Below are positions 1 through 64,000 of a stretch of DNA of 64,000 nt, piece after piece (within the stretch, counting starts at the first letter, position 1; the number at the start of each line of letters is the position of its first letter). Made by a program: the position numbers and the translations under genes. The stretch is taken from the IMG/VR virus record IMGVR_UViG_3300035703_000005, positions 184,836 through 248,835 of that record, one strand, 5' to 3'. The notes beneath the pieces are model-generated. The model was not told the DNA's origin, ran no database searches, and was given only the letters and a program-made list of their open reading frames with translations.

Positions 1-544
1 CTGGATCAACAGTAATGTAAGAATTTCCAATAACTCCAATAACAGGATCAGTATTATCCCCCTTTGTTACGGTCGTTCCAATACCAACAGAAGCATAGTG
101 TACAACACCCTGAACTGAAACAGGCATGTTGTTAGCTCTAGTTACATAATAACCGTAAATATCTCCAGCATCACCAGTGAACGTGAATGTCTGTTCTGGA
201 TATGTTGCAGTTGTACCAGAACCAACCTGATTAATTCTCCAACGAGATCCGTTTAGTAGAATACCGGTCTGAGAAGTATAATTCTGATCCCCTCTATTAT
301 TTACGCAATATGGATAACCGGTTGTAGGAGCGAATCCATACGCATTAGTGTTACCAATTCCATATGGCTCATAATATCTGGTATCAGAAGGAACATCCGT
401 CTCAGCTGGAGTGGTGTTACTTGTAAAAAGTTTTAAAACTAGGTTTCTGGGAGACTGGTCAGCAAGACTTGCAGTGTGGTTGTTTTGTGCAACCAAGTAT
501 CTGAGTGACTCAAGTTCTCCAATATTTGGAACTAATAGTGCCAT
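1..544 (-). CDS. virion structural protein (truncated at window edge)
   Basis: Hand-translated open frame from ATG at 544: MALLVPNIGELESLRYLVAQNN...LKLFTSNTTPAETD...VGIGTT; runs off the window; TATAAATA late promoter upstream. Confidence 0.75.
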   Translation of the reverse strand, partial: MALLVPNIGELESLRYLVAQNNHTASLADQSPRNLVLKLFTSNTTPAETDVPSDTRYYEPYGIGNTNAYGFAPTTGYPYCVNNRGDQNYTSQTGILLNGSRWRINQVGSGTTATYPEQTFTFTGDAGDIYGYYVTRANNMPVSVQGVVHYASVGIGTTVTKGDNTDPVIGVIGNSYITVDP

Positions 545-588
545 TTAAACAACTCCCCTACAGGCTATGATTGTGTAATAACTATCTT

Positions 589-596
589 TATTTATA
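589..596 (-). promoter_or_regulatory. T4-type late promoter TATAAATA
   Basis: Exact TATAAATA on minus strand about 45 nt upstream of the ATG at 544. Confidence 0.7.
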
Positions 597-1269
597 ATTT
601 TAATTTTAAAGAGATTAAAAATCTATTGATATTGTTGACGGAGATAACATCAAACGTTAATATATCTCCAGCTACTATTGATTTACTCCAACCAACCAAA
701 TTATCATCACGAACCTTTCTTGAATTTGTCATTTGTGGATATACACCACCAACAATAGAAGAAAAAGTAGGAAAAGTTGAATAATTTGACTTCTTTATAT
801 CAATAGTCAAATCGCCCTGTTGATCAGATAAAATTACTAAAGATTCAATAATTCCACTTACATCAATGGTTACAGATCCCTTATTTCCAGGTAACATTGA
901 AATTGATCCACTATCAATAATATAATTAATTGTTCTAGTTAAATCTGCGGTTGTTGCAAGAGCTATTATAAAAACATCATCACCAATGTCAGGAGCATTA
1001 GTAAAAATAATGTTATTATTGGATACTACAAAATCCTGTGTGGGTTCTAAAATGGAATTATTTAAACTTACAATTAATTGTTGTTCATTGATTGGAACAT
1101 ATGAATCACCAGAACTGTATAATCCAAAAGTATGAGCAACTCCAGTAAATTGAGAATTTATGTTATCTAGTATTAGATTACTATACTGGATAGATTTAGT
1201 TGGTATCTCGTAATCAACACCAATCCTATATGGACCGGGTTCATTTAACGTTACTAAGTAGTCGGACAT
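592..1269 (-). CDS. virion structural protein
   Basis: 225-aa beta-rich ORF in the structural operon; LNNSILEPTQDFVV..IIFTNAP repeat type typical of cyanomyovirus tail proteins. Confidence 0.65.
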   Translation of the reverse strand: MSDYLVTLNEPGPYRIGVDYEIPTKSIQYSNLILDNINSQFTGVAHTFGLYSSGDSYVPINEQQLIVSLNNSILEPTQDFVVSNNNIIFTNAPDIGDDVFIIALATTADLTRTINYIIDSGSISMLPGNKGSVTIDVSGIIESLVILSDQQGDLTIDIKKSNYSTFPTFSSIVGGVYPQMTNSRKVRDDNLVGWSKSIVAGDILTFDVISVNNINRFLISLKLKL

Positions 1270-1601
1270 TATGATACTCCCGGAGTTACCAAAACGTTTC
1301 CTTGAACAGGTCGGGTTCTGTAAGAATTAGGAGAAATAAGAATAACATCATAAACATAACGGCCGCCTTCCATCGCACTTGTATCAGTATGTCCCATAGA
1401 TACTGAAATTCTTCCATTTAATCTATCTACGAATGTAAGAGTTAACGGATATGATGTAGAAGATGTTGGATGTTTTCTGATAGAGGAAATACCACTATAA
1501 CCAGTAAGATTTAATGGTGCGTTATTAGTATTTCTGATCGTAAAGGTGGCTTGAAAATCAACCCCCTGTTCAAGAACTAGATTTACATTTCTTGCAGCCA
1601 T
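1269..1601 (-). CDS. small virion/baseplate-associated protein
   Basis: 110 aa, NLVLEQGVDFQATFTI...LNLTGY...YVYDV pattern typical of cyanomyovirus structural proteins. Confidence 0.65.
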   Translation of the reverse strand: MAARNVNLVLEQGVDFQATFTIRNTNNAPLNLTGYSGISSIRKHPTSSTSYPLTLTFVDRLNGRISVSMGHTDTSAMEGGRYVYDVILISPNSYRTRPVQGNVLVTPGVS

Positions 1602-1622
1602 TGCTGTAATTCGTCCTTTTAG

Positions 1623-1868
1623 TTATTTATTGTTAGTCTGCATTTGTGAAACAAGTTCTTTCATTAGAGACTTCAATTCCAGTAAGTCGGATTTGATAGT
1701 CTCTATTTCAGAAACTTTATTTTTCAAATTATCAATTTCTTGCATTTCTTGGATTTTCTTTTTTTTAACCTCTTGATAATTAATGTAATCAATATCTGAA
1801 CAATTCAATATTGCTCCAGATTCACTATCACGATATAAATTAGGATTTCCTTCTACTGGTATTTTCAT
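1623..1868 (-). CDS. conserved cyanophage coiled-coil protein
   Basis: 81 aa, MKIPVEGNPNLYRDSESGAILN followed by heptad-rich C-terminus; tight operon packing. Confidence 0.65.
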   Translation of the reverse strand: MKIPVEGNPNLYRDSESGAILNCSDIDYINYQEVKKKKIQEMQEIDNLKNKVSEIETIKSDLLELKSLMKELVSQMQTNNK

Positions 1869-1869
1869 T

Positions 1870-4800
1870 TTAAATTGATGCTATTACACGTAGATCTCTA
1901 ATTAATGGTGTGAATGTCGTATTAGTTCCACTCATAATAATCTTAATTTGGAATCCATTGAATAATGGTAGATTTTTAGAAGTAAATTCATAGGATTTAA
2001 ATTCACCAATAGTTGAAGAAGGTAATACAAGTCTATCAGGTCTTCCACTATTATTTGCTGCACTTATCACTTGATTATTTTCATCTAAATTATCATAACC
2101 AGGGAAAAGTTCATATAATTGTGTAGATAGATCGGTATCAGATCTGAATAATCTATACATTACTCGGATATCACTTGTTGAATGCCTGTAAGCGTCAAAA
2201 AAGACTTTTAGATTATCAGATCCTCTTTCTAACCTTACAATTTTGGTAACATAACTACAAGCACTAGGATCATCTCTTAATGAATTGACTCTAGGATCTT
2301 TGGAATAATCAGAAATTTTTGAATTTAATCGGTTTCCAACAGTAATTAAATTTACTCTATCCAAATCAATTATAGGAGAAACTTTAGAATCAGTAGTTGA
2401 TAAGTTTACTTCCATTGTGAATGATTTTTTACCTGGGAAATCTTGTAAAAACTGATTTTCATTAACTTTAGAACAAATAATTCTTGGACTTGACAAGAAA
2501 TTATTAGAAGTAAGAGATATAGTTTCAAATCCCTGATCAACAAAAGCATTTATTGAATTATTATCGGGAGATCCGCCAGAAAAAGTTCTAATCTTAGCGG
2601 ATATTCCAGTTGATTGTGGAGTTAGAGTTTGAATGTTAGGTCTTACAACATTAAAAGATATATTTTGTGTGGCTTTTGGTGTTCTATTAGAAGAAGTTAA
2701 TTGTAAAGGATCATATGATCCACAACTCTTATTCTGATTAAAATATAGTTCTGGGAATCCATTTAAATTTCCTGCAGATCTATCAGTTCCATTAGTAGAT
2801 ATACCCAGTTTTACGTAATAGTAATCTAAATCAGTTGGATACTTCGAATGATCCGTTTCAGATAAATTATGAGTTCTGTTAATTCTTCTTAAAGAAATTC
2901 CATTCAATTCATATTTAAATACCTGTTGTGATGTAGAATAAGATGCTGGAATAGTAGAATCAATTCCTCTAGTTACGCCAGTTAAACTATTTGTTGAAGT
3001 GGTTACGCCAGTGTATCTAATTATTTCATCTCCGATTAAAATGTATCCAGGATTAAGAGCAGAGACTGGTAAATTTTCAAAACTTGTAAAAATTCCAACA
3101 GCACTTAAAGTTATATTAGAAGTAGCTGAAGAATTATAACTTGAATTTAATTTTTGTGGTTTTAGGTCAGATTCCAGTCCACTAAGAGTCACATAATCAT
3201 TTAAAGAATACATGCCATGATTATTATGTTTTACTTTGAAATGTAATCCGTCACTTATATTATTATTATAAGTTACAGTAGCTCCAGATAAAACTGTAGT
3301 TCCAGAAGTTCCGACATATATTAATTGGGAAGTACTATCTTGAATAATAGATCCTTGAATATTTTCAATTAATAAAGAATTAAATGATGAAATTACCCCT
3401 ACGTTATTAGGAATGGTTAAAATTAAATTTTTACCAAATCCATCAGTTTTTGTGTAATCTATGCTAAGAGCATCTCCATAAGCATAACCAGTTCCTCCTA
3501 TAGAAACTGTTGCAGCAACTGCAACTCCACCAGAAACAGTTAGGTTAACTTTGCCACCAACACCTCTTCCAGACAATGCGACTAGATCAACATTTGAATA
3601 TGTTATTGAGGATGAGGTAAATCCAGATCCAACTGAAGTAATCGATAATGTGCTTCCTATTCCTATCGCACCAACGACACTCTTTAACTTACCACTAAAA
3701 TTATTATTTGAACTTTGGAGAATAGTTACTCCTGGAGTTAAATTACTAACTTCACTTGAGGTTAAACTCTTAGCAATTCCAACTAGTGAAGATCTGGAAA
3801 TACAATCAAGAGGATTTGGTCGTAATGAAACAATTTGATTATTTCCGATATCCAGATCTGGATTATAGAATCTTACAGTGGTTTCTCCTTGATAAAAATT
3901 CGCTCTGTATAATTTTAACTTAAGATCTTCCAATTGACTTGGATCCCAAGTAGCTCCATTTTGTGATTTAAATAGGGAACCTAACAATGGTTGTTGTGAA
4001 ACAAGAATCTTTTCCGATTCTGCAAGATTAACAGTACTTATATCTTCTTCACCCATTCTCGAAATCCATACTGTATATTGATTTGAAGCAGATAATAGAA
4101 CTACACAATATGCATTACCTGTCTCAAGATATACTGGTGATGGGAAAGTGAACGTAGTAGGTACACTTGCATCTTCGGAAAGATTTACTTCTTCTGGTTC
4201 TAATACAACTTCACCAAAAGGTAATATTGTTTGAGTTGGTAAACCAGTCTGCATTGTTCTTACCTGAAGGGTAACTGGCAATCCAGATGTATCCTTCGTT
4301 TTAAAGAAAATCTCACATTTGGTCAAGAATACTCCATTTGCATCTGGAACTTCAAATGATTGAGCCAATGGATCAACCCATCTGGTTTGGGTAGTCGTTC
4401 TATTTGAAAAAGAAGTATTAGCTTGAAGAGTCGTATTTTGTTCGGATAATGTTCTGGTATCAGTTCTAACTTCTCTGGAGATATCTGCATTTCTAATTCT
4501 TAGGGTTGCATCTTCTACATTATTCAAAGTTCCCGCAGAAGTAAATACAGTTTCCGCTGTACTATCTACAGTACCAACAATTGTAGCATTAACATCACTT
4601 GTTGTAAGAGCAAATGTTTTAGTGCCAGTTTCAAAGGATGGTGTAGAAGGAAGTCTTGAATCTGGTATAAACAATGATCCGATTAAAGTTCCGGCATTAT
4701 CGGTAATCAATCTGACATTTTGAACAGTAGCAATAGCACCACTGGTTTGACCAACCAATTGCATATTTTGAACTATATAACCGTAAAATCCAGATGCAGA

Positions 4801-7800
4801 TTGTAATTCTAAACTTGCAGTATCAACGTTTAATAGAGTTGAAGTTGTGGAATACGAAGTGGATAAGTTTTCGGATATGTTATAAGGATTTTGAACAAAA
4901 ACTTGAGTTGGATTGTTATATGGACCATACTTGTGATCAGCTTTTGCAAGTCTAAACCTCGTAGATACTGATCCAGATGTTCCCTGAACAGTTTCTCCCA
5001 TTACAAAAGTTCCGGAAACCATAGAAATCTCAATAAGTTTTGGTATGACATATTGAGACATGTTTACATTATCAAAGAATGGATAGAGTCTCGTATTTGG
5101 CTTTAATCTTCTAGAAACAAATTCAATATTTCTAGATCTCATAGTGTGGATTACATCAGTAGAAACTACCCTTGGACCAAGATTTGTTTCATCAAATCTT
5201 TCTCCAACTCTATATTGAATGCCCTGTCTACTTTGTTTTTCTGTCGTTAATGTTGTAACATTTTCAAAGTTTGTAAATTGATCTCTAAAAGTTGTAGTAG
5301 TTGTTTGTGGTATTCCTCTACCTTTTTGGAAACTACCTCTGCTAGTACTTTGAGATACTTGTTGTGTACCAACAAGTATACTTCCCATACTTTGTCTACC
5401 AATATCCTGAGTTCCCGTCCAAGTAGTTTCCCAAGCACCCCAATCGATAGGAGACAACCCAGTATTAGTATCAACTCCAAGTTGTTGAATAGCACTTTCA
5501 TAACTACCCTCAACATCCACCGTTCTCTGACTTGTTCTAGTTTCTATCCATGTATCTGTGGATGGATTTAATTCTATAGCACCAATCCAGTTGACTACAT
5601 GGAATGGATTTACATTTTCAGATCTAGTTGCAAATTTATTTTCTAAGAAAACTATGTCGGTGTAATTTAAACAAACAATATCCCCAACTTTTTTAATATT
5701 TGGAGATCCCAAATTACTGACAAACCTTAAATCTGCTTGTGGATTAGATGTATTTCCTGCACCGATAACGAATTCCGAACCAAGAAGTAGATCTATAGAT
5801 GTAGTATAATGTTGTGGCCTCAAATGTCCCTCAGCAGTATCAATACTACATTTATAAGCAGGGTCTGAAATATTTCCACTGAATAAAGATTTAAAATTAT
5901 CTACAAAAAATCCACACTTAAATCTATCCAATTGAGTCTGTTCATCTCTCAGAGTTAAATTCTTAGTATCGGATTCCAACAAAGATAAAGATGTATAATA
6001 TTCTACATTTTTTAATCTATTTTCGATATTTGAAATATCTTTCATTCTATATCTTTTATGGTTCGAAAGAACCACTCTTACATCTCTAGTATTATAAACA
6101 TAAGGAGGTAGAGTTATTGTAGCTACTTCTAATGCATTATCAATACTATTTGGTAATTTTGGAGTTATAGATGGGACTCCACTATTAATGAAAAATCTTC
6201 CATCTTTATCCAAATATAGTCTATCAATTCTACCAAGATAATATGCATATGATAAATTTATAGACTTATCTTTACCAAAATTGTGTGGAGAAGAATTATT
6301 TTCTGTAGAAAATCTTCTAGAATCAAATTCAAAAGGAGAACTTGTGGCAGTTAATGGATTATATGGTAATACTCTTGGTCTTAAATCTATTATATCACTC
6401 GCATAAAATTGATCAACTTGAGGAAGATCTGAAGAATATCTCTCTTTATCATAAGAACTTACAGTTACAAAATCTCCAGAATCTGTTGGATCTAATGTGT
6501 AATTATTATAAACTACTTTTAATCTTCTTGTTGGAGGAGTGTTATCATCCTTCCTTGTAATAAATGAATAATCAATATACTCTAATTTTTGATTTTGATT
6601 TAGAATATAATCCGATAAAATATCACGATCTCCCTGAGTAAATGTCTCAACATTTGCTCTTATTTGAGATTCTTGGAAAATAATACTCTCACCTTCAATA
6701 AAGCTATTTTCATTTGAGTAAACAAATTCAATTTGATTTGTTCCATTATTTGAAACTAGTAAACCAACAGATCCACTTTTTTCACCAATAATTGCTTCAC
6801 CCTTAATACTATTGAGTATATTTGAATTTAAATTAGTAAGAGTTAATTTTGGAAGATCTGGATCATTCTGGTCTGAAGATTCATATATTGCTAAAATATT
6901 TTGAACATCTGGGACATTCAATGAAATATTCTTATCCTGAACCCTTGTTCCATAAAAAGTATTATATGATAATCCATCGTTTATGGATGTAGATCCAATT
7001 CCGGATGAATTTAAAGAAGATCCAGATACAACTAAAGTGGAACATCTATTAAAAATTTTATTTTTAGATGTTGCATTTTGTTTTCTGAATGTTACTGTAA
7101 GGGTCGCATTTCCATTAGCACTAATATTTTGCAAAGTAACCGTTCTTCCAGAAACTGTTAGTTTTTGGGAATTGAGAGACTCTACTACACCAGTTGAAAA
7201 TGTTAGATTATAATCTTCTTCATCAAAAGGTTCTAGTGTGTAATTGGAATTAGTTTCTAAAGTAACATTTAATCCATTGGAAACTACAGTAACCGGATAA
7301 GATTTTTTAATTATGATGTCCGAATTCGTTAAATCTATACTCGAAACATGTTGGTCCGGAAGTATTGAAAATAGATAAGAATTATTGGTATTTAAAATTT
7401 GGGGAGTAACCTTAGTTATATTAGTTACACTTGTCGTGGAAACTGGCAAACTTCCGCTGGAAACTCCAGCAACAGTTGTTGTTGCTTCCAAAACCACAGA
7501 ATTGGAAGTAGTTACTACTGTTTTTACTCTATTATAAGTGGGAGTTGAGTTGCCTTGAGTATAATAAGATAAGATATCACCAGTGTTTATGCCTACAAAG
7601 AATGTAGAACTTGAAGTTATAACTGTACTTATTCCACCGGATGCGGCAGTAATGGTAAAAGTTGAACCTGCTGGAGAAAGAAGAGTACCTTGTGATAAGA
7701 TGGTATCTGCGGTAAAAGATACCCCATTAGTTCCAACTACTTGTTTTATGTCTGAAATATTATAATCACGGACTGATGTTACGATTGAGGATGAATCCAC

Positions 7801-9375
7801 TCCATTTACGGTAATTGATTCATTCAGAGAAAAAGATCCGGAAACTTGATATAAAATAATTTGATTTGAGTTTGTTACGTTGGAAGCAAGATATCCAGTA
7901 GCACCACTATTCTTACCTTGTATGAACGCTGGTTTTGATATACTTACGGGAGTATTGAGATTTATATAATTATAAGTTTGAATATCATAAAAAGATCCTT
8001 CAAACTTAGTAGATGCATTATTATATTCAGCATTCTTAAGTTTTAAGTCATAAATTCTACCTACACCAATTTGAATTCCTGAGGATGATCCAGGTGTAGA
8101 TGTTCTATTTGAATAAAAATGAACTATAGATGTTGTGCCGAATCCTACAGGAGTTGATCCATAAACATTGTTAAGTTCTATCTGTTTACCCAAACTAAAT
8201 GGGATGGATACATTATTTTTATTTTCAGTTGTTCTTGGTTTTTCAGAATCTACTGAAATGGTGTTTATTGTTTCTACTTCATATCCTCTAACATATGCCT
8301 TGCCTGGAGAAATTTGTAGAGATAATAAATTGTCTGAGGGAACATTGCCCTGTTGGGTCAATTGATTATATTCATATACTCCATTATTTCCAACCTTATT
8401 ATTCAAAGATTCTTTAACGGAAACTTTAAAAGGATTTACGTAATAATCCCCAGATTCATCGTATGTTCTCCTAGCTAATTCATCTCGAATTAAGTTAAAT
8501 TGACTTTCATTTGAAAACTTTTTAATAATTCCGTTTTCTATTCTCAGAAGTTCAATAAAATCTTCATCATTGAAGTCATCTAAACTTTTTTTAATTAAAC
8601 TCGCAGTAATTTTAAGTCTATCTGCTCCTGGAGCTGCAAAGTTAGAAAATCCTCTAGCATTATCAAATAAATCTGGATTAGCTTGAGAAGCTACAGAAAT
8701 TGATTCTTCAATGAATAGACCAATTCTGTAAGATGGTGAATTATTATATTGATCTAGAATAACTGTCTGAGATGGAACATCTACGAAAAATCCTCGTATG
8801 AAAAATACTCCTTCTTGTATTTTGGCAGCAGAACCAGATCCAACAGATTCGGATACAATAGTTGTCGCAAATGATGATCCGGATCTAATAATACTTAATG
8901 AATATTGCAAATCTTCCAATATAATTAAATTTTCACCGTCAACAAAACTGTTGATTGTGAAATCAGTTTCTCCAGAACTTTGATATTTTACATATAATGT
9001 ATAATTTCCGTTTTCCGATTCTTGGTCAGTAATATATGACTCTATTAAGGCTTTAACTCCACTAATTTCCCCTTTTACATATCTACCAACTAACTGGGAA
9101 ATGTATAATGAAACTGGAACACCCAAGTGAGTTGGATCAATTTGAACATAAAAATAATCTGGGTCATAAGCTAATTGACCCGGAATAACTACGGAACCTT
9201 CTTTAAAAAAATGTTTACCAAATTTTTCGACTTGGTTTTGTAGAATTGACTGGAGTGTTGTTAATTCTCTAGCTTGAATAGGAATTCCAGGTTTAAATAA
9301 TACTCTTTGATAATTTTTTGTTGCATCAAAATCATCAAAATATGGAGAAGCATTTAGATTGGTGTTTTGTGCCAT
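1870..9375 (-). CDS. large virion structural protein, DUF4815/VrlC-like
   Basis: 2501 aa; N-terminus NLNASPYFDDFDATKNYQRVLFKPG..QARELTTLQ and DPLAQSF motif characteristic of DUF4815 proteins. Confidence 0.85.
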   Translation of the reverse strand: MAQNTNLNASPYFDDFDATKNYQRVLFKPGIPIQARELTTLQSILQNQVEKFGKHFFKEGSVVIPGQLAYDPDYFYVQIDPTHLGVPVSLYISQLVGRYVKGEISGVKALIESYITDQESENGNYTLYVKYQSSGETDFTINSFVDGENLIILEDLQYSLSIIRSGSSFATTIVSESVGSGSAAKIQEGVFFIRGFFVDVPSQTVILDQYNNSPSYRIGLFIEESISVASQANPDLFDNARGFSNFAAPGADRLKITASLIKKSLDDFNDEDFIELLRIENGIIKKFSNESQFNLIRDELARRTYDESGDYYVNPFKVSVKESLNNKVGNNGVYEYNQLTQQGNVPSDNLLSLQISPGKAYVRGYEVETINTISVDSEKPRTTENKNNVSIPFSLGKQIELNNVYGSTPVGFGTTSIVHFYSNRTSTPGSSSGIQIGVGRIYDLKLKNAEYNNASTKFEGSFYDIQTYNYINLNTPVSISKPAFIQGKNSGATGYLASNVTNSNQIILYQVSGSFSLNESITVNGVDSSSIVTSVRDYNISDIKQVVGTNGVSFTADTILSQGTLLSPAGSTFTITAASGGISTVITSSSTFFVGINTGDILSYYTQGNSTPTYNRVKTVVTTSNSVVLEATTTVAGVSSGSLPVSTTSVTNITKVTPQILNTNNSYLFSILPDQHVSSIDLTNSDIIIKKSYPVTVVSNGLNVTLETNSNYTLEPFDEEDYNLTFSTGVVESLNSQKLTVSGRTVTLQNISANGNATLTVTFRKQNATSKNKIFNRCSTLVVSGSSLNSSGIGSTSINDGLSYNTFYGTRVQDKNISLNVPDVQNILAIYESSDQNDPDLPKLTLTNLNSNILNSIKGEAIIGEKSGSVGLLVSNNGTNQIEFVYSNENSFIEGESIIFQESQIRANVETFTQGDRDILSDYILNQNQKLEYIDYSFITRKDDNTPPTRRLKVVYNNYTLDPTDSGDFVTVSSYDKERYSSDLPQVDQFYASDIIDLRPRVLPYNPLTATSSPFEFDSRRFSTENNSSPHNFGKDKSINLSYAYYLGRIDRLYLDKDGRFFINSGVPSITPKLPNSIDNALEVATITLPPYVYNTRDVRVVLSNHKRYRMKDISNIENRLKNVEYYTSLSLLESDTKNLTLRDEQTQLDRFKCGFFVDNFKSLFSGNISDPAYKCSIDTAEGHLRPQHYTTSIDLLLGSEFVIGAGNTSNPQADLRFVSNLGSPNIKKVGDIVCLNYTDIVFLENKFATRSENVNPFHVVNWIGAIELNPSTDTWIETRTSQRTVDVEGSYESAIQQLGVDTNTGLSPIDWGAWETTWTGTQDIGRQSMGSILVGTQQVSQSTSRGSFQKGRGIPQTTTTTFRDQFTNFENVTTLTTEKQSRQGIQYRVGERFDETNLGPRVVSTDVIHTMRSRNIEFVSRRLKPNTRLYPFFDNVNMSQYVIPKLIEISMVSGTFVMGETVQGTSGSVSTRFRLAKADHKYGPYNNPTQVFVQNPYNISENLSTSYSTTSTLLNVDTASLELQSASGFYGYIVQNMQLVGQTSGAIATVQNVRLITDNAGTLIGSLFIPDSRLPSTPSFETGTKTFALTTSDVNATIVGTVDSTAETVFTSAGTLNNVEDATLRIRNADISREVRTDTRTLSEQNTTLQANTSFSNRTTTQTRWVDPLAQSFEVPDANGVFLTKCEIFFKTKDTSGLPVTLQVRTMQTGLPTQTILPFGEVVLEPEEVNLSEDASVPTTFTFPSPVYLETGNAYCVVLLSASNQYTVWISRMGEEDISTVNLAESEKILVSQQPLLGSLFKSQNGATWDPSQLEDLKLKLYRANFYQGETTVRFYNPDLDIGNNQIVSLRPNPLDCISRSSLVGIAKSLTSSEVSNLTPGVTILQSSNNNFSGKLKSVVGAIGIGSTLSITSVGSGFTSSSITYSNVDLVALSGRGVGGKVNLTVSGGVAVAATVSIGGTGYAYGDALSIDYTKTDGFGKNLILTIPNNVGVISSFNSLLIENIQGSIIQDSTSQLIYVGTSGTTVLSGATVTYNNNISDGLHFKVKHNNHGMYSLNDYVTLSGLESDLKPQKLNSSYNSSATSNITLSAVGIFTSFENLPVSALNPGYILIGDEIIRYTGVTTSTNSLTGVTRGIDSTIPASYSTSQQVFKYELNGISLRRINRTHNLSETDHSKYPTDLDYYYVKLGISTNGTDRSAGNLNGFPELYFNQNKSCGSYDPLQLTSSNRTPKATQNISFNVVRPNIQTLTPQSTGISAKIRTFSGGSPDNNSINAFVDQGFETISLTSNNFLSSPRIICSKVNENQFLQDFPGKKSFTMEVNLSTTDSKVSPIIDLDRVNLITVGNRLNSKISDYSKDPRVNSLRDDPSACSYVTKIVRLERGSDNLKVFFDAYRHSTSDIRVMYRLFRSDTDLSTQLYELFPGYDNLDENNQVISAANNSGRPDRLVLPSSTIGEFKSYEFTSKNLPLFNGFQIKIIMSGTNTTFTPLIRDLRVIASI

Positions 9376-9381
9376 TTTAAC

Positions 9382-10977
9382 TTAGAACTCCAGTACAATT
9401 TTAATATCTTCTTTTTGGCTCGCTGATCTTGGAATAGGAGCTCTATTATCTATGTAGATTATTTCTCCGGATTTTTTATTAAATTCCGCTGAGCCTATTC
9501 CAGAAACAAAATCCACGCCTAACTGATATATTCTATTATTTATTGTTGTAGTAATACCACTAAAATTAGTATCAATCGATAAAGCTGGACCAATTATAGA
9601 ACTACAATTTATTGTTGTATCATATCCAACATCTGGATTTGAAGTAAATTTTATAATTCTAAATCCTGATTCACTTGAAGCTAATCCAGTTGGTTGATAA
9701 TACTTTAAAACTCCTGTTATAGGATCCCATGAAGCTACAAATCCAATAGCAGTAGATCCTAGTCCAACAGTTTGTTTAATTATAGAATCTACAGCATAAG
9801 TTGTGTTAGTTGTCACTCCAGAAAGTTTTAAGGCATCTAATCCACTTACAAGAGAAGTATTCAAAATTTCAACATCACTATTTCGGATAGTTGGATTTTT
9901 AATTATTCCAACTCTAGCAAAGTCATTTCCCAAAATGACATCTGGATTACTATCCAAAGTTTCATATCTAGAATAAAGGAGAACTCTATATGCTCCCAAT
10001 TCTTTGTAGATATCGTATCCATGGCCACCCCTAGGAGGAATAATAACATTAAAAGAAGCTATAGAAGTAGTACCAATTCCAGTGTTAGTTAAACTACTTA
10101 ATGGTCCTCCAATGTCAGATCCTGGAGCTCCAGGATAAAATTGAATAGTTCCATAACTATATCCAGAACCACCTTCAGTTACAAACACTTCCGAAACTTT
10201 TCCGAAAGAATCTATAGTGATAGTTGCTTTTCCTCCATCACCATCTCCCAAAATTGGTACATTGGAAAAAGATGTTGAGATTGGTTGATAATTTGAACCT
10301 CTATTATTAATTAATACAATTTCTACTTTACCTTCAATCGCATTATTTTTTGTAGCTATACTTTCACCACTGTTTCCCCAGTTCTCTGGGACAGGAATAT
10401 ATTCAATTGAATCGAATTTAACTATTTCTGATGGTTTAATCGTAAATAGATATTTCCAAATATAACCATCACCACTAGTTCCTGCAGCTCTTGGTTCCAA
10501 ATCAATAAATGTTGGCTGATCAAAAGAAGGTCTTCCCTTTGGATTTTCTGGATCAGTTCCATTTTGTAGACAAATATAAACCCTTAAATCCTCATTGATT
10601 ACGTAATAATTTGATTCGTATAGGGATGGAGAATTTGTGATGGGAGATGGATTGTATATACTATAATCATGCCTATACATTTCATACGTAGATCCAGAAA
10701 TCCATGTATTTTTTCTAATCAACCTTCTTACATCTTGAGATGTAATTTGCTTCATAGAAATTATTGTTTCTTTTATTTCATTTTCTTCTTTAAATCCATC
10801 CAAAGGTGCAGGAGTGTTGGTAATCCAAGTTGGAGAACCACCTGCAGAAGTATTCAATGCATTTGGCATACCAATGAAGGTATAATACCTGTCCGAAGTG
10901 TTAGCTACGCCAACAACATTCTTTACAAAGTTTTCAGCATTTAAAATTCTAAACTGATCTGATATAATAGCAGGCAT
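9382..10977 (-). CDS. gp8: baseplate wedge subunit (T4 gp8-like)
   Basis: 531 aa; YYVINEDLRVYICLQNG, SGDGYIWKYLFTIKPSEIVKFDS, C-terminal IIYIDNRAPIPRSASQKEDIKIVLEF; synteny gp6-gp7-gp8. Confidence 0.85.
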   Translation of the reverse strand: MPAIISDQFRILNAENFVKNVVGVANTSDRYYTFIGMPNALNTSAGGSPTWITNTPAPLDGFKEENEIKETIISMKQITSQDVRRLIRKNTWISGSTYEMYRHDYSIYNPSPITNSPSLYESNYYVINEDLRVYICLQNGTDPENPKGRPSFDQPTFIDLEPRAAGTSGDGYIWKYLFTIKPSEIVKFDSIEYIPVPENWGNSGESIATKNNAIEGKVEIVLINNRGSNYQPISTSFSNVPILGDGDGGKATITIDSFGKVSEVFVTEGGSGYSYGTIQFYPGAPGSDIGGPLSSLTNTGIGTTSIASFNVIIPPRGGHGYDIYKELGAYRVLLYSRYETLDSNPDVILGNDFARVGIIKNPTIRNSDVEILNTSLVSGLDALKLSGVTTNTTYAVDSIIKQTVGLGSTAIGFVASWDPITGVLKYYQPTGLASSESGFRIIKFTSNPDVGYDTTINCSSIIGPALSIDTNFSGITTTINNRIYQLGVDFVSGIGSAEFNKKSGEIIYIDNRAPIPRSASQKEDIKIVLEF

Positions 10978-11011
10978 TTTAAATTAAAGGTTTTATTTAT
11001 TTATTTACAAT

Positions 11012-14000
11012 TTATAGATCTCTTGTTCTACTAATCATTGGTCCAGTCAACAACCCAACTAAACCATTATTTGTGTACACGTCAAATTGTTTTGGAGAAC
11101 CCAAAACTCTATTTTCATAATCAAAAATCTTGGACCAACTATATCTACCATAGAAATTATTAGTATTAATTCCCGTATTATTCTCACCTCGTTTATAAAC
11201 TTCAACATAATTACCAGTTGGTCCTTCAATTGGAGCAAAATTACAAGTTACTGTTACTATTCCTGATGCAGCATTTGTGACGTTTTCAACAATATAAACA
11301 CCATCCAAAAATTCAGTAGAAGTACCAACTCTAGAAGCTGGATAATTTGACATTCCACCTAGAGAAGTAGTAATACCAGTTAAAGCATGACCAACAGTTA
11401 CATTACTATTTGTAATTACAAAGTAGTCCCCTTTAGACAATTGACTGTAAGTAATACCAAAAGAATTCAATGATGAATATCCAATTCCAAGAGTGCTGTT
11501 ATCATAAAACTCAGATTTAAGAACGAATTCAACTTTTGGTGAAGTTGTTCCAATTCCAGGAGTTCCTGCAACAAAAGTATTAATACCAATTATCGTTCCA
11601 TAATCACCCATAACCTTAAATGATCTGACAAATTCAGTTTTTGGAGAATCTGGTTCAATAAGAACCGATGGTGCATTTGATTGGGAATATCCAAATCCAC
11701 CATTTATAATAGTAACTGAAGTAACAACTCCCGCAGTAACATTTGAAATAGCAGTAGCTCTATTATAAATTGGATCTGCATAAATTGATGTTCCAGAAGA
11801 TCCAACAAAAATGTATCTACCTTCCAATCCAATTTCATTGATAAATAAACCACTTCTTAAATTGTTAACTTGATTTGTTTCTCTTAGAACCCAATTTGAG
11901 AGATCGAAAGAATAGTATAAATTACCTAATGATGTCAATATCACATAAAAATCATTGTATGAAATGTCTATAATATCTTCGGAAATATTTGTAGTCACTA
12001 AATTAAATGTAAATGAATTTGTAGATTTAATAACTGTACCAAAATCACCAACGGCTACAAATTCACCATCAACATGAATAACTTTGTTTAAATTAGCAGT
12101 AGTTGGCGATAATAAATCTTCCCAAATTACTCCATTCACACTACTGAGTATTACAGAATCATTACCAACAGCAATAATATTTGATGGTCCGTAAGCCAAA
12201 CTATTGAGTGTTTGTAATGTTCCGGAGAATCTACTTATTAGTGTTGTCGTTCCAATACCAACTCCACTAAATATCGAACTTAATCCTACAACAACTACGG
12301 TATCTAGATATGAAGAATACGTAATATCAGATATTGGACCAGTATATCCAGCAGAAACTCTAGCAGTCACTCCGACAGTAGGAGTAACAATTTCTCTTAA
12401 AAGATTTATTGCACTCCAAGGTCCAATAGTATTACCTACAGAAACTGCAGTAGCAACAGTTCCATAAGATCCACCGACAAAATACCTATTTGTACCAACT
12501 CCAATTATAGAATTGTAACTTATAGTAATTCCGAATCCAACTGAACTGGCCTGCCAAGAACTTCCATTTAAACTGTATGCAAAGGTATCGTTATCTCCAA
12601 CGGCAACAACATATTTGCCCGTATAAGAAATGGAATTTAAATCATACAGAGATGATATTCCAGTACTTGGTTTCCAATCTTTAATTGGATCCTTTCTTGT
12701 TATTGAAGATCTAGAAATAGTAACTACAGGATTTCCTGTATAAGCATATCCAACACCACCATCAGAAATAACTATTGATGAGATTGAAGATGAAGAAGAA
12801 ACTACAGAAGTACAAATAGCATCCTCTGTTATTCTGTTTTCACCAATTACAAGATCTCTAAGATCTTCAGCTACAGAATCAACATCCGAAAATAATGGAT
12901 AAGCATTGTCGATGTATATTGACTCATCAGTTGGCACTATCTTTTTAATTACATGTGCGTTTGGTTTAACACGACTTCTAATGCTTGGTCTACTCTTAGA
13001 ATAAAGTGAACCACTTATAATTTTATCTTGAGTTTGTTTGATCCAAGTTAATGGTCTATCTTTAGTCGAATCAGTCGTTATACCTACACTATTATATGTG
13101 AATGTGTCAAATTGGTCTGATGATATTATTTTTTTAACAGTTCTATCAAATTGATCAATATCCAATAAATCATTTTTATTTTCTCTAATAATAATTACAT
13201 CACCTTCTTTTATAGTTTTAGGTGGTTCAATTTGCTCAACATCAATAGAAGAACCTCTATAGTATAAAATACTACATGTAGAATTTTCCTTTGGAGCTTC
13301 TTTAAATATTATTCTAGAACCAGAATATGTGTATGAAGATTCTGGAGTCTGTAGAACATCATTGATATAAACAAATATATTATTTGTGATGTTTAAATCA
13401 GAACCAGGTATAGTTCTCAAACTCAATATTTCTCTAACATTATTTGTGGTTACACTTAAAGTAAACTTCTTTCTAAAACCATTAAAATTTGAAGATATGT
13501 CATCAAATTTTATAAATTGACCAGGGTAAAATCCGTTAAATTTATCATTTTGGATTTCTTTTACAGTTAAAGTAAATTCTTCAAATGAAGTTGATAATCC
13601 AGGATTAGTTGTTATTCCAATTACAGATAATACATCACCAACTTTATATCCAATGCCAGGATTATCTATTTTAAATGATATGATACTTGATCCTTGACCT
13701 ACAGTTACTGATATTTTAGCGCCCTGGCCAACGCCAGAACTCCCGCCAGTGTACGCTACACCAAGATTACTATAAGATGTAGGAATACCAATAACAACCG
13801 TTGGTAGGGAGGTAGTAGTATACCCAGAACCAGCGTTTACAATAGTAAATCCAGTTACAGTACCACCAGCACCAACAGATGCAGTGATGCTAGCTCCAGA
13901 TCCAATTGTAGATGCAATACTGACATTTATATTTTGTCTGTATCCGGACCCAGCACCAGTCAAACTAATTGCAGAAATAGTTCCTGCGGCTGATACTGTT

Positions 14001-17000
14001 GCTACTGCTGATGCTGGCAACAATGGTGCATAACCAAATCCGGTTGTAATTGCAACTTTAGAAATTTTACCAGCACTAGGAGTTCCAGATAAAAATCTTA
14101 CCACATTTTCGGAATTACCATCTATATCATAATCAACTTTTGGTTCTTGGAAAACATTATTGATAATAACAAAAGGATTATTGTTGATCAATGAAGAATT
14201 GTTTACATTATTAAAAATAGTTGTGGTTGTCTGACCACCAGATTTTAAAGTAAATTCTGTTGCGGCAATTCCAGTGAAAGATAAAGAAATATCGTCAAAA
14301 ATGATATTTTTATCTACTGGTTTTGAGGGATCAAATCTTCTAGTAAATACTCTACCAGAAAAAATAGAACCAGTTTCAAGACCAACTGGGCCAATTTTTC
14401 CATATGGAGCTGTTGTAAAGTAAATAACGTCACCATCAATATAATAATCTCCATTAAATATCGTTGCAGAAGCTCCTACAGTATGAATTCCAGAAACGCT
14501 ATTAAAATAACCCCTCTCCACATTTACAAAATTTGTCGAACCTATACCTATATTTTTAACAAGTAAGTATTCGGAATTAATATTGATTACATCATTGACA
14601 GCTAATGATGAAATTCCAGAAGAAACCTCGATAACTGAAGTTGTAGCAGTGGAAATTGGAGAATTTAAGGTAATTGCCAAAGATTTTCTTCTTAATTGAG
14701 TTTGTATTATTCCATCAATGGTTATAATTGTAGAAGGAAGTGGATCTTTATATTTTAAAGAATGTATGCCAGATCCTAGTCCAACAATATCAAAAAATAT
14801 ACTAGTAGATAATCCAGAAACCCTAAAGTTATTATCATCAATTTTATTGACAAATAAAGTTCGTGGTAATTTATCTGTACCTAGTACTGAAGGCGTAAAC
14901 GAAATACTATCATCTGGAGAATTTCCGCCAATATATGTTCCAGAAATAGATACTACGGATGTAGAAGCATATCCAGATCCTCCATTTACGACTTGAATTA
15001 AAGAAACAAGTCCATCATTGTCTCGATAAACATTAAAAATAGCACCTAATCCATTAGCATCGGTAGATGGTAAATTTAAGTAACTATTATTAGCTTCAGT
15101 CTGTATTCCAGTTGGTGCAGTTGCAGTAATAGTAAAACTTAAATCATTTGCTGGCGTAGACCCCTTAAAATAAGTACCCGCTATTGAAACCACATCCCCG
15201 ACTTTAAATCCAGATCCACCAGAAACTAATGAAAGGGATGTTGATAGAGGTTGACCTGTTCCAACGTCATATGTAATAAGTGCATTAAATTTAGCATTAC
15301 TTCCACTAGTAGTACCAAATCCAATAACATTTAAAAATAGTTGGTTACTTATTCCAGCTGGAACAACTACTGTAGAAATTCCTGTTATAGGACTAGTAAC
15401 TGCTTGTGCATATCCATTTTCAAAGATTGCTGTACCATCATAGTTTCCTACTTGCATTATTACGTCCAAATCACCAACAGCATAAGATGTTGTAGCAATT
15501 CCTATAGGCGATCCAATTCCATAATCATAAATCAATTCTTGTCCAGATTGGAAATTATGATTTATTGATGTAAAAGCGTTATTGGAGATATTGACTATCG
15601 CACTATCGGATGAATCAAATTCATATTTAAATAATGGAGTTCCTTTATTTTTCAGTTTAAATGTAGTTAATCCTACTACTGATCCGCTCCTAGAAATACT
15701 TGGATATACAACATTGGGAGCAGCAGTAGTACCAATTCCAATAATGGATGTTACTATCCCAATATAATTACCAATTGCAGACCAAACATCAGAACAACAA
15801 TTTTCATTATAAGTAGGACTACAAGAAGTATCCGCCAATATCCTAGTGTCAAATTGTTGAGGTTCCGTAAATACAGGTATTTGATATGAAGTGGATATAG
15901 CTACATTATTAATAACGTATTTCGATAAGTCAATAATATACTTAAATCCAGCTATAGTTTCTTCAGACTCTCCAGCTACATATGAAGTACCCAATCCACT
16001 CCAGTAAGCCAATCCGGCCTCAACAGACTTGTTATTTGATTTGTATTTAATGTCATGTGAGATTGCATCAACAATAAATCCAACATCTCTTTTGCAAATC
16101 TCACGATCCCAATCTATATTTGTTGTTATACCAGGATAAGACGAAGTAATAAATCCAACCACTTCCTCCTGAATAAACGATCTATTCAATTCCAAAAGAT
16201 CGGATGCATCAGCATATCTTCCATCCAATTCTTGAATAGAAGTTCCATCAAATTGGTCACTAATATCATCTATTGTTATGACTTTATTTGTTTTGTTGAT
16301 AATGAAATTTCTTAAAGATATCCCACCACTCAAAAATACTCTTTCAACTGAACCATCATCTAAAAAATCTTCTTCATATACTATAGTAAAGTTATCTTTT
16401 TCATATAGTGACTTGTGAGAATCTATATTTACCAAGAATGAAGATTGTTTATCGAGAACAGATGGTTTTAAATTGGTTGTTCTACCGATTCCGTGTGTTG
16501 CTTTGGTATAAATTTCCAAATCAGAAAATTCTTTAAATCCGGATGGGTGTATAATAGATCTTACAGACTCTCTCCAAATATCATATGGAATTTCACTCTT
16601 AATTGAATATGAAAACTTCTGGTAATAAAAATTATCGGAAATTCTTTGATTAAAATCGTTTAAAATTCCAACAGAGTTATCAATAACTCCCACCTTATCT
16701 CTAAATGGACCTAAAGTAGATCTTAGATTGAAACTATCATGATACTCTACTGTGCCTGTTATTTTTGATACTTCGCCGGTAATTTTATCTCCCGTTCTCA
16801 ATTCACCAAAAGAATTATTGGTTCTTAATTGATTTAAATCATTATCCCATCCATCTTCCATGACAATGGAAGAAAACTTAGTTGAAGTTACTCTTTCTTT
16901 AGAAAAATATTTAACATCATCAGCTAAAATCATATCAAAAACTGGCATGTCTTTTTTGTTTACGACATATCCCAAAGTAACTCCATCATCATACGTACCA

Positions 17001-20000
17001 AAAAGACCGGTAGATATTCCAGTCATATCATAAGTAACAGTATTATTCTGACTACTTATTCCAACTACTTCAAAAAATCTATATTCATATGATGAAGAAT
17101 TGAAATTAGACTTCGATTTTGTATTTGGAGTAAGTCTACAACCTTCGATAAAAATTTGATCACCAATTTCAAATGGGAAGATAAAATCAGTTTTACCATA
17201 TCCTGTAGAAATTAATGGATTAGAATTTGAAGAGTTAGCGAGTTCTAATGTTACCAAATCTCCAGAAACACTAATAAAATCAATATCATACCCATTAGAA
17301 TTGTAAATCGGTATAATATCGAGAGGTTCTGATAAATTAGTTACATTTTGGACAACATCAACTTTTACTATTGAACCACCACTGAGTTGAGGCTGTAACT
17401 TAATTTCTGTATTTTCTTTTACAAATAAAGTTGGTGGAGTATTATAATTTTTACCTCCAGTGATAATACCAATGTAATCAATTCTTCTTATATCTTTAAT
17501 TCCTATAACACTTGGTACACTTAATACAGGAGATAGAGTTGGATCTGTTGGATAATCAAATCCATCTTTAATTCTTTCTAAAGACTCTACTTTTCCAATG
17601 TTGGGAGAATTTAATTTTATTACTGCATCCTTACCTCTTTCGGATATAATGTTACTGACATATGGTAATTTGTCATACTTTCTGCCAGAAAAATTAATCT
17701 TAAGACTTGATATTGGACCATAAGCAGTTTTAGAACTAGTCAGATATTCAATTGTAGAGGATGCATAAGAATTTTTTTCTAATTCGGTTGGTTTATTTTT
17801 TAAATTAAAATTAAATACTCTATCAGAAGATTTATTAATAATAAATTTGCTATTTAATATATGAGATTTCAAAACAACTTTATTATTACCAATTACATCC
17901 TTATCGGAAGTAATTTGATTTTTTCTTTCATCTATTGGACTCTTTGGTAATAAGTTATAGTAAAGTAATTTTGGAAATCCAGAGATAGAAGTATCCAAAT
18001 CTACATATGATCCAGGGAATCCTGCAGTACCATTTCTCGTAATTGCAAATCCTATTTCAGTATTTCCTATAATTTCTAATTTCTTTTGGAAATCAACGTC
18101 AGCATAAAATTCCAGATACATATCAAGAATACTTGCATCTGAAAGATCAAATCTAATTACATTCCCATCAACAAAATGGAATGGAGGGTTTATTAAATAA
18201 AATCCGTGAGATGATCCGCCAACAGAATTGATATTTACTACTACATTATTTTTTATGTCAACTCTATTTTTGCATAGTTTTACATTATCAAAATCCGTTT
18301 TTAAGATATAATATACTTCATTATTTTGCAATCCATCGGCAGGATTACTGGAAACATATACTACTTTATCACCAGTTTTTAAACTGGTATCAGTTAAGTC
18401 AATTTTATTCTCATTTATGTTAATATCTGAATTAGTAAATTCAATTCTTTCTCCAGTAATTTTCCTGATTTCTGGATTATATAATATTTTTACAGAGTCG
18501 GTTTGATTATTAAATATTTTTAGTTCTATTTCATCACCGGTTAACAAATTGTGGTCCGCAGTAGTCGTTACTATTCCAGTAAATCTTTCCAAAGTTGACG
18601 TAACTTGGAAATTTTTTGTGGTTAATGAATGTGAAGCGCCTACAGTATTTAAAATATCATCAAAATTTACAAACTCTACACAATTTAAAGTTGTTCCTAT
18701 CCCACCAACACTACTAGTAAATCCTATAGTGGATATTCCAATATAATCAACACCAAAATTTACTGCATATACTGTTTGACCTTCATCAAAAGATATAGAA
18801 GTGGCGGATCCTACATTATTATATTTGAGTGGTGTACCATTAAATCCGGAAAAATAAGTTAATGGTTGACCAGTGTAAAACTTATGGTTTGGTATATAGA
18901 TTGATTTTTGTGGAATAAATCTAGATTCTACGCTACTTGTACCAATACCAACCAAAGACCTTGTAACTCCAGCCGTACCTGTTCCAACTGACTCACTAGG
19001 ATTGAAAAATACAATTTCATTTAAAGTAATAGAGTCGGAATTTGATCGTTCAAGATCAAATGTAAACTCAGTTGGTAGTAATTTTACTACATCAATTCCG
19101 GCTGTATGAACGCCTGTATTTTGAATTCTATTAACATAAAATCCAGATCTTTCTGGGGAAACTCCCGTAATATGAAGAATTTCGGTGCCTATGCCAATGA
19201 AATCATTTGATTTAAACCCGGAAATATCTTTTACGGTTATAAAAGTAGAAAGTCCGGTCGTAACTTGATCTTGAATATCATTTAGAAGTTCAATAGTTTT
19301 GTCTAAAACACTTATTACATGACTACCTTCAATAGTCGATGACGTTATAGTCGAAACTCCAGTAAGAATAATAGTTTCATTATTAACTAATTGATGAGGT
19401 TCATCAGTTTTTCCAACTACTTTTCTTGATTTAATATCAAAGTTAACTTTTATAATTTTATTATCGACAATAGAAAACTGTAAAACATCAGACCCCTTAA
19501 CTTTTGAAACTACAATATTTGCTCCACTTCCAGAAGTATTTTTATTTTCAATTACTAATCTATCGTCAACTTGATAATCTCTACCAGCTGAGAAAATAGA
19601 AGTTGAAGTGATTCCAGAAAAATTAACTGTATCTATTCTAAATTCTTGTTTATAATCTTCAGAAACTCTATCAATCAAATCGTAATATGAATTATTAAAA
19701 TTTAAATAATATGGACCGACATTTCTAGTTATGTTAAAAGTGCCAATATCAAGATCCTGATTAAAAACTGGTAAAAAGTTTTCTTTAATTGGTTGGTCTT
19801 TAAAATATTCACCAATTACATACGGATATGATGGAACAGAATTTCCAGTTGGATCAATACTTATGGATGTAAAATACGCATAAATTCCATCTGGATATTG
19901 TGGCGTTAAACACCATCTTCCATTATATTCATCAAGATCTCCAGAGCCCGTATAAACATAATCGTTAATGAAATATCCAGGCTCAAATCCCTGTGGACGA

Positions 20001-23000
20001 ACAAGTGGATCAGTGTTTGCCCTTAATTCATAACTGGTTCTTATTTGTCTAATAGAACCTCCAGATAAAGGATCATATCCATATGGACCATAAATTGGAT
20101 TTCCATCATATGCAAATCCAAGAATAGGTGAATGAGAAAGAGTATTTAAGTTCTCAGAATTGGTATCTGTAAAGTTATCATTTAATTGGAATCTGAGTTT
20201 TTTGGGAATATAGAAATTTATAAATTCTAATCCAAAATCTGGATTTTTACTTGGGTATAGAATTCCATCGTCTTCATCAGAAATTGATGGAATTGACTTG
20301 ACAACCTGATTTATTTTCCATTCAAATACATTGCCTAAAAATTTTGCATCCGACCCTCTATTAACAACTGACATGGTTGTGTTTGAGGATGCATATCCAA
20401 CACCACCAGAAATAATATTTACTGATACAACTCTACCATCTTCTATAATTGGATCAATCTGAGCAAACTGACCATTTCCATTAATTATAATGTCAGAGTC
20501 TTTTCTATATCCTCTACCTCTGTTGATAATTTTAACATCTCTAACGGTTCCGTTAATAATGATTGGTTTTAATACACATTCAGATATTATACTGGAAAAT
20601 CCTACATTAGGTCTTCTATGGTAATTTACAATATCCGTGCATCCATAAGAAACTCCACCATCTTCCAAATAAACATCAGTTATTGAACCAAGAACTATTG
20701 GTTCTAATAATGGTTGAACAATATCGGTTGATCCAATAGCAGATAATGCTTCTACTGAAACAGTTATTGCTGGATAACCAATAGTGTGAGTTCCAAATCC
20801 CAAACTAGAAAATTCTACAAATATATTATCAATGTAATTATTCCTAGTAGATGTTGTACCAATTCCCGCTTCAGATAACTTAAATTTATTTTTGTCGATT
20901 ACTTTTACATAATACTGAATTTGAGTAGATAATCCTGCAATTGGAGTACCAGTAGTTGAGTATTCAACTAATTCACCATCAGAAAAACGATGATTTGTAG
21001 CACAAATATATGAATCAAAGGTATTAATTCCAATGTTATCTTTTAAACTTAAAATAGAAGGTACTTTTACTTTTCTGTTGGAATATCCTTTACCAGGATC
21101 TTTAACAAATACTTGAGTAATAGTATTTTTACTTTTAATAGTTTCTATAACATGGAATCCAGAACTAATTCCTACTATATCAACCTCATTTACTTTATTT
21201 ACTGCATCTTGAAAAGTGTTGAAAATTTTGATTGAATTTGAACTGGTAATTCCAACAAAATACCTAGAACCATCAACTAAACCACCAATATTACTATTTT
21301 GATTAGATCTATAAATTACTTCTTCAGCGTCATCAAAATTGTGATCATTTAAAAAAGTAATAACATTAGTCAAAGTGTTTACTGCAGACTCTGGTCTAAA
21401 TCCTACGGATATTCTGGATTTAATTAAATTGGATTCTAAAATACAACCAGATCCATTTCCACCAGATATTGTAATTTTTGGTTTTGTTTGATAACCAATT
21501 CCTGGAGTTATTACTTTAACTGATTTTACTTCACCGACTAAATTGACATGTGCTTTCGCTCTAGATCCAGTATCGTCTTTAATTTCTAAAGGAGCAACAT
21601 TAATTACATCATAATTTTTACCAGAATTTGTAACATCAATAGAAACTAATTTTCCATAGTAAATGTTTTCATCAAAAAGAGTAGGAGATAATAATTCAAC
21701 TCCATTAGCCAAAAGTCCTACGGCTCTATTATTAGTTGTCCTATCATTTTTGTCATCAAAAACATTAAAAGCTCTGTTTAATCTAAACTTTTTTAATAAT
21801 TTTTGATTCTTTATTGTTTTATTCTCATATCCAGACTTGAAAAATCTATCGGATGAGATTCCAGAATTAAAACTTATATATTTTTTGGAAAAAAGATCAG
21901 TATTACTATAAGATAATTTAATATTATTATTATTGAGTTTAGTTACAAAATAATACCCTGTAGAAATTCCAGAAAAATTGCTGGAAATTGGATCATAATA
22001 AATTGAATCACCAGTGACTAAATTATGATTTTGTGAAAATAGTGTATCTGTAATGCCTGCTCCAGAACTAGAAGCATTTTTTTCCGTATTCTCTATGAAA
22101 AGAGTATAATTAGGTAGTCCTGTAGATGTTACATAGAAATTAGAATCTTCAGAATCTACATATGTATTCTGAACTCCTGATGGAATTTTTGAAAGTCCAT
22201 CAAAAAATCCACGATTATGATTTGCTTTATAAATTATCTTTTTTACAACTTTAGAATTTAAAAGATTAAATGTTGGATTTAAAGCCTGAACTACTAATCT
22301 GTTAGAATATTTTCTAATTGTATCTCCAGGATCAAATTCTACAGAAATTATAGAAACATTGGAAGAATTGTTAATTCCATCATCTAGTTTAATAATTTCA
22401 TCTTTATAAAAAGAGACTTTATCGTAGAGAACAACTCTAAATTTATTTGCGTCTAACTGAGAAACATTTTTTATTATGTGATTTGTAGGAATATTATAAA
22501 TCCAAGAATTAAATTGGAAAGAATCACTTAAATCTTTTCCGAATCCAGAAAGAGTAACTTTATCTCCTACTTTTAAATTAGAAGTTTTGGAAAAATCTAT
22601 AGAATCTATAACATTTACAATTCGGAAGTCTACTCTCGACGTATTTCCAAATCCAATATAACTAAAAGCAAATTTTTCTTCAACAATATCTAATCCATAG
22701 TCAAGATCTCTATCAATTCCAGTAACTCCTAAGAATTGATTATTTGTTTTATCCGAATAAAACAATTCTATTGTATTATAATTTTTGGGAGTTACTAAAA
22801 TTTTACCAGATTTGGAAAATCCAATGGTAGAGTCAACAAGAATAGTATCAGAATTTTTTGGAACACTCTCTAAAATTTTAGTTTTACCAGCAACTTGAAA
22901 TGCTCCTGATAATGAGGTCGAATCCAAAGAAATTTCGTATAAATTTTTATTTCTTAGTGGTCTAAATTCTACGTTAAAAATAGAAGCACTTACAGTTCCA

Positions 23001-23800
23001 ACACCACTAACATTTTGGAATAAAAAATTACCTCTAATTTGAGTAGGATCACCACCTGAAATTTTTTCTACTAATATATTCTTTGTAGTAAAATATGAAT
23101 TTGAAGATGGGATTATAGTAAAATCTTGAGGTTTAATAATTTCAATATCTTTATTATATAAAATTTTGAAAAGAATTTTATACGAAGTATCCGTTCCTTT
23201 AGACGTATAAAAATCTTTTGCTCGAATTAAAATATTTTTTACAGAAAGTTCGTCTACAAAATTTCTTGATTCAAATCCAGGTAAAAATTCAGATTTATAC
23301 TTTTCAAAAAATTCTTTGATAAAAAGATTACTTAAATTTTCTACAACAGAACCAGATGGATGTTCTGAAGCTTCAGTAGAAGAGAATGTTAAAAATTTGG
23401 AATCATCGACAGATTTTATTTTATCTATTCCACTAAAACCTCTAACACAATCTACAAATGAATTGGAAGTTTTTTCTTTGTAAGTAATAATCTCATTATT
23501 GATTTTCAACAACCCATAGGAGTCTGGCCAACCTTCAGTAGAATCGACATGTATTACATCATCAAAACTTAAAATCTCAGAAGTAGTTTGTGCAGAGGAA
23601 TTTAAGTTTGAAAAAGTAAAATTATCAATATTTTTATAACTAGGTAAATTTATTGATAAATCAATAGCTCCAGAAAAATGTTCTAAAGAATTATAGTATT
23701 CGGAAAGAAAAGCTTTAAAAAGTGGAGATTCCTCTGTCAAAAACTCAGGAATTTGAGACTGGAGGATATTATCGATTTTTACCTTTTTAGTGTTGGACAT
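11012..23800 (-). CDS. gp7: giant baseplate wedge initiator (gp7-like) with YHYH-type domain and beta-propeller repeats
   Basis: 4262 aa between gp6 and gp8; N-term ILQSQIPEFL..FLSEYYNSLE, FYTSKGT; many GxGY repeats; HSPILGFAYDGNPIYGPYG and DLDEYNGR..TPQYPDGIYAYF. Confidence 0.75.
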   Translation of the reverse strand: MSNTKKVKIDNILQSQIPEFLTEESPLFKAFLSEYYNSLEHFSGAIDLSINLPSYKNIDNFTFSNLNSSAQTTSEILSFDDVIHVDSTEGWPDSYGLLKINNEIITYKEKTSNSFVDCVRGFSGIDKIKSVDDSKFLTFSSTEASEHPSGSVVENLSNLFIKEFFEKYKSEFLPGFESRNFVDELSVKNILIRAKDFYTSKGTDTSYKILFKILYNKDIEIIKPQDFTIIPSSNSYFTTKNILVEKISGGDPTQIRGNFLFQNVSGVGTVSASIFNVEFRPLRNKNLYEISLDSTSLSGAFQVAGKTKILESVPKNSDTILVDSTIGFSKSGKILVTPKNYNTIELFYSDKTNNQFLGVTGIDRDLDYGLDIVEEKFAFSYIGFGNTSRVDFRIVNVIDSIDFSKTSNLKVGDKVTLSGFGKDLSDSFQFNSWIYNIPTNHIIKNVSQLDANKFRVVLYDKVSFYKDEIIKLDDGINNSSNVSIISVEFDPGDTIRKYSNRLVVQALNPTFNLLNSKVVKKIIYKANHNRGFFDGLSKIPSGVQNTYVDSEDSNFYVTSTGLPNYTLFIENTEKNASSSGAGITDTLFSQNHNLVTGDSIYYDPISSNFSGISTGYYFVTKLNNNNIKLSYSNTDLFSKKYISFNSGISSDRFFKSGYENKTIKNQKLLKKFRLNRAFNVFDDKNDRTTNNRAVGLLANGVELLSPTLFDENIYYGKLVSIDVTNSGKNYDVINVAPLEIKDDTGSRAKAHVNLVGEVKSVKVITPGIGYQTKPKITISGGNGSGCILESNLIKSRISVGFRPESAVNTLTNVITFLNDHNFDDAEEVIYRSNQNSNIGGLVDGSRYFVGITSSNSIKIFNTFQDAVNKVNEVDIVGISSGFHVIETIKSKNTITQVFVKDPGKGYSNRKVKVPSILSLKDNIGINTFDSYICATNHRFSDGELVEYSTTGTPIAGLSTQIQYYVKVIDKNKFKLSEAGIGTTSTRNNYIDNIFVEFSSLGFGTHTIGYPAITVSVEALSAIGSTDIVQPLLEPIVLGSITDVYLEDGGVSYGCTDIVNYHRRPNVGFSSIISECVLKPIIINGTVRDVKIINRGRGYRKDSDIIINGNGQFAQIDPIIEDGRVVSVNIISGGVGYASSNTTMSVVNRGSDAKFLGNVFEWKINQVVKSIPSISDEDDGILYPSKNPDFGLEFINFYIPKKLRFQLNDNFTDTNSENLNTLSHSPILGFAYDGNPIYGPYGYDPLSGGSIRQIRTSYELRANTDPLVRPQGFEPGYFINDYVYTGSGDLDEYNGRWCLTPQYPDGIYAYFTSISIDPTGNSVPSYPYVIGEYFKDQPIKENFLPVFNQDLDIGTFNITRNVGPYYLNFNNSYYDLIDRVSEDYKQEFRIDTVNFSGITSTSIFSAGRDYQVDDRLVIENKNTSGSGANIVVSKVKGSDVLQFSIVDNKIIKVNFDIKSRKVVGKTDEPHQLVNNETIILTGVSTITSSTIEGSHVISVLDKTIELLNDIQDQVTTGLSTFITVKDISGFKSNDFIGIGTEILHITGVSPERSGFYVNRIQNTGVHTAGIDVVKLLPTEFTFDLERSNSDSITLNEIVFFNPSESVGTGTAGVTRSLVGIGTSSVESRFIPQKSIYIPNHKFYTGQPLTYFSGFNGTPLKYNNVGSATSISFDEGQTVYAVNFGVDYIGISTIGFTSSVGGIGTTLNCVEFVNFDDILNTVGASHSLTTKNFQVTSTLERFTGIVTTTADHNLLTGDEIELKIFNNQTDSVKILYNPEIRKITGERIEFTNSDININENKIDLTDTSLKTGDKVVYVSSNPADGLQNNEVYYILKTDFDNVKLCKNRVDIKNNVVVNINSVGGSSHGFYLINPPFHFVDGNVIRFDLSDASILDMYLEFYADVDFQKKLEIIGNTEIGFAITRNGTAGFPGSYVDLDTSISGFPKLLYYNLLPKSPIDERKNQITSDKDVIGNNKVVLKSHILNSKFIINKSSDRVFNFNLKNKPTELEKNSYASSTIEYLTSSKTAYGPISSLKINFSGRKYDKLPYVSNIISERGKDAVIKLNSPNIGKVESLERIKDGFDYPTDPTLSPVLSVPSVIGIKDIRRIDYIGIITGGKNYNTPPTLFVKENTEIKLQPQLSGGSIVKVDVVQNVTNLSEPLDIIPIYNSNGYDIDFISVSGDLVTLELANSSNSNPLISTGYGKTDFIFPFEIGDQIFIEGCRLTPNTKSKSNFNSSSYEYRFFEVVGISSQNNTVTYDMTGISTGLFGTYDDGVTLGYVVNKKDMPVFDMILADDVKYFSKERVTSTKFSSIVMEDGWDNDLNQLRTNNSFGELRTGDKITGEVSKITGTVEYHDSFNLRSTLGPFRDKVGVIDNSVGILNDFNQRISDNFYYQKFSYSIKSEIPYDIWRESVRSIIHPSGFKEFSDLEIYTKATHGIGRTTNLKPSVLDKQSSFLVNIDSHKSLYEKDNFTIVYEEDFLDDGSVERVFLSGGISLRNFIINKTNKVITIDDISDQFDGTSIQELDGRYADASDLLELNRSFIQEEVVGFITSSYPGITTNIDWDREICKRDVGFIVDAISHDIKYKSNNKSVEAGLAYWSGLGTSYVAGESEETIAGFKYIIDLSKYVINNVAISTSYQIPVFTEPQQFDTRILADTSCSPTYNENCCSDVWSAIGNYIGIVTSIIGIGTTAAPNVVYPSISRSGSVVGLTTFKLKNKGTPLFKYEFDSSDSAIVNISNNAFTSINHNFQSGQELIYDYGIGSPIGIATTSYAVGDLDVIMQVGNYDGTAIFENGYAQAVTSPITGISTVVVPAGISNQLFLNVIGFGTTSGSNAKFNALITYDVGTGQPLSTSLSLVSGGSGFKVGDVVSIAGTYFKGSTPANDLSFTITATAPTGIQTEANNSYLNLPSTDANGLGAIFNVYRDNDGLVSLIQVVNGGSGYASTSVVSISGTYIGGNSPDDSISFTPSVLGTDKLPRTLFVNKIDDNNFRVSGLSTSIFFDIVGLGSGIHSLKYKDPLPSTIITIDGIIQTQLRRKSLAITLNSPISTATTSVIEVSSGISSLAVNDVININSEYLLVKNIGIGSTNFVNVERGYFNSVSGIHTVGASATIFNGDYYIDGDVIYFTTAPYGKIGPVGLETGSIFSGRVFTRRFDPSKPVDKNIIFDDISLSFTGIAATEFTLKSGGQTTTTIFNNVNNSSLINNNPFVIINNVFQEPKVDYDIDGNSENVVRFLSGTPSAGKISKVAITTGFGYAPLLPASAVATVSAAGTISAISLTGAGSGYRQNINVSIASTIGSGASITASVGAGGTVTGFTIVNAGSGYTTTSLPTVVIGIPTSYSNLGVAYTGGSSGVGQGAKISVTVGQGSSIISFKIDNPGIGYKVGDVLSVIGITTNPGLSTSFEEFTLTVKEIQNDKFNGFYPGQFIKFDDISSNFNGFRKKFTLSVTTNNVREILSLRTIPGSDLNITNNIFVYINDVLQTPESSYTYSGSRIIFKEAPKENSTCSILYYRGSSIDVEQIEPPKTIKEGDVIIIRENKNDLLDIDQFDRTVKKIISSDQFDTFTYNSVGITTDSTKDRPLTWIKQTQDKIISGSLYSKSRPSIRSRVKPNAHVIKKIVPTDESIYIDNAYPLFSDVDSVAEDLRDLVIGENRITEDAICTSVVSSSSSISSIVISDGGVGYAYTGNPVVTISRSSITRKDPIKDWKPSTGISSLYDLNSISYTGKYVVAVGDNDTFAYSLNGSSWQASSVGFGITISYNSIIGVGTNRYFVGGSYGTVATAVSVGNTIGPWSAINLLREIVTPTVGVTARVSAGYTGPISDITYSSYLDTVVVVGLSSIFSGVGIGTTTLISRFSGTLQTLNSLAYGPSNIIAVGNDSVILSSVNGVIWEDLLSPTTANLNKVIHVDGEFVAVGDFGTVIKSTNSFTFNLVTTNISEDIIDISYNDFYVILTSLGNLYYSFDLSNWVLRETNQVNNLRSGLFINEIGLEGRYIFVGSSGTSIYADPIYNRATAISNVTAGVVTSVTIINGGFGYSQSNAPSVLIEPDSPKTEFVRSFKVMGDYGTIIGINTFVAGTPGIGTTSPKVEFVLKSEFYDNSTLGIGYSSLNSFGITYSQLSKGDYFVITNSNVTVGHALTGITTSLGGMSNYPASRVGTSTEFLDGVYIVENVTNAASGIVTVTCNFAPIEGPTGNYVEVYKRGENNTGINTNNFYGRYSWSKIFDYENRVLGSPKQFDVYTNNGLVGLLTGPMISRTRDL

Positions 23801-23801
23801 G

Positions 23802-25670
23802 TTATCTTGTATATTTTCCGTTTAAGTAACTTGAAGTTGGGGTAAATAATGTTGCAGAAATGTTCTCACCTGAGGTAATAATATCTTCAATAATATTTAC
23901 CGTAGAATTTTGAACATCTACTTGTAAATATAGATCTTTTAATCCAACAACATCATTAGATTCTGGAATCGCTTGGACCTCTATCAATCCATTATTTAAA
24001 GAAGCTCCACTAATATTTACAACATCTAGAAGAACTTCTCCACGTTTGTAATCTACAGTACCAGCATTATTTTTAACGATAACAGGTTCATTATTTTCCA
24101 ATTTAAAGAAAAATATTTTACCAAAATTGGAATCTAATTGTGTATCAGCCATATAAACAACGTCACTTACACCATTAATAAAAAATCCAGTAGATTTTAT
24201 GGAATAACCATTCTTCTTGACATGAATCTCATTACCAAAACATAATTCATATGTTGCATTACTATTTAACTCAGGAATTAAATCTCTTCTCATCCTGACT
24301 TTAGTAATGTTTGACGTAATTGATTGATCAGTATCATCTATAAGAGCATTAACTTTACTGAATTTAAATCTTCCACCAAAACTATTGACATCGGAAGAAG
24401 ATGCATATGATATTAATGAATTTAAAACTTTAGTTCTAACTAACTCGGGATTAGTTGCTCTATTTACATTATAATAAATTGTGGTATCTAATTCAACATA
24501 AAGATATGAAAGATCTATAATTTCCGGTTGAATACCAGCGATAGAATATTGTTTTAAAGTTCTTAATATATCTTGTTTAGTAATTTGTGAAAGAAAATTA
24601 CCATTTCTAGGTTTTATAGAAATGAAAACTTTTCCATATTCAGGTGGATCAAGTTCTTCACCACCATAAGATGTGACCGAATCGACATTTGGATAAATGA
24701 ATGGTATTAATCCCTTATAATCGTTGGCGGTAACTGCACGATACTGAGAAGCATATACACGAGGAGCAAGATACTTTATCTTATCAATAGATTCTATATC
24801 ATCTCCATTTTCTGAAGCACTTAAAGTATTAACTAACGAGATTCCACTTGTAATATTTTGTAAGTTATTATCTTTTAAAATTCCAGAAAAAGTAAAATTA
24901 GAAGCCCCATTTCCAAGTCTTCCATTTGTTACAATATATGTGACATTAATTACACTTCCATTAGCTGGTTTTTTTCCAACAATGTTGTCTCCAAATATAA
25001 TTTCGTATTTTTGGTCCTCTATTTCTTGAATCAGGAAAATTCTCGAATTTCCATCAATATTTAAGATATTTGAATATGAACTATAAACTTCCGATACTTG
25101 ATTCCTAGCGGTAACTCTAATTGTTGTGGTATCTATGTTAGCGTTAGGTAAAATAAATCTTTGATTTGGTTGAGAATCATCTACAACGAATGTACTTGTT
25201 AGGTAAACACCTTCATATATCTCAATATTATTGAAAGTTGCAATACCATTATTGTCAACCGGTGTTGTAATATCATCCGGAATTGAAAAAATATAATTTC
25301 CATCTCTTACCGCTCCTAAAGCAACTTGTCCTGCAACAATTTTAACTGTTCTAGAGTCGGTTTGACTCATGTCTACAGTAAAATTAATCTTAGCTTTAGA
25401 AGACCTTTTAGATCTTGGAACATATCCTATATTTCTTGCAAGAGAAACTACATTTTCTCTAAGAGTAGCGCTGTCAAGAAATACTTCATTGACCGCCATG
25501 TTAGTGTTGAAGGCGGTAATGTAACTATTATATGCAAGTAAATCTATTAAAGTCGAGAAGTTAGATCCTTCAAAATCAAAATCAGTAAAATCACTGTTTG
25601 ATCTCAGGTAATCTTTAATTTGTGTTCTTAGATCCTGAAAATCTAAGTTGGTGAATTGATTGAAGGACAT
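23802..25670 (-). CDS. gp6: baseplate wedge subunit gp6
   Basis: 622 aa; LDFQDLRTQIKDYL..FTDFDFEGS..LIDLLAYNSY, SATLRENVVSLARNIGYVPRS, RAVTANDY. Confidence 0.95.
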   Translation of the reverse strand: MSFNQFTNLDFQDLRTQIKDYLRSNSDFTDFDFEGSNFSTLIDLLAYNSYITAFNTNMAVNEVFLDSATLRENVVSLARNIGYVPRSKRSSKAKINFTVDMSQTDSRTVKIVAGQVALGAVRDGNYIFSIPDDITTPVDNNGIATFNNIEIYEGVYLTSTFVVDDSQPNQRFILPNANIDTTTIRVTARNQVSEVYSSYSNILNIDGNSRIFLIQEIEDQKYEIIFGDNIVGKKPANGSVINVTYIVTNGRLGNGASNFTFSGILKDNNLQNITSGISLVNTLSASENGDDIESIDKIKYLAPRVYASQYRAVTANDYKGLIPFIYPNVDSVTSYGGEELDPPEYGKVFISIKPRNGNFLSQITKQDILRTLKQYSIAGIQPEIIDLSYLYVELDTTIYYNVNRATNPELVRTKVLNSLISYASSSDVNSFGGRFKFSKVNALIDDTDQSITSNITKVRMRRDLIPELNSNATYELCFGNEIHVKKNGYSIKSTGFFINGVSDVVYMADTQLDSNFGKIFFFKLENNEPVIVKNNAGTVDYKRGEVLLDVVNISGASLNNGLIEVQAIPESNDVVGLKDLYLQVDVQNSTVNIIEDIITSGENISATLFTPTSSYLNGKYTR

Positions 25671-26068
25671 TAGACTCTAGTTGGTTGTAAAATAAATTCT
25701 ATAATTTGAGGAGGAACTGACAAACCAACAATATCATAGGATATTCGTACATTCAAATCATTAGAATCTTCTGGATATGAAACAACTACAGAACTTTTTT
25801 TAATTCTAGGTTCAAAGTTTTTAAGTAATGTTTCAATTTCAAGTTGCAAAGAATATGCAACAGTTGGTGATTGCAATTCAAAAACAGAATCTTCAATCTT
25901 TGTTCCGAGAATGTAGTTATAAAATCGTTCACCCAGCCTTGTTCTGACCAAATTTATAACAGATTTTTTAATGGCATCCTCATTCGTAATTGAAAGAATG
26001 TCATTAGTCACAGGATTTCTCGCAAATGAGAGACTAATATCTTTAAATTTGCGAGAAATCCTAGTCAT
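25670..26068 (-). CDS. gp25: baseplate wedge subunit gp25
   Basis: 132 aa; FKDISLSF..NP, AIKKSVINLVRTRLGERFY, FEPRI; adjacent to gp6. Confidence 0.92.
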   Translation of the reverse strand: MTRISRKFKDISLSFARNPVTNDILSITNEDAIKKSVINLVRTRLGERFYNYILGTKIEDSVFELQSPTVAYSLQLEIETLLKNFEPRIKKSSVVVSYPEDSNDLNVRISYDIVGLSVPPQIIEFILQPTRV

Positions 26069-26108
26069 TACTCAAACTAAGGGTATTTATTATATGTATA
26101 ACACCTTT

Positions 26109-26366
26109 TTACCACTTTTTTCCGTAAATTGGTTCAGTACCATACTCCCAATCATCATAATCCTCATCATTACGAATTTTTTCATGAAGATCTGTTTGTT
26201 TCAATAAATCATGTTTTGGTGCTTTATCGTACATAACCTCGGAAATAACTTTTTTTTCGTTATTTTTTGAGTTTTGGATCATAGAATCATAGTCAGTGAT
26301 TAATTTTGTGGTTCCCCACATCTCTCTCATGTAATTTTTGTCTCTGTCTACGGGTAAATTTGACAT
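26109..26366 (-). CDS. conserved cyanophage hypothetical protein
   Basis: 85 aa, MREMWGTTKLITDY...DDWEYGTEP; precedes gp25. Confidence 0.65.
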   Translation of the reverse strand: MSNLPVDRDKNYMREMWGTTKLITDYDSMIQNSKNNEKKVISEVMYDKAPKHDLLKQTDLHEKIRNDEDYDDWEYGTEPIYGKKW

Positions 26367-26408
26367 TTTTAGCTCCTGATTAAAAAATCAGAACTTTTTA
26401 CGGGGTTG

Positions 26409-26876
26409 CTATCCCGAAATGTCTGTATTTTCTACAATTTTTAAGTCTTCTCCAAGAATTTCTGTCAGGTACTCCTTTGACCAAAAGCTATAATAGTCAG
26501 TTTCAGACAATTTTTTGCGAATTCCATTCAATTTTTTCTTAGATTGACATAAAATCAGATTAAATTTTTGATTATTAGTCTGGACTCCACCAATAAATGT
26601 CGGACTAGAGGATAAATCTTCAAAAAACTTATAATAAGAGAATTTTTCATTGTAAAATTGGACCCATTTCTTAATTTGATCAGGTCTCCAAAAATCTTCA
26701 ACAATAAAAACGATGACATCGTACCCAGATTCCGGTTCAATGTCATCGATGGGAGTCTCTACGATTAAAGTTTTTGATGAAGAAGCATATGGACAAATAG
26801 CAAATCCACCCAACTCAGGTCTTTGTTTAGATACTTCACGTATCCATTCATGAATGTATGCTTCTTTATCTGTCAT
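26409..26876 (-). CDS. hypothetical protein (DUF1415-like CPYA motif)
   Basis: 155 aa; WIREVSKQRPELGGFAICPYA. Confidence 0.55.
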   Translation of the reverse strand: MTDKEAYIHEWIREVSKQRPELGGFAICPYASSSKTLIVETPIDDIEPESGYDVIVFIVEDFWRPDQIKKWVQFYNEKFSYYKFFEDLSSSPTFIGGVQTNNQKFNLILCQSKKKLNGIRKKLSETDYYSFWSKEYLTEILGEDLKIVENTDISG

Positions 26877-26877
26877 A

Positions 26878-27036
26878 TTATCCTGCTGCTAGAGGAGACA
26901 TAGGATTTGGTTTTGGTGGAGCAACTGTTCTTGCATTTGATGCAACATCATATCCAAAAACCTTTGCTTCTTCTGGGGGTTGTTCCGGAGAATCCGCGGC
27001 AGTTGGTCCAACTTTTGGTGTTTGTTCTTCTGTCAT
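26878..27036 (-). CDS. small hypothetical protein
   Basis: Hand-translated 52 aa MTEEQTPKVGPTAADSPEQPPEEAKVFGYDV...; below ORF-track cutoff, tiles the operon. Confidence 0.55.
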   Translation of the reverse strand: MTEEQTPKVGPTAADSPEQPPEEAKVFGYDVASNARTVAPPKPNPMSPLAAG

Positions 27037-27083
27037 TTTTTTATAAATTTTATTTAAAATTATTTAGACTTTTTCCTCTTGAA

Positions 27084-27227
27084 TTATTTACCTTGACCTC
27101 GGTATGGTTTCCGAGCTTTGTTACGACTTGTAGCTGCATACTTAGTATGTTTTCCAAGTCCTTGAAGAGTTTTCTTAGGAGTGGATTCAATTACAGCTTT
27201 TCCACCAGATGATTTTTTTACAGCCAT
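27084..27227 (-). CDS. small basic conserved cyanophage protein
   Basis: Hand-translated 47 aa MAVKKSSGGKAVIESTPKKTLQGLGKHTKYAATSRNKARKPYRGQGK; GAGG SD upstream. Confidence 0.7.
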   Translation of the reverse strand: MAVKKSSGGKAVIESTPKKTLQGLGKHTKYAATSRNKARKPYRGQGK

Positions 27228-27293
27228 TTTAATACCTCACAATTGGTTTTTTACGCGCCGATTTAAACGCGCCGAACATAAAAATTAAAGAAT

Positions 27294-27319
27294 TCTAGGG
27301 GTTTCAAAGAACCCCTAGA
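27294..27319 (-). terminator. intrinsic terminator hairpin
   Basis: 10-bp perfect stem TCTAGGGGTT/AACCCCTAGA right after the stop at 27323, T-rich tail on minus strand. Confidence 0.75.
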
Positions 27320-27322
27320 GTA

Positions 27323-28075
27323 TCAGATAATACGAGTCTTCTCGTGACCCACACGAATCTTAGGATCGCACCAGATCTCAAATCCCGCTGCCTTTGCATC
27401 CAGACAGAAGGATACGTCTTCACCGCACATATCTTGAACTTCTCCAGAGTCAAACACTTGCATCTTCGGAGCGAACCAAGGATACTCTAGAGACTCAAAA
27501 ACACCATTCTTAATCAACACCCAACCGAAACCAGTATAGTCCACGGTAAAGGGCTTACGACGCTTCGTCATCGTTTCACCAGTCTCATGGTTCATGACTC
27601 CGCCATTGTTCTTAAAGTCATCTTCTTCAAGCCAATGAGCAACAGAAGTCGTATGACCATCTTCAGTCATATACCAACCAGCTGCAATGTCCTTATCCAT
27701 TGCAACGAGACGATAGAATTTTTCCGTATCGAAAACAATATCATTATCAATCCAGAGTTGGTAATCATACTTCAGTTTACCATCCCAAGGAATCTGTTTT
27801 GGACCACGAAGAACGTTTGCACCAAGAACCTTGCAACGTGCAAAGTTAACCATGGAAGAGTAGTCCTGTGAAATTTGAATACTTGCACCATTCTGGACAA
27901 GATCAAAACAAAGTTGAACAAAATTCTTTAGAAAAATATAAGAACATCCACGACCTGGAAGACAGAAAACAATCGATTTGCCACGAATCATATCTTTTGC
28001 TTCTTGCAAATCAAATTCGTCTTCGTTCTTTTTTGGAGTTGGAACTGTTGCTTTAATTGTGAATCCTTTTGACAT
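27323..28075 (-). CDS. conserved cyanomyovirus glycosyltransferase-like protein
   Basis: 250 aa; IVFCLPGRG, MVNFARCKVLG, WIDNDIVF (DxD), DMCGEDVSFC, IRVGHEK: GT-A-like motifs. Confidence 0.7.
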   Translation of the reverse strand: MSKGFTIKATVPTPKKNEDEFDLQEAKDMIRGKSIVFCLPGRGCSYIFLKNFVQLCFDLVQNGASIQISQDYSSMVNFARCKVLGANVLRGPKQIPWDGKLKYDYQLWIDNDIVFDTEKFYRLVAMDKDIAAGWYMTEDGHTTSVAHWLEEDDFKNNGGVMNHETGETMTKRRKPFTVDYTGFGWVLIKNGVFESLEYPWFAPKMQVFDSGEVQDMCGEDVSFCLDAKAAGFEIWCDPKIRVGHEKTRII

Positions 28076-28119
28076 AAAAATAGAATTGCGACGTTATTAT
28101 TCTACCACTACAAATCAAT

Positions 28120-28284
28120 TCATGCAATGGTTTCTGTGTTATTTATGGGTTTGTATGTAACCTTTGAAAAACGATGTTCTGGAAGTAAATTACAATATGC
28201 ACGGATCATTTCAATCTTATGCTGAAGATCGCACTTCAATACATTCTCTGCAATAACTTCATGATCTACAAAAATATTATACAC
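28120..28284 (-). CDS. small hypothetical protein
   Basis: Hand-translated 54 aa from GTG, overlapping the upstream stop. Confidence 0.45.
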   Translation of the reverse strand: MYNIFVDHEVIAENVLKCDLQHKIEMIRAYCNLLPEHRFSKVTYKPINNTETIA

Positions 28285-28426
28285 AATCTTCTTCAATTTT
28301 CATTAGAAGATCTTCAATTTCATTTCTCAATGAATCATTAATAACCAAAAGTTTATCTGTATCCAAACGGTGTTGAATGCAATCTACAAGTAAATCTTTT
28401 TCGTAATGATCTAATTTAAGTTCCAT
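28277..28426 (-). CDS. small hypothetical protein
   Basis: Hand-translated 49 aa MELKLDHYEKDLLVDCIQHRLD... Confidence 0.5.
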   Translation of the reverse strand: MELKLDHYEKDLLVDCIQHRLDTDKLLVINDSLRNEIEDLLMKIEEDCV

Positions 28427-28463
28427 ACTTTCTTTGAGCTTATTTCAAAACTTATATATGTTT

Positions 28464-28730
28464 CTACACTTTTGCAATTGCAATATATTCGAGATTATTT
28501 TGAATATATCCCTCATTTTTTGCTGATACAACTAAATCAGATTTATTTGTAAATCCAATGCGTTTTCCTTCTTCCAATTTATCACGCACATAAGAATACA
28601 TAATCATATCAATTTGTTTAGTTGTAATATTATCAATTATTTTTTGAACCGCTTCTTGAATATCGGAGTTTCTACTAAAAACTTCTAAGGCTATTACTTG
28701 TGCTTCGGTTAAAGTAACAATGCATTCCAT
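28464..28730 (-). CDS. hypothetical protein
   Basis: 88-aa ORF with ATAAATA late-type motif upstream. Confidence 0.55.
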   Translation of the reverse strand: MECIVTLTEAQVIALEVFSRNSDIQEAVQKIIDNITTKQIDMIMYSYVRDKLEEGKRIGFTNKSDLVVSAKNEGYIQNNLEYIAIAKV

Positions 28731-28860
28731 GAATAATACTTTTATATTTCAAAATATTTATTTTTAATTTACTTTGATGGGGGTAAAAAATTACCAAAAA
28801 AATTTTTGAATCGAAAGAGGCTTTATGAGCGCTTTTTGGGGTCGTTATAGATTAGGGTAG

Positions 28861-28901
28861 TTAGCGTTTTTTCAAACGGGGGCCACCGCGCCCCGCGCTA
28901 A
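28861..28901 (-). terminator. GC-rich hairpin at the early/late boundary, probable terminator
   Basis: CGGGG/CCCCG stem nested in TTAGCG/CGCTAA; followed by TTTG on minus strand. Confidence 0.45.
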
Positions 28902-29027
28902 CACAAACGCCCCGCCACATAACTGCTCAAACTGCTCATAAGCTCACGAACACCGCTGCTCGTTCTCCGATGTATTCGTGTCCCCTCCAAGTGCTCATAA
29001 GCCTCAGAGGGGACGCTACATAAACTC

Positions 29028-29252
29028 TCACACAGCCTTAGAGCACTTGTTGTTCTTGGTGACTGCAGCTGCATCACTGATAGCACCATGCAGGAATGCC
29101 CCTTTAGGAGCAGCATTCGCCCAAGCCCTCTGACCCGTGAGTGCTTTCACACCGCGACGGGAGGGCTTAAGCACAGTGTACTTAATCTGCCCCTGAACAT
29201 CAGCGACCAGCAGTTCGAGTTTGGTAGCAGTTGCGATGTTGATGGTGCTCAT
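29028..29252 (-). CDS. small early protein
   Basis: MSTINIATATKLELLVADVQGQIKYTVLKPSRRG...; start reassigned to the ATG at 29252. Confidence 0.6.
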   Translation of the reverse strand: MSTINIATATKLELLVADVQGQIKYTVLKPSRRGVKALTGQRAWANAAPKGAFLHGAISDAAAVTKNNKCSKAV

Positions 29253-29312
29253 GATGTTGTTAGCGAAGTGTGTGTGGTGAGTGTAGACGAATGTGAAGAG
29301 CTTATGTAACAA

Positions 29313-29573
29313 TCAATCACGAAGCTCTTGGATCATTTCATCCAGCTCAATGTGGTTCAGCTCAGGGTCATTCCAGAGTACACCATCAGGGGTGCAGCTC
29401 TTACCGAAATCATCAATCATAAGCTCTTGGAACTCGGCATAATCATCACACTGCAGAGCAATGCTGTAGAAACCATAATCATTGCCAATCCACAGAGCAA
29501 CATTCCAGGTCTCATAATTGCTCCAACCGTTGTAGGTCTCTTGTGCAAGCTTGGGCTGGAAGGTGGTGGTCAT
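29313..29573 (-). CDS. conserved cyanophage early protein (YNGWSNYETWNVALWI family)
   Basis: Recognisable motif; GAGGA SD in the repeat leader supports the start at 29573. Confidence 0.7.
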   Translation of the reverse strand: MTTTFQPKLAQETYNGWSNYETWNVALWIGNDYGFYSIALQCDDYAEFQELMIDDFGKSCTPDGVLWNDPELNHIELDEMIQELRD

Positions 29574-29580
29574 GTGTGTT

Positions 29581-29654
29581 CCTCTCAACATGGCTAAGAT
29601 ACCCCATCTGGCTACCCCATGGCATCATCTGTGGCCAGTTATTAAGCTGTCCAC
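29581..29654 (-). promoter_or_regulatory. early promoter cassette (TATCTT -10, AGCCATGTTGAGAG leader, two-box operator)
   Basis: + strand CCTCTCAACATGGCTAAGATAC ... GTGGCCAG-N8-CTGTCCAC. Confidence 0.75.
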
Positions 29655-29771
29655 TATTCACTCAGTTGTCAAGGTTCTATGGTAGGCTCATGATCCTTTG
29701 TGGCTTGAGCTTTACTTAAGCTTTCTTAAGCGGCTTAAGCACTCAGCCCCTTTATGCACTCCCACAGAGTT

Positions 29772-29801
29772 ATTATAAGCCATTCAGAGGGCTTATGTCA
29801 A
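29772..29801 (-). promoter_or_regulatory. consensus sigma70 promoter (leftward)
   Basis: TTGACA (29801-29796), 18 nt, TATAAT (29777-29772). Confidence 0.75.
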
Positions 29802-29837
29802 GCATGAGGATTAGAGCCCTTAGAGTGCTCATAAGGC

Positions 29838-29879
29838 TGTGGAAAACTTATAGACTTTTTCCACAAGTGTTGTGGAAAA
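29838..29879. promoter_or_regulatory. DnaA-box triplet 1
   Basis: TTTTCCACA at 29838-29846 (-), 29857-29865 (+), 29871-29879 (-). Confidence 0.8.
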
Positions 29880-29947
29880 CTTATAAGAACTGTGAGACCT
29901 TATGTGTAGCAAACTGTGTGGGTTCTGAGATTTATGTCCGGGTGCCA

Positions 29948-29976
29948 TTGACATTTTAGCGGTCGTGTGATAGCCT
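29948..29976 (+). promoter_or_regulatory. sigma70 promoter (rightward, antisense to all genes)
   Basis: TTGACA (29948-29953), 17 nt, TAGCCT (29971-29976) with an extended -10 TG. Confidence 0.7.
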
Positions 29977-29983
29977 GCCCGCT

Positions 29984-30111
29984 AAGATCACAAGGTCTCA
30001 GAGGCTTTTCAAGGGTGCTAACACAAGGTCTCAGAGGGCTTTAAGACTCTAGAAGCACCCTAAACTCACATGGCTTTGCGAAAGAAAGCTTTAACAAAGC
30101 CATGTTTTTTT
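29984..30111 (+). ncRNA. putative ~128-nt small RNA
   Basis: Downstream of the + promoter; AGGGTGCT/AGCACCCT stem; 16-nt direct repeat; ends in an 11-bp hairpin ACATGGCTTTG/CAAAGCCATGT plus T7; no convincing ORF. Confidence 0.6.
30068..30111 (+). terminator. intrinsic terminator
   Basis: 11-bp stem 30068-30078/30095-30105 followed by a run of T to 30111. Confidence 0.75.
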
Positions 30112-30131
30112 AGCCATTTATTTTAAGCCCT

Positions 30132-30165
30132 TTTTCCACAGCTTTTTCCACAGCGTTGTGGAAAA
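30132..30165. promoter_or_regulatory. DnaA-box triplet 2
   Basis: TTTTCCACA at 30132-30140 (+), 30144-30152 (+), 30157-30165 (-). Confidence 0.8.
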
Positions 30166-30250
30166 GCTATCATAACTCATTGTTAGCAACTCTCGGAGCA
30201 CTAGTAGTATGTAACTCCACTCCTCTCTAGGTGTTGTTTCCGTTGAGAGC

Positions 30251-30403
30251 TTAGGGGTCATAACTCTCTAACTCTACAGCCCCTTGAGCATAATCATCAT
30301 AGAACAGCTCATCCTCTGTGTGATTAGCATAGTGATCCATGATCTCTTGCTCAAAGTCAAAGAAGCTTTCTTCCCCGATAGGGTGAGCGTTAGCGATGTT
30401 CAT
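30251..30403 (-). CDS. small acidic early protein
   Basis: Hand-translated 50 aa MNIANAHPIGEESFFDFEQEIMDHY...; ATGA overlap with the upstream gene. Confidence 0.55.
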   Translation of the reverse strand: MNIANAHPIGEESFFDFEQEIMDHYANHTEDELFYDDYAQGAVELESYDP

Positions 30404-30585
30404 TTATTCCTCCTGGTGTTGTATTCTCCGAGATTCTCTACATAAACCTCGTTGACACTTTCGTTACCTTTGAGTTCCAGAAGCTCACGCCAATTCCATT
30501 CCTTTGGACTGACACAATTTGTAGCATCAACTGTGAAGTCAAGAGTAACTCTGTAGCGCGTAACTTTGTCGTTGATTGTTTGCAT
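30400..30585 (-). CDS. small early protein
   Basis: 61 aa, RYRVTLDFTVD...PKEWNWRELL. Confidence 0.6.
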   Translation of the reverse strand: MQTINDKVTRYRVTLDFTVDATNCVSPKEWNWRELLELKGNESVNEVYVENLGEYNTRRNK

Positions 30586-30905
30586 TGTGCGATGTCCTTT
30601 GAGTGTAACAAACTACGTAGCTATTTTATACTGTTTGAGGGTTTAAGTCAACAAAATTGTCATACTTTGACAACACTTCATTGATGACTTGATCTGTGAA
30701 ATAATCCACGATTTCATCATACATGAAGCTAATAGTTTCAGGTGAATAATTGTTCACCCAATTCGCTGAGATAAATGTTACTTCGGCTGATGGCATGATT
30801 CTTGAAAGTATTGTGCATAGCTTGGATTGAAACAACTGTCCCGCCATGTGGCGAAGATCAGTAGAGTCGTGGGAACGATTGCGATAGCAAATAGATGGCG
30901 TTTTT

Positions 30906-31106
30906 TCATGAGTTGTTAATCAGATCTTGTTCAATCTGTTGGAGCATGTTTTCTGTCCAAGCTTGAGGATCTGCGACACCATTGTTTGCGTAGAGTTGAC
31001 TATACCGTAGACCATAAAGATCTGGGTTTAGGTGTTGCAACTCTTCAAGAGTTTGAGCAATCCGAACCTGTAGAATGTAGTCGTCAATCATGATGCAAAA
31101 TGTCAA
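30906..31106 (-). CDS. small early protein
   Basis: 66-aa minus-strand ORF tiling the cassette. Confidence 0.55.
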   Translation of the reverse strand: MTFCIMIDDYILQVRIAQTLEELQHLNPDLYGLRYSQLYANNGVADPQAWTENMLQQIEQDLINNS

Positions 31107-31402
31107 TCATTTTTTGATGGTAAGCATCAGCGAGTTGCACAACATTATGAGATTGAGTAGGATCTTCAATCTCGTATTGTGTCATCTCAAGAGCAAAAAT
31201 GACGGTGGAGAGTAACTCTTGCAACTGTTCAAGCTTTTGAGTTTCAGTCATCATTTGGATTCACCTCTTTGAGAACTTGAGTGAACAATTCAATCGCAGC
31301 TTCGTTGCAGTTGTCTTTCTTCATTCGGTAAATGTAGAACTCCAATGCTTCAGTGATAGCTTCTTGTTTGAGTTCTTCCCAGGTTGGCTTTGTCATGATA
31401 AT

Positions 31403-31606
31403 TCAAGCCAAGATTGCGGACTTCATTTCAACATTGCGGATTTCCATCCGAGCATAATCATACCCCTCAACTTCCGTCAGTTGTTGATAGTATGCTTCAG
31501 CCGTAGAACGACAATCAAACAAGCAGAGAGAATCAAAGCTTTCGCCTTCATAATTCCAACCACCGATCACAGCATAAACTTGCACGAGGTTTGCTCCGTT
31601 GTTCAT
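31403..31606 (-). CDS. small early protein (leaderless)
   Basis: MNNGANLVQVYAVIGGWNYEGESFDSL...; ATG 7 nt after the TATCTT -10. Confidence 0.65.
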   Translation of the reverse strand: MNNGANLVQVYAVIGGWNYEGESFDSLCLFDCRSTAEAYYQQLTEVEGYDYARMEIRNVEMKSAILA

Positions 31607-31671
31607 GTGGCTAAGATACCAGGCCCAGAGTCCCCTCGGCGTGATCAGTGGACAGCCAGTGAACTGGCACA
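31607..31671 (-). promoter_or_regulatory. class A early promoter cassette
   Basis: -10 TATCTT 31618-31613; CGCCGA at -35; GTGGACAG-N8-CTGGCACA 31648-31671. Confidence 0.8.
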
Positions 31672-31680
31672 TTGCTACTC

Positions 31681-31701
31681 AAAAGGGGGCGAAGTGCCCC
31701 C
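31681..31701 (-). terminator. intrinsic terminator between cassettes
   Basis: GGGGGC/GCCCCC stem, TTTT on minus strand, directly upstream of the operator. Confidence 0.65.
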
Positions 31702-31713
31702 TAGTGTGCTCAA

Positions 31714-31881
31714 TCAGAACTCAATCGGTTCAAGAGTTGCTACACCGAGAACGCTCTCAATCATCGGGGATTCGGCATAAGTGTGCCCGACAGAATCAGC
31801 GGCCAGAGTGTCAAGCACTTGCAGCATTTGATTGCCGTTTTGAGCAACGCGAAGCATACCGATTGCGGTTTCTTTGGTCAT
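31714..31881 (-). CDS. small early protein
   Basis: MTKETAIGMLRVAQNGNQMLQVLD... Confidence 0.6.
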   Translation of the reverse strand: MTKETAIGMLRVAQNGNQMLQVLDTLAADSVGHTYAESPMIESVLGVATLEPIEF

Positions 31882-31963
31882 GATAAAAGGAAAAAAGTGT
31901 AGGGCAATTTGAGTGTCTTTAGAGCGCATCTCATTCTCATTCGCTATTCGCAAATGGCGAATG

Positions 31964-32173
31964 TTACTGAACTTCCTCTAGCAAATTGTTCAGGTATTCT
32001 TCATCATAAAGCTCTGCAATCTCTGTTTTAATTTCATCCTCACTCATGCCATCTAGATTGTCACAAATGGTGTCAACAGCAAACTGACACAAATCGCGGA
32101 CATCCATGCCATCAACAACATCAGTGGCATAAAGTTCAATCAGTTTGGAAAGCTGTTCTTTGGAAAGTGTCAT
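31964..32173 (-). CDS. small acidic early protein
   Basis: 69 aa, LIELYATDVVDGMDVRDLCQFA. Confidence 0.65.
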   Translation of the reverse strand: MTLSKEQLSKLIELYATDVVDGMDVRDLCQFAVDTICDNLDGMSEDEIKTEIAELYDEEYLNNLLEEVQ

Positions 32174-32176
32174 GAT

Positions 32177-32347
32177 TCAGATGGTAGCTGGGGACAGGGA
32201 AACTTCAACTCGCTTCAGATTCAATCCAGCAAGTTGCTCATTCACACGCTTGCAGATTGCATCAGTCGGGTTCTTTAGCTTGGACTTCTCATACCAAATG
32301 GTACGGCAGCCGTCGTTGGTTTCTACTTGGATTCGGATGGTTTGCAT
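32177..32347 (-). CDS. small early protein
   Basis: Hand-translated 56 aa MQTIRIQVETNDGCRTIWYEKSK... Confidence 0.55.
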   Translation of the reverse strand: MQTIRIQVETNDGCRTIWYEKSKLKNPTDAICKRVNEQLAGLNLKRVEVSLSPATI

Positions 32348-32371
32348 CACTTTGCGTTGCAGTAGTTAGGA

Positions 32372-32539
32372 TCAGTCAAAAACAACAGGCTTGAAGTCAT
32401 CCGCATAACAATTAGCAAAAGCTGATGCGATGGTGACACAATCAAAGACACCAAGTTGCTCACCGTTGCGAACAGCAACCCACATAGGCTTGCGGGTCTC
32501 AAGATCAGCGCAGGGAAGAAAGTTGGTTGCGTTGGTCAT
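32372..32539 (-). CDS. small early protein
   Basis: First gene after a class A promoter; MTNATNFLPCAD... Confidence 0.6.
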   Translation of the reverse strand: MTNATNFLPCADLETRKPMWVAVRNGEQLGVFDCVTIASAFANCYADDFKPVVFD

Positions 32540-32548
32540 TTGCGTTTG

Positions 32549-32619
32549 TCTCAACATGGCTAAGATACCAGAACTGGCTGGTCGTGGCGCGATCAGTGGA
32601 CAGCCGCTCAACTGTCACA
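32549..32619 (-). promoter_or_regulatory. class A early promoter cassette
   Basis: TCTCAACATGGCTAAGATACC ... GTGGACAG-CCGCTCAA-CTGTCACA. Confidence 0.8.
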
Positions 32620-32800
32620 CTCATAATCATAAGGCACAAGCTCTCTCGGTACGATTAACTGATTGTTGATCGAAAACTCATCCAAAAGATAATCAACTGT
32701 CATCTCCATTTGAGCAGCGTACCACTCAAACATCAGGTAAGTTTCCAATGGAATCTCGTAGCCTTCAGTTTCAACAATGGTGGGTTCTTTAGCCATGATT

Positions 32801-32961
32801 TTACCAGTTAATGAGAGTAGCTGTGTTACCAAGTTTGTTCTGCTCATCCACGATTTCCATAGCATGAACATAAGTTTTGACAGTGACATAACGGGCTTTG
32901 CCTTTAGTCTCAGGGAACAAGCCGAGTCGGTCAATGATGCGAACAGTATTAGAATGTTTCA
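32801..32961 (-). CDS. small early protein
   Basis: MKHSNTVRIIDRLGLFPETKGKARYVTVKTY...; start approximate. Confidence 0.55.
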
Positions 32962-33239
32962 TCTTTGTTTTCCTCAAGAGTGAAATCAGACTCGATACAA
33001 TCATACCAAGTCACCAAATCATAGTCTGGTTCCTGCATCCATTCTTCAGCTTCTTCCTTTGTGTTGAATGTCACAGTAGCAACGTTAGTCTCTTTGATGT
33101 GAACAGTGTAAGACATAATCAGTCAGCTGTGGATTGAATGAAGTTAGCAGTGGAGTGCAGAATGCTCCCCGTAGTGTAGCGAACCTGAGGAAAGATCAGG
33201 AACGCTACAATGAAGATCAGGCCGATTGTTTTCATCGTA

Positions 33240-33566
33240 TCAGTTCAGCCGCATCCCAGAGAAGAAAGGAACAGTCACCGAATTGTTGCGATAATCGGAG
33301 AAAGTTACGAACCATTCGCCTTTCTTTTGAAACACATAGTCACCGTTACCATGCTCTTTGAGAATAGCATTCAGACGGGACTTAGTGGTAGCGGTGCGCC
33401 AGCCACCATCAAACAGTTCAATCCAAGTCTCACCGATACGAGCAATCAAGTTACCGTGCAGGTAGACATCAGCAACATTGGTGCAGCTGACAACCTCAGT
33501 GTTGTCCAGCTTGAAGTCCACACCGTTGGTGATGGCTTTGTTCATTTGCTGTTCGATCTTACGCAT
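33240..33566 (-). CDS. conserved phage early protein
   Basis: 108 aa; VYLHGNLIARI..LFDGGWRTATTKSRLNAIL..VFQKKGEWFV, a motif common in phage early regions. Confidence 0.7.
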   Translation of the reverse strand: MRKIEQQMNKAITNGVDFKLDNTEVVSCTNVADVYLHGNLIARIGETWIELFDGGWRTATTKSRLNAILKEHGNGDYVFQKKGEWFVTFSDYRNNSVTVPFFSGMRLN

Positions 33567-33610
33567 GGTTTGTGAAGCGATTGTTTGGTGGGGGGTCTCG
33601 TTTCCCCCCG

Positions 33611-33677
33611 ATGTGGCTAAGATACCAGGCCCAGAGGCCCCTCGGCGGGATTGGTGGACAGCCCGCAGATTGGCACA
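33611..33677 (-). promoter_or_regulatory. class A early promoter cassette
   Basis: Near-identical to the 31607-31671 copy (ATGTGGCTAAGATACCAGGCCCAGAG..CCCTCGGCG..GTGGACAG). Confidence 0.8.
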
Positions 33678-33848
33678 CAGGCCCCGATTCGGCAGGATCC
33701 GACCCATACCCTGGCTGTCGCAAGTCGGAAGCGGTGAGACTCATTGCAGGCACTAGGGCAGAAACCGGAAAAAGCGTTGATTCTGGCCGCCAGGTAGGTT
33801 GGATCATCCCATGCAGCCAGAATCAGCGGGATCTGAGTTTGTGTTAGT

Positions 33849-34043
33849 TTAGAGTCCAGCTGGTTCGATGCAGTAATAGACTCGATCACCATTTGTGCTC
33901 AGTCCATGCACCCATTGGCCGCCATGTTCGATACAACTTTGGTGGTCAACTTGAATGCTGTGAACATAAAGAATGATGACACCAATGACCAACAAAATGA
34001 TCATCAAGAGTTGAAAGCCTGACACCCAATCATCATTAGTCAT
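33849..34043 (-). CDS. small membrane protein, pilin-like C-x3-GG-x-W family
   Basis: 64 aa; SGFQLLMIILL hydrophobic helix then CIEHGGQWVHG..YYC. Confidence 0.6.
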   Translation of the reverse strand: MTNDDWVSGFQLLMIILLVIGVIILYVHSIQVDHQSCIEHGGQWVHGLSTNGDRVYYCIEPAGL

Positions 34044-34046
34044 GAC

Positions 34047-34250
34047 TCAAGCCTCCTCGTATTCGTAATCATAAACCCGCATCACATCATCCTCAAGAAG
34101 CTTAAGCGTCCGTTCGGTAATCATGTGCGGTTTGATGTCACCTTGCTTGTTGAACAGCTGAGTAACCCAATAGGAGGCAATTTGCTCATCCCGTTCAGCA
34201 ATCTGTTCAAAGCAATCAGCAATCAGAAGCTCAAGATCGTTGTTGTTCAT
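34047..34250 (-). CDS. small early protein
   Basis: 67-aa ORF tiling the cassette. Confidence 0.55.
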   Translation of the reverse strand: MNNNDLELLIADCFEQIAERDEQIASYWVTQLFNKQGDIKPHMITERTLKLLEDDVMRVYDYEYEEA

Positions 34251-34293
34251 TGTAGGAAAAACGGAGGTTTTGATGTAGTAAATGTGGAGCTAA

Positions 34294-34461
34294 TCAGTCG
34301 GAGAAACCATAAAGATCCCAACCAGGCTCTTCCTCTTCAGTTTCATTCCAATACTGATCATACTCACATTCGCTCATAGCGAAGACCTTAGCCATTTCCT
34401 CGCGGTCAGCATCGGAGATCTCAAAGATTTCAGCGGGAAGGTCAACGATTTCGTTGAACAT
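34294..34461 (-). CDS. small acidic early protein
   Basis: MFNEIVDLPAEIFEISD...; GAGGA SD in the repeat leader. Confidence 0.6.
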   Translation of the reverse strand: MFNEIVDLPAEIFEISDADREEMAKVFAMSECEYDQYWNETEEEEPGWDLYGFSD

Positions 34462-34470
34462 TGGTTTGAT

Positions 34471-34544
34471 TCCTCTCAACATGGCTAAGATACAGGGCCC
34501 CAGCCCCCTTTGGCGGGTTTGGTGGACAGCCGCCCAACTGGCCT
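34471..34544 (-). promoter_or_regulatory. class A early promoter cassette
   Basis: TCCTCTCAACATGGCTAAGATAC ... TTGGCG ... GTGGACAG-N8-CTGGCCT. Confidence 0.8.
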
Positions 34545-34705
34545 ACCAACCGCGATTTGATTGCTCAAACAGCTTACGATCTAGGGCCTCTTCATACTCA
34601 TCGGGAGAGAGATAATCCTCCCAGCAACCTCTATCATCATAGCTGCGGTTGGAGTATTCCCAAGAGTAGGATTGGCCTTCATAAAAGTGCAGAACCATGA
34701 TCGTT

Positions 34706-34906
34706 TCAGAGAGTTTGGAAAGGTTGAGCTTCTTTGATGTCGCTGTTGTAATACTTACGGAAGATTGAGTTAATCGTATCGTACCATGGCTCATTGCCAC
34801 TCGGATACCCGCAATCTGCAGCCTGTTGAAGAAACTTAAGGATGCAAGTTTCCTCGTCTTGAGTGAACTTAACTCGGTTCAATGTGTAGCCGGTAGTCAT
34901 AATCAA
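34706..34906 (-). CDS. small early protein
   Basis: 66 aa, YTLNRVKFTQDEETCIL. Confidence 0.55.
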   Translation of the reverse strand: MIMTTGYTLNRVKFTQDEETCILKFLQQAADCGYPSGNEPWYDTINSIFRKYYNSDIKEAQPFQTL

Positions 34907-35181
34907 ACCAGTTGAAGTTGGGGTGCAGGTTGAACACTAAAAGTACCAAGCCGATCGCAAGAGATGCTCACTGCGTTTGCAGGTGCTCCCAGTTCATCAA
35001 CAACATCCCAGAAATCTTCTCCTTCTTCAATGACAACATAACCGAACACACCGGCGATGGGCATAGATTGAATGCCCCATCGTTCGGCTGAGCGTTGGGT
35101 ATCCCACCAAGTACGCTCATTCCAGAACATGTTAGGCTCATCATTGCGAGGGCCAAAAGTGATGCAGATAAACTTGCTCAT
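34903..35181 (-). CDS. small early protein
   Basis: MSKFICITFGPRNDEPNMFWNERTWWD...; first gene of the cassette. Confidence 0.6.
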   Translation of the reverse strand: MSKFICITFGPRNDEPNMFWNERTWWDTQRSAERWGIQSMPIAGVFGYVVIEEGEDFWDVVDELGAPANAVSISCDRLGTFSVQPAPQLQLV

Positions 35182-35190
35182 GGGTGTTTG

Positions 35191-35261
35191 TCTCAACATG
35201 GCTAAGATACAGGATCTGGCTGGGTTTGGCGGGATCAGTGGACAGCCCACCAACTGGCACA
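35191..35261 (-). promoter_or_regulatory. class A early promoter cassette
   Basis: TCTCAACATGGCTAAGATAC ... GTGGACAG-CCCACCAA-CTGGCACA. Confidence 0.8.
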
Positions 35262-35264
35262 TTG

Positions 35265-35654
35265 CTACACCATTGTCAGGCCATAATCGTTAAGCATAAT
35301 GTCACGAACATGCTCACGATCAAAGCTGTCACCAGTAAAGTCAGCTCCAGAGCTGATGTATTTCTGTGTAGCTTCCATCACCATGTCTCGGGTAGCTCCG
35401 ATCTTGTAGATACCATCATCCCCATAAAATGCGAGAACATAATCATAAAACTCTTCCATAGGCTTCTGAAGTTGTTTTACAATACGATTCAGATCATCAA
35501 TAGCACCATTCATTGCAGCTCGTGAGTAACCAGTAGCAAATGGGTAGGTCTTTTCATGATCATCTGAGCTTTCATCCACACCATAACAAACATTCACAGC
35601 TTCGGTGAGATTGTTAATCACTCGGAGCAAAGTGTCATCAATGTTGTAAGTCAT
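35265..35654 (-). CDS. early protein
   Basis: 129 aa; YPFATGYSRAAM and DFTGDSFDREHVRD segments; may be a fusion of two small modules. Confidence 0.65.
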   Translation of the reverse strand: MTYNIDDTLLRVINNLTEAVNVCYGVDESSDDHEKTYPFATGYSRAAMNGAIDDLNRIVKQLQKPMEEFYDYVLAFYGDDGIYKIGATRDMVMEATQKYISSGADFTGDSFDREHVRDIMLNDYGLTMV

Positions 35655-35857
35655 CAGATCACACCTTCAGCGATTTGATTCATCACATCCTGAGCATACT
35701 TCATGAACCGATAAGCTGTAACCTCATCATAAGTAACACCATCAAGCACATCTGAGCCCATGTAAGTATCAACAATCAACTTACATGCGTCGTAGAGAGC
35801 AGCGGTGTGTTCGTACTTTGAGTGAAATTGCATAGCGTTGTAAGTAGGCATTGTCAT
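35654..35857 (-). CDS. small early protein
   Basis: 67 aa, overlapping stop/start. Confidence 0.6.
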   Translation of the reverse strand: MTMPTYNAMQFHSKYEHTAALYDACKLIVDTYMGSDVLDGVTYDEVTAYRFMKYAQDVMNQIAEGVI

Positions 35858-36096
35858 CAGAAGTGTGCCTCAGAGTAGTCAAGTTGTGCAGAGTATTCTG
35901 CAATTTTGTTGTAGCACTTCTCACGAGTTTGTTCATCAGCACCCTCCATGAATGAGAAACAATACTTCATCCGTTGCTCAGGATGTGAGAGCACACGAGC
36001 AATCTCAGCTTGACGCTTCTGGTATGCAGCATTGTATGCGAACATCTCGCGGTCTTCAATGCTCATTGTGTGATACTTGCGTTGCATTGGATTCAT
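35857..36096 (-). CDS. small early protein
   Basis: 79 aa, first gene of the cassette. Confidence 0.6.
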   Translation of the reverse strand: MNPMQRKYHTMSIEDREMFAYNAAYQKRQAEIARVLSHPEQRMKYCFSFMEGADEQTREKCYNKIAEYSAQLDYSEAHF

Positions 36097-36169
36097 CTCT
36101 CAACATGGCCAAGATACCACCGCCAAGGCCCTCTCGGCGGATTTGGTGTGCAGCCCACCGATTGTCACA
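36097..36169 (-). promoter_or_regulatory. class A early promoter cassette
   Basis: CTCTCAACATGGCCAAGATACC ... TCGGCG ... GTGTGCAG-N8-TTGTCACA. Confidence 0.8.
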
Positions 36170-36333
36170 CCAGTTCCTTTAATTGCTCTTTGGAACAGAA
36201 CTTATAGGTATAACCTGGATAGAACTTGTTGACGAGATGGGGAACACCATAACGACCCAATTGGCCGTTTCCGTTATAGTTGACCCACACAACTTTGGTG
36301 GACTCTTCTACAAAATGTTCGTAGGGAAATGCT

Positions 36334-36891
36334 TTAGTCATCGGAAGAATAGTGAAATGCTCTGTTTTGTTTGTGTTTTGTTTGAGTTTGTTTAGAACTT
36401 GGCTTCTTACCGGATCTTACCTTACCTGCGGTAGTTTGTCCAATAGATTGATCTGGATTGTTACCGGCTTTGGCTTTACCGATCTTGAAAGAATCTCCTT
36501 TTTCTGATGTAGGATGAAGTTCAGCTTCTTGACCTTTTCTTTGAGTGATGACACTATGTTGTGCTTCACCAGAAGGGCCTTTTTTCTTACCAATGTTTCT
36601 CACCATTCTCTCAAAGCCTTTCCTAGATTGTTTCTTCGGATTCCTTGAGAGTTGGTATGCAACTTCGGTCTCGGGCTTTCCTTCACCTTTCTCGTCATAA
36701 GATCCAACGACTTTGCTGAATCCAACACCTTTTCTTCTGAGTTTCTTTTCAAGCGATTTTCTCTCACTACGATTCTCTTTTTCTGACTGAGATCCACGAT
36801 CACGAGATACCATTGCGGTGTCTCTTTCTCTCGTGTTTCTAATCATTTTATTGAGAGTAGCTTCATGCAAAAATTGCTTGAAAGTTTTCAT
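36334..36891 (-). CDS. putative internal head protein (capsid-targeting N-terminus), basic
   Basis: 185 aa; MKTFKQFLHE-A resembles the T4 internal-protein targeting sequence MKTYQEFIAE; CTAAATA late-type promoter at 36918-36912. Confidence 0.6.
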   Translation of the reverse strand: MKTFKQFLHEATLNKMIRNTRERDTAMVSRDRGSQSEKENRSERKSLEKKLRRKGVGFSKVVGSYDEKGEGKPETEVAYQLSRNPKKQSRKGFERMVRNIGKKKGPSGEAQHSVITQRKGQEAELHPTSEKGDSFKIGKAKAGNNPDQSIGQTTAGKVRSGKKPSSKQTQTKHKQNRAFHYSSDD

Positions 36892-37067
36892 GTCTAATCT
36901 AATTTTTTAAGTATTTAGATTAGTGTCGGTTTAGGTTGGAAAGCTGTCGTTCAATCTCTATCTTCATGGGCATCAGATGTGATACCATGAAGTGTTCATA
37001 CTCATTCTCTTTCATCAGGTTGCTGATGTTTTCAATCTGCAACAATGCGAGAATGAACTTAGTTTTC

Positions 37068-37274
37068 TCATCCATAGCTTCGGTCAAATCGGTGTTTGCA
37101 ATCAGGACACATAAAGTAAGCAGTTCGGTCTAGATCACGATCATAACATGCAATCACCCGACTGTAAAAGTATGGGGGAGAATAATTCTCCCACCGATCT
37201 TCTGGGATCAATGAATCAACCCAGTTTGCATCACATTCTGGGCAATTTTCTAGTTTGGTTACATCAGGTTTCAT
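37068..37274 (-). CDS. small Zn-ribbon protein
   Basis: 68 aa with CPEC ... CPDC. Confidence 0.6.
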   Translation of the reverse strand: MKPDVTKLENCPECDANWVDSLIPEDRWENYSPPYFYSRVIACYDRDLDRTAYFMCPDCKHRFDRSYG

Positions 37275-37669
37275 CGTTGATACAGATAACTACCGAAAGG
37301 ATCACACTTACTATAACACAATTCCCGAGAATTATCATCCAGAAGATTGTACCTCACACCCTTAGCTGGAGACTTCCAGGATGCAGACTTGTAGACATCG
37401 CCAGTGGATTTATCAATGAAACAATGCACCGAGCGACTGATACCATCCTTCTGAATCAGTTTGTAATACTTACGGCCTTCCTCCAGATAATACTCATGAT
37501 TCACACCTTTTTCTTTAATCTCTTCAATTTTGTTGATGTGATAATCTACATTCTCACCCCTAGCTGCTGCAGATTCATGCAGTCGCAGAAACCAAGCTTT
37601 CATGGACAGGTAGAGTGCGTCACACAACATGACACTATAATGTTGAACTTTAGAGTCGTTCATTTTCAC
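37271..37669 (-). CDS. conserved T4-like phage early protein
   Basis: 132 aa; GRKYYKLIQ..SRSVHCFIDKSTGDVYKSASWKSPAKGVRYNL. Confidence 0.7.
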   Translation of the reverse strand: MKMNDSKVQHYSVMLCDALYLSMKAWFLRLHESAAARGENVDYHINKIEEIKEKGVNHEYYLEEGRKYYKLIQKDGISRSVHCFIDKSTGDVYKSASWKSPAKGVRYNLLDDNSRELCYSKCDPFGSYLYQR

Positions 37670-37944
37670 AGAAGATGATAAATTAGTGGTTCAAGTGCAT
37701 CAACAGGTTGACCTGTTCTCTTCAACATGTAGTAACCTTGTAACATTTTAAGGTCACTACCTTTCTTGGGTATTTTACCCTTTGGTGGTGGAAGTGGATC
37801 ACCAAACTTTCTGGGTTTCCCAGGCTTTCTCTTCCACCACTTTTTTTCTTCCTCTAATTCACGAGGAAGTGTAACTGACCAACTCCGAACTTTATGCGTG
37901 AAGTTCATAATTTCAGTTGATGATTGTGTCAGTTTCAGGATCAA
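37666..37944 (-). CDS. small basic early protein
   Basis: WWKRKPGKPRKFG..GYYMLK; start uncertain. Confidence 0.5.
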   Translation of the reverse strand: MILKLTQSSTEIMNFTHKVRSWSVTLPRELEEEKKWWKRKPGKPRKFGDPLPPPKGKIPKKGSDLKMLQGYYMLKRTGQPVDALEPLIYHLL

Positions 37945-38125
37945 ATGTTACCTCAGTGATAACATCAAACTCATCAGTCATTTTCACATAATTCCATTCA
38001 CCTTCATCCTCACCTTCTTGGTAACAATGAATGAAACCTTCTGCGTCTTGTTTGACAAAACAACCATCATAGTTGTCTTCATCAAACACATAACCAGATG
38101 CAATCAATGCGTCAACGAAAGTCAT
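37913..38125 (-). CDS. small acidic early protein
   Basis: 70 aa, first gene after the promoter at 38141. Confidence 0.65.
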   Translation of the reverse strand: MTFVDALIASGYVFDEDNYDGCFVKQDAEGFIHCYQEGEDEGEWNYVKMTDEFDVITEVTFDPETDTIIN

Positions 38126-38140
38126 GGGAGTTGTGTGTTT

Positions 38141-38213
38141 CTCTCAACATAGCTAAGATACATCGTATCAGCGCCCAGTGGGGGGATTAGTGTGCGGTTC
38201 GCGGATTGGCACA
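38141..38213 (-). promoter_or_regulatory. class A early promoter cassette
   Basis: CTCTCAACATAGCTAAGATAC ... GTGTGCGG-N8-TTGGCACA. Confidence 0.75.
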
Positions 38214-38850
38214 AGGGGGCTGGGTTTGGGGGCGATCATACCAACCCCCAGTGAGTCCCGATCCCGTCTCAGTGAGATCCCTGTTGTGGCAATGGGTTTG
38301 AGTTTGAGCAAACTTTGATTTTTCTGCAATTTTACCCCAGTAGGGGATTGGTTCATCCATTGCAATCAGATTCATCAAAAATGAATTGTTGTAACTAATT
38401 GACTCAATCTTTCTTCTGCATCTCTTCAATGTCCTTCAACATTTCATCCAGACGCTTAGCACTTCGGGCATTCATAATGATGTCTGCAACACAATAGCCA
38501 AACGAGAAAAAGGCAGCAAATGCAAGAATAGCTGAAAACATAATTAACCTCCTACGGATTGAATAGTAATAACATCTAAAGTTTCCTGAGTTAGATTAAC
38601 TTCCTCAGGTTCATTTGTCTCCTCTAGATAAGCACTGAGAAGATCATAAATCAAACTCATTTGCTCATTGGTGAACAGGTATTGTTGTTCAGGGTGAAGA
38701 ATAGAAACATTCATATCAGTGCATTTTGTCCGATGACATGTTGAACCTTTCTCACTGCCATACGAAAGTTTGTAAAGTCCATTGTTTCGTCTTCTTCACA
38801 GAAATCTTCAAAGATCTTTTTAATTTGTTCTTCTGTAATTTGTGGGTCAA

Positions 38851-39081
38851 TCATTTCAGAACATGCACAAAGTCAAGGGAAAATACACACCAACCAGTGA
38901 GATCTGTCACATGTTCAACTAGACATTGTGCGATGGATTCGTCATCATCGTCGTCATCAACTTCCACTTCATAAGTGTTGCCAACGACAGAATCAATGAC
39001 GGATTGTTGTTCTTCTAGAGTGAAATCTTCATCATCAAAATCAAATGAAGCTTCAGTGACGTGGAGTAAAAGAGTTTTCAT
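38851..39081 (-). CDS. small acidic early protein
   Basis: 76 aa, VTEASFDFDD..LVEHVTDLTGWCV. Confidence 0.65.
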   Translation of the reverse strand: MKTLLLHVTEASFDFDDEDFTLEEQQSVIDSVVGNTYEVEVDDDDDDESIAQCLVEHVTDLTGWCVFSLDFVHVLK

Positions 39082-39244
39082 CAGACTTCATCCCTCATTT
39101 CAGAAAGTTTTTCATAAAGATCACGACATTGACCAACATCAAGACCAGTGATGTTACACATTTCACCCCAGTTTTCATTGAACTGATGTTCAACGATTGC
39201 CAGAATGGCATCCAATTCTTCAAATGTGAGAGTAGTTTGTGTCA

Positions 39245-39409
39245 TCAGTAGTTAGAAACAGTGGTGAAGATGATACCAGTTTCGTTGTAGCGAAGGTCAA
39301 CATCACACTGGTATTCCTCGCTCAAATTGTATGCGAGGTCATAAGCTTTGTCCATGTCAGTGGTAGTGTTCTCCCAAGGAGCTCCGTAACACTTAACATC
39401 AATTCGCAT
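39245..39409 (-). CDS. small early protein
   Basis: MRIDVKCYGAPWENTTTDMDKAYDLAYNLSEEY. Confidence 0.65.
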   Translation of the reverse strand: MRIDVKCYGAPWENTTTDMDKAYDLAYNLSEEYQCDVDLRYNETGIIFTTVSNY

Positions 39410-39420
39410 GGGGTGGATTC

Positions 39421-39493
39421 CTCTCAACATGGCCAAGATACCCGATCTGAGCCCCCAGTGGCGGGTCTGGTGTCCAGCCCGCCAACTGGCACA
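39421..39493 (-). promoter_or_regulatory. class A early promoter cassette
   Basis: CTCTCAACATGGCCAAGATACC ... GTGGCG ... GTGTCCAG-N8-CTGGCACA. Confidence 0.8.
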
Positions 39494-39498
39494 CTAGA

Positions 39499-39714
39499 TC
39501 ATTTGCTGCTCCGAGAACCACCGAATAACATGCCAATGAGCAACACAATCACAACATTCTGCCAGAATGCCAGACTAACTCCAAACCAACCCAGAACAAC
39601 ACCAAGCAACCAAGCTTGGAATGAAATAATACCACCAACTAGAAGAATGATAAGAGCAACAAGAGCAAGCAACTGCACTGCAGTCAGATCAAACTTTGTG
39701 TACCTTTTAGCCAT
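39499..39714 (-). CDS. small membrane protein (paralog of 50077-50265)
   Basis: AWLLGVVLGWFGVSLAFWQN, hydrophobic. Confidence 0.65.
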   Translation of the reverse strand: MAKRYTKFDLTAVQLLALVALIILLVGGIISFQAWLLGVVLGWFGVSLAFWQNVVIVLLIGMLFGGSRSSK

Positions 39715-39763
39715 GATAAAATGCCTCGTGAGAAAAAAGAATAGTAAGAGTATAGGTTATTAT

Positions 39764-39997
39764 TTAGCCTCCGAACAATTCATCAAACAGATTATCCATT
39801 TCCATCATTTCGTTCTGACGATCAATCTGATTACGCATCTCAACATAATACTGTTGTTCCATCTTGAGCTTCAGCAACTGATCACCAATCTCGTGCAGTT
39901 TGTTGTTAATTTCAATCCGATCCATTCCGTTCACCGTAGTAACGGTGATTGGCATACCTTGTGACATCGTGGTGCGTTCGGAGATTGTGTGAGTCAT
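39764..39997 (-). CDS. small coiled-coil early protein
   Basis: MTHTISERTTMSQGMP..DRIEINNKLHEIGDQLLKLK. Confidence 0.6.
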   Translation of the reverse strand: MTHTISERTTMSQGMPITVTTVNGMDRIEINNKLHEIGDQLLKLKMEQQYYVEMRNQIDRQNEMMEMDNLFDELFGG

Positions 39998-40004
39998 GGG
40001 GAAA

Positions 40005-40077
40005 CCTCTCAACATGGCTAGAATACATTGCCTGGCGTCCTCTGGCGAGTCACTAGGCCGGTTCCGGAACTGTCACA
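40005..40077 (-). promoter_or_regulatory. class A early promoter cassette
   Basis: CCTCTCAACATGGCTAGAATAC ... CTGGCG ... CCGGTTCCGGAACTGTCACA. Confidence 0.75.
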
Positions 40078-40330
40078 CTGTCTCCAATTCGGCGGCGATG
40101 GCGATGAGCTTGTGGCGGATGTTTTGCTTTGCGTTCCAACTCGGCCACGGATCGTTAACAGAGGCAAACGGCAACTCAGGTGGCTCTGGTTCAACCGGCA
40201 CTACCTGATCAGCAACAGCACGGATAGCAGCGCCAGCAAATCCTCGCGCCACTAGACGAAAAGGAGAGTCTGTATCAGGGCAACCACAGGCGGCAAGTAT
40301 TGCCTGAGCGGCAGGAGAAAGATCAGTCAT
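40073..40330 (-). CDS. small early protein
   Basis: 85 aa, MTDLSPAAQAIL..AAIRAVADQVVP..LIAIAAELE. Confidence 0.65.
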   Translation of the reverse strand: MTDLSPAAQAILAACGCPDTDSPFRLVARGFAGAAIRAVADQVVPVEPEPPELPFASVNDPWPSWNAKQNIRHKLIAIAAELETV

Positions 40331-40333
40331 CGG

Positions 40334-40543
40334 TCAGGGTGTCACAGTCTCTTTAAGTTGCTCTGCAGGATAGTTAAAAAGTTTATTAATCCTTTCAACT
40401 TCACTCTCAAAAAACTCCATTGCTTCCAAAGGTTCAATGTCATAAGTGTCAGCAAGTTCATCAAGTTTCCACCGCAGATCATCCATCTCCCAAAGTTGAG
40501 TGAGAATGAATAAACGAACTTCGTGCTTTTGTGTGTTTTTCAT
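40334..40543 (-). CDS. small early protein
   Basis: 69 aa, overlapping start/stop. Confidence 0.55.
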   Translation of the reverse strand: MKNTQKHEVRLFILTQLWEMDDLRWKLDELADTYDIEPLEAMEFFESEVERINKLFNYPAEQLKETVTP

Positions 40544-40755
40544 TTCAAATGGGGTGCAATTTGCGTTTGAAGTTTCAGTTGTTGAAGCAAAATACGGGCA
40601 AACTCTACTTCACCATAATCGGCACCATCGTCAAAGGCATCATCATAAGATCCATTGTCACTTGGAGAGTAATAATCACCATCCTCACAATGCTTACGAT
40701 CTGCAGTTTCTTGGAGTTTGGAGAGAAGGAATTGCAGTTTTTCGGTGTCAGTCAT
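40540..40755 (-). CDS. small early protein (paralog of 56207-56434)
   Basis: GSYDDAFDDGADYGEVEFAR. Confidence 0.65.
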   Translation of the reverse strand: MTDTEKLQFLLSKLQETADRKHCEDGDYYSPSDNGSYDDAFDDGADYGEVEFARILLQQLKLQTQIAPHLK

Positions 40756-40774
40756 CGGCGGTGTCCTTTGTTGT

Positions 40775-40841
40775 TGAAACTACTATAAGGGGTCACGGTC
40801 GGGTCTGTGGAGGATTTTGTACCAGTTCCGGAACTGTCACA
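40775..40841 (-). promoter_or_regulatory. early promoter cassette
   Basis: -10 TATAGT 40787-40782; box GTACCAGTTCCGGAACTGTCACA 40819-40841. Confidence 0.7.
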
Positions 40842-40844
40842 GTA

Positions 40845-41744
40845 TCACTTGACCCATTCTTTTTTCATGGTGAAGTTTGCATAACTGAACTGAAGACGAT
40901 TTACAAGTTTGAAAGTACCAAACCTGTTGGTCATTACATAACCTTCATGATCGCACTTTTCATCACCAAGATAACAAGATACTTCCTCAACGGAAGTGAT
41001 ACCTTCCATCAGAAGCTCTTTGATCTCAATGATGAGTTTGTAGAGAATCATCAGGTTGTTATCCATACCCGATTCTGCAATGTCGCGTTGTTCGCGGATG
41101 CACTTGTTCACAGCTACTTTGAGTTCTTGTCCTTCTTTTTGCGAAGGGAACTTAACAAAATTGATAGCCACACTTGCAAGACCAAGAAGCAAATCAATTC
41201 TACGACGACGGGAGGTAAAGTGTGCATCAGTTTTCAGGAACTTAACATTAGGAGATTGCAGTTCCTCATCAACACCGAACGATGCAACTGCGTCTTTCAG
41301 ATGAGTAGAACTGGTGTAGGAAGTGTGTGCAGCAATGATCACATTCTCATTCACAATGCGATCAAAGATGTATTCAATGGTGTTGGGCTTGTAGAAGTCG
41401 TTACCACCGAAACCGATGAAATCACCCTGCACAATACCTTTGATGCGAGGGAGATTGTCGAAACAAACATGCAGAATCGACGCAACATTTCCGTCATGAT
41501 TGACAGAAATGTCATAGTGAGAATAATTGATCTTGATTTTCTTCTTGTTGAATACACTTTTCGTACCAACAAAAAACCTACCCGTAAAAGGACAAGTGCC
41601 CCACACAACAGCTGGAGCCCCATCATACTTGACGGAGAGTTCGCTGTTGCGTTCCCGCAGGAATCGCAGGACATTCTTTGCACCATCCCGACCATCGTTC
41701 AGGATCGCGTCCTCTGGGTGTTCTAGGTGAAGATTCTTTTTCAT
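40845..41744 (-). CDS. ATP-dependent ligase/nucleotidyltransferase-like protein (leaderless)
   Basis: HLEHPED N-terminus, SVKYDGAP (KxDG motif I), VQGDF, HEGYV, FKLV; start at the ATG 7 nt after TATGAT. Confidence 0.6.
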   Translation of the reverse strand: MKKNLHLEHPEDAILNDGRDGAKNVLRFLRERNSELSVKYDGAPAVVWGTCPFTGRFFVGTKSVFNKKKIKINYSHYDISVNHDGNVASILHVCFDNLPRIKGIVQGDFIGFGGNDFYKPNTIEYIFDRIVNENVIIAAHTSYTSSTHLKDAVASFGVDEELQSPNVKFLKTDAHFTSRRRRIDLLLGLASVAINFVKFPSQKEGQELKVAVNKCIREQRDIAESGMDNNLMILYKLIIEIKELLMEGITSVEEVSCYLGDEKCDHEGYVMTNRFGTFKLVNRLQFSYANFTMKKEWVK

Positions 41745-41809
41745 GAGGCCATCATACATGAAAAAAGGGCCCTGTAAAGGGCCCCCGAACCAGTTCGCAA
41801 ACTGTCACA
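41745..41809 (-). promoter_or_regulatory. early promoter cassette with stem-loop
   Basis: -10 TATGAT 41756-41751; GGGCCC-N6-GGGCCC hairpin; box ACCAGTTCGCAAACTGTCACA. Confidence 0.7.
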
Positions 41810-41919
41810 CGAACTCAGCGATGTAGTAACCAATCGTTACATTGTATTGTTGTGCCTTTTGTTCCCATTCTTGCCATTCTTCATCATCAGCAAGACACTC
41901 AAGCAAAAGCAGTTGATCT

Positions 41920-42102
41920 TCAGTCATTCTCAGTCACATTTGTGTTAGGTTTATCAAGATAATCAATAACTTTTTTCAATTCATCAACCTTAGTTCCGGA
42001 TGGATTGTCAATGATTTCGCTCATAAGAACTTTCATTGCTTCCATCTTTTGTTGATGTAAACGTTGTAATTGTTCTGGATCGTGAAAGTTTGGGTCAATC
42101 AT
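41920..42102 (-). CDS. small early protein
   Basis: 60-aa ORF. Confidence 0.5.
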   Translation of the reverse strand: MIDPNFHDPEQLQRLHQQKMEAMKVLMSEIIDNPSGTKVDELKKVIDYLDKPNTNVTEND

Positions 42103-42294
42103 TGTAACGATAAACTCTAAATTATGTATCAGGTCTAAATCCTGGTTCTAATCCATTTACCATCGAATAAGGATAAAGTTTTCTTAGGATTGTATCACAT
42201 TTCCAGTATTCTTTACTGTCAATGACGGTTTTATTGATTTGATAATGTTTTACAGCTTGATAGAGTGTTGTACACTCATCCCCATTAAAGTCCA

Positions 42295-42528
42295 TCAAGT
42301 TGTAAAACTATCAACAACACGAGAAGGCTCTTCATCTACAAGAGCAAACTTATGTGCATTTACTACACGTTCCATGATGCGAGAATCATGAGCATTTTCA
42401 TACTCATCACGCCATTCTAGAAGAACATCGTGGCACTCATTATCATTCTCTGCGATGACACTTACGACGCCACCATACTCAGAGGAAGGAAACGGAACCC
42501 AATAATCAACAAGATAAAGATACTTCAT
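42295..42528 (-). CDS. conserved cyanophage small protein
   Basis: 77 aa, YLYLVDYWVPFPSSEYGGVVSVIAEND. Confidence 0.7.
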   Translation of the reverse strand: MKYLYLVDYWVPFPSSEYGGVVSVIAENDNECHDVLLEWRDEYENAHDSRIMERVVNAHKFALVDEEPSRVVDSFTT

Positions 42529-42583
42529 TTTCAGTGTTAAACTACTCCTTTAGTGTAAATGTTTTGTTTGGATTTGTCAAGAG

Positions 42584-42979
42584 TCAGAGACAATACTTTT
42601 TGAGGACGCGAAGAACCTCTCTAGGATTGTCTTGAATCGCAAAGGCTTCTTTCTCAATGTCTTTTCTGAATCCAAGAGGTCTGATATGACCATCACCAGA
42701 TTTGCAAATCTGTGCTACATGAACTGACTCGTGTGCAAAAGTTCGGTTAATTTCACTTTGCCAGTCTTCATAGATGTTTTTGGTGGTATCAGTACACATA
42801 GCTAAGATTGTTTTTCCCAGATCATTTTTTCGATCTTTGATTGTGATAGTCCAACCATCCCACTGATTTTTACTTCCACAAATTTTGTGATGTTCAATAA
42901 CAGCTACATTTGCTTGATTAAGAACCTCCAGGATCTCTTGATGTGTTGGCGTAAGATATTGGACAAACTCCATCACCAA
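42584..42979 (-). CDS. HExxH zincin-like protein
   Basis: 131 aa; TFAHESVHVAQ with downstream EKEA. Confidence 0.6.
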   Translation of the reverse strand: MVMEFVQYLTPTHQEILEVLNQANVAVIEHHKICGSKNQWDGWTITIKDRKNDLGKTILAMCTDTTKNIYEDWQSEINRTFAHESVHVAQICKSGDGHIRPLGFRKDIEKEAFAIQDNPREVLRVLKKYCL

Positions 42980-43371
42980 CCCCTGTCACTTAAGAAGCAA
43001 GCCAATTTCCAACCGAACCAACCAATAGCTCCACCAACCAACATTGCACCAATTCCAGAAGGAAGAGTGAACAATCCAAAGAGAATTGCAATAGCAGCAA
43101 TAAAGAAAGCCCCAGCACCAATCATGGTGCTGAAACTATCACCATCTCCACCACTACTAGAATCATTGTTCGATGAACCAGAACTATACGATTCTTGAGG
43201 TTCAGAGTATTCTTTTTTCTCAAAAACAGGGCTAACACAGAACGCATTGAAGCCTTCAATGTGTGCATACATTGATTCAACTTGTTCTTTGGCTTGCATA
43301 GGGCCAAGAGCATCAACTGTAGTTGATCGAATACCTTGACGAGGAGAAGTCCAGTCTACTTTGTATTTCAT
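42973..43371 (-). CDS. membrane-anchored early protein
   Basis: 132 aa; soluble N-terminus, Ser/Gly linker, C-terminal hydrophobic hairpin. Confidence 0.65.
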   Translation of the reverse strand: MKYKVDWTSPRQGIRSTTVDALGPMQAKEQVESMYAHIEGFNAFCVSPVFEKKEYSEPQESYSSGSSNNDSSSGGDGDSFSTMIGAGAFFIAAIAILFGLFTLPSGIGAMLVGGAIGWFGWKLACFLSDRGW

Positions 43372-43553
43372 GGGTTGAAGTAAATACGGTGATGTGAAAT
43401 AAACAGATAATCTTCAGGATCTTTTTCATCTACCACGATTTCGTGATAGATTGACATTGCATCTTTTTCCCGACCATCAGATGCAAGATCAGAACACCTT
43501 GATTCATGATAATTCTCAAGGTTTCTAATAAGTTGTTTGTATTTTTTACTCAT
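43368..43553 (-). CDS. small early protein
   Basis: 61 aa, overlapping start/stop. Confidence 0.55.
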   Translation of the reverse strand: MSKKYKQLIRNLENYHESRCSDLASDGREKDAMSIYHEIVVDEKDPEDYLFISHHRIYFNP

Positions 43554-43834
43554 CCAAATGCAGCCTCAAGTGGGTTAATTTTAAGTGGCATAGCCGTATA
43601 GGGAGTTGTATTATTCAATTCTACTACACTTCCCACTGTCTTACTATTGATTGGGGCATAAAATTGCCTTGTCTTTGTATTGTAAAAGCCCCAGATGGTT
43701 TTAACTGGTTTCCCAAGGTTGTAATCATACTGTTTGTGATGACGCAACCAGATAGCAGTAACATTACGCTTAAAATCCTTTTCTTGTTCGTAAGAATAAC
43801 CATCGGGAGCTTTGTGGAATAGTTCAACCGTCAC
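43550..43834 (-). CDS. conserved cyanophage early protein
   Basis: 94 aa, HKAPDGYSYE..FKRNVTAIWL..TIWGFYN..PINSKTVG. Confidence 0.7.
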   Translation of the reverse strand: MTVELFHKAPDGYSYEQEKDFKRNVTAIWLRHHKQYDYNLGKPVKTIWGFYNTKTRQFYAPINSKTVGSVVELNNTTPYTAMPLKINPLEAAFG

Positions 43835-44043
43835 TTCTCAATCTTCCAGTGTTCGTTACCTTTTTTCGGAACCCAAAAACAGTACATTCCATTCATAGAA
43901 ACCAGAAAAAGATGATCAACACCATCAATCACTTTTTCTTGTTCTACAGTACACATGTGGAACTGATCCATAATGTTATGGAATCGGTTCTTAGCTTTAC
44001 TGGACAGAGGAACAACGGAAACCCGTTTTGTTTTAGTAGTCAT
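43831..44043 (-). CDS. small early protein
   Basis: VVPLSSKAKNRFHNIMDQFHMCTVEQ..YCFWVP; start approximate. Confidence 0.65.
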   Translation of the reverse strand: MTTKTKRVSVVPLSSKAKNRFHNIMDQFHMCTVEQEKVIDGVDHLFLVSMNGMYCFWVPKKGNEHWKIEK

Positions 44044-44052
44044 AGTCTTTAC

Positions 44053-44121
44053 CAACATGGCTAACTTAATGCGTCAAGCAGTGGATTTGTGGATTTGGTG
44101 GACGGTTTGGGCTTTGTCACA
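44053..44121 (-). promoter_or_regulatory. class A early promoter cassette (variant)
   Basis: AACATGGCTAACTTA ... GTGGACGG-N8-TTGTCACA. Confidence 0.7.
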
Positions 44122-44450
44122 CCCTTGGATTTTGGTTTTGCGGGGGAACCCTTGGTGGCCTTGGGTTTTGATCCCTGAGAACCCTTGCGGCCACTAGACG
44201 GTTTCGCCTTTTTTTGCGATTTTTGGCTCACAGGGGTCTTACTACCCGTCTTGCGAACCCGATGCGAGTTTTTTAATTGTTCAAGCCGAATCTCTGCAAG
44301 CTGCCGAGTATCAACTACTTCAAGCTGTTGACCATCTGCAATAATCATGTATTGATTACCAAAGGGTACAGCAGCAAACTGAAAGTCTGGTGTGGTGAAT
44401 CCAGTGGGGCCATTGTCTGGATCCAAAATACTTGTGTTTGGAAAGTTCAT
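44061..44450 (-). CDS. early protein with Lys/Pro/Ser-rich tail
   Basis: 129 aa; GFTTPDFQFAAVPFGNQYMII then a low-complexity basic tail that runs through the next promoter. Confidence 0.6.
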   Translation of the reverse strand: MNFPNTSILDPDNGPTGFTTPDFQFAAVPFGNQYMIIADGQQLEVVDTRQLAEIRLEQLKNSHRVRKTGSKTPVSQKSQKKAKPSSGRKGSQGSKPKATKGSPAKPKSKGVTKPKPSTKSTNPLLDALS

Positions 44451-45553
44451 CGTTTGACAACAGAGATTGCAGGTTGGCCTTGTTGGAAGATTGTATCCAC
44501 CACAGCTTGGATCTTCTGGTGAGTAGAGATCCCAACTTTATTGAAGACGGGAACAACAACCAGACCAAAAGATTTGGTGTAGTTGTCAACATCACCAGGA
44601 ACCAGTTCACCACTACGGATGCGAGCTGCATCATCATGGTGCATCCGAATCACACGGCCAATGGTCTGGGAGATACCAATGTAGTCCATAGATCGCATGA
44701 AGATGACACCTTCCAAACCACTCACATTGATGCCCTCAGAGAGGATAGAATGGTGTAGCACAACAAACTTCTTAGAGTCATCCTTGCCCCATGCACTTAG
44801 GGTCTCAAAGAATACCTCACGATTCACCTTCTGACCGTTGATAATTGCACCAGTCTTTGCGGTGATGTAGAGATACGAGAACCCACGATCTTGCAACTGT
44901 TGAATGAAATCAGTCTCAGACATCAGTGCAGAGATCTGTTTGGTAGCTTTCGCACAGATTAACACTTTGTCCTTACCACATTCATCCAGAGTCTCAATCA
45001 GATTCTCACAATCTCGGTGTGCAGGAATCTTACCAGACTTCACCATCGGAAGTTGTTTCGCAAGAACTTTCGGAGGAAGGATGTAACCGCCTTGCACAAG
45101 TTCAGGTGCAGGAACATTACAAATGACCTGACCATAAACCTCAGGATCATTCATCCCAGGCTTACCGACTGCGAGAGAATGTTTGGGAGTCGCAGTGAAG
45201 AAGTAACAACGGTCAGCTTCGTGACTGAAGTATTCAGTTGCAGGGAAGAAGTTGCGTTTGACTGAGTTGTGAGCTTCGTCAAAGTAGATGGTATCAACTT
45301 TGATGCGAGATTGCTGCAGTCGTTCCAGAGAATTGTAAGTGGTGAAGATCAGTTTGTGACCGCGAGTGTTCACCCACCAGTCCACAATCTCTTGAGGTTT
45401 GGTAGTAGAATAGTGATGAGTTTCACCCGAGTGAACATGCAGAACACTTGCGTTGGTGATAAACTCTAGAAACTCAGAACACAACTGGTTGGCCAGAAGG
45501 ATGCGCGGAGCACAAACTACAATAGTCTTTTCAGTTTGCATTTGCGTTTGCAT
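44447..45553 (-). CDS. SF2 (DEAH) helicase, main portion lacking Walker A
   Basis: Motifs Ia APRILLANQ, II DEAH, III TAT, V LSEGIN, VI QTIGRVIR; Walker A lies in the upstream overlapping frame. Confidence 0.85.
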   Translation of the reverse strand: MQTQMQTEKTIVVCAPRILLANQLCSEFLEFITNASVLHVHSGETHHYSTTKPQEIVDWWVNTRGHKLIFTTYNSLERLQQSRIKVDTIYFDEAHNSVKRNFFPATEYFSHEADRCYFFTATPKHSLAVGKPGMNDPEVYGQVICNVPAPELVQGGYILPPKVLAKQLPMVKSGKIPAHRDCENLIETLDECGKDKVLICAKATKQISALMSETDFIQQLQDRGFSYLYITAKTGAIINGQKVNREVFFETLSAWGKDDSKKFVVLHHSILSEGINVSGLEGVIFMRSMDYIGISQTIGRVIRMHHDDAARIRSGELVPGDVDNYTKSFGLVVVPVFNKVGISTHQKIQAVVDTIFQQGQPAISVVKR

Positions 45554-45692
45554 CGTTTTGTTGGAATTGAATCATTGCATCTTTGATCATTTTCATCGTT
45601 TTCCCGCCACCAGTCGGGACGATTATCTGACCTTTGTTATGCAGTTGCATTAGATCAACTGCGCGTTGTTGGTGTGGTCGGAGATTCATCAT
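45531..45692 (-). CDS. N-terminal 53-aa fragment of the SF2 helicase (Q motif and Walker A), frameshifted
   Basis: Hand-translated MMNLRPHQQRAVDLMQLHNKGQIIVPTGGGKTMKMIKDAMIQFQQNDANANAN*. Confidence 0.8.
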   Translation of the reverse strand: MMNLRPHQQRAVDLMQLHNKGQIIVPTGGGKTMKMIKDAMIQFQQNDANANAN

Positions 45693-45696
45693 TGCG

Positions 45697-45766
45697 TTTC
45701 AACATAGCTAGAATACCCCTTACCCGTGGCCAGGGCAAGGGGCTGAACGATCAGAGATCCTTATGA
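45697..45766 (-). promoter_or_regulatory. sigma70 promoter with GATC-rich upstream element
   Basis: TTGCCC-17-TATTCT; upstream + strand CTGAACGATCAGAGATCCTTATGA. Confidence 0.7.
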
Positions 45767-46249
45767 GAAAAAGGTCGATCTATTAAGTTCTACAACGTAG
45801 TCAAAGACCTTTTTGAGTTTTTCTTCAGTCAGATCAAAACAAGATCCATAAAGATCGAAAGGAAGTTTGAAAGTTTGTTCTGCAGTCTTCTGCGGATTTG
45901 TTGACATAAATCTGTCAATTTTAGGACAAGAATTGATCTTGTTGAACATTTTTGGAAACTTGGAAGAAAACTCAGAAACATATTTGTATTTTGTGTCCGA
46001 GAATCTCCGAGAAATATCTTTAACAACTACATCATACTCACATTCACTGATGAAGTTCCAACGTTTTTTACAAATACTTTTAAGTCCCCTGAGATATAAT
46101 TCTCCAGGATTCAGTTGTTCAAGAGCTTCTCTGATAATCAAGTCTTTGATAGATGTAGTCCAACTCAAGGAAAACTCTGAATACTTTTCTTTCAGATTTG
46201 TGATTGTGGGTTTGTCGGTGATTGGGCAGTTCATAGTGGTTTGAATCAC
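45761..46249 (-). CDS. hypothetical protein
   Basis: 162 aa; preceded by TTGACT-17-TATTCT (46284-46256). Confidence 0.6.
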   Translation of the reverse strand: MIQTTMNCPITDKPTITNLKEKYSEFSLSWTTSIKDLIIREALEQLNPGELYLRGLKSICKKRWNFISECEYDVVVKDISRRFSDTKYKYVSEFSSKFPKMFNKINSCPKIDRFMSTNPQKTAEQTFKLPFDLYGSCFDLTEEKLKKVFDYVVELNRSTFFS

Positions 46250-46295
46250 AGGCCAAGAATAACGACAAGATTTTGAAAAGTCAAGAGGTTTTGGA

Positions 46296-46784
46296 TTAGG
46301 AAACCTTATCAGTGGTATAAGTATAATCTATGTTACATGCGTAGAGAACTTTCATCATTAAGTTCAGCGATCTCTGGTGCGGTCGTTGTTTCCACCCATA
46401 CCACTGAGTTCTTTTGCCTTTGTCGTATGGGGGATTCTGACCAACAGACCAGTATTGTTCAGCGGTTACATCATAGATTGTTTCGCCATCTTGCAACCAC
46501 CAATGAGTATCATTTCGGTAGTCAATTCCACTCATAGGAACTAACTTATCTGTGTTCATTAGATAGAACAAAGCCTGGGTGGAATGATAACAATGTCCGT
46601 ACATTGGATTTGTTACATTTTCTTCTCGGTATTTCTTGGTGAGAAGATCAGGACTCAATTGATTTTGAATCACTTTCATGACTGATTCAGTAATCTCATG
46701 AGTATAGTAAAAGGGGAGAAATCCCAGAGTGCGAGTCTCTGAGATCTCTCCATCTTTGTAAGAATGTCTTACAACTTGTTTCAT
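46296..46784 (-). CDS. Cys-His-Asp (transglutaminase/papain-like) putative hydrolase
   Basis: 162 aa; YGHCYHS, THWWL, IYDVT in catalytic-triad order and spacing. Confidence 0.5.
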   Translation of the reverse strand: MKQVVRHSYKDGEISETRTLGFLPFYYTHEITESVMKVIQNQLSPDLLTKKYREENVTNPMYGHCYHSTQALFYLMNTDKLVPMSGIDYRNDTHWWLQDGETIYDVTAEQYWSVGQNPPYDKGKRTQWYGWKQRPHQRSLNLMMKVLYACNIDYTYTTDKVS

Positions 46785-47308
46785 TCAGATAGATAATCCT
46801 TTTCGTATTCGATCAGTTCTCTAGGAACAAGATCCTCAAAAACATCAGAGACAGCACCCTTTTCTGGGTGGAAAAGAATAATGTTCAGGTACTCATATTT
46901 CTTGTGAGTAGGAACATGAATCACGAACTCGCCATCTCTATTTTCAGTAAGTTTACTGAGTTTGTTATTTTCTTCTGGTGTGATTTCGATAGTTTGACAA
47001 CACATGTAAAAAAGTGTTTTGAACTTTTCGTAATCGGTCAACCAGACATCTGCGTTGTCATAAACCATTCGTGCAACGAATTGTGGTGAAAGACAATGAT
47101 CTTTAGTTGTCTTGTTTCCTTTTCGTTTTGCAGACATTGCTGCAGAACTGATGTATCCTGTCTTATTTGGTTCTCCTGCACAAAATACTTGATCGTACAG
47201 GAGACGAGTCATTGAACGCTGTTTATATTGATTTGCAGTTTTCCAGAAAGGAAGAACTCCTTTCATTGCATAAAAACAAATCTCAGCAAAATCTTCCCAC
47301 TTATTCAC
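46781..47308 (-). CDS. hypothetical protein, weak HNH-like motif
   Basis: 175 aa; TKDHCLSPQ ... ITPEENNKL. Confidence 0.45.
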   Translation of the reverse strand: MNKWEDFAEICFYAMKGVLPFWKTANQYKQRSMTRLLYDQVFCAGEPNKTGYISSAAMSAKRKGNKTTKDHCLSPQFVARMVYDNADVWLTDYEKFKTLFYMCCQTIEITPEENNKLSKLTENRDGEFVIHVPTHKKYEYLNIILFHPEKGAVSDVFEDLVPRELIEYEKDYLSE

Positions 47309-48333
47309 AGCCAGTCCTCCTGATTGTCGGATTCAATTTGCGGAAGAAACTTAAACTCAACATCCTTCACGGGATCGTATTTTCCTGCACGATAATCATC
47401 AACAATTTGGATGCAACGATTCAACATATCCTGCATCATTTGGGACTTTTTGTATTCACGGATCTTCTGAATCTTATCAGAAGTCGCATTGTTCACAGAA
47501 CAAATGTTGACGACCTTATCAACTTTACCACTTTGAAGAAGATAACAATCATCAAAGAAACAACGAGGATCGTAGTCAAGATCCTTGACACCACCAGATC
47601 CAGAACCACCCTTAAAAGTCTTGGAAATGTATGCAACACCGTCAAGAGGAACGATGTTACTACGAGAAGAAAACTCTAGTCCAGATTTGAACTCATCACA
47701 CCACACGCGACGAGTAGTATCGTCGTAAGATTTTACTGGAGTAATGATACCATATTTGGCACGGAGTTTCTCGCGGAGAGCAGGAAACTCATTAGTTTTC
47801 TGATTAAGTCGAATCAGACGAACATTGATTGACTTATCATCATCAATGTCAATAATACCCTTGTCAACCATATTTGCAAGGGTAAGGATAACATCGTTTT
47901 GAGTGCGAGGTGCCTTCACATACTCATCATCTTCGTCATTTTCGTTAGACTGGAAGATCATTTCATCTTCAAGACTATCGAAAGAAACAACTGCAACAAA
48001 GATAGTTTTCCGACCAGCAAGATAGTGAGCTTGAAGTCGGTGTTCACCACAAATAAGCTCAAAAGTACCGTTACCAAGATCCTTTACCGTTGGTTGTTCA
48101 TAACTGAACAAATAACGACCTTCTTCGATACGAGACACAAATGAAGCTACAACATCTCGATCAAGACCTTCAGCACGCACCTTGTTGGTATATTTGTTAC
48201 CAGTTCGTTGAACAACTTTACCAAGTTCAACTTCAAGGAAATAATCAAAGTTTACTCCTTCTCCACGAGGAATGTGGTTGGAGTTAGTAACCAGTTCGAC
48301 TTTTTTATCGAACGGGAGATCTAATGGGTTCAT
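47305..48333 (-). CDS. ParB/Sulfiredoxin-like N-terminal domain protein
   Basis: 342 aa; QPTVKDLGNGTFELICGEHRLQA. Confidence 0.6.
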   Translation of the reverse strand: MNPLDLPFDKKVELVTNSNHIPRGEGVNFDYFLEVELGKVVQRTGNKYTNKVRAEGLDRDVVASFVSRIEEGRYLFSYEQPTVKDLGNGTFELICGEHRLQAHYLAGRKTIFVAVVSFDSLEDEMIFQSNENDEDDEYVKAPRTQNDVILTLANMVDKGIIDIDDDKSINVRLIRLNQKTNEFPALREKLRAKYGIITPVKSYDDTTRRVWCDEFKSGLEFSSRSNIVPLDGVAYISKTFKGGSGSGGVKDLDYDPRCFFDDCYLLQSGKVDKVVNICSVNNATSDKIQKIREYKKSQMMQDMLNRCIQIVDDYRAGKYDPVKDVEFKFLPQIESDNQEDWL

Positions 48334-48437
48334 AGTTAAAATGTTTGCGAGGTTTGCATTATGCTTGACTTTGCCCTCTATTGAGGTCGTTGTCGTCGCG
48401 TGAGAGGTTAGTTTAGAGACTTAACTCTCATCGGTCT

Positions 48438-48466
48438 ATTATATTAAAAAGATTTCAGAAGGGCAA
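48438..48466 (-). promoter_or_regulatory. sigma70 promoter
   Basis: TTGCCC-17-TATAAT with a ~100-nt leader to the ATG at 48333. Confidence 0.7.
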
Positions 48467-48613
48467 GCGTTTCGGGATCAAATTGTTCCTGAACACCACC
48501 AATCGGAAGCCAATCTTCAGGATCAGTTTCCATCATGGATTGATACAAATCGTTCTCATCCATGTAATCGTAGTTGAAATCGTCGTTCATGGGTGAATCA
48601 GTTGAACAAGGCC

Positions 48614-48690
48614 AAAATAATGTGGATTAGGGGAGAAGTCAAGGGGCTGACCGATCAGAGATCTTTATGATTGATCTCCGATCTCATAAG
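48614..48690 (-). promoter_or_regulatory. sigma70 promoter with GATC-rich upstream element
   Basis: TTGACT-17-TATTTT; upstream CTGACCGATCAGAGATCTTTATGA, a copy of the 45740s element. Confidence 0.7.
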
Positions 48691-48857
48691 TTTTTACTTT
48701 TCTATTCTAAGATTGTCACGACAATAAACAAATCGTCTCCATTCTTCATCCGTAAAATTATCAGATGCGTATGGAATACCTACAACGTAGGCACAGAACT
48801 TGTTAATATCTTCAGAATAATTGTTGGAAGCAATAATAGAACTAGCGAGAAGTTCAA

Positions 48858-49262
48858 TCATTTGTTCATTTGAAGAGTAGGAACGGGCATACCACCTTCG
48901 GTAGGCACATAGATGGTCACATTACCTTTGTTAGCACCTTCTTCCAGACCAGTAATATACAGATACTGCAGATACTCACGATTGTCTTTCAGCGAGTTAC
49001 CGATGATCTGGTTTGCTTTCGCAACACCTTGAGCACGAATCACTTCAGCATCTGCAAGTTGTTGTGCAGAATCTTTCTTTGCTTGTGCTTCAAGAACTGC
49101 AACTTGACGGGTATATTCTGCTTTTTGTAGTTCTGCTTTACCTGCAAGGGATTGTGCCCATACATTATAGAGCGGACCAATAACAGCATTGATAATCACC
49201 AAAGAAACAAGGAAAGAGACGCCAATGATACTAGCGTTGCGAAGAGTGTTGTCTTGATTCAT
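48858..49262 (-). CDS. membrane protein with band-7/SPFH-like coiled-coil tail
   Basis: 134 aa; N-terminal TM helix; AELQKAEYTRQVAVLEAQA..AEVIRAQGVAKANQIIGNSL. Confidence 0.65.
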   Translation of the reverse strand: MNQDNTLRNASIIGVSFLVSLVIINAVIGPLYNVWAQSLAGKAELQKAEYTRQVAVLEAQAKKDSAQQLADAEVIRAQGVAKANQIIGNSLKDNREYLQYLYITGLEEGANKGNVTIYVPTEGGMPVPTLQMNK

Positions 49263-49281
49263 AATTTACCTCAAATAAAGT

Positions 49282-49620
49282 TTAGGGAGTAATCCAATCG
49301 TAACCATCAGGTTCTTTAACAGTCTCATACCCATCATACTCATCAATACGATAAGGACCAGAGACTTCTTCAACAGCAAGTTTAGCACACATTCCGTCTG
49401 CTTTCTCACCCAGTTCTTCTACAACTTGAACAAGAATGGGATTATGACGAGGAATATCATAATCACCCCAGTATTTGCAACTGTTGAACATACTCTTGGA
49501 GTTTGGATTATATTCTGGATTAGGTTGCAATCCTTCATAACCCAGTTCAACCATTCGGTCCATTGCTTCATTGGATAGACCGAACCCACCGTAGCAGGCA
49601 TTATATACTACTTTAGTCAC
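49282..49620 (-). CDS. conserved phage protein
   Basis: 112 aa; KVVYNACYGGFGLS..PRHNPILVQVVEELG..YRIDEYDG. Confidence 0.7.
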   Translation of the reverse strand: MTKVVYNACYGGFGLSNEAMDRMVELGYEGLQPNPEYNPNSKSMFNSCKYWGDYDIPRHNPILVQVVEELGEKADGMCAKLAVEEVSGPYRIDEYDGYETVKEPDGYDWITP

Positions 49621-49883
49621 AGGGCAGCAACCTCATTCAGGAGTTTTTCAACATCAGACTCGGTAAGATGACCGATAACATCGTCAGTGATGGGAGTATC
49701 ATAGCACAGATGCCATTCATCTTCAACTCCTTTCAGCACGGCAAGTTCATACAGTCCAAGACCACCACCATAGGAGTTGGAAGATTTAATCACACTCACA
49801 CCATAACCATTGTCAAAGAAGTGTTTTGCTTGAACACCATCCCAGCTAGGGTGATCGTCAAAGTTAAGTTCAGTGAAGTTCAT
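49617..49883 (-). CDS. conserved phage protein
   Basis: 88 aa; FDNGYGVSVI..SYGG..GLYELAVL. Confidence 0.7.
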   Translation of the reverse strand: MNFTELNFDDHPSWDGVQAKHFFDNGYGVSVIKSSNSYGGGLGLYELAVLKGVEDEWHLCYDTPITDDVIGHLTESDVEKLLNEVAAL

Positions 49884-49885
49884 AA

Positions 49886-50080
49886 TCAGTTATAGGTACA
49901 GAGTTGAGTGATACGACCGTATTGAATGCCTTCAGACCATTTGCCACCAGCATCAAGACACGCTTGTTTGTTGGGAATAAATGATCGGTCTCCGTTAATA
50001 AAAAGATTGATAAACATTCCTCCAATAACAACAAGAATCAGAACAATCATCAGTTCAACAAGAGTGAATCCGTTTTTCAT
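49886..50080 (-). CDS. type IV pilin-like mini-protein
   Basis: 64 aa; MKNG|FTLVELMIVL class III prepilin cleavage/N-methylation motif; C-terminal C..GGKW..C. Confidence 0.75.
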   Translation of the reverse strand: MKNGFTLVELMIVLILVVIGGMFINLFINGDRSFIPNKQACLDAGGKWSEGIQYGRITQLCTYN

Positions 50081-50265
50081 TTGGAAGAAACGTTAGTTTT
50101 GAAGATAGCGTTAGCGAGAAAGATAATGGCAAAGTTCTGCCAGAAGGACAAGGATACACCAAACCAAGACAGAATCAGTCCAAGCAACCACGCCTCAAAG
50201 AAGAGACCAGCAACAGCAAGGACAATTACACCAAAAGCAACGCCAAGAGCAGTAGAAGTTTTCAT
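50077..50265 (-). CDS. small membrane protein (paralog of 39499-39714)
   Basis: EAWLLGLILSWFGVSLSFWQN. Confidence 0.65.
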   Translation of the reverse strand: MKTSTALGVAFGVIVLAVAGLFFEAWLLGLILSWFGVSLSFWQNFAIIFLANAIFKTNVSSK

Positions 50266-50403
50266 TTAGTTTCTCCAACATAAACATAATCGGGATGTTT
50301 GGCTTTAAAAGCCTCTACCTGCTCTTCAGTTTTAAGAAATACCGAAAGAGTAGTGTTCGGATGTTCCTTAAAGTAATACTTCACTTGAATGAGGTTTTTC
50401 ATA

Positions 50404-50787
50404 TCACGCAGGGATCACTAGTTCATTACCTTTAGGAGTATAACACTTCCACTCACCATCGGCAAAGATGTAAGCGTAGTCACCCCAAGAATCATTTACG
50501 GATTTGATAAAAGTATTGAAAGATTCGTGGAGTTTGGGATCTACGTTTTCTTCACCACGCTCAGCATAATAGAGAGGGCGGGGTTCCATTTCTTTCTGTT
50601 CCCAATCTTTATTAGTCCACAGAGAGCTGATGTCACCACCATCAATCAACTCTGCAGCTTGTTCGTAAGAGTCGAAGTGTTCTTTGAGTTTCCTACCATT
50701 CCACTCGGGATAATTATCCCAATGTGAATACACAGAGAGAACAGATCCATCCTTGAGTTGGATGCCGATTCGTCCGCGAGTTGCCAT
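50404..50787 (-). CDS. conserved phage early protein
   Basis: 127 aa; MATRGRIG..SVYSHWDNYPEWNG..LIDGGDISSL. Confidence 0.7.
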   Translation of the reverse strand: MATRGRIGIQLKDGSVLSVYSHWDNYPEWNGRKLKEHFDSYEQAAELIDGGDISSLWTNKDWEQKEMEPRPLYYAERGEENVDPKLHESFNTFIKSVNDSWGDYAYIFADGEWKCYTPKGNELVIPA

Positions 50788-50805
50788 GTGTCTTGATTGA
50801 TTACT

Positions 50806-50868
50806 TGGCTAGTATGATGCACCAGAGGGGTCTGTGGCGTCCTCAGTGGACAGTTCAGAAAGTGTCCA
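50806..50868 (-). promoter_or_regulatory. early promoter cassette, class B box orientation
   Basis: -10 CATACT; GTGGCG at -35; + strand GTGGACAGTTCAGAAAGTGTCCA. Confidence 0.7.
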
Positions 50869-51006
50869 AAGCGTCCTCTCACACTCTTGTCTAATGCAAT
50901 CAATAAAGTCCTGTTCTGTCCAGGTGTTCAAGATACTTTCAGTGGGATCATTTTCATCCCATGAAATAGTAAACGAACCATCTTGTTCTTCTGTTACTTC
51001 AATCAT
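50809..51006 (-). CDS. small acidic protein
   Basis: MIEVTEEQDGSFTISWDENDP. Confidence 0.6.
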   Translation of the reverse strand: MIEVTEEQDGSFTISWDENDPTESILNTWTEQDFIDCIRQECERTLWTLSELSTEDATDPSGASY

Positions 51007-51174
51007 TGTTGATTCTCCTTCACAACGCAAGATGCAGTGCATTTGAGATCACCAGAAACACCAACTACAGTGGATGTGTGTTGTGGTGTTTTTTCTGGCA
51101 TTAGATTATACGATACTATTGCAGAAATAAAAAATGCAAGTGATGGAATTGCAACATATTGCAAATAAGTTTTA

Positions 51175-51525
51175 CTATTCATGATCCTCATCCCAAGGCG
51201 CTTTACGATTTAGTATCTCTTTGAATCTTTCCATTATAACAGGATCCGGCGGTTGATTCAAGCGTTCAACAAGGGCATCAAAGTCTTTTGCAGGCAACAC
51301 AACTTTTTCAGGTTTTGCTCCCTTACCCCAAAACTTCTCAAACTCCCACTTATAATTCATATCGTGCCATCCTCCGCTAAGAGAATGCCAAAACTCTCCC
51401 CAAATGTGATAATCATCAAAGCGAAATCCATAATGAGACATCAATCTATACCACCACCAGAATGGCGTATACTTAATCGGATTTAATCCGATTATCCACT
51501 TATTTAAGAACACGGGAAAGTCCAT
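51175..51525 (-). CDS. hypothetical protein
   Basis: 116 aa; Trp-rich, C-terminal LPAKDFDALVERLNQPP. Confidence 0.6.
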   Translation of the reverse strand: MDFPVFLNKWIIGLNPIKYTPFWWWYRLMSHYGFRFDDYHIWGEFWHSLSGGWHDMNYKWEFEKFWGKGAKPEKVVLPAKDFDALVERLNQPPDPVIMERFKEILNRKAPWDEDHE

Positions 51526-52021
51526 TACTTTTTACTCATCACATAAGAATAATAAGAATCTCTGCCACTCAAATTATAAGGATCAAATCCTGGTTGATTC
51601 ATCGCATATTCATCGTTCATTTCAATCCACCCCGCAGATAATTCTTCAAAAAATGCACATCTATCTATGTTATCTTCTAGGGTTAAACGAAAATAGATTG
51701 CATTAGAGATTGCTCCAAATCCCCATGCAATCATTTCCCATTTACATGTTATGAATGTCATACATTTCATCTTCATCAAAGATACTCTCAAGGTATGTAT
51801 CAAAATCAAGTGCGGGTTCTGACATTACAAAGTGACCAAAACCCTCCTGTCCTTCAACATGATTACTCACATAATCTTGAAGAGCAAGAAAGATCTTCGC
51901 AGCTCTTTCCCTATCATGTTTCACGATAGCTGTATGAGGATGTGCAACAATGTTGGTAATTACATCAAAGAGTTCTTCAACTTTCATAGAGAAAGCTTTT
52001 TGATCCACATTGACTTTGAGT

Positions 52022-52921
52022 TTATCCACAATCAGGCATCCATAATGTAGAGAGTTTGTTTTTCTTTGCGGTGATGTTGAAGTGGTCAATCTGCCCATTC
52101 TTATGATAGATTCCACACCAGAGGAATCCATCATCCATCATCTCAAAGTGTATCATATCTATGTCCTTGACGACAATCTCATCAGGGTTCTTTTCATCGT
52201 TCATTTTTCAAGTTCGTCAGCAAGTTCATAAAGCACACGAGCATCAACTACCATATCCTCACCATTACCAAAGTGATAGTATTGAAACTCATTCACAATC
52301 TTACGAACAACAGTCGCAAGAGCTTCTCGCATATCATCTGTGGGTTCTACAATTAGTTCTCCACAAAATGCGTTCCAGATTGTTTGTGCTCTTGTGTTCA
52401 TTGATAAGGATTCTTGAGGTTGTCTAGAATTGCATTAAAAAACGCAACACGATCTTTGTCGTATTCTACATCAACTGAATGAGAATTGCAAAAATCTACA
52501 ATGGTTTTCTCAAGACGATCTGGATAGGAATGATTGAATCTTGCATAGGTAATGTGATTCTCAAACTGTTCACGCATCATCTCAAAAAGTTGGAAAAGTT
52601 CTTTTTGTGAGAGTTCTACTTCTCGTTCAGTTTCTTGATGTGATTGAAATTTGATGTTCATTTCAGTTCTCCATAAAGTTCAAGAATACGACGAGCAACA
52701 ACAATCGCAAGTTGTTTGTTGCCGATAGACATATCTTCGGTGATGTTTTTAGAACCTTCTTCGTGTCCCTTTTCACCCGATTTAATGTAAACTCCACCAT
52801 TATCTGCTTGGAGTTCTACACGATAAGTCATTCCTTCTGCTTCATCACAAAGTTCATAAACATCAGTGATGCTATGAAGAATATCCGTTCCAATAATGTT
52901 GTTGTAGAAATTGTGAGTCAT
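52022..52921 (-). other. run of four tightly overlapping small early genes (52022-52204, 52201-52401, 52398-52661, 52658-52921)
   Basis: Minus-strand ORFs with ATGA overlaps; TATAAT at 52950-52945 upstream. Confidence 0.65.
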
Positions 52922-52950
52922 TGTAATTAGGTGTTTATGAGAGTATTATA

Positions 52951-53229
52951 TCAAATAGAATGAGGATAACTTACTTTAGTCCAAGGAAGAGTTTTCAGTT
53001 CTTCATCAGTAAATTGAATACCATCATCATAACTTGCTTCATTCTTATAAAGATAAAACTGCTTGAAATTAACAACAGTTCCTCGTAAATCTCCATGTTC
53101 ATCTACTTGATAGACAAGCACATCACAATACTTATTCCTATCATAAGTCAGGATTTTTGCCTTACGAATAGGTGCTCCCTCAGCATCACCATAGGATTCA
53201 ATAGGATAATCAGTAAAGGCATCAAGCAT
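52951..53229 (-). CDS. conserved phage small protein
   Basis: MLDAFTDYPIESYGD..YDRNKYC; start after the class B promoter leader. Confidence 0.65.
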   Translation of the reverse strand: MLDAFTDYPIESYGDAEGAPIRKAKILTYDRNKYCDVLVYQVDEHGDLRGTVVNFKQFYLYKNEASYDDGIQFTDEELKTLPWTKVSYPHSI

Positions 53230-53250
53230 TTGGAGTTCCTTTGTGTATAA

Positions 53251-53312
53251 GAGTATTATAGGGTAAAAAGGGCACCAATGGAGATGCCCTTGTGCCAGTT
53301 CTTCAAGTGTCC
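53251..53312 (-). promoter_or_regulatory. class B early promoter cassette with stem-loop
   Basis: TATAAT; AAGGGCA/TGCCCTT hairpin; + strand GTGCCAGTTCTTCAAGTGTCC. Confidence 0.8.
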
Positions 53313-53605
53313 TAACTCCAATTAAAGTGTAAATGAGTTTGCCAGATACCAAAAGATTTCTCTCTCAACATATGAGCAATCACATCAGGAAGAAATCGTG
53401 TGTATTTGTCAAGAAACTCCCGTTCTTCAAGTTCTTCTGTTCCTTGTAGATAAAAGTCAATATCTACAAACTTCTCCCATCGTTTTTGGAAATAATCTTC
53501 TGGATATTGTGGAGAGTTATTGCGGGAGATTTGTAGGAAGATAGTTCTGCCTTCACCAGTCCCATAATAATCAATCACATAATACTTGTAGAATGGTTCA
53601 GTCAT
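53312..53605 (-). CDS. small early protein
   Basis: 97 aa, YYVIDYYGTGEGRTIFL. Confidence 0.65.
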   Translation of the reverse strand: MTEPFYKYYVIDYYGTGEGRTIFLQISRNNSPQYPEDYFQKRWEKFVDIDFYLQGTEELEEREFLDKYTRFLPDVIAHMLREKSFGIWQTHLHFNWS

Positions 53606-53761
53606 TATCCTATAAAAAGATTTGTAGAAATGTCGTAAAAGTATTGAGGTGGTTCGTCTGGTTTCTTTTCTGGTTCTGGTTGATAAGAACTTTGTGGTTT
53701 TTGTTGAGTTTTGAGATACTCTTTGACTTCTTCCACACTCATTTCGTAGAGTTTTGGTTGT

Positions 53762-54307
53762 TCAGTCATTTTTCAGTTTTCTCACTCGTTCAAGAAACTC
53801 ATTACCTTGTTGATACAATCGTGCAATCAAATCTTTGATGTCATCAATCGCAATCACATTATACTCTACATTCAGGTTTTCGCACATAAGAGCATCAACA
53901 GCACAGTCCAGTGCCATTGCCTGCATATGTTCTGGGGTAATTGGTGTGCCGTGAGGCATACCAGAACATTCTTCATTGTAAAAATGATTATATCGTGAGA
54001 GAACTGTTCTACTTCTTTCCTCTCGTTCCCATTGATCCTTCTCAATTTCAGCAAGACGAAGCATAGCATCCCCGTGTTTCTCATAGAGTTCATCAAGGGC
54101 ATCAAGTGCCTTGCGTTCTGCTTCACGGCGCTCAGCTTCCTCAAACATTGCATCAGGATAAGGTTCTTGATTTCTCATAAGTCGTTTCAGTTGTTCTTTG
54201 CCGTATTCAGTCAGTTCGTGTTTTTTATTGCGGAGTTCTTCAATCTCTTTTTGCGAAAGATTGACCCATACCATATCATCAGGATCTGGAAGGTTGTATT
54301 CAGTCAT
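53762..54307 (-). CDS. early protein (modular)
   Basis: 181 aa; acidic helical segments; ECSGMPHGTPITPEH. Confidence 0.65.
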   Translation of the reverse strand: MTEYNLPDPDDMVWVNLSQKEIEELRNKKHELTEYGKEQLKRLMRNQEPYPDAMFEEAERREAERKALDALDELYEKHGDAMLRLAEIEKDQWEREERSRTVLSRYNHFYNEECSGMPHGTPITPEHMQAMALDCAVDALMCENLNVEYNVIAIDDIKDLIARLYQQGNEFLERVRKLKND

Positions 54308-54510
54308 AATCCAATATTCCTCACATATTCGTGTGTGCGAACAACTTCTTGAACATCTTTGAGTTGTGTTTCAAGTTCTCTAATTTTAAGATAGAGTTCC
54401 TCCAAGTGTGATGTGAGTTGATAAATGTTTACCCTATCAATCTCATAACACCCACTACTATCTGTGAGGTCTCCAAAGATAGTTCTCCAATCGTCGGTTC
54501 TGTCAGTCAT
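54304..54510 (-). CDS. small coiled-coil protein
   Basis: 68-aa ORF, overlapping junctions. Confidence 0.55.
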   Translation of the reverse strand: MTDRTDDWRTIFGDLTDSSGCYEIDRVNIYQLTSHLEELYLKIRELETQLKDVQEVVRTHEYVRNIGL

Positions 54511-55244
54511 CGTAGCATCTCCTTGATTTTACGCAAACAATCATTAAATCCATCCACAAGCAATTCAGTATTTACATTCTGACTTCCTTCTGCTGATTGT
54601 TCTTTCGGCAACCATCTCTCCACCAAATCTACAAACTCATCACAACAATTAAAAGAATATCCAAGTTCATCTCTTACCATATTGTAGAGTTTTTGAGATT
54701 TATATTTCTCCACCAATCTATTCACAACCTCATCGGTAATGTATGAAGCAGGATTATCTTTCTCATCCCACTCTACTTCATCATAATGTTCTGGTTCATC
54801 AGGACAATATGATTCATCATACTTTCCTTTCTTCACATCATTAAACCACACACCTTCAAGCAAACGATGAGTTTCACCATCAATAATCTGTTTTAGAAGA
54901 ATTACATCATTATCATCCCTTTTGCTAATATACCAATAAACTTCATCAGGCAGGTCAAGACGATAATAAGTTTCATTATTATAAGAAACAATCTCAACTT
55001 TTCCTTCATTCACATATACCATTATTGGTTGAGATTTATGTGTTTCAATCTCTTTGAGGAGGTCAAGTTTCTTTTGAAGCACTTTGATTTCTGCTTCTGT
55101 TTTTTGAATATCGTTGGTAAAAGTCATTTGTTTCAGGTAAGGAGTAGCATCCATCACACCATCTTTGATTGCTTGTCTAAAAGCATTACGGAGACCATCA
55201 GCAACTTGTTCTGGTGTTTGGGGAGTTGGTTGAAATTCAGTCAT
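54507..55244 (-). CDS. early protein, WLP-x-E...G[FYW]N family
   Basis: 245 aa; C-terminal VERWLPKEQSAEG..DGFNDCLRKIK. Confidence 0.65.
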   Translation of the reverse strand: MTEFQPTPQTPEQVADGLRNAFRQAIKDGVMDATPYLKQMTFTNDIQKTEAEIKVLQKKLDLLKEIETHKSQPIMVYVNEGKVEIVSYNNETYYRLDLPDEVYWYISKRDDNDVILLKQIIDGETHRLLEGVWFNDVKKGKYDESYCPDEPEHYDEVEWDEKDNPASYITDEVVNRLVEKYKSQKLYNMVRDELGYSFNCCDEFVDLVERWLPKEQSAEGSQNVNTELLVDGFNDCLRKIKEMLR

Positions 55245-55522
55245 CAGAACTTTCCTCTTACATCTTTGAGTGCGTTGTTGTATCCTGCAAGAACATCAGA
55301 GTGATACTTATTCTCAATAGATTCTGGAATATTATCTTTGATCAAATCCATAACCCTATCAGTCAGTTTATCACAATCAATACCATATCCCACTTTCTTC
55401 CCAAGTTCTTCCCAAAGTTTATCATAAAAACTTTTAGGTTCTACTACTTTTTGATACTTTTCTCCGTGATAGTAAATATGATTATCATATTTGAGAATAA
55501 GAGAGGGGTCAATTTCAGTCAT
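55244..55522 (-). CDS. small protein, same family as 54507 and 62488
   Basis: GEKYQKVVEPK..AGYNNALKDV. Confidence 0.6.
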   Translation of the reverse strand: MTEIDPSLILKYDNHIYYHGEKYQKVVEPKSFYDKLWEELGKKVGYGIDCDKLTDRVMDLIKDNIPESIENKYHSDVLAGYNNALKDVRGKF

Positions 55523-56754
55523 TTGTGTAAAATACGAAGAGCGTTATAAAGGACTTTACCTTCTGGTGAGTATGCAGAAACATACTTATCCAGTTCATTT
55601 ACAAGTTCTTTGCACAGAGAACGATAGTCAACCTCATCATAATTCAGAGCATTGAGTGTTCGTTGCACAGTGATTTGTTCAAAACATTGCCCCAAGTCTA
55701 ACTCATTACCCTCAAAGTAGTCAATACCATCAGGACCATCCCACATCTTCCAATCATAAGTATTGGAAGTTAGATTATGATTGATTTCAATCTTCATTGT
55801 TTGTGAGTCCTACTTCAAGACCTTCAAATCTACCCATATTATAACCCATAACAAATGCGGAATGAACCCACTTATACATCAAATCCTTACGAGTATTCAC
55901 ATCTTCTACTTCACAATCACCGAAAAAATATTCACTACGAAGTGCAAAACCACCATTAAGGTCATTAAACCATTCCTGAAATGCTTCTTCAATTGTATCA
56001 TCAAAGTCCCAATCGTTTGCTGGATGTTTCATAGATCTAATGGTTGTTGATTGTTTTTCTTCCATTGTTCCTTCCAAGTGATCCATTTTTCTACACCTGT
56101 TTCTTGTTGCCCAGTCCAATGTTGCCCGTTTTCATCAATCGCATCAAGATAATGAACACCAGTCTTCGGGCAGATGACTCTGGATACTTGTGCGAATTTT
56201 ACTCTTTCAGTCATTTTCTTTCATACAAGGGTATTCAAACTTTTCACCAATACATTCTAACATAGTGCGGGCAAAGGTAATCTCACCATAAGCACAACCA
56301 TCTTCAAAGGCATCATCATAATTACCAGCACTTGGAGTATAATCATCTCCAAATAGACCTTCATAGCAGTGTTTTACCTCTGCGTATTCTTTGAGAACCT
56401 TGAGAAGAAGTGTGAGTTTTTCTTCGGTAGTCATTTCAATTCTCCATAAGAAAGTGTTTTGATTTCTTCTACAGTCAAGGTTTTGACATAACCACGAGGA
56501 TACTCATTATCATAAGCATTAAAGACAAAAACAGGAATGTTTCGTTCTTTACAGATTTGTTTGAACTTGTCTTCATTCAGTTCAAACTTACCAACATACT
56601 CAACATATGGATACATATCCCAAGATGCTACAAGTCCTCCTGTATAATAACCCCACTCAAACTCATCAAGTTCTTGAATGATGTTTTCTACCTCTTGAAT
56701 GTTCTCTGGATTAGTGTAGATGCGTCCGTATCCTTTGTATGTGAAGGCAGTCAT
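55519..56754 (-). other. run of small early genes (55519-55797, 55787-~56074, 56029-56214, 56207-56434, 56431-56754)
   Basis: Tiling minus-strand ORFs, most starting ATGAC. Confidence 0.65.
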
Positions 56755-56937
56755 TCCAAAATACCAAAAGCATAAAGTTGTCGTTCAATCCTTTGACTTG
56801 GTGTTCCAGTAAAGGCACCAACAAGTTCAGGATTTAGAGTATCAAGTTTAACAGCAAGTTCCCAACACTTCTCAAGTTCTTCTTGATAATCTTTGAGAAG
56901 TTCTTCTTGTTCAGTCATCAGGTTTCTGTGTGTATGA

Positions 56938-56998
56938 GAGTATTATAAGGCATCCACAGGGTTTATGGAGTGTCCTTGTGCCAGTTCTTCAAGTGTCC
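56938..56998 (-). promoter_or_regulatory. class B early promoter cassette
   Basis: GAGTATTATA ... GTGCCAGTTCTTCAAGTGTCC. Confidence 0.8.
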
Positions 56999-57921
56999 TT
57001 CAGTCCAATCAGTTTAGCAAATTCAGGAGTAATAGTGAGGTTTTGTTCTCTTACAAGATTACGAACTTCTTTACGAAGATTTATCCACTTGTTGTAGTAA
57101 TCTTGTGATGCTTTTTGTGCTCTGTTTTTAGCATCAAAGTCGCACTGGTGTTCGTAGGTTCTACTTTCGTAGTATCTCATTTAAGTTGCTCCAGAACACC
57201 AATAAAAGTATCAATACAATCTTTGGGAATGTGAAAAGGTTCCCCTGTTTTAGTTTCTTCAACTCCGTGAGTTGTGTATTGATTAATCTCTATAAGACCT
57301 TCACCATCATCAGTAAATTGGTAGAACCAACCATCTTCGTGGTGAATACGGATTTCTTGTGTGATTTGGTAAGTCATTTCAGTTCCTCAAAATTGGTGTT
57401 TAATTTCTTCTTCTGTTGCTATCTCCACAATAGGATAACTCATATCTTCATAATCATACAAGTCAAAATCCTTAATTAGGTTTGCGACAACATTATCGCA
57501 CAGATAATCAGCAAAAATTCCTGGGTCAAGTTCTCCATCATCTGTAAGCATCTCATCATCCCTATGCTTTTCAGGGTCAAACCTCACATAAAAAGTTACT
57601 TTATAACCTTTTAGATTTTCCAAAGCATCCTTTACCTTCTGTTGTTCCTTATGCTTTTGGATTTGAAGTTCAAGTTCGTTGAGTTGGTCTTCGGTCAGTT
57701 GTGTAAGGTCAATCATTTCAGTTCTTAAAGAGTTTGTAGATGGCATCAGCAATAGCAAGTGCTTCTTCTTTTTCCATAGTAATGTGAGTATGTCGTTTTC
57801 CATCTTGCCAATAAGAAATAGTGCAACCATCATCACTGGTGACAATATTTGAGTCTTCAACTGTGTAATACCATTCCTCATCAGGAAGAATGTTGATGCA
57901 GGTGCTGGTGTCAATTGCCAT
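56989..57921 (-). other. run of small early genes (56989-57180, 57177-57377, 57387-57716, 57718-57921)
   Basis: Tiling minus-strand ORFs between two class B promoters. Confidence 0.65.
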
Positions 57922-57942
57922 TTGGAGTTCCTTTGTCTATGA

Positions 57943-58003
57943 GAGTATTATAAGGCAAAAAGGGGTCTTGTGGAGACCCCCTGTGCCAGTTCTTCAAGTG
58001 TCA
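57943..58003 (-). promoter_or_regulatory. class B early promoter cassette with stem-loop
   Basis: TATAAT; GGGGTCT/AGACCCC hairpin; TGTGCCAGTTCTTCAAGTGTCA. Confidence 0.8.
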
Positions 58004-58188
58004 TTCAGGTTCTCCAAAGCATCAATAAAATATTCTACACAATCTTTAGGAATACGAAATTCTGTTGTTTTTGAAAGTAGTTGTTCAAAATAAACAATCT
58101 TTACAAAATCTACCTCTTCCCAAAATTGAAAACTCCAACCTTCTTCTTCATTTTGAATGATTTGTTGTTTTTTGATGTTGTATTTCAT
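57994..58188 (-). CDS. small protein (paralog of 57177-57377)
   Basis: EGWSFQF..FRIPKDCVEYFIDALE vs DGWFYQF..FHIPKDCIDTFIGVLE. Confidence 0.65.
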   Translation of the reverse strand: MKYNIKKQQIIQNEEEGWSFQFWEEVDFVKIVYFEQLLSKTTEFRIPKDCVEYFIDALENLNDT

Positions 58189-58315
58189 TTAGTTTTTACA
58201 CCTCTTCTTCTATCGTGTTCGGCAACTCTTGCCTTATCAACATTTCTACCCCAAATATCATATCTTTGTGTTTGAATGAACTTTTTGTTCCTTTCATCTT
58301 TCTTTTCAAATCTGT

Positions 58316-58507
58316 TCATTTCAATTCCTCAATAAGTTCATCACGCATTTGTTTGAGATTGTCTCCTGCCCAAATGTCAAGAGTTTTGTCGGCAAGTTTA
58401 ACTGCTTCCCAAAGTTTAGGATAGTTCCTCCAATCTACTACATCCTCATCAAGAGCAATCAGCAACTCAAGAATACAGAGTTTATGAAGTTTAAGAAAAT
58501 CAGTCAT
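58316..58507 (-). CDS. small early protein
   Basis: MTDFLKLHKLCILELL; first gene after the promoter. Confidence 0.6.
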   Translation of the reverse strand: MTDFLKLHKLCILELLIALDEDVVDWRNYPKLWEAVKLADKTLDIWAGDNLKQMRDELIEELK

Positions 58508-58524
58508 CGGTTTGATGTGTATGA

Positions 58525-58585
58525 GAGTATCATACCACTCCCAGAACCCCACAGAGCATCCCCTGTGCCAGTTTAGAAAGTGTCC
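58525..58585 (-). promoter_or_regulatory. class B early promoter cassette
   Basis: TATGAT; TGTGCCAGTTTAGAAAGTGTCC. Confidence 0.75.
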
Positions 58586-60007
58586 TCACCGAAGTTCCTA
58601 TAAATCACATCCATCCATATCTTATCAAAATATTTCCTGTCTTCATCAGTAATCATATTTGCTCTCATATACTCTTCAAGGGTGATTTTATTATCATCCA
58701 AGTATTTTTGGAGTTCTTCAATTGTTAACATAAACCTCAAAAAATATTTTTGTTCCACCCATAAGCATAACATCGTGTTCTATACTCACACTTCCTACCT
58801 TTGCTTTTCCTTGTTTGATTTTATCTGCGACTTGTAGAAAAGTTTTCTCCGTATCGTGAATATCGTGAGTTAGAAAATTTGATGCCTTTGTAATACCTGT
58901 GGTTGATGTTGCTACTGATGGACTTGTAAGATTGGATGCGACTGATGTGTTTGAACTCCATTTTTTGAATGCTTCATCAACTTCTGATACTGTTCGTTCA
59001 AACTCATCTGCTTTTATGACTTTTGGTTTTTCTTTCTTTCCGTAGAGTTCTTCATATTTTTGTATTAGTGGATTGGAACTACTCATAATTATCACACTCC
59101 AAAATAATATCACAACCTTCGTTTCGTAAGTTCAACGACCATACAGATTTTACCACATTGGATAGATTATTACCAACACTCATCCACACCTCACAATCCT
59201 CACCATACTCATTTGTATCAGGAAGAACACTCAAGATTTCTTTGAGTTGCCGAATGGTGAGTGCGTCAGTTGTGAATGGTTGGTTTCTTATATCAGTCAT
59301 TTCTTACACCGATGTAATGGAACACGAAGAAACTGAAAAAACCTTCCAATATATCCTATCTGTGCTCCACATTTTTGACAACAATACGATGGGTAGGTCA
59401 TCCTTCAACATCTCCACTCACTACAATAGGTTCTACATCACCACAGACAACTTCTGCTTTCATTTGTTCCATAATAATAGACACCTTATCCATAACTCTT
59501 TCTCTGGTTTCTTGTGTCCAAATACTATTTCCCACAACATTTAAACTTTTATAGAGAGTGTTATGAATTACCATAAGGTCTGCTGCTGATAGTTTAGTCA
59601 TTTTTCTACCTTTCGTGGGTCTTTACCTTTATGCCAAATAGTATGAAGTTCATCAACACGATTTTCCCAAATCATAGTATCTACAATGTATTCATATGGG
59701 TTTTCATAAGTATCTTCATACACTTCTCTAATGAAGATAGATTTATTTACCGATTGGGGGTATTTCATTTCTCATATTCCCCTAATTTATAAAATGCTCT
59801 AAAACCTTTAGCAAGAGCACCTTCTGGTAAGTCCCGATAATCTGGGTCATAATATTGAACCATTCCCAAAATTGCGGTTGCTGTTTCTACTGGGTCTGGG
59901 ATTTCTCCACTCCATTTTACAAGAGACCCACCATCTCCACCAATATGTTCTAAAAGATGAACCATTACTTTTTCCCAAGAATTATTAGGCAAATCACTGA
60001 ACTTCAT
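58573..60007 (-). other. run of small early genes (58573-~58731, 58718-59086, 59079-59300, 59398-59601, 59765-60007)
   Basis: Tiling minus-strand ORFs. Confidence 0.6.
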
Positions 60008-60026
60008 AGGGTTTCTTTGTATATAA

Positions 60027-60088
60027 GAGTATTATACACCAAAGGGCACCAGATTTCAAGTGCCCGTGTTCCAGTTTGGTAAGTGCCC
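60027..60088 (-). promoter_or_regulatory. class B early promoter cassette with stem-loop
   Basis: TATAAT 60036-60031; GGGCAC/GTGCCC hairpin; GTTCCAGTTTGGTAAGTGCCC. Confidence 0.75.
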
Positions 60089-60867
60089 TATGCTATTCTG
60101 CGTCTATTACTCTTGGATGTATCTATTCCTTTTCCTTTTTGATAAGAAACTACACCAGCAGCAGTTGATACATAACCAGTTATACAACATTCCCATCTTT
60201 GTGCGTTTATAATCTTTGAAGAAATAGCACCACCTTTTTTAGCATTTTCTACCAACTGCTCTGTTGTTAGTGCGAATATACCGACCTTATTTTCTTTATT
60301 TTTAGCAGAAACCTTCTTTCCATTTTCACTTCTTTGTTCGGCAGACAATCCAAAAAGTCCAGTTCCATTTTTCCTATTTACTTCTGCTGCCTTTTTACCA
60401 TTTTCTCTTCTTTCTTCTGTTGTTTGTGCGAATATAGCAGTTTTATTTTTCATATTATTGTGTGCTATTTTCTTACCATTTTCACTCATTTGTTCTTTTG
60501 TTAGAGTGAATATTCCTAAACCAAGTTCTCTATTTCTTTTACCAATTCTCTTACCAGTTTTCCTTCTAATAGAAAGAGAAACTTTTCCCCCACAACTTTC
60601 ATTCAAGCACCATTTATCAGTATTATAAACAGGTCTAATCAATCTTGTTTCAACTTCTTGTGCTTCTATCCAACCTTCATCACTAAACTGAAAGAGTTGA
60701 AGTATCTGCTTCTTTGGAGTATAAAGTTCCCAACACCATTTATGAGTTACTGGAGAACCACAATAATCTTCGTTGAAGTATTTTTCCTTATGAACCCCAT
60801 AGTAGTAATAGGGCACTTCTTCAAAGGTAATTTTATACAAGTATATTCTTGGACTTTGTGAAGTCAT
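60088..60867 (-). mobile_element. free-standing GIY-YIG (Seg-like) homing endonuclease gene
   Basis: IYLYKITF..YYYGVH..YCGS N-terminal nuclease pattern; four ~25-aa repeats (e.g. GIFTLTKEQMSENGKK); own late promoter. Confidence 0.8.
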
Positions 60868-60883
60868 AGTTCTGCTTCTAAAT

Positions 60884-60956
60884 TGTGTTCGCAATACTAT
60901 TTATACAAGAAAAGGTGCCCGAAGACACCTTTTCCACTCTTATGGATGCGAACACA
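60884..60956 (-). promoter_or_regulatory. late promoter TATAAATA embedded in a double hairpin
   Basis: TATAAATA 60905-60898; outer arms 60884-60893/60947-60956; inner arms 60910-60917/60926-60933. Confidence 0.75.
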
Positions 60957-60967
60957 TTAGAGCATTA

Positions 60968-61495
60968 TTATTTATCATCAATCCACTTGAACCCTAAAAG
61001 TTTATCAGCACAAAATCTAATCAAAAAATTCGGTTTATAAGGCATATAAAACCTCAAATAACCATTACCGATTGTATAATAACCTTTGTGTTTATTTCCT
61101 TGTTTAATTATAAAACCGGAAGTAAAATTATTTGTTCCAAGAGAAGTGCTATAAGTTAGTATAGATTTTTGTGGAAATTGTCCGTTCTTCTTCGCATACT
61201 CAAAGTCCTCAATAATTCTATCAAACTTTCGATTGTAATAATACTCTTGATGACATTTGAGTTGTGCGAACTTGTATTCTACATCCTCAATTAGTTTATC
61301 AATCTTCTCATCAAACTCTTGTGAGATTTCTTCTAATGACTTGGGTGGTTCTGGAATATCAAGATAAGGTTTGATTACATCAAAATACTCATAATTTTCT
61401 GTGTAATAAAAAGCACCACAAACATAAGGAAGAATACTTTGAGGTGCTTTTTTGAGTTTCTTTGGGTTGAGTTTGTATCCTATTTTTTCAGTCAT
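60968..61495 (-). CDS. hypothetical early protein
   Basis: 175 aa; MTEKIGYKLNPKKL...KPNFLIRFCADKLLGFKWID. Confidence 0.6.
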   Translation of the reverse strand: MTEKIGYKLNPKKLKKAPQSILPYVCGAFYYTENYEYFDVIKPYLDIPEPPKSLEEISQEFDEKIDKLIEDVEYKFAQLKCHQEYYYNRKFDRIIEDFEYAKKNGQFPQKSILTYSTSLGTNNFTSGFIIKQGNKHKGYYTIGNGYLRFYMPYKPNFLIRFCADKLLGFKWIDDK

Positions 61496-62354
61496 TTGTA
61501 ATCTTCAATATAATTTTGATAGTCAAAATCTGCCTTATCAAACTTCAAAGGTTCTGGAACATAAGGAATAGTAAAATACTTTTTGAGAAGTTCATACTGT
61601 TCGTTAGTTTCACTCGAATTAGCAACCAAGTTCATACACTCAAAGACATTTCGCACATCTTCAAGAGTTTGAATTTTACTTACATCAAGTTTGTGATTTA
61701 ATCTTTCAGTCATTTTTTTCTATCCATAAGGTATTCAAGTAGTCCCAAAAACATAGAACCTCCCATATAAACAAGCATAACAATCATAAGAAACTCAATC
61801 ATCTTTCAAATACTCCTCATCAATCAGAATAATAGTATCAAAAGGTTGTTCGCATCCCAATACACAATAAGAACCAAACTTATTCATCAAGTCCCACATT
61901 ACAAACTCACAGTATCCATTTTCATCTTCCTTTGGTGGAGTATAAGGAAACTTATCCAATTTACCGTGAGAGTTCCAAAAATCTTCCCAGAGTTTCTTAT
62001 GAAGTTCTTTACCGAACTTTGTAAGTTTGACTTTGACTGGGTAGTTGATGTTAAAGGATTTCATTACCACTCCAACTCCACATAAATGCACCACCCCAAA
62101 TAATCGGGAAGATTATCTTTCAGGTATTCTACCATATATTCCTGCAATTCGTAAACAGTTGGAGAGCATTCATCAATCGTAATACCATACAACAAATCCT
62201 CATCGTGAATACTATACTTCACCCATACATCAGAAACTCTCACACTGGCATAATTTACACCAGCAAATCTTTCTGTGGAGTTCTTGTGAAGTTCAAGTGC
62301 TTTTGTGGCAACCTCTTGAATTTGGAATAGATTATCTTTGATGGTGTCGTTCAT
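61492..62354 (-). other. small early genes (61492-61713, 61795-62064, 62064-62354)
   Basis: Tiling minus-strand ORFs; TAGAAT -10 at 62394-62389. Confidence 0.6.
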
Positions 62355-62487
62355 TTGTGATGATAATCCCAAATCTGTTGTTCCACCAATTCTAACACAT
62401 CAGGGGGCACATAGGAAGTATCTGTGGTTTTTGGAAGTTTTGCGACTTCCTCACAGATAAGTTCCAGTTCCATTAGGGTATAGTCAA

Positions 62488-62844
62488 TCATTTGAGGTTC
62501 TCTTTTAGATATTGAAGACAATCATTCCATCCTTGATTATATCCCATCTCATCTTCTTCATATTCTAACTCATCAGGCAACCATTTGGCAAAAATATTAC
62601 AGATGCCTTCAGCACCAACAATACCAAAAGAATTGAAATACTCAAGAAGTGTCTGTGGTTTTGGTTCTTCTACTCGTTGATACTTTACACCACCGATTTC
62701 AATAATGTCAGGGAGTTGTTGATTAGTCATTTGTGATTTCCTATAAAGACAATATTCTGGTTCAAAACATCCACCTTGAGTTGCGTTGGTTTCTACATCT
62801 ACTGGTGCATAACAGAACCCACAATCCCAGTATTTACATTTCAT
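62488..62844 (-). CDS. early protein, N-terminal Cys motif plus WLP-x-E family domain
   Basis: CKYWDCGFCY..CFEPEYC; GGVKYQRVEEPK..KWLPDE..GWNDCLQYLK. Confidence 0.65.
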   Translation of the reverse strand: MKCKYWDCGFCYAPVDVETNATQGGCFEPEYCLYRKSQMTNQQLPDIIEIGGVKYQRVEEPKPQTLLEYFNSFGIVGAEGICNIFAKWLPDELEYEEDEMGYNQGWNDCLQYLKENLK

Positions 62845-63283
62845 TTTGTCCCATCACAATAGATATGAGGATAACTGTCAGGATAACTTGCAGGTGGTTT
62901 TGAGATTACGGGAGAAACACAAGGAATTGTTTGAGAAGGAGTGAGGGGAGTATAAGGAGAACCAATATACATGCTATATGGAGATTTACTCAAATACTCT
63001 TCAATAATATTACAAGACCATCCATCCTCATAGAATTGCTTACCATAGAAAACAGCATCTTCCTTATTTGGAAAGGAAGCAACATAAGTGTCGTTGTGAT
63101 AGAGTGAATAAACTTTCATAATCAATCAGTAGTTTTAGAAGAACTAAAAGTCGTGTGAAGCAAAACGGCAAGAAATAAAAACCATCCCCAACCAGCAATT
63201 CCGTGAAAAGCAAGAATAATTGCTCCAATCACACAGGCAATAGAAGACAGATTAGCAAGAAGTAGAATAAGTGCGTGGTTCAT
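62841..63283 (-). other. two small genes (62841-63125; 63122-63283 membrane peptide)
   Basis: Tiling ORFs; the second is hydrophobic with GWGWFLF. Confidence 0.6.
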
Positions 63284-63300
63284 CGGTTTTATGTTTGTAA

Positions 63301-63362
63301 GGTTATTATACGACAAAGGGCACCTGATTTCAAGTTCCCTTGTGACGGTTCTTCAAGTGTCC
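63301..63362 (-). promoter_or_regulatory. class B early promoter cassette with stem-loop
   Basis: TATAAT; AAGGGCAC/GTTCCCTT; GTGACGGTTCTTCAAGTGTCC. Confidence 0.8.
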
Positions 63363-63646
63363 TTACCAAACTCCTTTTTGAGTTGTTCATATTGTTTACG
63401 ACGATTTTCTTTTTGTTGCTCTTCTTGTTTCACTCTCTTTTCATACTCTTCATCATTTTCAAGACGGGTTTTGTAGACATAGTAGTCTTTTCCTCCATTC
63501 CCATAATCATAATCATAATCAATACCTTCCCAACCCTCTTTTTTGCACCTTTGGAGTGTGGAAATGATTTTGTCTATTGAACCATAAAACTCACCATAGT
63601 AACAAAAATCTTTGCTTTCTTTGATTGTAATGCGTTCAGCAGTCAT
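63353..63646 (-). CDS. small early protein
   Basis: 97 aa; RLENDEEYEKRVKQEE..RRKQYEQLKKEFG. Confidence 0.65.
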   Translation of the reverse strand: MTAERITIKESKDFCYYGEFYGSIDKIISTLQRCKKEGWEGIDYDYDYGNGGKDYYVYKTRLENDEEYEKRVKQEEQQKENRRKQYEQLKKEFGKDT

Positions 63647-63666
63647 CAGTCCTCTGTGTGTATAGA

Positions 63667-63727
63667 AGTATTATACGACAAAAGGCACCTGATTTCAAGT
63701 GCCCTTGTGCCAATTTAGTAAGTGTCC
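63667..63727 (-). promoter_or_regulatory. class B early promoter cassette with stem-loop
   Basis: Near-identical to the 63301 and 60027 copies (GGCACCTGATTTCAAGTGCCC; GTGCCAATTTAGTAAGTGTCC). Confidence 0.8.
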
Positions 63728-63925
63728 TTATTGTCCAAACTTATTGTAAAGAAACACTCTTCCACCTCCCGCAGGAACAGTAACCGCAATATCATATCCC
63801 AGTTTAATAATAATATTTGCCAGATTGCTTCCGTGACTTTTAGCACTAAGAAAAGTATGAGGATAATGGTCAATAAACTCCACACTCTTACCAGGATTTT
63901 CAAGTGCTTCTGTGATTGCTTTCAT
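63728..63925 (-). CDS. small early protein
   Basis: 65-aa ORF ending at the cassette boundary. Confidence 0.5.
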   Translation of the reverse strand: MKAITEALENPGKSVEFIDHYPHTFLSAKSHGSNLANIIIKLGYDIAVTVPAGGGRVFLYNKFGQ

Positions 63926-64000
63926 ATAGAGAGCAGTGGTTCGTCCAGTTCCTCTGGTTGTTGCGTATTCGTATTTTGAGATAACATCATCTATTTCTGG

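What the first reader, a model, noticed from the sequence alone, without database searches (positions are those of the whole stretch)
29581..63727. About 21 repeated operator-promoter cassettes partition the early region into shufflable modules
Seen: nearly every block of 1-6 small genes begins with the same architecture: a quasi-palindromic box (GGACAS-N8-CTGKCACA) about 29-32 nt upstream of a -10, often a hairpin over the -35 region, and a conserved leader. Some copies are nearly identical over ~60 nt (31607 vs 33611; 60027 vs 63301 vs 63667). Terminators sit just upstream of some boxes (31681). Established: PeSL (promoter-early stem-loop) repeats in T4-type phages mediate modular gene shuffling, and upstream early-gene motifs are known in cyanomyoviruses. 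Inference: an integron-like cassette array driven by homologous recombination between promoter repeats and co-regulated by one factor.
Basis: partly seen in the sequence, partly recalled or inferred. Interest (0 to 1): 0.7.

Follow-up and report, generated by a model that had tools for sequence, protein, structure and literature searches.

The report
Cyanophage early-promoter cassette arrays
About 21 copies of a composite promoter (a 22-base quasi-palindromic box, a variable spacer that is often a terminator hairpin, and a -10 element) head the small early genes of a freshwater T4-like cyanophage. This is very probably the early-gene promoter already reported for cyanomyoviruses, and the copies are one kind of gene-shuffling breakpoint among several.

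Summary
I found 17 strict and 4 degenerate box-plus-minus-10 sites on the coding (-) strand between 29.6 and 63.7 kb, against 0-1 in shuffles.

The sites form two families. Family A (29.6-40 kb, GC-rich island) has a weak TATCTT -10. Family B (53-64 kb) has a TATAAT -10 and usually a terminator-like hairpin where a -35 would sit. The box is inverted between the families but occupies the same place, 29-31 nt upstream of the -10.

The box is common in viral contigs (scans stopped at about 120 stretches). It occurs in Syn9, S-PM2 and S-SRM01 and is absent from T4 and RB49. It is essentially absent from prokaryote genomes, including picocyanobacteria-sized ones.

The best reading is that these are early promoters of cyanomyoviruses that depend on an unidentified box-binding factor and double as transcription-unit insulators.

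The shuffling idea is only partly supported. Metagenomic variants include module gains and losses bounded by cassettes. Just as many single-gene indels sit at tight gene junctions, gene order is scrambled at almost every junction, and the S-PM2d laboratory deletion breaks inside coding sequence. There is no integrase, so "integron-like" is not justified.

The parts
63670..63727 (-). Family B cassette. Box 63706-63727; spacer hairpin with TTGAAA in the loop, followed by a T-run; -10 TATAAT at 63670-63675; ATG at 63646.
63305..63362 (-). Family B cassette. Box 63341-63362; imperfect hairpin; -10 TATAAT at 63305-63310; ATG at 63283.
60031..60088 (-). Family B cassette. Box 60067-60088; terminator-like hairpin 60044-60065; -10 TATAAT at 60031-60036; ATG at 60007.
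58529..58585 (-). Family B cassette. Box 58564-58585; weak spacer structure; -10 TATGAT at 58529-58534; ATG at 58507.
57947..58003 (-). Family B cassette. Box 57982-58003; terminator-like hairpin 57960-57982 with a T-run; -10 TATAAT at 57947-57952.
56942..56998 (-). Family B cassette. Box 56977-56998; no terminator-like hairpin; -10 TATAAT at 56942-56947; ATG at 56918.
53255..53312 (-). Family B cassette. Box 53291-53312; hairpin with a T-run; -10 TATAAT at 53255-53260; ATG at 53229.
50811..50867 (-). Degenerate cassette. Box 50846-50867 (4 mismatches); weak -10; ATG at 50787.
44063..44121 (-). Degenerate A-type cassette. Box 44100-44121; TAAGTT in the -10 position; family A leader; ATG at 44058.
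41751..41809 (-). Hybrid cassette. Near-palindromic box 41786-41809; strong terminator-like hairpin with a T-run; -10 TATGAT; drives the DUF6267 gene at 40845-41744.
40782..40841 (-). Hybrid cassette. Almost perfect 24-bp palindrome at 40818-40841 (1 mismatch to TGTGNCAGTT-N4-AACTGNCACA); -10 TATAGT; ATG at 40755.
40020..40077 (-). Family A cassette. Box 40056-40077; -10 TATTCT; family A leader.
39435..39493 (-). Family A cassette. Box 39472-39493; -10 TATCTT at 39435-39440.
38155..38213 (-). Family A cassette with a degenerate box at 38192-38213; -10 TATCTT; ATG at 38125.
36111..36169 (-). Family A cassette with a degenerate box at 36148-36169; spacer hairpin (MFE -17); -10 TATCTT; ATG at 36096.
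35204..35261 (-). Family A cassette. Box 35240-35261 (0 mismatches); -10 TATCTT at 35204-35209.
34487..34545 (-). Family A cassette. Box 34524-34545; -10 TATCTT at 34487-34492.
33619..33677 (-). Family A cassette. Box 33656-33677; -10 TATCTT; drives a Kyano_Gp96-family gene.
32562..32619 (-). Family A cassette. Box 32598-32619; -10 TATCTT at 32562-32567.
31613..31671 (-). Family A cassette. Box 31650-31671 (0 mismatches); -10 TATCTT at 31613-31618.
29596..29655 (-). Family A -10 and leader, preceded by an atypical box that reads in the B orientation and carries an insertion.
31681..31701 (-). Intrinsic-terminator-like hairpin (GGGGGC / GCCCCC plus TTTT), 9 nt upstream of the box of the 31.6 kb cassette.
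45693..45759 (-). Box-less host-like promoter (TTGCCC ... TATTCT). It shares the upstream 24-mer GATCTCTGATCGnTCAGCCCCTTG with 48640-48663. Similar box-less TTGACT/TTGACA sites lie at 48614-48643, 46256-46285 and 42529-42581.
60898..60933 (-). T4-type late promoter motif TATAAATA (60898-60905), just downstream of a terminator-like hairpin (60910-60933). It interrupts the early array upstream of the 259-aa gene.

Best explanation
The cassettes are the early promoters of this T4-like cyanophage.

**Anatomy.** Each cassette has four parts:
- a 22-24 bp quasi-palindromic box, ideal form TGTGnCAGTT-N4-AACTGnCACA, lying at about -64 to -43 with its pseudo-dyad near -53;
- a 29-31 nt spacer of free sequence that carries no conserved -35;
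- a -10 hexamer;
- a short conserved leader before the ATG.

**Inferred mechanism.** The host sigma-A RNA polymerase reads the -10. A dimeric DNA-binding factor on the box, still unidentified, supplies what a -35 would otherwise supply, in the manner of a class I activator. The box works in either orientation: family A, as in Syn9, has the TGTGCCAGTT half distal to the gene, and family B, as in S-PM2 and S-SRM01, has it proximal.

**Terminator role.** In family B the free spacer has been used for an intrinsic terminator. One cassette therefore ends the upstream unit and starts the next, so each block of 1-6 genes is an insulated transcription unit.

**Origin of the two families.** They reflect two evolutionary sources. 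The family A array lies in a GC-rich island with marine-phage affinities. The family B array is shared with freshwater phages.

**Recombination.** As a by-product, the dispersed repeats are occasional substrates for recombination that adds or removes whole modules. They are not the main boundary of gene shuffling.

**Shown versus inferred.** Shown: the anatomy, fixed spacing, orientation classes, phage specificity, hairpin excess and cassette-bounded variants. Inferred: promoter activity, early timing and the existence of a box-binding activator.
For: - **Count and position.** 21 copies against 1 or fewer by chance, all just upstream of ORFs on the coding strand.
- **Spacing in viral contigs, B orientation.** Of 142 instances of the exact B-type box, 118 have a 5/6-or-better TATAAT downstream, and 107 of those sit 29-30 nt from the box.
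- **Spacing in viral contigs, A orientation.** 72 of 78 instances with a -10-like hexamer have it 28-30 nt after the 24-mer.
- **Conservation profile.** Between box and -10 the sequence is unconserved, and no -35 emerges in logos built from 105 B and 77 A instances.
- **Phage specificity.**
  - Only 7 stretches matched in 185,579 prokaryote genomes, none picocyanobacterial.
  - T4 and RB49 have none; Syn9, S-PM2 and this genome have 4-6; the reversed control gives 0.
- **Syn9.** The box and a -10 lie upstream of gp55, gp63, gp68 and the gp75 helicase, all in the A orientation at 43-49 kb.
- **Lineage-specific orientation.** Syn9 hits are all in the A orientation. In S-PM2 and S-SRM01 most hits to the B pattern are in the B orientation (8 of 11 and 17 of 19), and their hits to the A pattern lie on the strand opposite the local genes. 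This genome has both.
- **Palindromic intermediates.** Near-perfect palindromes at 40.8 and 41.8 kb show that the box is a dyad.
- **Spacer hairpins in family B.** Mean MFE is -9.5 against -4.6 in shuffles; 65% are at or below -8; 38 of 105 have a T-rich tail.
- **Elsewhere in the genome.** The same cassette precedes an AAA_5/CbbQ-like ATPase gene followed by the gp45 clamp, and a PD-(D/E)XK nuclease gene. These are replication-type functions.
- **Gene content.** The array holds small ORFs of unknown function, an S-AdoMet-lyase-like protein and a helicase, which is typical early content.
- **Literature, from my own knowledge.** The abstract of Doron et al. 2016 (ISME J 10:1437) reports a novel regulatory element that controls early genes of Syn9 and is abundant in T4-like cyanophages. 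The paper is not held.
Against: - **No transcript ends.** The only RNA run that holds the region is kept as contigs and showed no 5' end pile-ups (section 6).
- **No candidate factor.** None of the 111 ORFs in the region has a recognisable DNA-binding domain. The strict box and its palindromic form are essentially absent from genomes of picocyanobacterial size, so there is no evidence for a host regulon of the same factor.
- **Unusual position.** A site centred near -53 is not a classical CRP (cAMP receptor protein) position (-41.5 or -61.5).
- **Asymmetry.** The two half-sites differ consistently (GGACAC against TGTGCCAG). This is not what a simple homodimer site predicts.
- **Families differ beyond orientation.** Family A has weak -10 hexamers and a C-rich tract after the box. 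Family B has consensus TATAAT. The two families may not work identically.
- **Published motif not compared.** I could not compare the box with the published Syn9 motif logo.
Confidence: 0.6

Rival explanations
1. The repeats exist chiefly as recombination sites: a PeSL-like or integron-like system in which homologous exchange between cassettes excises and inserts gene modules, and promoter function comes along with it.
For: **Cassette-bounded variants in metagenome contigs.**
- Three joints lose the module between two cassettes: 57973/58562, 58524/60031 and 31620/32601.
- Two joints 'go back' and have the topology expected of a circle or tandem duplication: 60036/58552 and 34493/33644.
- Three joints sit at the distal edge of a box: 56754/56999, 58002/58728 and 58002/58602.

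**Enrichment of joint endpoints (my count).**
- In the family B stretch about 17 of 54 listed endpoints fall in cassettes, which cover 6% of the sequence.
- In the family A stretch about 8 of 46 fall in cassettes, which cover 10%.

**Distant relatives.**
- The same upstream gene end is joined through a box to four different downstream genes, and the reverse also occurs.
- Adjacency is never conserved across a cassette (0/157).

**Precedent.** PeSLs in RB49/phi1, T4/PST and KVP40/nt-1 (PMC2839356, PMC4122927).
Against: - Single-gene indels and rearrangements at tight junctions without cassettes are at least as frequent in the same data.
- Adjacency is also lost at 91% of tight junctions. The difference in the junction-pair test is only about 16% against 28%.
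- Most broken pairs are replacements rather than clean module indels.
- In the cassette-to-cassette joints the spacer letters differ from both window cassettes. They show a variant genome with one cassette at that place, not a fresh crossover (section 5c).
- Copies share at most 26 nt of exact identity.
- The S-PM2d deletion breaks within coding sequence.
- No integrase or recombinase is present.
- The strict 29-31 nt phasing of box and -10 is explained by transcription, not by recombination.
Confidence: 0.2
2. The box is an operator for a repressor, for example a phage product that shuts early transcription off. The -10, together with cryptic -35-like sequences in the spacer (TTGAAA in three family B copies), forms a self-sufficient sigma-70 promoter.
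For: - Three family B copies score 11/12 as TTGAAA-17-TATAAT promoters.
- Family B has a consensus TATAAT in 85 of 105 instances.
- Palindromic boxes are typical of repressor operators.
Against: - The box ends at about -43 and does not overlap the -35 or -10 positions. It would not occlude polymerase.
- Most spacers have no -35-like hexamer.
- Family A has poor -10 hexamers (TATCTT, CATACT, TATTGT) and no -35. Such promoters are unlikely to fire unaided.
- No repressor-like protein is encoded nearby.
Confidence: 0.12
3. The conserved elements act at the RNA level. The box and hairpin would form the 3' end of the upstream transcript (terminator, stability or processing signal), and their proximity to the -10 would be incidental.
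For: - In family B the box lies just 5' of a terminator-like hairpin, so it is transcribed as the 3' UTR of the upstream unit.
- No Rfam family matches, so an undescribed RNA motif cannot be excluded on that ground.
Against: - The box occurs in both orientations at the same distance from the -10. An RNA signal would not tolerate that.
- The distance to the -10 is constrained to within 1 nt, while the hairpin is optional: it is absent in 2 of 7 window copies and in about a third of the viral-contig copies.
- In family A the putative stem between the box interior and downstream sequence is no more frequent than in cross-instance controls (0.26 against 0.23).
Confidence: 0.05

Closest known systems
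Early-gene regulatory element of T4-like cyanophages (Syn9, P-TIM40; Doron et al. 2016, ISME J 10:1437). Cited from memory of the abstract; the paper is not held.
   Same: - It is a phage-specific upstream element, not a host-like -35, and it heads early genes.
- It is abundant and conserved among T4-like cyanophages in genomes and metagenomes.
- I found the same box plus a -10 upstream of Syn9 gp55, gp63, gp68 and gp75, in S-PM2 and S-SRM01, and in more than 200 viral-contig stretches.
- Box-less host-like promoters also occur in the window, as that paper reports for middle genes.
   Different: - I could not compare sequence logos, so identity with the published motif is inferred and not shown.
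- This genome carries the box in both orientations, in two separate arrays.
- Family B embeds a terminator hairpin between box and -10.
- I do not know whether either feature has been described.
PeSLs, promoter-early stem-loops of RB49/phi1, T4/PST and KVP40/nt-1 (Arbiol et al. 2010, PMC2839356; Comeau et al. 2014, PMC4122927)
   Same: - Both are composite promoter-plus-terminator cassettes of about 60-90 bp with a conserved leader.
- Both are repeated between small ORFs of unknown function in a hyperplastic region.
- Both are found at some indel boundaries between relatives.
- Both have GGGG...CCCC-type stems.
   Different: - PeSLs have a sigma-70 -35 and -10, with the stem-loop upstream of the -35.
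- Here there is no conserved -35, the stem-loop occupies the -35 position, and an extra 22-bp box lies upstream of it.
- The box is absent from T4 and RB49.
- Mini-circles have not been shown here.
- Cassettes are not the dominant breakpoint.
- Puxty et al. 2015 (PMC4503421) judged PeSL-mediated exchange unlikely for S-PM2.
Activator-dependent promoters that lack a -35 (CRP class I; cyanobacterial NtcA-type promoters). From established knowledge.
   Same: - A -10-only promoter.
- A palindromic site at a fixed, helically phased distance upstream.
- The site tolerates inversion.
   Different: - The centre lies near -53, rather than at -41.5 or -61.5.
- The half-sites are 10 bp long, giving a 24-bp site.
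- No factor is known.
- No matching regulon was found in picocyanobacteria-sized genomes.
T4 MotA-dependent middle promoters. From established knowledge.
   Same: A phage-specific box replaces the -35 and works together with a host-type -10.
   Different: - The MotA box is asymmetric and centred at -30.
- It needs the phage proteins MotA and AsiA, which cyanomyoviruses lack (PMC2984593).
- Here the box is a dyad at about -53.
Integron gene-cassette arrays. From established knowledge.
   Same: A co-directional array of small genes separated by a repeated imperfect-palindrome element.
   Different: - There is no integrase.
- There is no attI/attC structure.
- Each cassette carries its own promoter, whereas an integron has a single Pc promoter.
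- The repeats lie upstream of the genes, not downstream.

Membership tests
Cyanomyovirus early-gene promoter element | Conserved phage-specific motif upstream of a -10, at a fixed distance, in front of early-region genes | tested here: met
   21 copies in the window with 29-31 nt spacing. The same architecture holds in 118 of 142 B-orientation and 78 of 96 A-orientation viral-contig instances.
Cyanomyovirus early-gene promoter element | Present in the reference phage Syn9 upstream of its early-type genes and widespread in cyanomyoviruses | tested here: met
   Found in Syn9 upstream of gp55, gp63, gp68 and gp75. S-PM2 has 11 and S-SRM01 has 19 sites, with 0 in the reversed control. Absent from T4 and RB49.
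Cyanomyovirus early-gene promoter element | Sequence identity with the published motif logo | not testable with these tools
   The paper is not in the held library. No citing paper that I could read gives the motif.
Cyanomyovirus early-gene promoter element | Transcription start sites a few nt downstream of the -10, and early expression kinetics | not testable with these tools
   Only metatranscriptome contigs at low depth were available, with no end pile-ups.
PeSL (promoter-early stem-loop) | Strong sigma-70-like promoter with both -35 and -10 | tested here: not met
   The -10 is present, but no conserved -35 appears in logos of 105 B and 77 A instances. Only 3 window copies have TTGAAA-17-TATAAT.
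PeSL (promoter-early stem-loop) | Adjacent stem-loop that can act as a terminator | tested here: met
   Met for family B: spacer MFE -9.5 against -4.6 in shuffles, and 38 of 105 are terminator-like. Five of 7 window copies have a hairpin plus T-run. The stem-loop sits downstream of the box and in place of the -35, not upstream of the promoter.
PeSL (promoter-early stem-loop) | Concentrated in hyperplastic regions among small genes of unknown function | tested here: met
   23 of 27 genome-wide copies lie in one stretch of about 36 kb made of small ORFs, including the two just past the window end.
PeSL (promoter-early stem-loop) | Indel and replacement breakpoints between close relatives fall preferentially in the elements | tested here: inconclusive
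   Several variants are bounded by cassettes, and joint endpoints are enriched about 2-5 fold. Many indels lie at tight junctions. Only a modest difference appears. The S-PM2d deletion is not at cassettes.
PeSL (promoter-early stem-loop) | Formation of mini-circles by recombination between neighbouring elements | not testable with these tools
   Two 'goes back' joints (60036/58552, 34493/33644) have circle or duplication topology. They come from metagenome contigs and could equally be other gene orders.
Integron | Tyrosine-recombinase integrase with attI, and attC sites at the 3' ends of cassettes | tested here: not met
   No integrase or recombinase domain in 111 ORFs by Pfam or PHROGs. The repeats lie 5' of the genes and carry promoters.
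Class I activator-dependent promoter | Dyad-symmetric site at a fixed helical phase upstream of a -10-only core promoter | tested here: met
   Dyad TGTGnCAGTT-N4-AACTGnCACA, with 1 mismatch at 40818-40841. Spacing holds within 1 nt. Both orientations are used.
Class I activator-dependent promoter | An identified DNA-binding activator | tested here: not met
   No DNA-binding domain is encoded in the region. No host regulon was detected in picocyanobacteria-sized genomes.

The most novel reading that the evidence does not exclude
The box is the site of a dedicated factor that has not been identified. It could be a virion-delivered phage protein or a host protein with very few chromosomal sites.

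- The factor would activate -10-only promoters from about -53 in either orientation. It would define a cyanomyovirus-specific early-transcription system unrelated to T4's Alt/Mod/MotA logic.
- The same portable box-terminator-promoter unit would let early genes move between marine and freshwater phage lineages while staying correctly expressed and insulated.
- This genome would be a natural chimera that carries both the 'marine' (A) and the 'freshwater' (B) versions.
Probability: 0.25. Interest if true: 0.65.

Novelty: new member of a known kind. Interest (0 to 1): 0.4.

Why it matters
- **Open question.** Early transcription in T4-like cyanophages, among the most abundant viruses in the sea and in lakes, does not follow the T4 paradigm. 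The factor that reads their early-gene element is unknown.
- **What this genome offers.** It is a compact natural experiment with 21 copies in two orientations and two -10 strengths, with or without an embedded terminator. It also holds near-perfect palindromic intermediates. Together these constrain models (a dyad site, phased at about -53, orientation-independent) and give ready-made probes for pull-downs.
- **Calibration of the PeSL idea for cyanophages.** Promoter repeats are used as module boundaries, but most gene turnover in these regions happens at ordinary gene junctions.
- **Annotation.** The box is a simple marker of early transcription units in uncultured cyanophage contigs.

Tried and rejected
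- **Rfam.** No family matches anywhere in the window.
- **Family A stem.** I tested a stem between the box interior (GGCGGG) and the downstream CCCGCC. Across 78 independent instances it is no more frequent than in cross-instance controls (0.26 against 0.23), so I dropped it as a general feature.
- **Sigma-54 promoter.** The box contains TGGCAC, but there is no TTGC at the right distance, a -10 lies 30 nt downstream, and cyanobacteria lack sigma-54 (established knowledge).
- **Host-regulon mimicry.**
  - The strict box gave 7 chance-level hits in 185,579 genomes, none cyanobacterial hosts.
  - The relaxed palindrome is about 4 times over the reversed control in cyanobacteria generally, but almost all hits are in large genomes and not at promoter-like spacing.
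- **Local regulator.** Pfam and PHROGs scans of 111 ORFs found no DNA-binding domain.
- **Clean module-indel signature.** Of the sampled broken junction pairs, 344 of 405 were replacements or unresolved.
- **S-PM2d deletion.** As a test of cassette-mediated deletion it was negative.
- **Literature.** Searches for the motif sequence itself returned only unrelated papers. The key paper is not held.
- **RNA evidence.** The one metatranscriptome that holds the region is kept as contigs and gave no usable 5' ends.

Full report
**Context.** The window is the last 64 kb of a 248,835-bp viral record, rated 100% complete and drawn from a metagenome. Its DNA matches only Synechococcus myoviruses, and only in patches, so it is a T4-like cyanophage. 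Public runs that hold it are freshwater, lake and subsurface metagenomes. From 28 to 64 kb essentially all genes are small, tightly packed and on the - strand.

- A joint scan asked for the box in either orientation, with up to 4 of 18 specified bases wrong, plus a TAnnnT hexamer 27-33 nt downstream. It gives 17 distinct - strand sites, against 0-1 in shuffles.
- Profile searches add four degenerate copies. The total is 21.
- All copies sit in intergenic gaps just upstream of an ORF.
- Six more copies exist elsewhere in the genome. Two of them (genome 1510 and 2047) continue the array across the arbitrary start of the circular map.

**There are two families, not one**. All sequences below are read on the coding strand.
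- *Family A* has 10 copies between 29.6 and 40.1 kb.
  - Its layout is TGTGCCAGTT-N6-CTGTCC(AC), then about 30 nt, then TATCTT and the leader AGCCATGTTGAGA.
- *Family B* has 7 copies between 53.3 and 63.7 kb.
  - Its layout is GGACACTT-N4-AACTGGCACA, then 29-30 nt, then TATAAT and the leader ACTCTyATACACA.
- The 22-mer is the same element turned round. It occupies the same position relative to the -10 in both families.
- Copies at 40.8 and 41.8 kb are nearly perfect 24-bp palindromes. The one at 40818-40841 has 1 mismatch to TGTGNCAGTT-N4-AACTGNCACA. This shows the underlying dyad.
- Copies are 57-83% identical over 81 nt and share at most 26 nt exactly.

**Spacer and terminators.**
- In family B the spacer folds: window MFE (minimum folding energy) values are -10 to -16, and five of seven copies have a G+C stem followed by a T-run.
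- Across 105 independent viral-contig instances the spacer MFE averages -9.5 against -4.6 for shuffles. 38 of them have a T-rich tail.
- Stem sequences differ between instances while pairing is kept.
- The hairpin lies where a -35 would be, and three window copies carry TTGAAA in the loop.
- In family A a separate terminator precedes one box (31681-31701).
- An apparent stem between the box interior and the sequence after it is not supported outside this genome.

**Distribution.**
- The B pattern has only 7 stretches in 185,579 prokaryote genomes, none in picocyanobacteria.
- Of 142 B-pattern instances, 118 have a good TATAAT, nearly always 29-30 nt downstream. Most of the rest are A-orientation promoters read backwards.
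- A-orientation instances have diverse, weak -10 hexamers 28-30 nt after the 24-mer.
- Logos show no conserved -35 in either class.
- In isolates, Syn9 has the A orientation upstream of gp55, gp63, gp68 and the gp75 helicase.
- S-PM2 and S-SRM01 use mainly the B orientation.
- T4 and RB49 have none, and reversed-pattern controls are zero.
- From my own knowledge of its abstract, Doron et al. 2016 reported a novel regulatory element that controls early genes in Syn9 and is abundant in T4-like cyanophages, while host-like promoters drive middle genes.
- That paper is not held, so I infer but cannot show that the box is that element.
- Box-less TTGACT-N17-TATTCT promoters and a TATAAATA late motif also occur in the window. 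This fits the three-class scheme.

**How it most likely works.**
- The tight phasing of box and -10, the free spacer, the missing -35, the dyad symmetry and use in either orientation all point to a DNA-level site for a dimeric factor. The factor would help host polymerase at -10-only promoters. The pseudo-dyad lies near -53 if transcription starts 7 nt after the -10.
- No factor is identified. No DNA-binding domain is found in 111 local ORFs.
- The palindrome is not a feature of genomes of picocyanobacterial size.
- In family B the cassette also terminates the upstream unit, so each block of 1-6 genes is insulated.
- Elsewhere in the genome the same cassette precedes an AAA_5/CbbQ-like ATPase with the gp45 clamp, and a PD-(D/E)XK nuclease. 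This is consistent with pre-replicative expression.
- Promoter activity and early timing remain inferred. No transcript ends could be obtained.

**Two origins.**
- Family A lies in a GC-rich island (0.43 against 0.36 for the family B array and 0.32 for the first 26 kb).
- Its -10 and leader match marine phages S-8S53 and S-CAM9.
- One segment is 89% identical to phage DSL-LC02.
- Family B matches freshwater or estuarine phages S-SRM01, B3 and B23, and also the S-PM2 'ORFanage' region.
- In the probable source run X1, region A is present at 94% of words, as single clean contigs at a depth of about 55.
- In the same run, region B is present at 41% of words, in many variant contigs with summed depths of several hundred.
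- B-type genes are therefore shared by many co-occurring phages.

**Shuffling.**
- *Distant relatives* (about 240 viral-contig stretches).
  - Homology to the window comes in single-gene pieces whose ends coincide with gene ends, whether or not a cassette is there.
  - Gene adjacency is conserved in 0/157 cases across cassettes, 43/491 across tight junctions and 4/158 across other gaps.
  - In a pairwise junction test the downstream neighbour is kept in about 16% of cases at cassettes and about 28% at tight junctions.
  - Most breaks are replacements.
- *Close relatives* (metagenome contigs laid on two 5.9-kb stretches).
  - Several variants are bounded by cassettes on both sides, in register. 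Three lose the intervening module and two have circle or duplication topology.
  - Others end exactly at the distal edge of a box.
  - Cassette-bounded variants are outnumbered by indels elsewhere, many of them single-gene indels at tight junctions.
  - Cassettes share no 31-mer, so these joints are not assembly chimeras.
  - The spacer letters in the joints differ from both window cassettes. They therefore document variant genomes, not fresh crossovers.
- *S-PM2d.* The 9,541-bp spontaneous deletion joins codon 5 of p017 to the interior of p050 with 1-2 nt of microhomology, away from the boxes.
- *Net.* Cassettes are used as module boundaries, as in the PeSL model. They are a minority route, and 'integron-like' is not warranted.

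**Verdict.** The feature is real, abundant and clearly functional. It is best filed as another and unusually instructive instance of the cyanomyovirus early promoter, with PeSL-like terminator-promoter organisation. The orientation duality, the embedded terminator and the absence from host genomes are the points worth following up.

Noticed in passing
window 28000-46300: This is a compositional island. GC is 0.40-0.47 (mean 0.43), against 0.28-0.35 in the first 26 kb and 0.36 at 53-64 kb. It coincides with the family A array. Window 37900-39410 is 89% identical to Synechococcus phage DSL-LC02. The block looks horizontally acquired from a GC-richer cyanophage lineage.
   Followed up: partly
window 29591, 32557, 34482, 35199, 39430, 40015 (ATG inside the family A leader): The conserved family A leader has an ATG only 4 nt after the -10 hexamer (TATCTT-AGCC-ATG). 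In 6 of 8 window copies, and in most viral-contig copies with this leader, it is in frame with the next ATG 18-21 nt downstream, with no stop between. That next ATG has a GAGG-like Shine-Dalgarno sequence. This could be a leaderless start or a short N-terminal extension.
   Followed up: partly
window 48640-48663 and 45736-45759: The 24-mer GATCTCTGATCGnTCAGCCCCTTG is repeated upstream of two box-less sigma-70-like promoters. Similar TTGACT/TTGACA-type promoters lie at 46256-46285 and 42529-42581. These may be the 'host-like' middle-class promoters.
   Followed up: no
window 60898-60933: A T4-type late promoter motif, TATAAATA, lies directly after a terminator hairpin inside the otherwise early array. 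It sits upstream of a 259-aa ORF (60088-60867) with no Pfam match.
   Followed up: no
L001 / AJ630128 (S-PM2) 5078, 8575, 9855, 11349, 20118, 22931; L265, L266: The S-PM2 'ORFanage' region carries several B-orientation boxes, more promoter cassettes than Puxty et al. 2015 noted. Even so, the S-PM2d spontaneous 9,541-bp deletion (5798 to 15339) breaks inside the coding sequences of p017 and p050.
   Followed up: yes
G001-G401 (cyanobacterial genomes), e.g. L253, L254, L257, L260: The relaxed palindrome TGTGNCAGTT-N4-AACTGNCACA (up to 2 mismatches) occurs in 98 of 401 cyanobacterial genomes, against about 25 for the reversed control. Almost all hits are in large genomes. Some sites recur across genomes; for example TGTGACAGTAAATTATCTGGCACA is found in six. 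A host transcription-factor family with a similar operator may exist outside picocyanobacteria.
   Followed up: partly
window 30900-36800 versus 56500-62400 in run X1: In the probable source metagenome, region A is covered by clean single contigs at a depth of about 55. Region B is covered by many divergent short contigs with summed depths of 400-1300. The family B genes belong to a gene pool shared by many co-occurring phages.
   Followed up: partly
window 36334-36891, 40845-41759, 44447-45553, 33240-33590, 37271-37663: These are the few recognisable products in the array: an S-AdoMet-lyase-like protein (below the Pfam cut-off), DUF6267, a DEAD/ResIII helicase, Kyano_Gp96 and DUF7717.
   Followed up: partly
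L011 1699-1803; L154, L178, L210: Some viral contigs carry two boxes in tandem 82 nt apart, or a full box followed 10 nt later by an extra AACTGGCACA half-site. These could be arrays of binding sites.
   Followed up: no

What the first reader, a model, noticed from the sequence alone, without database searches (positions are those of the whole stretch)
29700..29801. Divergent consensus promoter and helically phased CTTAAG palindromes beside the DnaA boxes
Seen: a perfect TTGACA-18-TATAAT fires leftward, back-to-back with the + promoter, so triplet 1 lies between divergent promoters. Just downstream are CTT(G/A)AG palindromes at 29704, 29715, 29725 and 29734 (about 10-bp period, same helical face). 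Inference: iteron-like or bending-protein sites, or a hairpin-rich leader RNA. Divergent transcription would negatively supercoil the DnaA-box region, as expected for an origin.
Basis: partly seen in the sequence, partly recalled or inferred. Interest (0 to 1): 0.6.

Follow-up and report, generated by a model that had tools for sequence, protein, structure and literature searches.

The report
Conserved early promoter with repeat-bearing leader
The leftward consensus promoter is very probably a real early promoter of a freshwater T4-like cyanophage, one of a repeated family, whereas the phased CTTAAG palindromes downstream are mostly specific to this lineage, lie in its transcribed leader, and show no sign of being iterons or a conserved hairpin.

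Summary
A 12/12 TTGACA-18-TATAAT sits on the - strand (29801->29772), and CTTGAG/CTTAAG hexamers sit at 29704, 29715, 29725 and 29734.

The window is the end of a 249-kb T4-like cyanomyovirus from freshwater or subsurface metagenomes, with nearly all genes on the - strand. The promoter is therefore co-directional with the genes. Its hexamers are near-invariant in all 15 related contigs and in the cultured phage S-SCSM2R (two contigs read TTGCCA). It belongs to a clade-wide cassette family (TTGACA-N17/18-TAYAAT-AACTCTGTGGRG) that resembles PeSL elements of T4-type phages.

It would transcribe a 198-nt leader before a DUF7249 gene. The last ~100 nt of that leader is a second cassette repeated at least 10 times in the window.

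The hexamers lie at about +26 to +62. Two are conserved (GGCTTAAGC and GGCTTGAGC, 30 bp apart), one is half conserved, and one is lineage-specific. Distant homologues have none or one. I found no covariation, no Rfam match, no low duplex stability and no iteron-like unit.

The DnaA-box triplets co-occur with the promoter in close relatives but are absent from S-SCSM2R. The origin reading is therefore possible but unsupported. No transcription start could be mapped.

The parts
29772..29801 (-). P1: sigma70-type promoter with -35 TTGACA (29801->29796), an 18-nt spacer and -10 TATAAT (29777->29772). A 7-bp inverted repeat ATAAGCC/GGCTTAT (29796->29790 and 29781->29775) spans the spacer.
   Evidence: 12/12. 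Hexamers near-invariant in relatives (two contigs read TTGCCA) and perfect in S-SCSM2R.
29759..29771 (-). Conserved box AACTCTGTGGGAG directly after the -10, covering the predicted transcription start (about 29764-29767). It is the hallmark of the clade-wide promoter cassette.
   Evidence: The same box follows TAYAAT at genome 3441(+), 151032(+), 110996(-) and 214636(-). It occurs in 48 IMG/VR stretches, each with a proper -35.
29732..29740 (.). Hexamer 1 within GGCTTAAGC (8-bp palindrome GCTTAAGC); conserved.
   Evidence: GTGCTTAAGC on the - strand in 12 of 15 homologues.
29725..29730 (.). Hexamer 2, CTTAAG; lineage-specific.
   Evidence: Present only in the window, L191, L102 and L282. Elsewhere it reads TTTGAG, TCTGAG, TCTAGAG or GCTAAA.
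29715..29720 (.). Hexamer 3, CTTAAG; half conserved.
   Evidence: CTTAAG in 6 sequences, CTTATG in 7, CTCCAG in 1, and not alignable in L287.
29702..29710 (.). Hexamer 4 within GGCTTGAGC (AAAGCTCAAGCC on the - strand); near-invariant and not a palindrome.
   Evidence: CTCAAG is invariant in 15 of 15 homologues. The 9-mer GGCTTRAGC occurs only 3 times in the 249-kb genome: 29164, 29702 and 29732.
29677..29691 (-). Conserved block ATGAGCCTACCATAG, a possible 4-codon mini-ORF (MSLP*).
   Evidence: The variants are AGC>AGT, CTA>TTA/ATA/CCA and TAG>TAA, all of which keep a 4-codon frame. The frame is not kept in L281.
29574..29680 (-). Type II repeated cassette. It holds a hairpin GTGGACAG...CTGGCCAC (29654->29631), a promoter-like ATGCCA-N18-TATCTT (TATCTT at 29601->29596), and the conserved AGCCATGTTGAGAGGAACA with the Shine-Dalgarno site (29586->29580).
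   Evidence: At least 10 copies on the - strand of the window. 62 distinct copies in the loci held, placed before unrelated genes.
29313..29573 (-). First gene downstream of P1, encoding an 86-aa DUF7249 / phrog_871 protein of unknown function.
29838..29879 (.). DnaA-box triplet 1 (TTTTCCACA at 29838-46 on -, 29857-65 on +, 29871-79 on -), lying 37-78 bp upstream of the P1 -35.
   Evidence: Six of the genome's 14 boxes lie in the two triplets.
29948..29976 (+). Divergent promoter-like site TTGACA-17-TAGCCT inside a 92-bp near-invariant block (29918-30009).
   Evidence: The -35 is TTGACA in 7 and TTGCCA in 3 of the 10 sequences aligned there. The -10 is invariant.

Best explanation
P1 is an ordinary but strongly conserved early promoter of a T4-like cyanomyovirus. 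It is read by the unmodified host sigma70-type (SigA) RNA polymerase and fires in the same direction as the genes.

It is one copy of a clade-specific promoter cassette (TTGACA-N17/18-TAYAAT followed by AACTCTGTGGRG). That cassette often carries a stem-loop in or beside the promoter, as PeSL elements of other T4-type phages do.

From about 29765, P1 would transcribe a 198-nt leader, the DUF7249 gene 29313-29573, and the small genes that follow. The last ~100 nt of that leader is a second, independently repeated cassette (hairpin, TATCTT promoter-like box, Shine-Dalgarno site). The gene therefore probably has two tandem promoters.

The CTTAAG-type hexamers lie at about +26 to +62 of the P1 transcript. 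What selection keeps there is primary sequence, not a phased array:
- two 9-mers, GGCTTAAGC and GGCTTGAGC, 30-31 bp apart;
- the block AAAGCTCAAGCCACA.

The other two hexamers look like local, lineage-specific copies of the same half-site (GCTTA/TAAGC).

My committed reading is that the two conserved 9-mers are sequence-specific recognition sites, on promoter-proximal DNA or on the 5' leader, for a factor that modulates early expression from P1.

Shown: the promoter consensus, its conservation, its family, its orientation, and which hexamers are conserved. Inferred: that P1 is active early, where transcription starts, and any role of the 9-mers.
For: - Promoter consensus is 12/12. The genome has 8 perfect sites against about 0.6 expected, and 7 of the 8 are on the coding strand.
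- The -35 and -10 hexamers are conserved in all 15 related IMG/VR sequences (TTGCCA in L204 and L281) and in S-SCSM2R. The distance from -10 to ATG is fixed at 196-199 nt in the 11 measured.
- The same post -10 box occurs at 4 genome sites and in 48 IMG/VR stretches. Several have a terminator hairpin carrying the -35 in its loop. This matches the PeSL description in PMC2839356.
- The literature states that cyanomyovirus early genes carry sigma70-like motifs (PMC2984593).
- The first 97 nt of the leader is 76-91% identical to relatives whose downstream coding sequence is only 55-63% identical.
- Hexamer conservation pattern. GGCTTRAGC occurs only 3 times in the genome.
- No covariation in any tested helix.
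- A metatranscriptome run holds a contig over 29562-29795 but nothing over 29838-30004. This is weak evidence.
Against: - No transcription start was mapped. The RNA evidence is contigs only, and DNA contigs break at the same place (29790-29803), so the contig end says nothing about a start.
- High conservation could partly reflect recent exchange of the module by recombination rather than selection. Mosaicism is visible, and joints between cassettes appear.
- No protein that would bind the 9-mers is identified.
- The 9-mers are not found at other promoters of the genome, so a general regulator is unlikely.
- Tight co-occurrence with DnaA boxes in close relatives hints at a function beyond plain gene expression.
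Confidence: 0.6

Rival explanations
1. Origin-coupled promoter. The 680-bp gap is a phage replication origin that recruits host DnaA to the two TTTTCCACA triplets. It opens at the AT-rich element beside triplet 2. P1, with the divergent + promoter, would activate it by negative supercoiling or by supplying an R-loop primer, as at T4 oriF/oriG or lambda ori. The hexamers would bind an accessory or architectural protein.
For: - Six of the genome's 14 perfect boxes lie in two triplets.
- Triple arrays of this box are common in bacterial chromosomes of many phyla, cyanobacteria included.
- The least stable 30-mer of 29300-30500 (30105-30134) adjoins triplet 2 and is conserved.
- P1, the boxes and the cassette co-occur in 14 of 14 close loci and in none of 29 more distant ones.
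- The whole architecture is kept in the divergent homologue L281.
Against: - S-SCSM2R keeps P1, the leader, the conserved block and the AT-rich part but has no TTTTCCACA box. L002/L191 has lost all but one box.
- DNA contigs from the source sample and a second study join 29613 to 31638. Related genomes therefore lack the whole module (laid at likeness 85, so treat with caution).
- GC skew is monotonic with no switch.
- The DNA downstream of P1 has average stability and is not an unwinding element.
- No initiator gene is recognised nearby.
Confidence: 0.2
2. Structured leader or small RNA. The first ~97 nt made from P1 folds, with the palindromic hexamers forming one or two hairpins and the 5' CUCUGUGG pairing with CCAUAGA. 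It would act as a stabilising 5' structure, a cis-regulatory element or a separate small RNA.
For: - The hexamer segment alone folds better than shuffles (z -2.7; -3.6 to -4.1 in the sequences with several perfect CTTAAG copies).
- RNAalifold closes the domain with UCUGUGG/CCAUAGA, paired in 97% of cells.
- The replacements of hexamer 2 (TTTGAG, TCTGAG) could still pair with hexamer 1 through G-U wobble (my reading).
- The leader is more conserved than the gene behind it.
Against: - There is no covariation: observed values equal shuffled values for all four helices, and half of the sequences break pair 36-59 without compensation.
- Per-sequence minimum-energy structures differ between homologues.
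- Whole-domain z-scores are -0.8 and -0.45.
- No Rfam family matches.
- Pairing of the 5' box with downstream sequence is not a feature of the promoter family (mean z -0.9).
- No terminator follows the domain.
- L287 lacks hexamers 1-3.
Confidence: 0.15
3. The hexamer array has no function of its own. It is a by-product of local duplication or slippage of a GCTTAAG unit in this lineage, inside a leader conserved for other reasons (promoter-proximal sequence, a mini-ORF, or recent spread of the module).
For: - TRF sees a short period-11 tandem array.
- Hexamer 2 exists only in the window's near relatives, and hexamer 3 is degenerate in half.
- CTTAAG is not over-represented genome-wide: 96 observed against about 85 expected (my arithmetic).
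- Homologues without the array keep the rest of the module.
Against: - Hexamers 1 and 4 and their 30-31 bp spacing are kept across relatives whose flanking gene has diverged to 55-63%.
- The triple is not expected by chance.
Confidence: 0.25

Closest known systems
PeSL (promoter-early stem-loop) cassettes of T4-type phages RB49/phi1, nt-1/KVP40 and PST/T4 (Arbiol et al. 2010, PMC2839356; Comeau et al. 2014, PMC4122927)
   Same: - A near-perfect sigma70 promoter is repeated as a conserved cassette in the hyperplastic region of small unknown genes.
- A stem-loop lies between or overlaps the -35 and -10. Here that is the 7-bp repeat ATAAGCC/GGCTTAT; in sister copies it is a terminator hairpin with the -35 in its loop.
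- Related genomes differ by insertion or deletion of modules bounded by repeated cassettes.
   Different: - P1 has no AT-rich tract upstream of the -35.
- It is 198 nt, not a few nt, from the Shine-Dalgarno site and start codon.
- Its family is marked by a conserved box after the -10, which is not part of the PeSL description.
- Only 4 copies occur in this genome.
- PeSLs have not been reported at density in cyanophages; PMC4503421 found few in S-PM2.
Sigma70-like early promoter motifs of cyanomyoviruses S-PM2 and Syn9 (reviewed in PMC2984593)
   Same: Host-type -35/-10 upstream of early genes in phages that lack alt, modA/B, motA and asiA. Expression is presumed to use unmodified host polymerase.
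   Different: Activity of this copy is untested. The extended +1 box was found among cultured phages only in S-SCSM2R.
T4 oriF (uvsY) / oriG origins: promoter plus downstream unwinding element with an R-loop primer (my own knowledge of the T4 literature)
   Same: A strong promoter with a conserved ~100-bp transcribed non-coding stretch, in a T4-like genome.
   Different: The T4 elements use a MotA-dependent middle promoter and a helically unstable downstream element. Here the downstream DNA has average stability, and there are DnaA boxes, which T4 origins lack.
Iterons of plasmid and phage origins, such as P1 oriR and lambda ori (my own knowledge)
   Same: Short repeats at roughly helical spacing next to DnaA boxes.
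   Different: Iterons are 17-22 bp, occur in 3-7 conserved copies, and are bound by a Rep or O protein encoded nearby. Here the core is 6-9 bp, two copies are conserved, and no initiator gene is recognised.
E. coli oriC flanked by the mioC and gidA promoters (my own knowledge)
   Same: A DnaA-box cluster and an AT-rich element flanked by promoters whose transcription could alter local supercoiling.
   Different: There is no evidence here of initiation, no skew switch, and the boxes are dispensable in relatives.

Membership tests
Bacterial sigma70 (SigA)-type promoter | -35 TTGACA and -10 TATAAT separated by 17 +/- 1 bp | tested here: met
   12/12 with an 18-bp spacer. The spacer is 17 bp in L008/L012/L215, L102, L281 and S-SCSM2R.
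Bacterial sigma70 (SigA)-type promoter | Hexamers conserved in relatives while the flanks vary | tested here: met
   Hexamers are near-invariant (TTGCCA in L204 and L281), while the 15 bp upstream of the -35 is variable.
Bacterial sigma70 (SigA)-type promoter | A primary transcript 5' end about 7 nt downstream of the -10 | not testable with these tools
   Only contigs of one metatranscriptome were available. A contig covers 29562-29795, but DNA contigs break at the same place.
PeSL cassette (Arbiol 2010) | Sigma70-consensus promoter joined to a stem-loop, repeated as a conserved motif in the hyperplastic region | tested here: met
   There is a 7-bp inverted repeat in the spacer. Sister copies with hairpin-embedded -35 occur at genome 110996 and 3441 and in L247, L252, L253 and L285. 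The location is among small unknown genes.
PeSL cassette (Arbiol 2010) | AT-rich tract upstream of the -35, and Shine-Dalgarno plus start codon at the 3' end of the ~100-bp motif | tested here: not met
   The sequence upstream of the -35 is not AT-rich, and the start codon is 198 nt away. The type II cassette, not P1, carries the SD and ATG.
PeSL cassette (Arbiol 2010) | Recombination between copies (module gain or loss, mini-circles) | tested here: inconclusive
   The joints 29613->31638 and 32500->29567 in DNA contigs of two studies lie in type II cassettes, not in P1. They were laid at likeness 85.
Iterons of a replication origin | Three or more direct repeats of about 17-22 bp, conserved in sequence and number | tested here: not met
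   The common core is 6-9 bp. Two copies are conserved, one is half conserved and one is lineage-specific. L281 has none and S-SCSM2R has one.
Iterons of a replication origin | Initiator (Rep/O-type) gene nearby | tested here: inconclusive
   The neighbouring small genes have no annotated function in Pfam or PHROGs. No fold search was done.
T4 oriF/oriG-type origin | Helically unstable element directly downstream of the promoter | tested here: not met
   30-mers over 29700-29745 score -36 to -41.7 kcal/mol, against a regional mean of -38.8 +/- 2.1. The minimum lies at 30105-30134.
oriC-like DnaA-dependent origin (beside the finding) | Cluster of DnaA boxes with an adjacent AT-rich element | tested here: met
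   Two triplets of TTTTCCACA. The least stable 30-mer adjoins triplet 2.
oriC-like DnaA-dependent origin (beside the finding) | Strand-composition switch, and retention across relatives | tested here: not met
   Cumulative GC skew is monotonic. The boxes are absent in S-SCSM2R and nearly all lost in L002/L191.
Structured cis-regulatory RNA or small RNA | Match to a curated family, or base pairs kept by compensatory change | tested here: not met
   No Rfam hit. Covariation equals the shuffled controls for four helices on 15 sequences.

The most novel reading that the evidence does not exclude
The conserved 680-bp non-coding module is a DnaA-recruiting, transcription-activated replication origin of a T4-like cyanophage. 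The module comprises two DnaA-box triplets, an AT-rich element, a 92-bp invariant block, divergent promoters, and the leader with the two GGCTTRAGC sites. P1 would fire away from the boxes to open or prime the origin, and the 9-mers would bind a phage accessory factor. The module would be carried on a cassette-bounded unit that is gained and lost between related phages. This would be the first defined origin in cyanomyoviruses, and the first in the T4 superfamily to use host DnaA.
Probability: 0.15. Interest if true: 0.75.

Novelty: new member of a known kind. Interest (0 to 1): 0.35.

Why it matters
Sigma70-type early promoters are expected in T4-like cyanophages, so the promoter alone adds little.

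- **Promoter family.** It defines a clade-specific promoter family with a conserved box after the -10, and shows PeSL-like architecture in a cyanophage lineage.
- **Non-coding module.** It shows that the promoter heads a non-coding module more conserved than the gene behind it.
- **Link to DnaA boxes.** In freshwater relatives, but not in the marine cultured relative, this module is tied to perfect DnaA-box triplets.
- **Experimental route.** S-SCSM2R on Synechococcus WH7803 offers a cultured system for asking whether these phages sense or use host DnaA.

Tried and rejected
**Searches for relatives**
- A near-identity search of phage genomes with 28500-31500 found nothing. A distant search matched only the DUF7249 coding part.
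It was useful only for L102.
- A search of 401 cyanobacterial genomes with the 677-bp gap matched only the DnaA-box part, so the leader is not host-derived among those searched.
- 'Relatives' cannot be drawn for a virus record, and 'of' needs a G handle.

**RNA tests**
- Rfam gave no family at gathering scores over the whole window, and only chance-level snoRNA hits at E 2-6.
- Four candidate helices showed no covariation: 5' box with CCAUAGA, 5' box with CCACAGAG, hexamer 1 with hexamer 3, and GGCUGAG with CUCAAGCC.
- A hexamer 1 to hexamer 2 hairpin kept through G-U wobble looked attractive by eye, but per-sequence folds give inconsistent structures.
- A general 5'-terminal helix in the promoter family was rejected (mean z -0.9).

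**Other readings of the gap**
- A + strand small RNA from TTGACA-17-TAGCCT to the hairpin plus T7 at 30070-30112: the hairpin is strong only in the window (-17.2 kcal/mol) and weak or absent in relatives.
- GC skew as origin evidence is uninformative because nearly all genes share one strand.

**Reads**
- The runs are kept as contigs only, so no start, end or strand could be read.

- I did not use the large protein searches, structure prediction or complex prediction. No claim here rests on them.
- Read laying was given 5001 letters.
- No alternative genetic code was used.

Full report
**What the sequence is.** The window is the last 64 kb of a 248,835-bp virus record rated complete. Baseplate genes gp6, gp8-like and gp25 and gp6 identities of 65-70% to Synechococcus phages S-SCSM2R, Sf-FS3 and S-SSM7 make it a T4-like cyanomyovirus. 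Near-identical DNA occurs in subsurface, freshwater and lake metagenomes from 11 studies. Of the ORFs of 150 aa or more, 150 of 169 lie on the - strand. From about 26 kb to 50 kb of the window the G+C content rises from about 31% to 40-46%, and the genes there are small and unannotated. This is a hyperplastic region in the T4 sense.

**The observation.** A 12/12 TTGACA-18-TATAAT lies on the - strand at 29801->29772. The genome has eight perfect sites of this kind, where composition predicts fewer than one, and seven of them are on the coding strand. The triple CTTAAG is unique in the window and absent from 100 shuffles. All of this lies in a 677-bp gap (29574-30250) between two - strand genes. 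The gap also holds six of the genome's fourteen TTTTCCACA boxes, arranged as two triplets.

**Conservation.** The whole gap aligns at 74-85% identity with a dozen distinct IMG/VR contigs found through the downstream protein. In all of them the -35 and -10 of the leftward promoter (P1) are conserved, and the distance from the -10 to the ATG is 196-199 nt. More homologues came from motif scans, giving 15 distinct leader sequences.
- Hexamer 1 (GTGCTTAAGC on the - strand) is kept in 12 of 15.
- CTCAAG of hexamer 4 is kept in all 15.
- Hexamer 3 is CTTAAG in 6 and CTTATG in 7.
- Hexamer 2 exists only in the window, L191, L102 and L282.
- The divergent homologue L281 keeps the entire architecture of the gap but has no CTTAAG, and L287 lacks hexamers 1-3.
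- The cultured S-SCSM2R has a syntenic, unannotated 488-bp gap with a perfect TTGACA-17-TATAAT, the same box after the -10, one CTTAAG and no TTTTCCACA box.

The four-fold, ~10-bp phasing is therefore a property of one lineage. What is conserved is a pair of 9-mers, GGCTTAAGC and GGCTTGAGC, 30-31 bp apart. That 9-mer occurs only three times in the whole genome, all within 570 bp.

**P1 belongs to a promoter family.** The sequence after the -10, AACTCTGTGGGAG, recurs after TAYAAT at three other genome sites. It also occurs in 48 IMG/VR stretches, each with a TTGAC(A) at the right distance. Among cultured phages it was found only in S-SCSM2R. Several members carry a G+C-rich hairpin plus a T-run with the -35 in the loop. 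P1 itself has a 7-bp inverted repeat between its -35 and -10. This is the architecture described for PeSL cassettes of RB49/phi1 and other T4-type phages. P1 fails two PeSL features, though: it has no AT-rich upstream tract and no adjacent Shine-Dalgarno site and start codon. Reviews state that cyanomyovirus early genes carry sigma70-like motifs and that these phages lack the T4 proteins that remodel host polymerase. P1 is co-directional with the genes, so the simplest reading is an early promoter for the DUF7249 gene and what follows it.

**The leader is composite.** Its last ~100 nt (29574-29680) is a second cassette: a hairpin, a promoter-like CCGCCA-N17/18-TATCTT, the conserved AGCCATGTTGAGAGGAACA, and then the start codon. 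At least ten copies lie on the - strand between 29603 and about 40021. Sixty-two distinct copies precede unrelated genes in the loci held. In DNA contigs of the source sample and of another study, 29613 is joined to 31638 and 32500 to 29567. These are joints between such cassettes, and the first removes the whole P1/DnaA-box module (laid at likeness 85, so these may be related phages). Only the first ~97 nt of the leader, which holds the hexamers, is specific to this locus. That part is 76-91% identical to relatives whose downstream coding sequence is only 55-63% identical. It is therefore either under constraint or exchanged as a module.

- *Iterons or a bending array.* The unit is too short, too few copies are conserved, and no initiator gene is recognisable nearby.
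- *Unwinding element.* Nearest-neighbour stability of the array is average. The least stable 30-mer of the region is 30105-30134, beside DnaA triplet 2.
- *Hairpin-rich leader.* Folding of the 95-nt and 196-nt leaders is not better than shuffles (z -0.8 and -0.45). Only the palindromic segment itself stands out (z -2.7). RNAalifold proposes a closing helix and a hexamer 1:3 hairpin with a positive covariation term. On 15 sequences, four candidate helices show pairing and covariation equal to shuffled controls, with uncompensated breaks. Per-sequence structures disagree. Rfam has no match. Pairing is therefore not what the data show to be conserved, although the low divergence leaves little statistical power.

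**The origin idea.** In favour:
- The boxes are perfect and clustered. Triple arrays like them are common in bacterial chromosomes.
- An AT-rich conserved element adjoins triplet 2.
- P1, the boxes and the cassette co-occur in 14 of 14 close loci and in none of 29 distant ones.

Against:
- S-SCSM2R keeps P1 and the leader without boxes, and L002/L191 has lost nearly all of them.
- Related genomes appear to lack the module.
- GC skew shows no switch.

The divergent + strand site TTGACA-17-TAGCCT is conserved, but it lies inside a 92-bp near-invariant block, so its conservation is not specific to the promoter hexamers. The hairpin plus T7 that would end its transcript is strong only in the window. 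The one metatranscriptome that holds related sequence has contigs over the leader (29562-29795) and none over 29838-30004. DNA contigs break at the same point, so no start can be inferred.

**Verdict.** The promoter is very probably real, and it is a new member of a known kind: a sigma70-type early promoter cassette of a T4-like phage. The palindromes are mostly lineage-specific. Two conserved 9-mers in the leader remain unexplained, and I rate a sequence-specific regulatory site as their most likely role. A link to a DnaA-dependent origin is the most novel reading still open, at about 0.15.

Noticed in passing
window 29574-29680, and further copies whose GGTATCTTAGCC core starts (- strand) at 31620, 32569, 33626, 34494, 35211, 36118, 38162, 39442 and about 40021: A ~100-bp cassette is repeated at least 10 times on the - strand before unrelated small genes. 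It comprises a hairpin GTGNCAG-N8-CTGNCCAC, then CCGCCA-N17/18-TATCTT, then AGCCATGTTGAGAGGAACA and the start codon. In two copies the ATG follows TATCTT almost directly. 62 distinct copies occur in related contigs. It looks like a second, non-consensus PeSL-like promoter/5'-UTR cassette, or possibly an RNA element.
   Followed up: partly
window 29613/31638 and 32500/29567: DNA contigs from the source sample and from a second study join these points, which lie inside type II cassettes. The first joint deletes the 2-kb module holding P1, the DnaA boxes and three small genes. This is consistent with cassette-mediated module shuffling (laid at likeness 85).
   Followed up: partly
window 29838-29879 and 30132-30165: Two triplets of perfect TTTTCCACA boxes sit inside longer repeats (TGTGGAAAACTTATA twice, CTTTTTCCACAG three times). 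They are conserved in close relatives and expanded to 2+4 in L281. They are absent from the cultured relative S-SCSM2R and almost lost in L002/L191.
   Followed up: partly
window 30105-30134: An AT-rich (77%) conserved element directly beside DnaA triplet 2 is the least stable 30-mer in 29300-30500. The strong hairpin before its T7 run (30070-30112) is specific to the window.
   Followed up: partly
window 29918-30009: A 92-bp block is nearly invariant across relatives and recognisable in S-SCSM2R. It contains TTGACA-17-TAGCCT on the + strand and a repeat of CACAAGGTCTCAGAGGC (also at 30022). No coding potential or covariation is evident, and its function is unknown.
   Followed up: partly
genome 3441 (+) and 151032 (+), outside the window: Two copies of the P1-type promoter point against the gene direction, into the 3' ends of small - strand genes. 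One overlaps a bidirectional terminator hairpin. S-SCSM2R shows the same arrangement at 37677-37733. These may be antisense transcripts.
   Followed up: partly
window 29677-29691 (- strand): A possible 4-codon mini-ORF, ATG AGC CTA CCA TAG (MSLP*), lies in the leader. Variants in relatives are synonymous, conservative or stop-to-stop, but the frame is not kept in L281.
   Followed up: partly
window 29858-29887 and 30145-30173 (+ strand): In both triplets a DnaA box supplies a -35-like TTTCCA, followed at 17-18 bp by TATAAG or TATCAT and then AACT. This echoes the P1-type -10/+1 box. The first looks conserved; the second does not.
   Followed up: no
window 1870-9375 and 11012-23800 (- strand): Two giant ORFs of 2501 and 4262 aa flank the gp8-like gene, next to gp6 and gp25, in the 30% G+C part of the window.
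   Followed up: no
window about 26000: G+C content steps sharply from about 31% (structural genes) to 40-46% (small-gene region, 28-50 kb).
   Followed up: no
window 30170-30250 (- strand): A conserved ~80-nt segment lies right after the stop of the upstream gene, with inverted repeats (CTCTC...GAGAG, GGAG...CTCC). S-SCSM2R has a 10-bp hairpin at the same place. It may be a terminator or processing site without a T-run.
   Followed up: no

Follow-up and report, generated by a model that had tools for sequence, protein, structure and literature searches.

Predicted docking sites for the host initiator DnaA in a non-coding control region of cyanophages

A virus of marine cyanobacteria carries, in a gene-free control region, two tight clusters of perfect binding sites for DnaA, the replication-initiator protein of its host. 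One of the clusters is laid out like a known bacterial DnaA-regulating element, and such clusters recur in more than a hundred related viral contigs, suggesting that these viruses probably tap the replication switch of the host in a way for which no description was found. The sites were first noted in a sequence-only reading of a 64,000-nucleotide stretch (hereafter the window) of the 248,835-bp IMG/VR contig IMGVR_UViG_3300035703_000005, and that observation is confirmed. The window contains exactly six copies of the 9-mer TTTTCCACA, and no other copy occurs in the 64 kb. Dinucleotide shuffles give a mean of 1.55 copies per 64 kb, corresponding to about 0.008 expected in 330 bp. A count of the loose consensus TTWTNCACA, which had been proposed in advance as a check, returns 12 copies against 12.5 expected, and copies with one mismatch are likewise at chance level (41 found, 38 expected), with none of the latter in the locus. 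The signal is therefore six perfect sites in two clusters and nothing else.

The window is a T4-like Synechococcus myovirus, for which blastn hits are only Synechococcus phages and cyanophages, with S-SCSM2R as the nearest isolate. All genes around the locus run leftward, and the stretch 29598-30399 is the longest internal region with no ORF of 60 aa or more. The intergenic gap proper spans 29592-30250, between early genes at 29313-29591 (-) and 30251-30403 (-), of which the former encodes a 92-aa protein (DUF7249/phrog_871; function unknown) and the latter a 50-aa protein. Pfam and PHROGs assign the flanking proteins only to families of unknown function, and an Rfam scan of 28500-31500 at E<=1 found nothing. 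The non-coding region is better conserved than its neighbors: in the relative denoted L187 it is nearly identical apart from a 33-bp deletion, while the flanking genes are 74-88% identical.

The first cluster consists of box 1a at 29838-29846 (-), which lies 10 bp left of box 1b at 29857-29865 (+), and box 1c at 29871-29879 (-), which forms with 1b a convergent pair across the 5-bp spacing of DARS boxes I and II. Box 1a is conserved in the relatives L016/L030 and L187. [quoted passage not shown] A consensus leftward sigma70-type promoter (29772-29801 (-), TTGACA-18-TATAAT, 12 of 12 positions) lies upstream of the 29313-29591 gene and is conserved in L016, L187, and S-SCSM2R. A rightward promoter-like site (29948-29976 (+), TTGACA-17-TAGCCT) has no ORF downstream, points at the T-rich block and the second triplet, and is conserved in S-CAM9 and S-SCSM2R. 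It is followed by two copies of a repeat of about 21 nt spaced 33 nt apart (29989-30042 (+), CACAAGGTCTCAGAGG...), by a hairpin with a 10-bp stem and T7 (30069-30111 (+)), terminator-like on the plus strand in this phage only, and by a T-rich block (30101-30131 (+), CATGTTTTTTTAGCCATTTATTTT...) about 19 nt upstream of box 2a. Triplet 1 thus sits between the two divergent promoters, and triplet 2 just beyond the T-rich block. The hairpin, which has a 16-nt loop, was missed by an automated terminator scan and was read by eye and folded (139 nt, -46 kcal/mol, z -3.7); as it is not conserved even in the close relative L016, the idea of a conserved small RNA was dropped.

The assignment of the 9-mer as a DnaA box, made in the sequence-only reading, is supported. 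TTTTCCACA falls within the general consensus TTWTNCACA and is the phylum-wide cyanobacterial DnaA box (PMC4009838; PMC4674748), probes of which were used in gel shifts with DnaA domain IV (PMC4674748). Binding by the DnaA of marine Synechococcus was not assayed here, and no origin from these hosts was compared, as no cyanobacterium was among the loci listed from the genome and metagenome collections scanned. One candidate with dnaN nearby (L162, 63% GC) has directly beside the boxes a gene read, by eye only, as recF (dnaN-recF order) and was not taken for a cyanobacterial origin. In E. coli, ChIP-seq and mutagenesis show that DnaA binds in vivo to "double boxes" 2 or 3 bp apart and that one extra base pair abolishes binding (PMC11317965). 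Boxes 2a and 2b satisfy this rule, as do 28 distinct viral triplets, in which the direct spacer is 3 bp in 20 and 2 bp in 8 and never 4, although 4 was allowed by the search. The E. coli sites pair one strong with one weak box in cellular promoters, whereas the phage sites are two perfect boxes plus an inverted third.

Comparison with the three-box DARS cores, also raised in the sequence-only reading, holds in its geometry. The cores were read directly from E. coli MG1655, in which DARS1 is TTATCCACT, 5 bp, TGTGGATAA, 3 bp, TGTGTATTA, and DARS2 has the same 5 and 3 spacing, in agreement with the published description of boxes I and II opposed across 5 bp with box III head-to-tail with II (PMC6868365). 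Triplet 2, read on the minus strand, is box-4-inverted box-3-inverted box. Across the 28 viral triplets the inverted spacer is 4 bp in 18, 5 bp in 9, and 6 bp in 1. The phage element differs from DARS in that all three of its boxes are perfect, whereas in DARS1 only box II is, in that the inverted spacer is 4 bp more often than 5, and in that it is joined, in T4-like cyanophages, to a promoter and a T-rich block. No IHF or Fis flank of the kind found in DARS2 is known for it, although such sites were not sought, and release of ADP from ADP-DnaA was not measured. DARS is, furthermore, a chromosomal regulatory locus of the host cell cycle, whereas the phage element lies on a lytic phage genome inside an early promoter region.

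Absence of the boxes from related phages had been named beforehand as grounds for rejecting a function, but the clusters prove to be strongly conserved. The exact triplet occurs in S-PM2, S-RIM32, and S-CAM3 and in 32 IMG/VR contigs, all cyanophage-like and drawn from three lineages. About 29 share proteins with cyanomyoviruses, two (L009 and L034) resemble S-EIVl, and one (L006) resembles the siphovirus S-CBS4 and carries the triplet near its ribonucleotide reductase genes. In the 28 distinct triplets the boxes are invariant while the spacer sequences vary, and within 1.2 kb of the triplets there are 117 boxes, compared to 1 in the remaining 240 kb of those loci, where about 5 are expected; the 9-mer is the unit under selection. 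The whole S-PM2d genome (186.7 kb) has one triplet and five scattered single boxes, the triplet lying about 7.6 kb upstream of gp25, a position similar to that in the window. RefSeq tRNA features that overlie the S-PM2 triplet are an annotation error, as ARAGORN finds no tRNA there.

A wider scan for any convergent box pair yielded at least 116 new loci, of which at least 73 are cyanomyovirus-like. In the latter, convergent spacers fall only in bands of 3-6, 12-16, 20-21, and 24-26 bp, and direct spacers in 2-4 and 10-14 bp, a periodicity of roughly one helical turn that points to binding on one face of the helix. Many of these loci are related to one another, and the counts are therefore not independent events. 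The triplet also occurs in cells. In Acidobacteria, Clostridia, and Bacilli it lies directly upstream of dnaA within arrays of 8-12 boxes, and elsewhere it stands alone as a three-box cluster, for example just after ftsK in Pyrinomonadaceae. The geometry is thus a general way of docking DnaA and not a cyanophage oddity.

In T4-like cyanophages the boxes end a polar, non-coding unit. A T-rich block (pattern [CT]AT[AG]T5-8[AT]A) occurs 41 times in the 33 kb near boxes against 27 times in 885 kb elsewhere, a 40-fold enrichment, although only 28 of 99 cyanomyovirus-like loci have the block by this strict pattern. Of 28 such blocks near boxes, 25 have boxes only downstream of the T-run strand, and in 23 of those 25 the nearest box is forward-oriented, at 8-13 or 19-22 nt. 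In 20 of 26 such loci a promoter-like site (TTGAC[AT], about 17 nt, then TAAGNC or TAGCCT) lies 22-137 nt upstream on the same strand, compared to about 0.6 expected by chance. The intervening stretch varies in length and sequence, with one repeat copy in L187, two in the window, and four related units in S-CAM9, which argues that the act of transcription matters rather than the RNA product. S-SCSM2R keeps both promoters and the T-rich block but has no DnaA box, and S-CAM9 keeps the rightward promoter and the repeats, also without a box. The boxes are therefore dispensable, an accessory added to an older non-coding unit, and DnaA cannot be the core of whatever that unit does. The S-EIVl-like and S-CBS4-like phages carry the triplet without the block or this promoter, so that the common denominator across lineages is the triplet alone.

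The interpretation offered in the sequence-only reading, which hedged between an oriC mimic that loads host DnaA, sequestration or alteration of DnaA, and coupling of the flanking promoters to host DnaA state, is only partly supported, and the oriC mimic is not supported as worded. In three real origins examined for comparison, a forward box pair is followed downstream by an AT-rich stretch, preceded by CTA trios in two (L260 and L056) and directly adjoining the boxes in the third (L140). In the phages the T-rich block lies upstream of the forward pair, and no trio arrays were seen in the window locus or in the block-bearing loci. AT content around the mixed set of viral triplets is symmetric, with only the specific T-rich pattern giving a signal. 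A GC-skew switch, suggested at the outset as a test for an origin, is absent from the window, and cumulative skew is monotonic over the whole S-PM2d genome, although this evidence is weak because skew in these genomes follows gene direction. The mixture of strong and weak boxes typical of oriC gives no clear answer: no one-mismatch box lies in the window locus or near the S-PM2d triplet, but many 14-16 nt spacers in other cyanophage contigs hold a degenerate middle box. The sequence analysis narrows the options without choosing among them.

The preferred explanation is that the unit is a promoter-plus-unwinding-block replication origin of the T4 oriF/oriG or T7 primary-origin kind, with DnaA as an accessory in cis. 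In those origins an orphan or early promoter fires into an AT-rich block tens of nucleotides downstream and the product RNA has no conserved sequence, an arrangement matched by the promoter-like site and block of the window; they carry no DnaA boxes, however, and the T4 origin promoters are MotA-dependent middle promoters, whereas the phage site is of the -35/-10 type. In this view, DnaA bound 8-22 nt beyond the T-run would halt the incoming RNA polymerase at the block and/or help to open it, such that the short transcript can start the first round of phage DNA synthesis, tying early phage replication to the state of host DnaA. Triplet 1 would add further DnaA to the same complex. The sites, their geometry, conservation, and helical phasing, and their linkage to the promoter and the block are established by the analysis, whereas DnaA binding, although very likely (near 0.85), and everything downstream of binding are inferred. 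The origin role is held only tentatively, at a probability of about 0.35. No experiment of any kind supports origin activity here, priming and replication initiation at the locus were not mapped, and an oligo-U:dA hybrid makes a poor R-loop or primer and looks more like a release site. The boxless relatives, the lack of a skew switch, the position of the block relative to that in real origins, and the bare triplets of the other lineages also weigh against it.

The same architecture might instead act on transcription only, as a DnaA-gated terminator or insulator, a possibility considered doubtful but the closest competitor. Polymerase from the orphan promoter would stall against bound DnaA with its active site on the U-tract and release the transcript, while read-through when DnaA is scarce would make antisense RNA against the upstream early genes; the same barrier would separate the two leftward early operons. 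The fixed polarity and short, helically phased distance between T-run and first box fit a roadblock placed ahead of a weak hybrid, DnaA roadblocks to elongating polymerase are described in E. coli (PMC11317965), and isolated cellular triplets also sit about 45 nt downstream of a promoter-like site with the same polarity. This model gives no reason, however, for the orphan promoter to exist at all or for boxless relatives to keep promoter and block, a good hairpin terminator already precedes the boxes in the window, and the triplets of other lineages lack the block. Action in trans on host DnaA, somewhat less likely again, would have the triplet strip ADP from DnaA in the manner of a DARS core, so that it reloads ATP, or serve as a high-affinity sink as phage DNA multiplies, in either case resetting or shutting down host chromosome initiation. 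The match to both DARS cores (PMC6868365), recurrence of the triplet by itself in three unrelated cyanophage lineages and as isolated clusters in many cellular genomes, and the perfection of all boxes, as expected for binding that does not depend on the bound nucleotide, favor this reading, as do the bare triplets of the S-EIVl-like and S-CBS4-like phages, and a catalytic element would work from a single infecting genome. Conversely, DARS activity is not known outside E. coli and its relatives and is unknown in cyanobacteria, only box II is a perfect consensus in E. coli, the tight cis linkage in T4-like phages is unexplained, and the benefit to a lytic phage is unclear. As for a datA-type sink, strong boxes are present but few per genome, and titration or ATP hydrolysis was not measured, which leaves that role undecided; 3-9 sites per genome would matter only late in infection, when host initiation is probably irrelevant.

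A strict oriC mimic, in which DnaA would oligomerize from the boxes, melt an adjacent element, and load a helicase, is very unlikely on the evidence above, even though perfect boxes cluster beside an AT-rich block and Cyanothece oriC has just three such boxes, including a direct pair 2 bp apart (PMC4674748). Equally improbable is a role unrelated to a replication or transcription device of DnaA, whether binding of another phage or host protein, DNA or RNA hairpins, or tethering of the genome to membrane-bound DnaA, as proposed for the T5 injection-stop region. The convergent pair is a perfect 9-bp inverted repeat and folds as single-stranded DNA, but the stems are invariant and never show compensatory changes, indicating sequence recognition rather than structure, and the 9-mer also occurs as direct pairs and single copies. 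Its identity to the host DnaA box, its adherence to the DnaA spacing rule, and the presence of the same triplet upstream of dnaA genes make coincidence unlikely.

Full-text searches for DnaA boxes or replication origins in cyanophages found nothing relevant, although an early mention in the S-PM2 genome paper is not excluded. The nearest precedent is the set of DnaA-box pairs, also 3 bp apart, in the conserved, repeat-rich, non-coding injection-stop (iss) region of lytic T5-like phages, the role of which is likewise only hypothesized (bioRxiv 10.1101/866236). T5 has eight boxes, about half of them degenerate, inside inverted repeats of the terminal repeat, whereas the cyanophage clusters have 3-9 perfect boxes, include the inverted third box, and lie in the early-gene region. 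Phage-borne DnaA-box clusters are therefore known, and what is new here is their DARS-core geometry, helical phasing, and defined promoter/T-block partner. An unlikely but not excluded extension is that cyanophages of at least three unrelated lineages have each taken up a working DARS-type element, with which a single infecting genome would catalytically reset the nucleotide state of host DnaA or use DnaA as a licensing factor for its own first round of replication. This would be the first viral element that manipulates the bacterial initiator through DNA sequence alone, and would imply that DARS-like three-box units are widespread well beyond E. coli.

How T4-like cyanophages start replication, and whether these major agents of cyanobacterial mortality in the ocean sense or manipulate the replication state of the host, is not described in the literature searched. 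A conserved, sharply defined DNA element with nine-base sites, fixed spacings, and fixed polarity, together with natural boxless relatives as controls, makes both questions directly testable. The isolated three-box clusters of this geometry in Acidobacteria, Clostridia, and other phyla hint that DARS-like units may be far more widespread than currently known. The element is also a natural experiment on DnaA geometry, showing the same two spacing rules worked out in E. coli, a double box at 2-3 bp and an inverted box at about 5 bp, in a different phylum and on viruses.

The G+C content of the window is 28-35% over the giant structural genes (1-26000) and 38-47% over the small-gene region (28000-50000), with the step between them lying at about 26-28 kb. 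Two giant leftward ORFs, of 2501 and 4262 aa, are found at 1870-9375 and 11012-23800, respectively, and are comparable in size to the giant ORFs in the baseplate/structural region of S-PM2d. Within the small-gene region, the stretch just upstream of and across the start codon of gene 29313-29591 (29555-29605) recurs at three other places in the window, at 32531-32579, 34470-34493, and 35174-35221, and has the appearance of a repeated early-gene leader cassette.

Repeats are also a feature of the non-coding sequence near the DnaA boxes. The unit beginning CACAAGG, located at 29989-30042 in the window and present as well in the related viral locus L187 and at 2570-2660 of locus L005, varies in copy number, with one copy in L187, two in the window and in its close relative L016, and four related units in S-CAM9. 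The S-CBS4-like contig L006 likewise has CACAAGGGCCC... repeats beside its triplet of boxes. In phage loci L002, L003, L004, L017, L019, L027, L035, and L036, an inverted repeat lies between the two divergent promoters, about 40 nt upstream of the rightward -35 element. This repeat appears to change on both arms between phages (TGTGCCAC..GTGGCACA in one form and TGTGACAC..GTGTCA in another), a pattern that would suit a hairpin or a dimer operator. In the cyanomyovirus-like IMG/VR loci (L284-L399), spacers between convergent boxes fall in bands about 10 bp apart, and the motif TTAACAC or GTGTTAA recurs in both the spacers and the flanks, where it may represent a weak DnaA site or the site of a second factor. 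The RefSeq record of S-PM2 shows tRNA-Leu and tRNA-Asn over the triplet (L002 2432-2588, corresponding to NC_006820.1 19177-19333), but ARAGORN finds no tRNA in that locus, and record LN828717 places these tRNAs at 155.6-155.8 kb. The RefSeq coordinates are misplaced.

Three-box clusters with DARS geometry are not confined to viral sequences. Among the cellular genome loci examined (L038, L040, L041, L042, L044, L050, L052, L075, and others), isolated clusters of this type occur in Acidobacteria and also in a delta-proteobacterial and a Heliomicrobium MAG. They sit about 45 nt downstream of a conserved GTGTGCAAAATGCTAGAAG-like site, which is a reversed fourth box (TTTTGCACA) abutting an extended -10-like element. 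In two of these loci, L044 and L075, the cluster lies just after ftsK, with the promoter-like site pointing back at that gene. These arrangements may be DARS-like or DnaA-gated units outside Proteobacteria.
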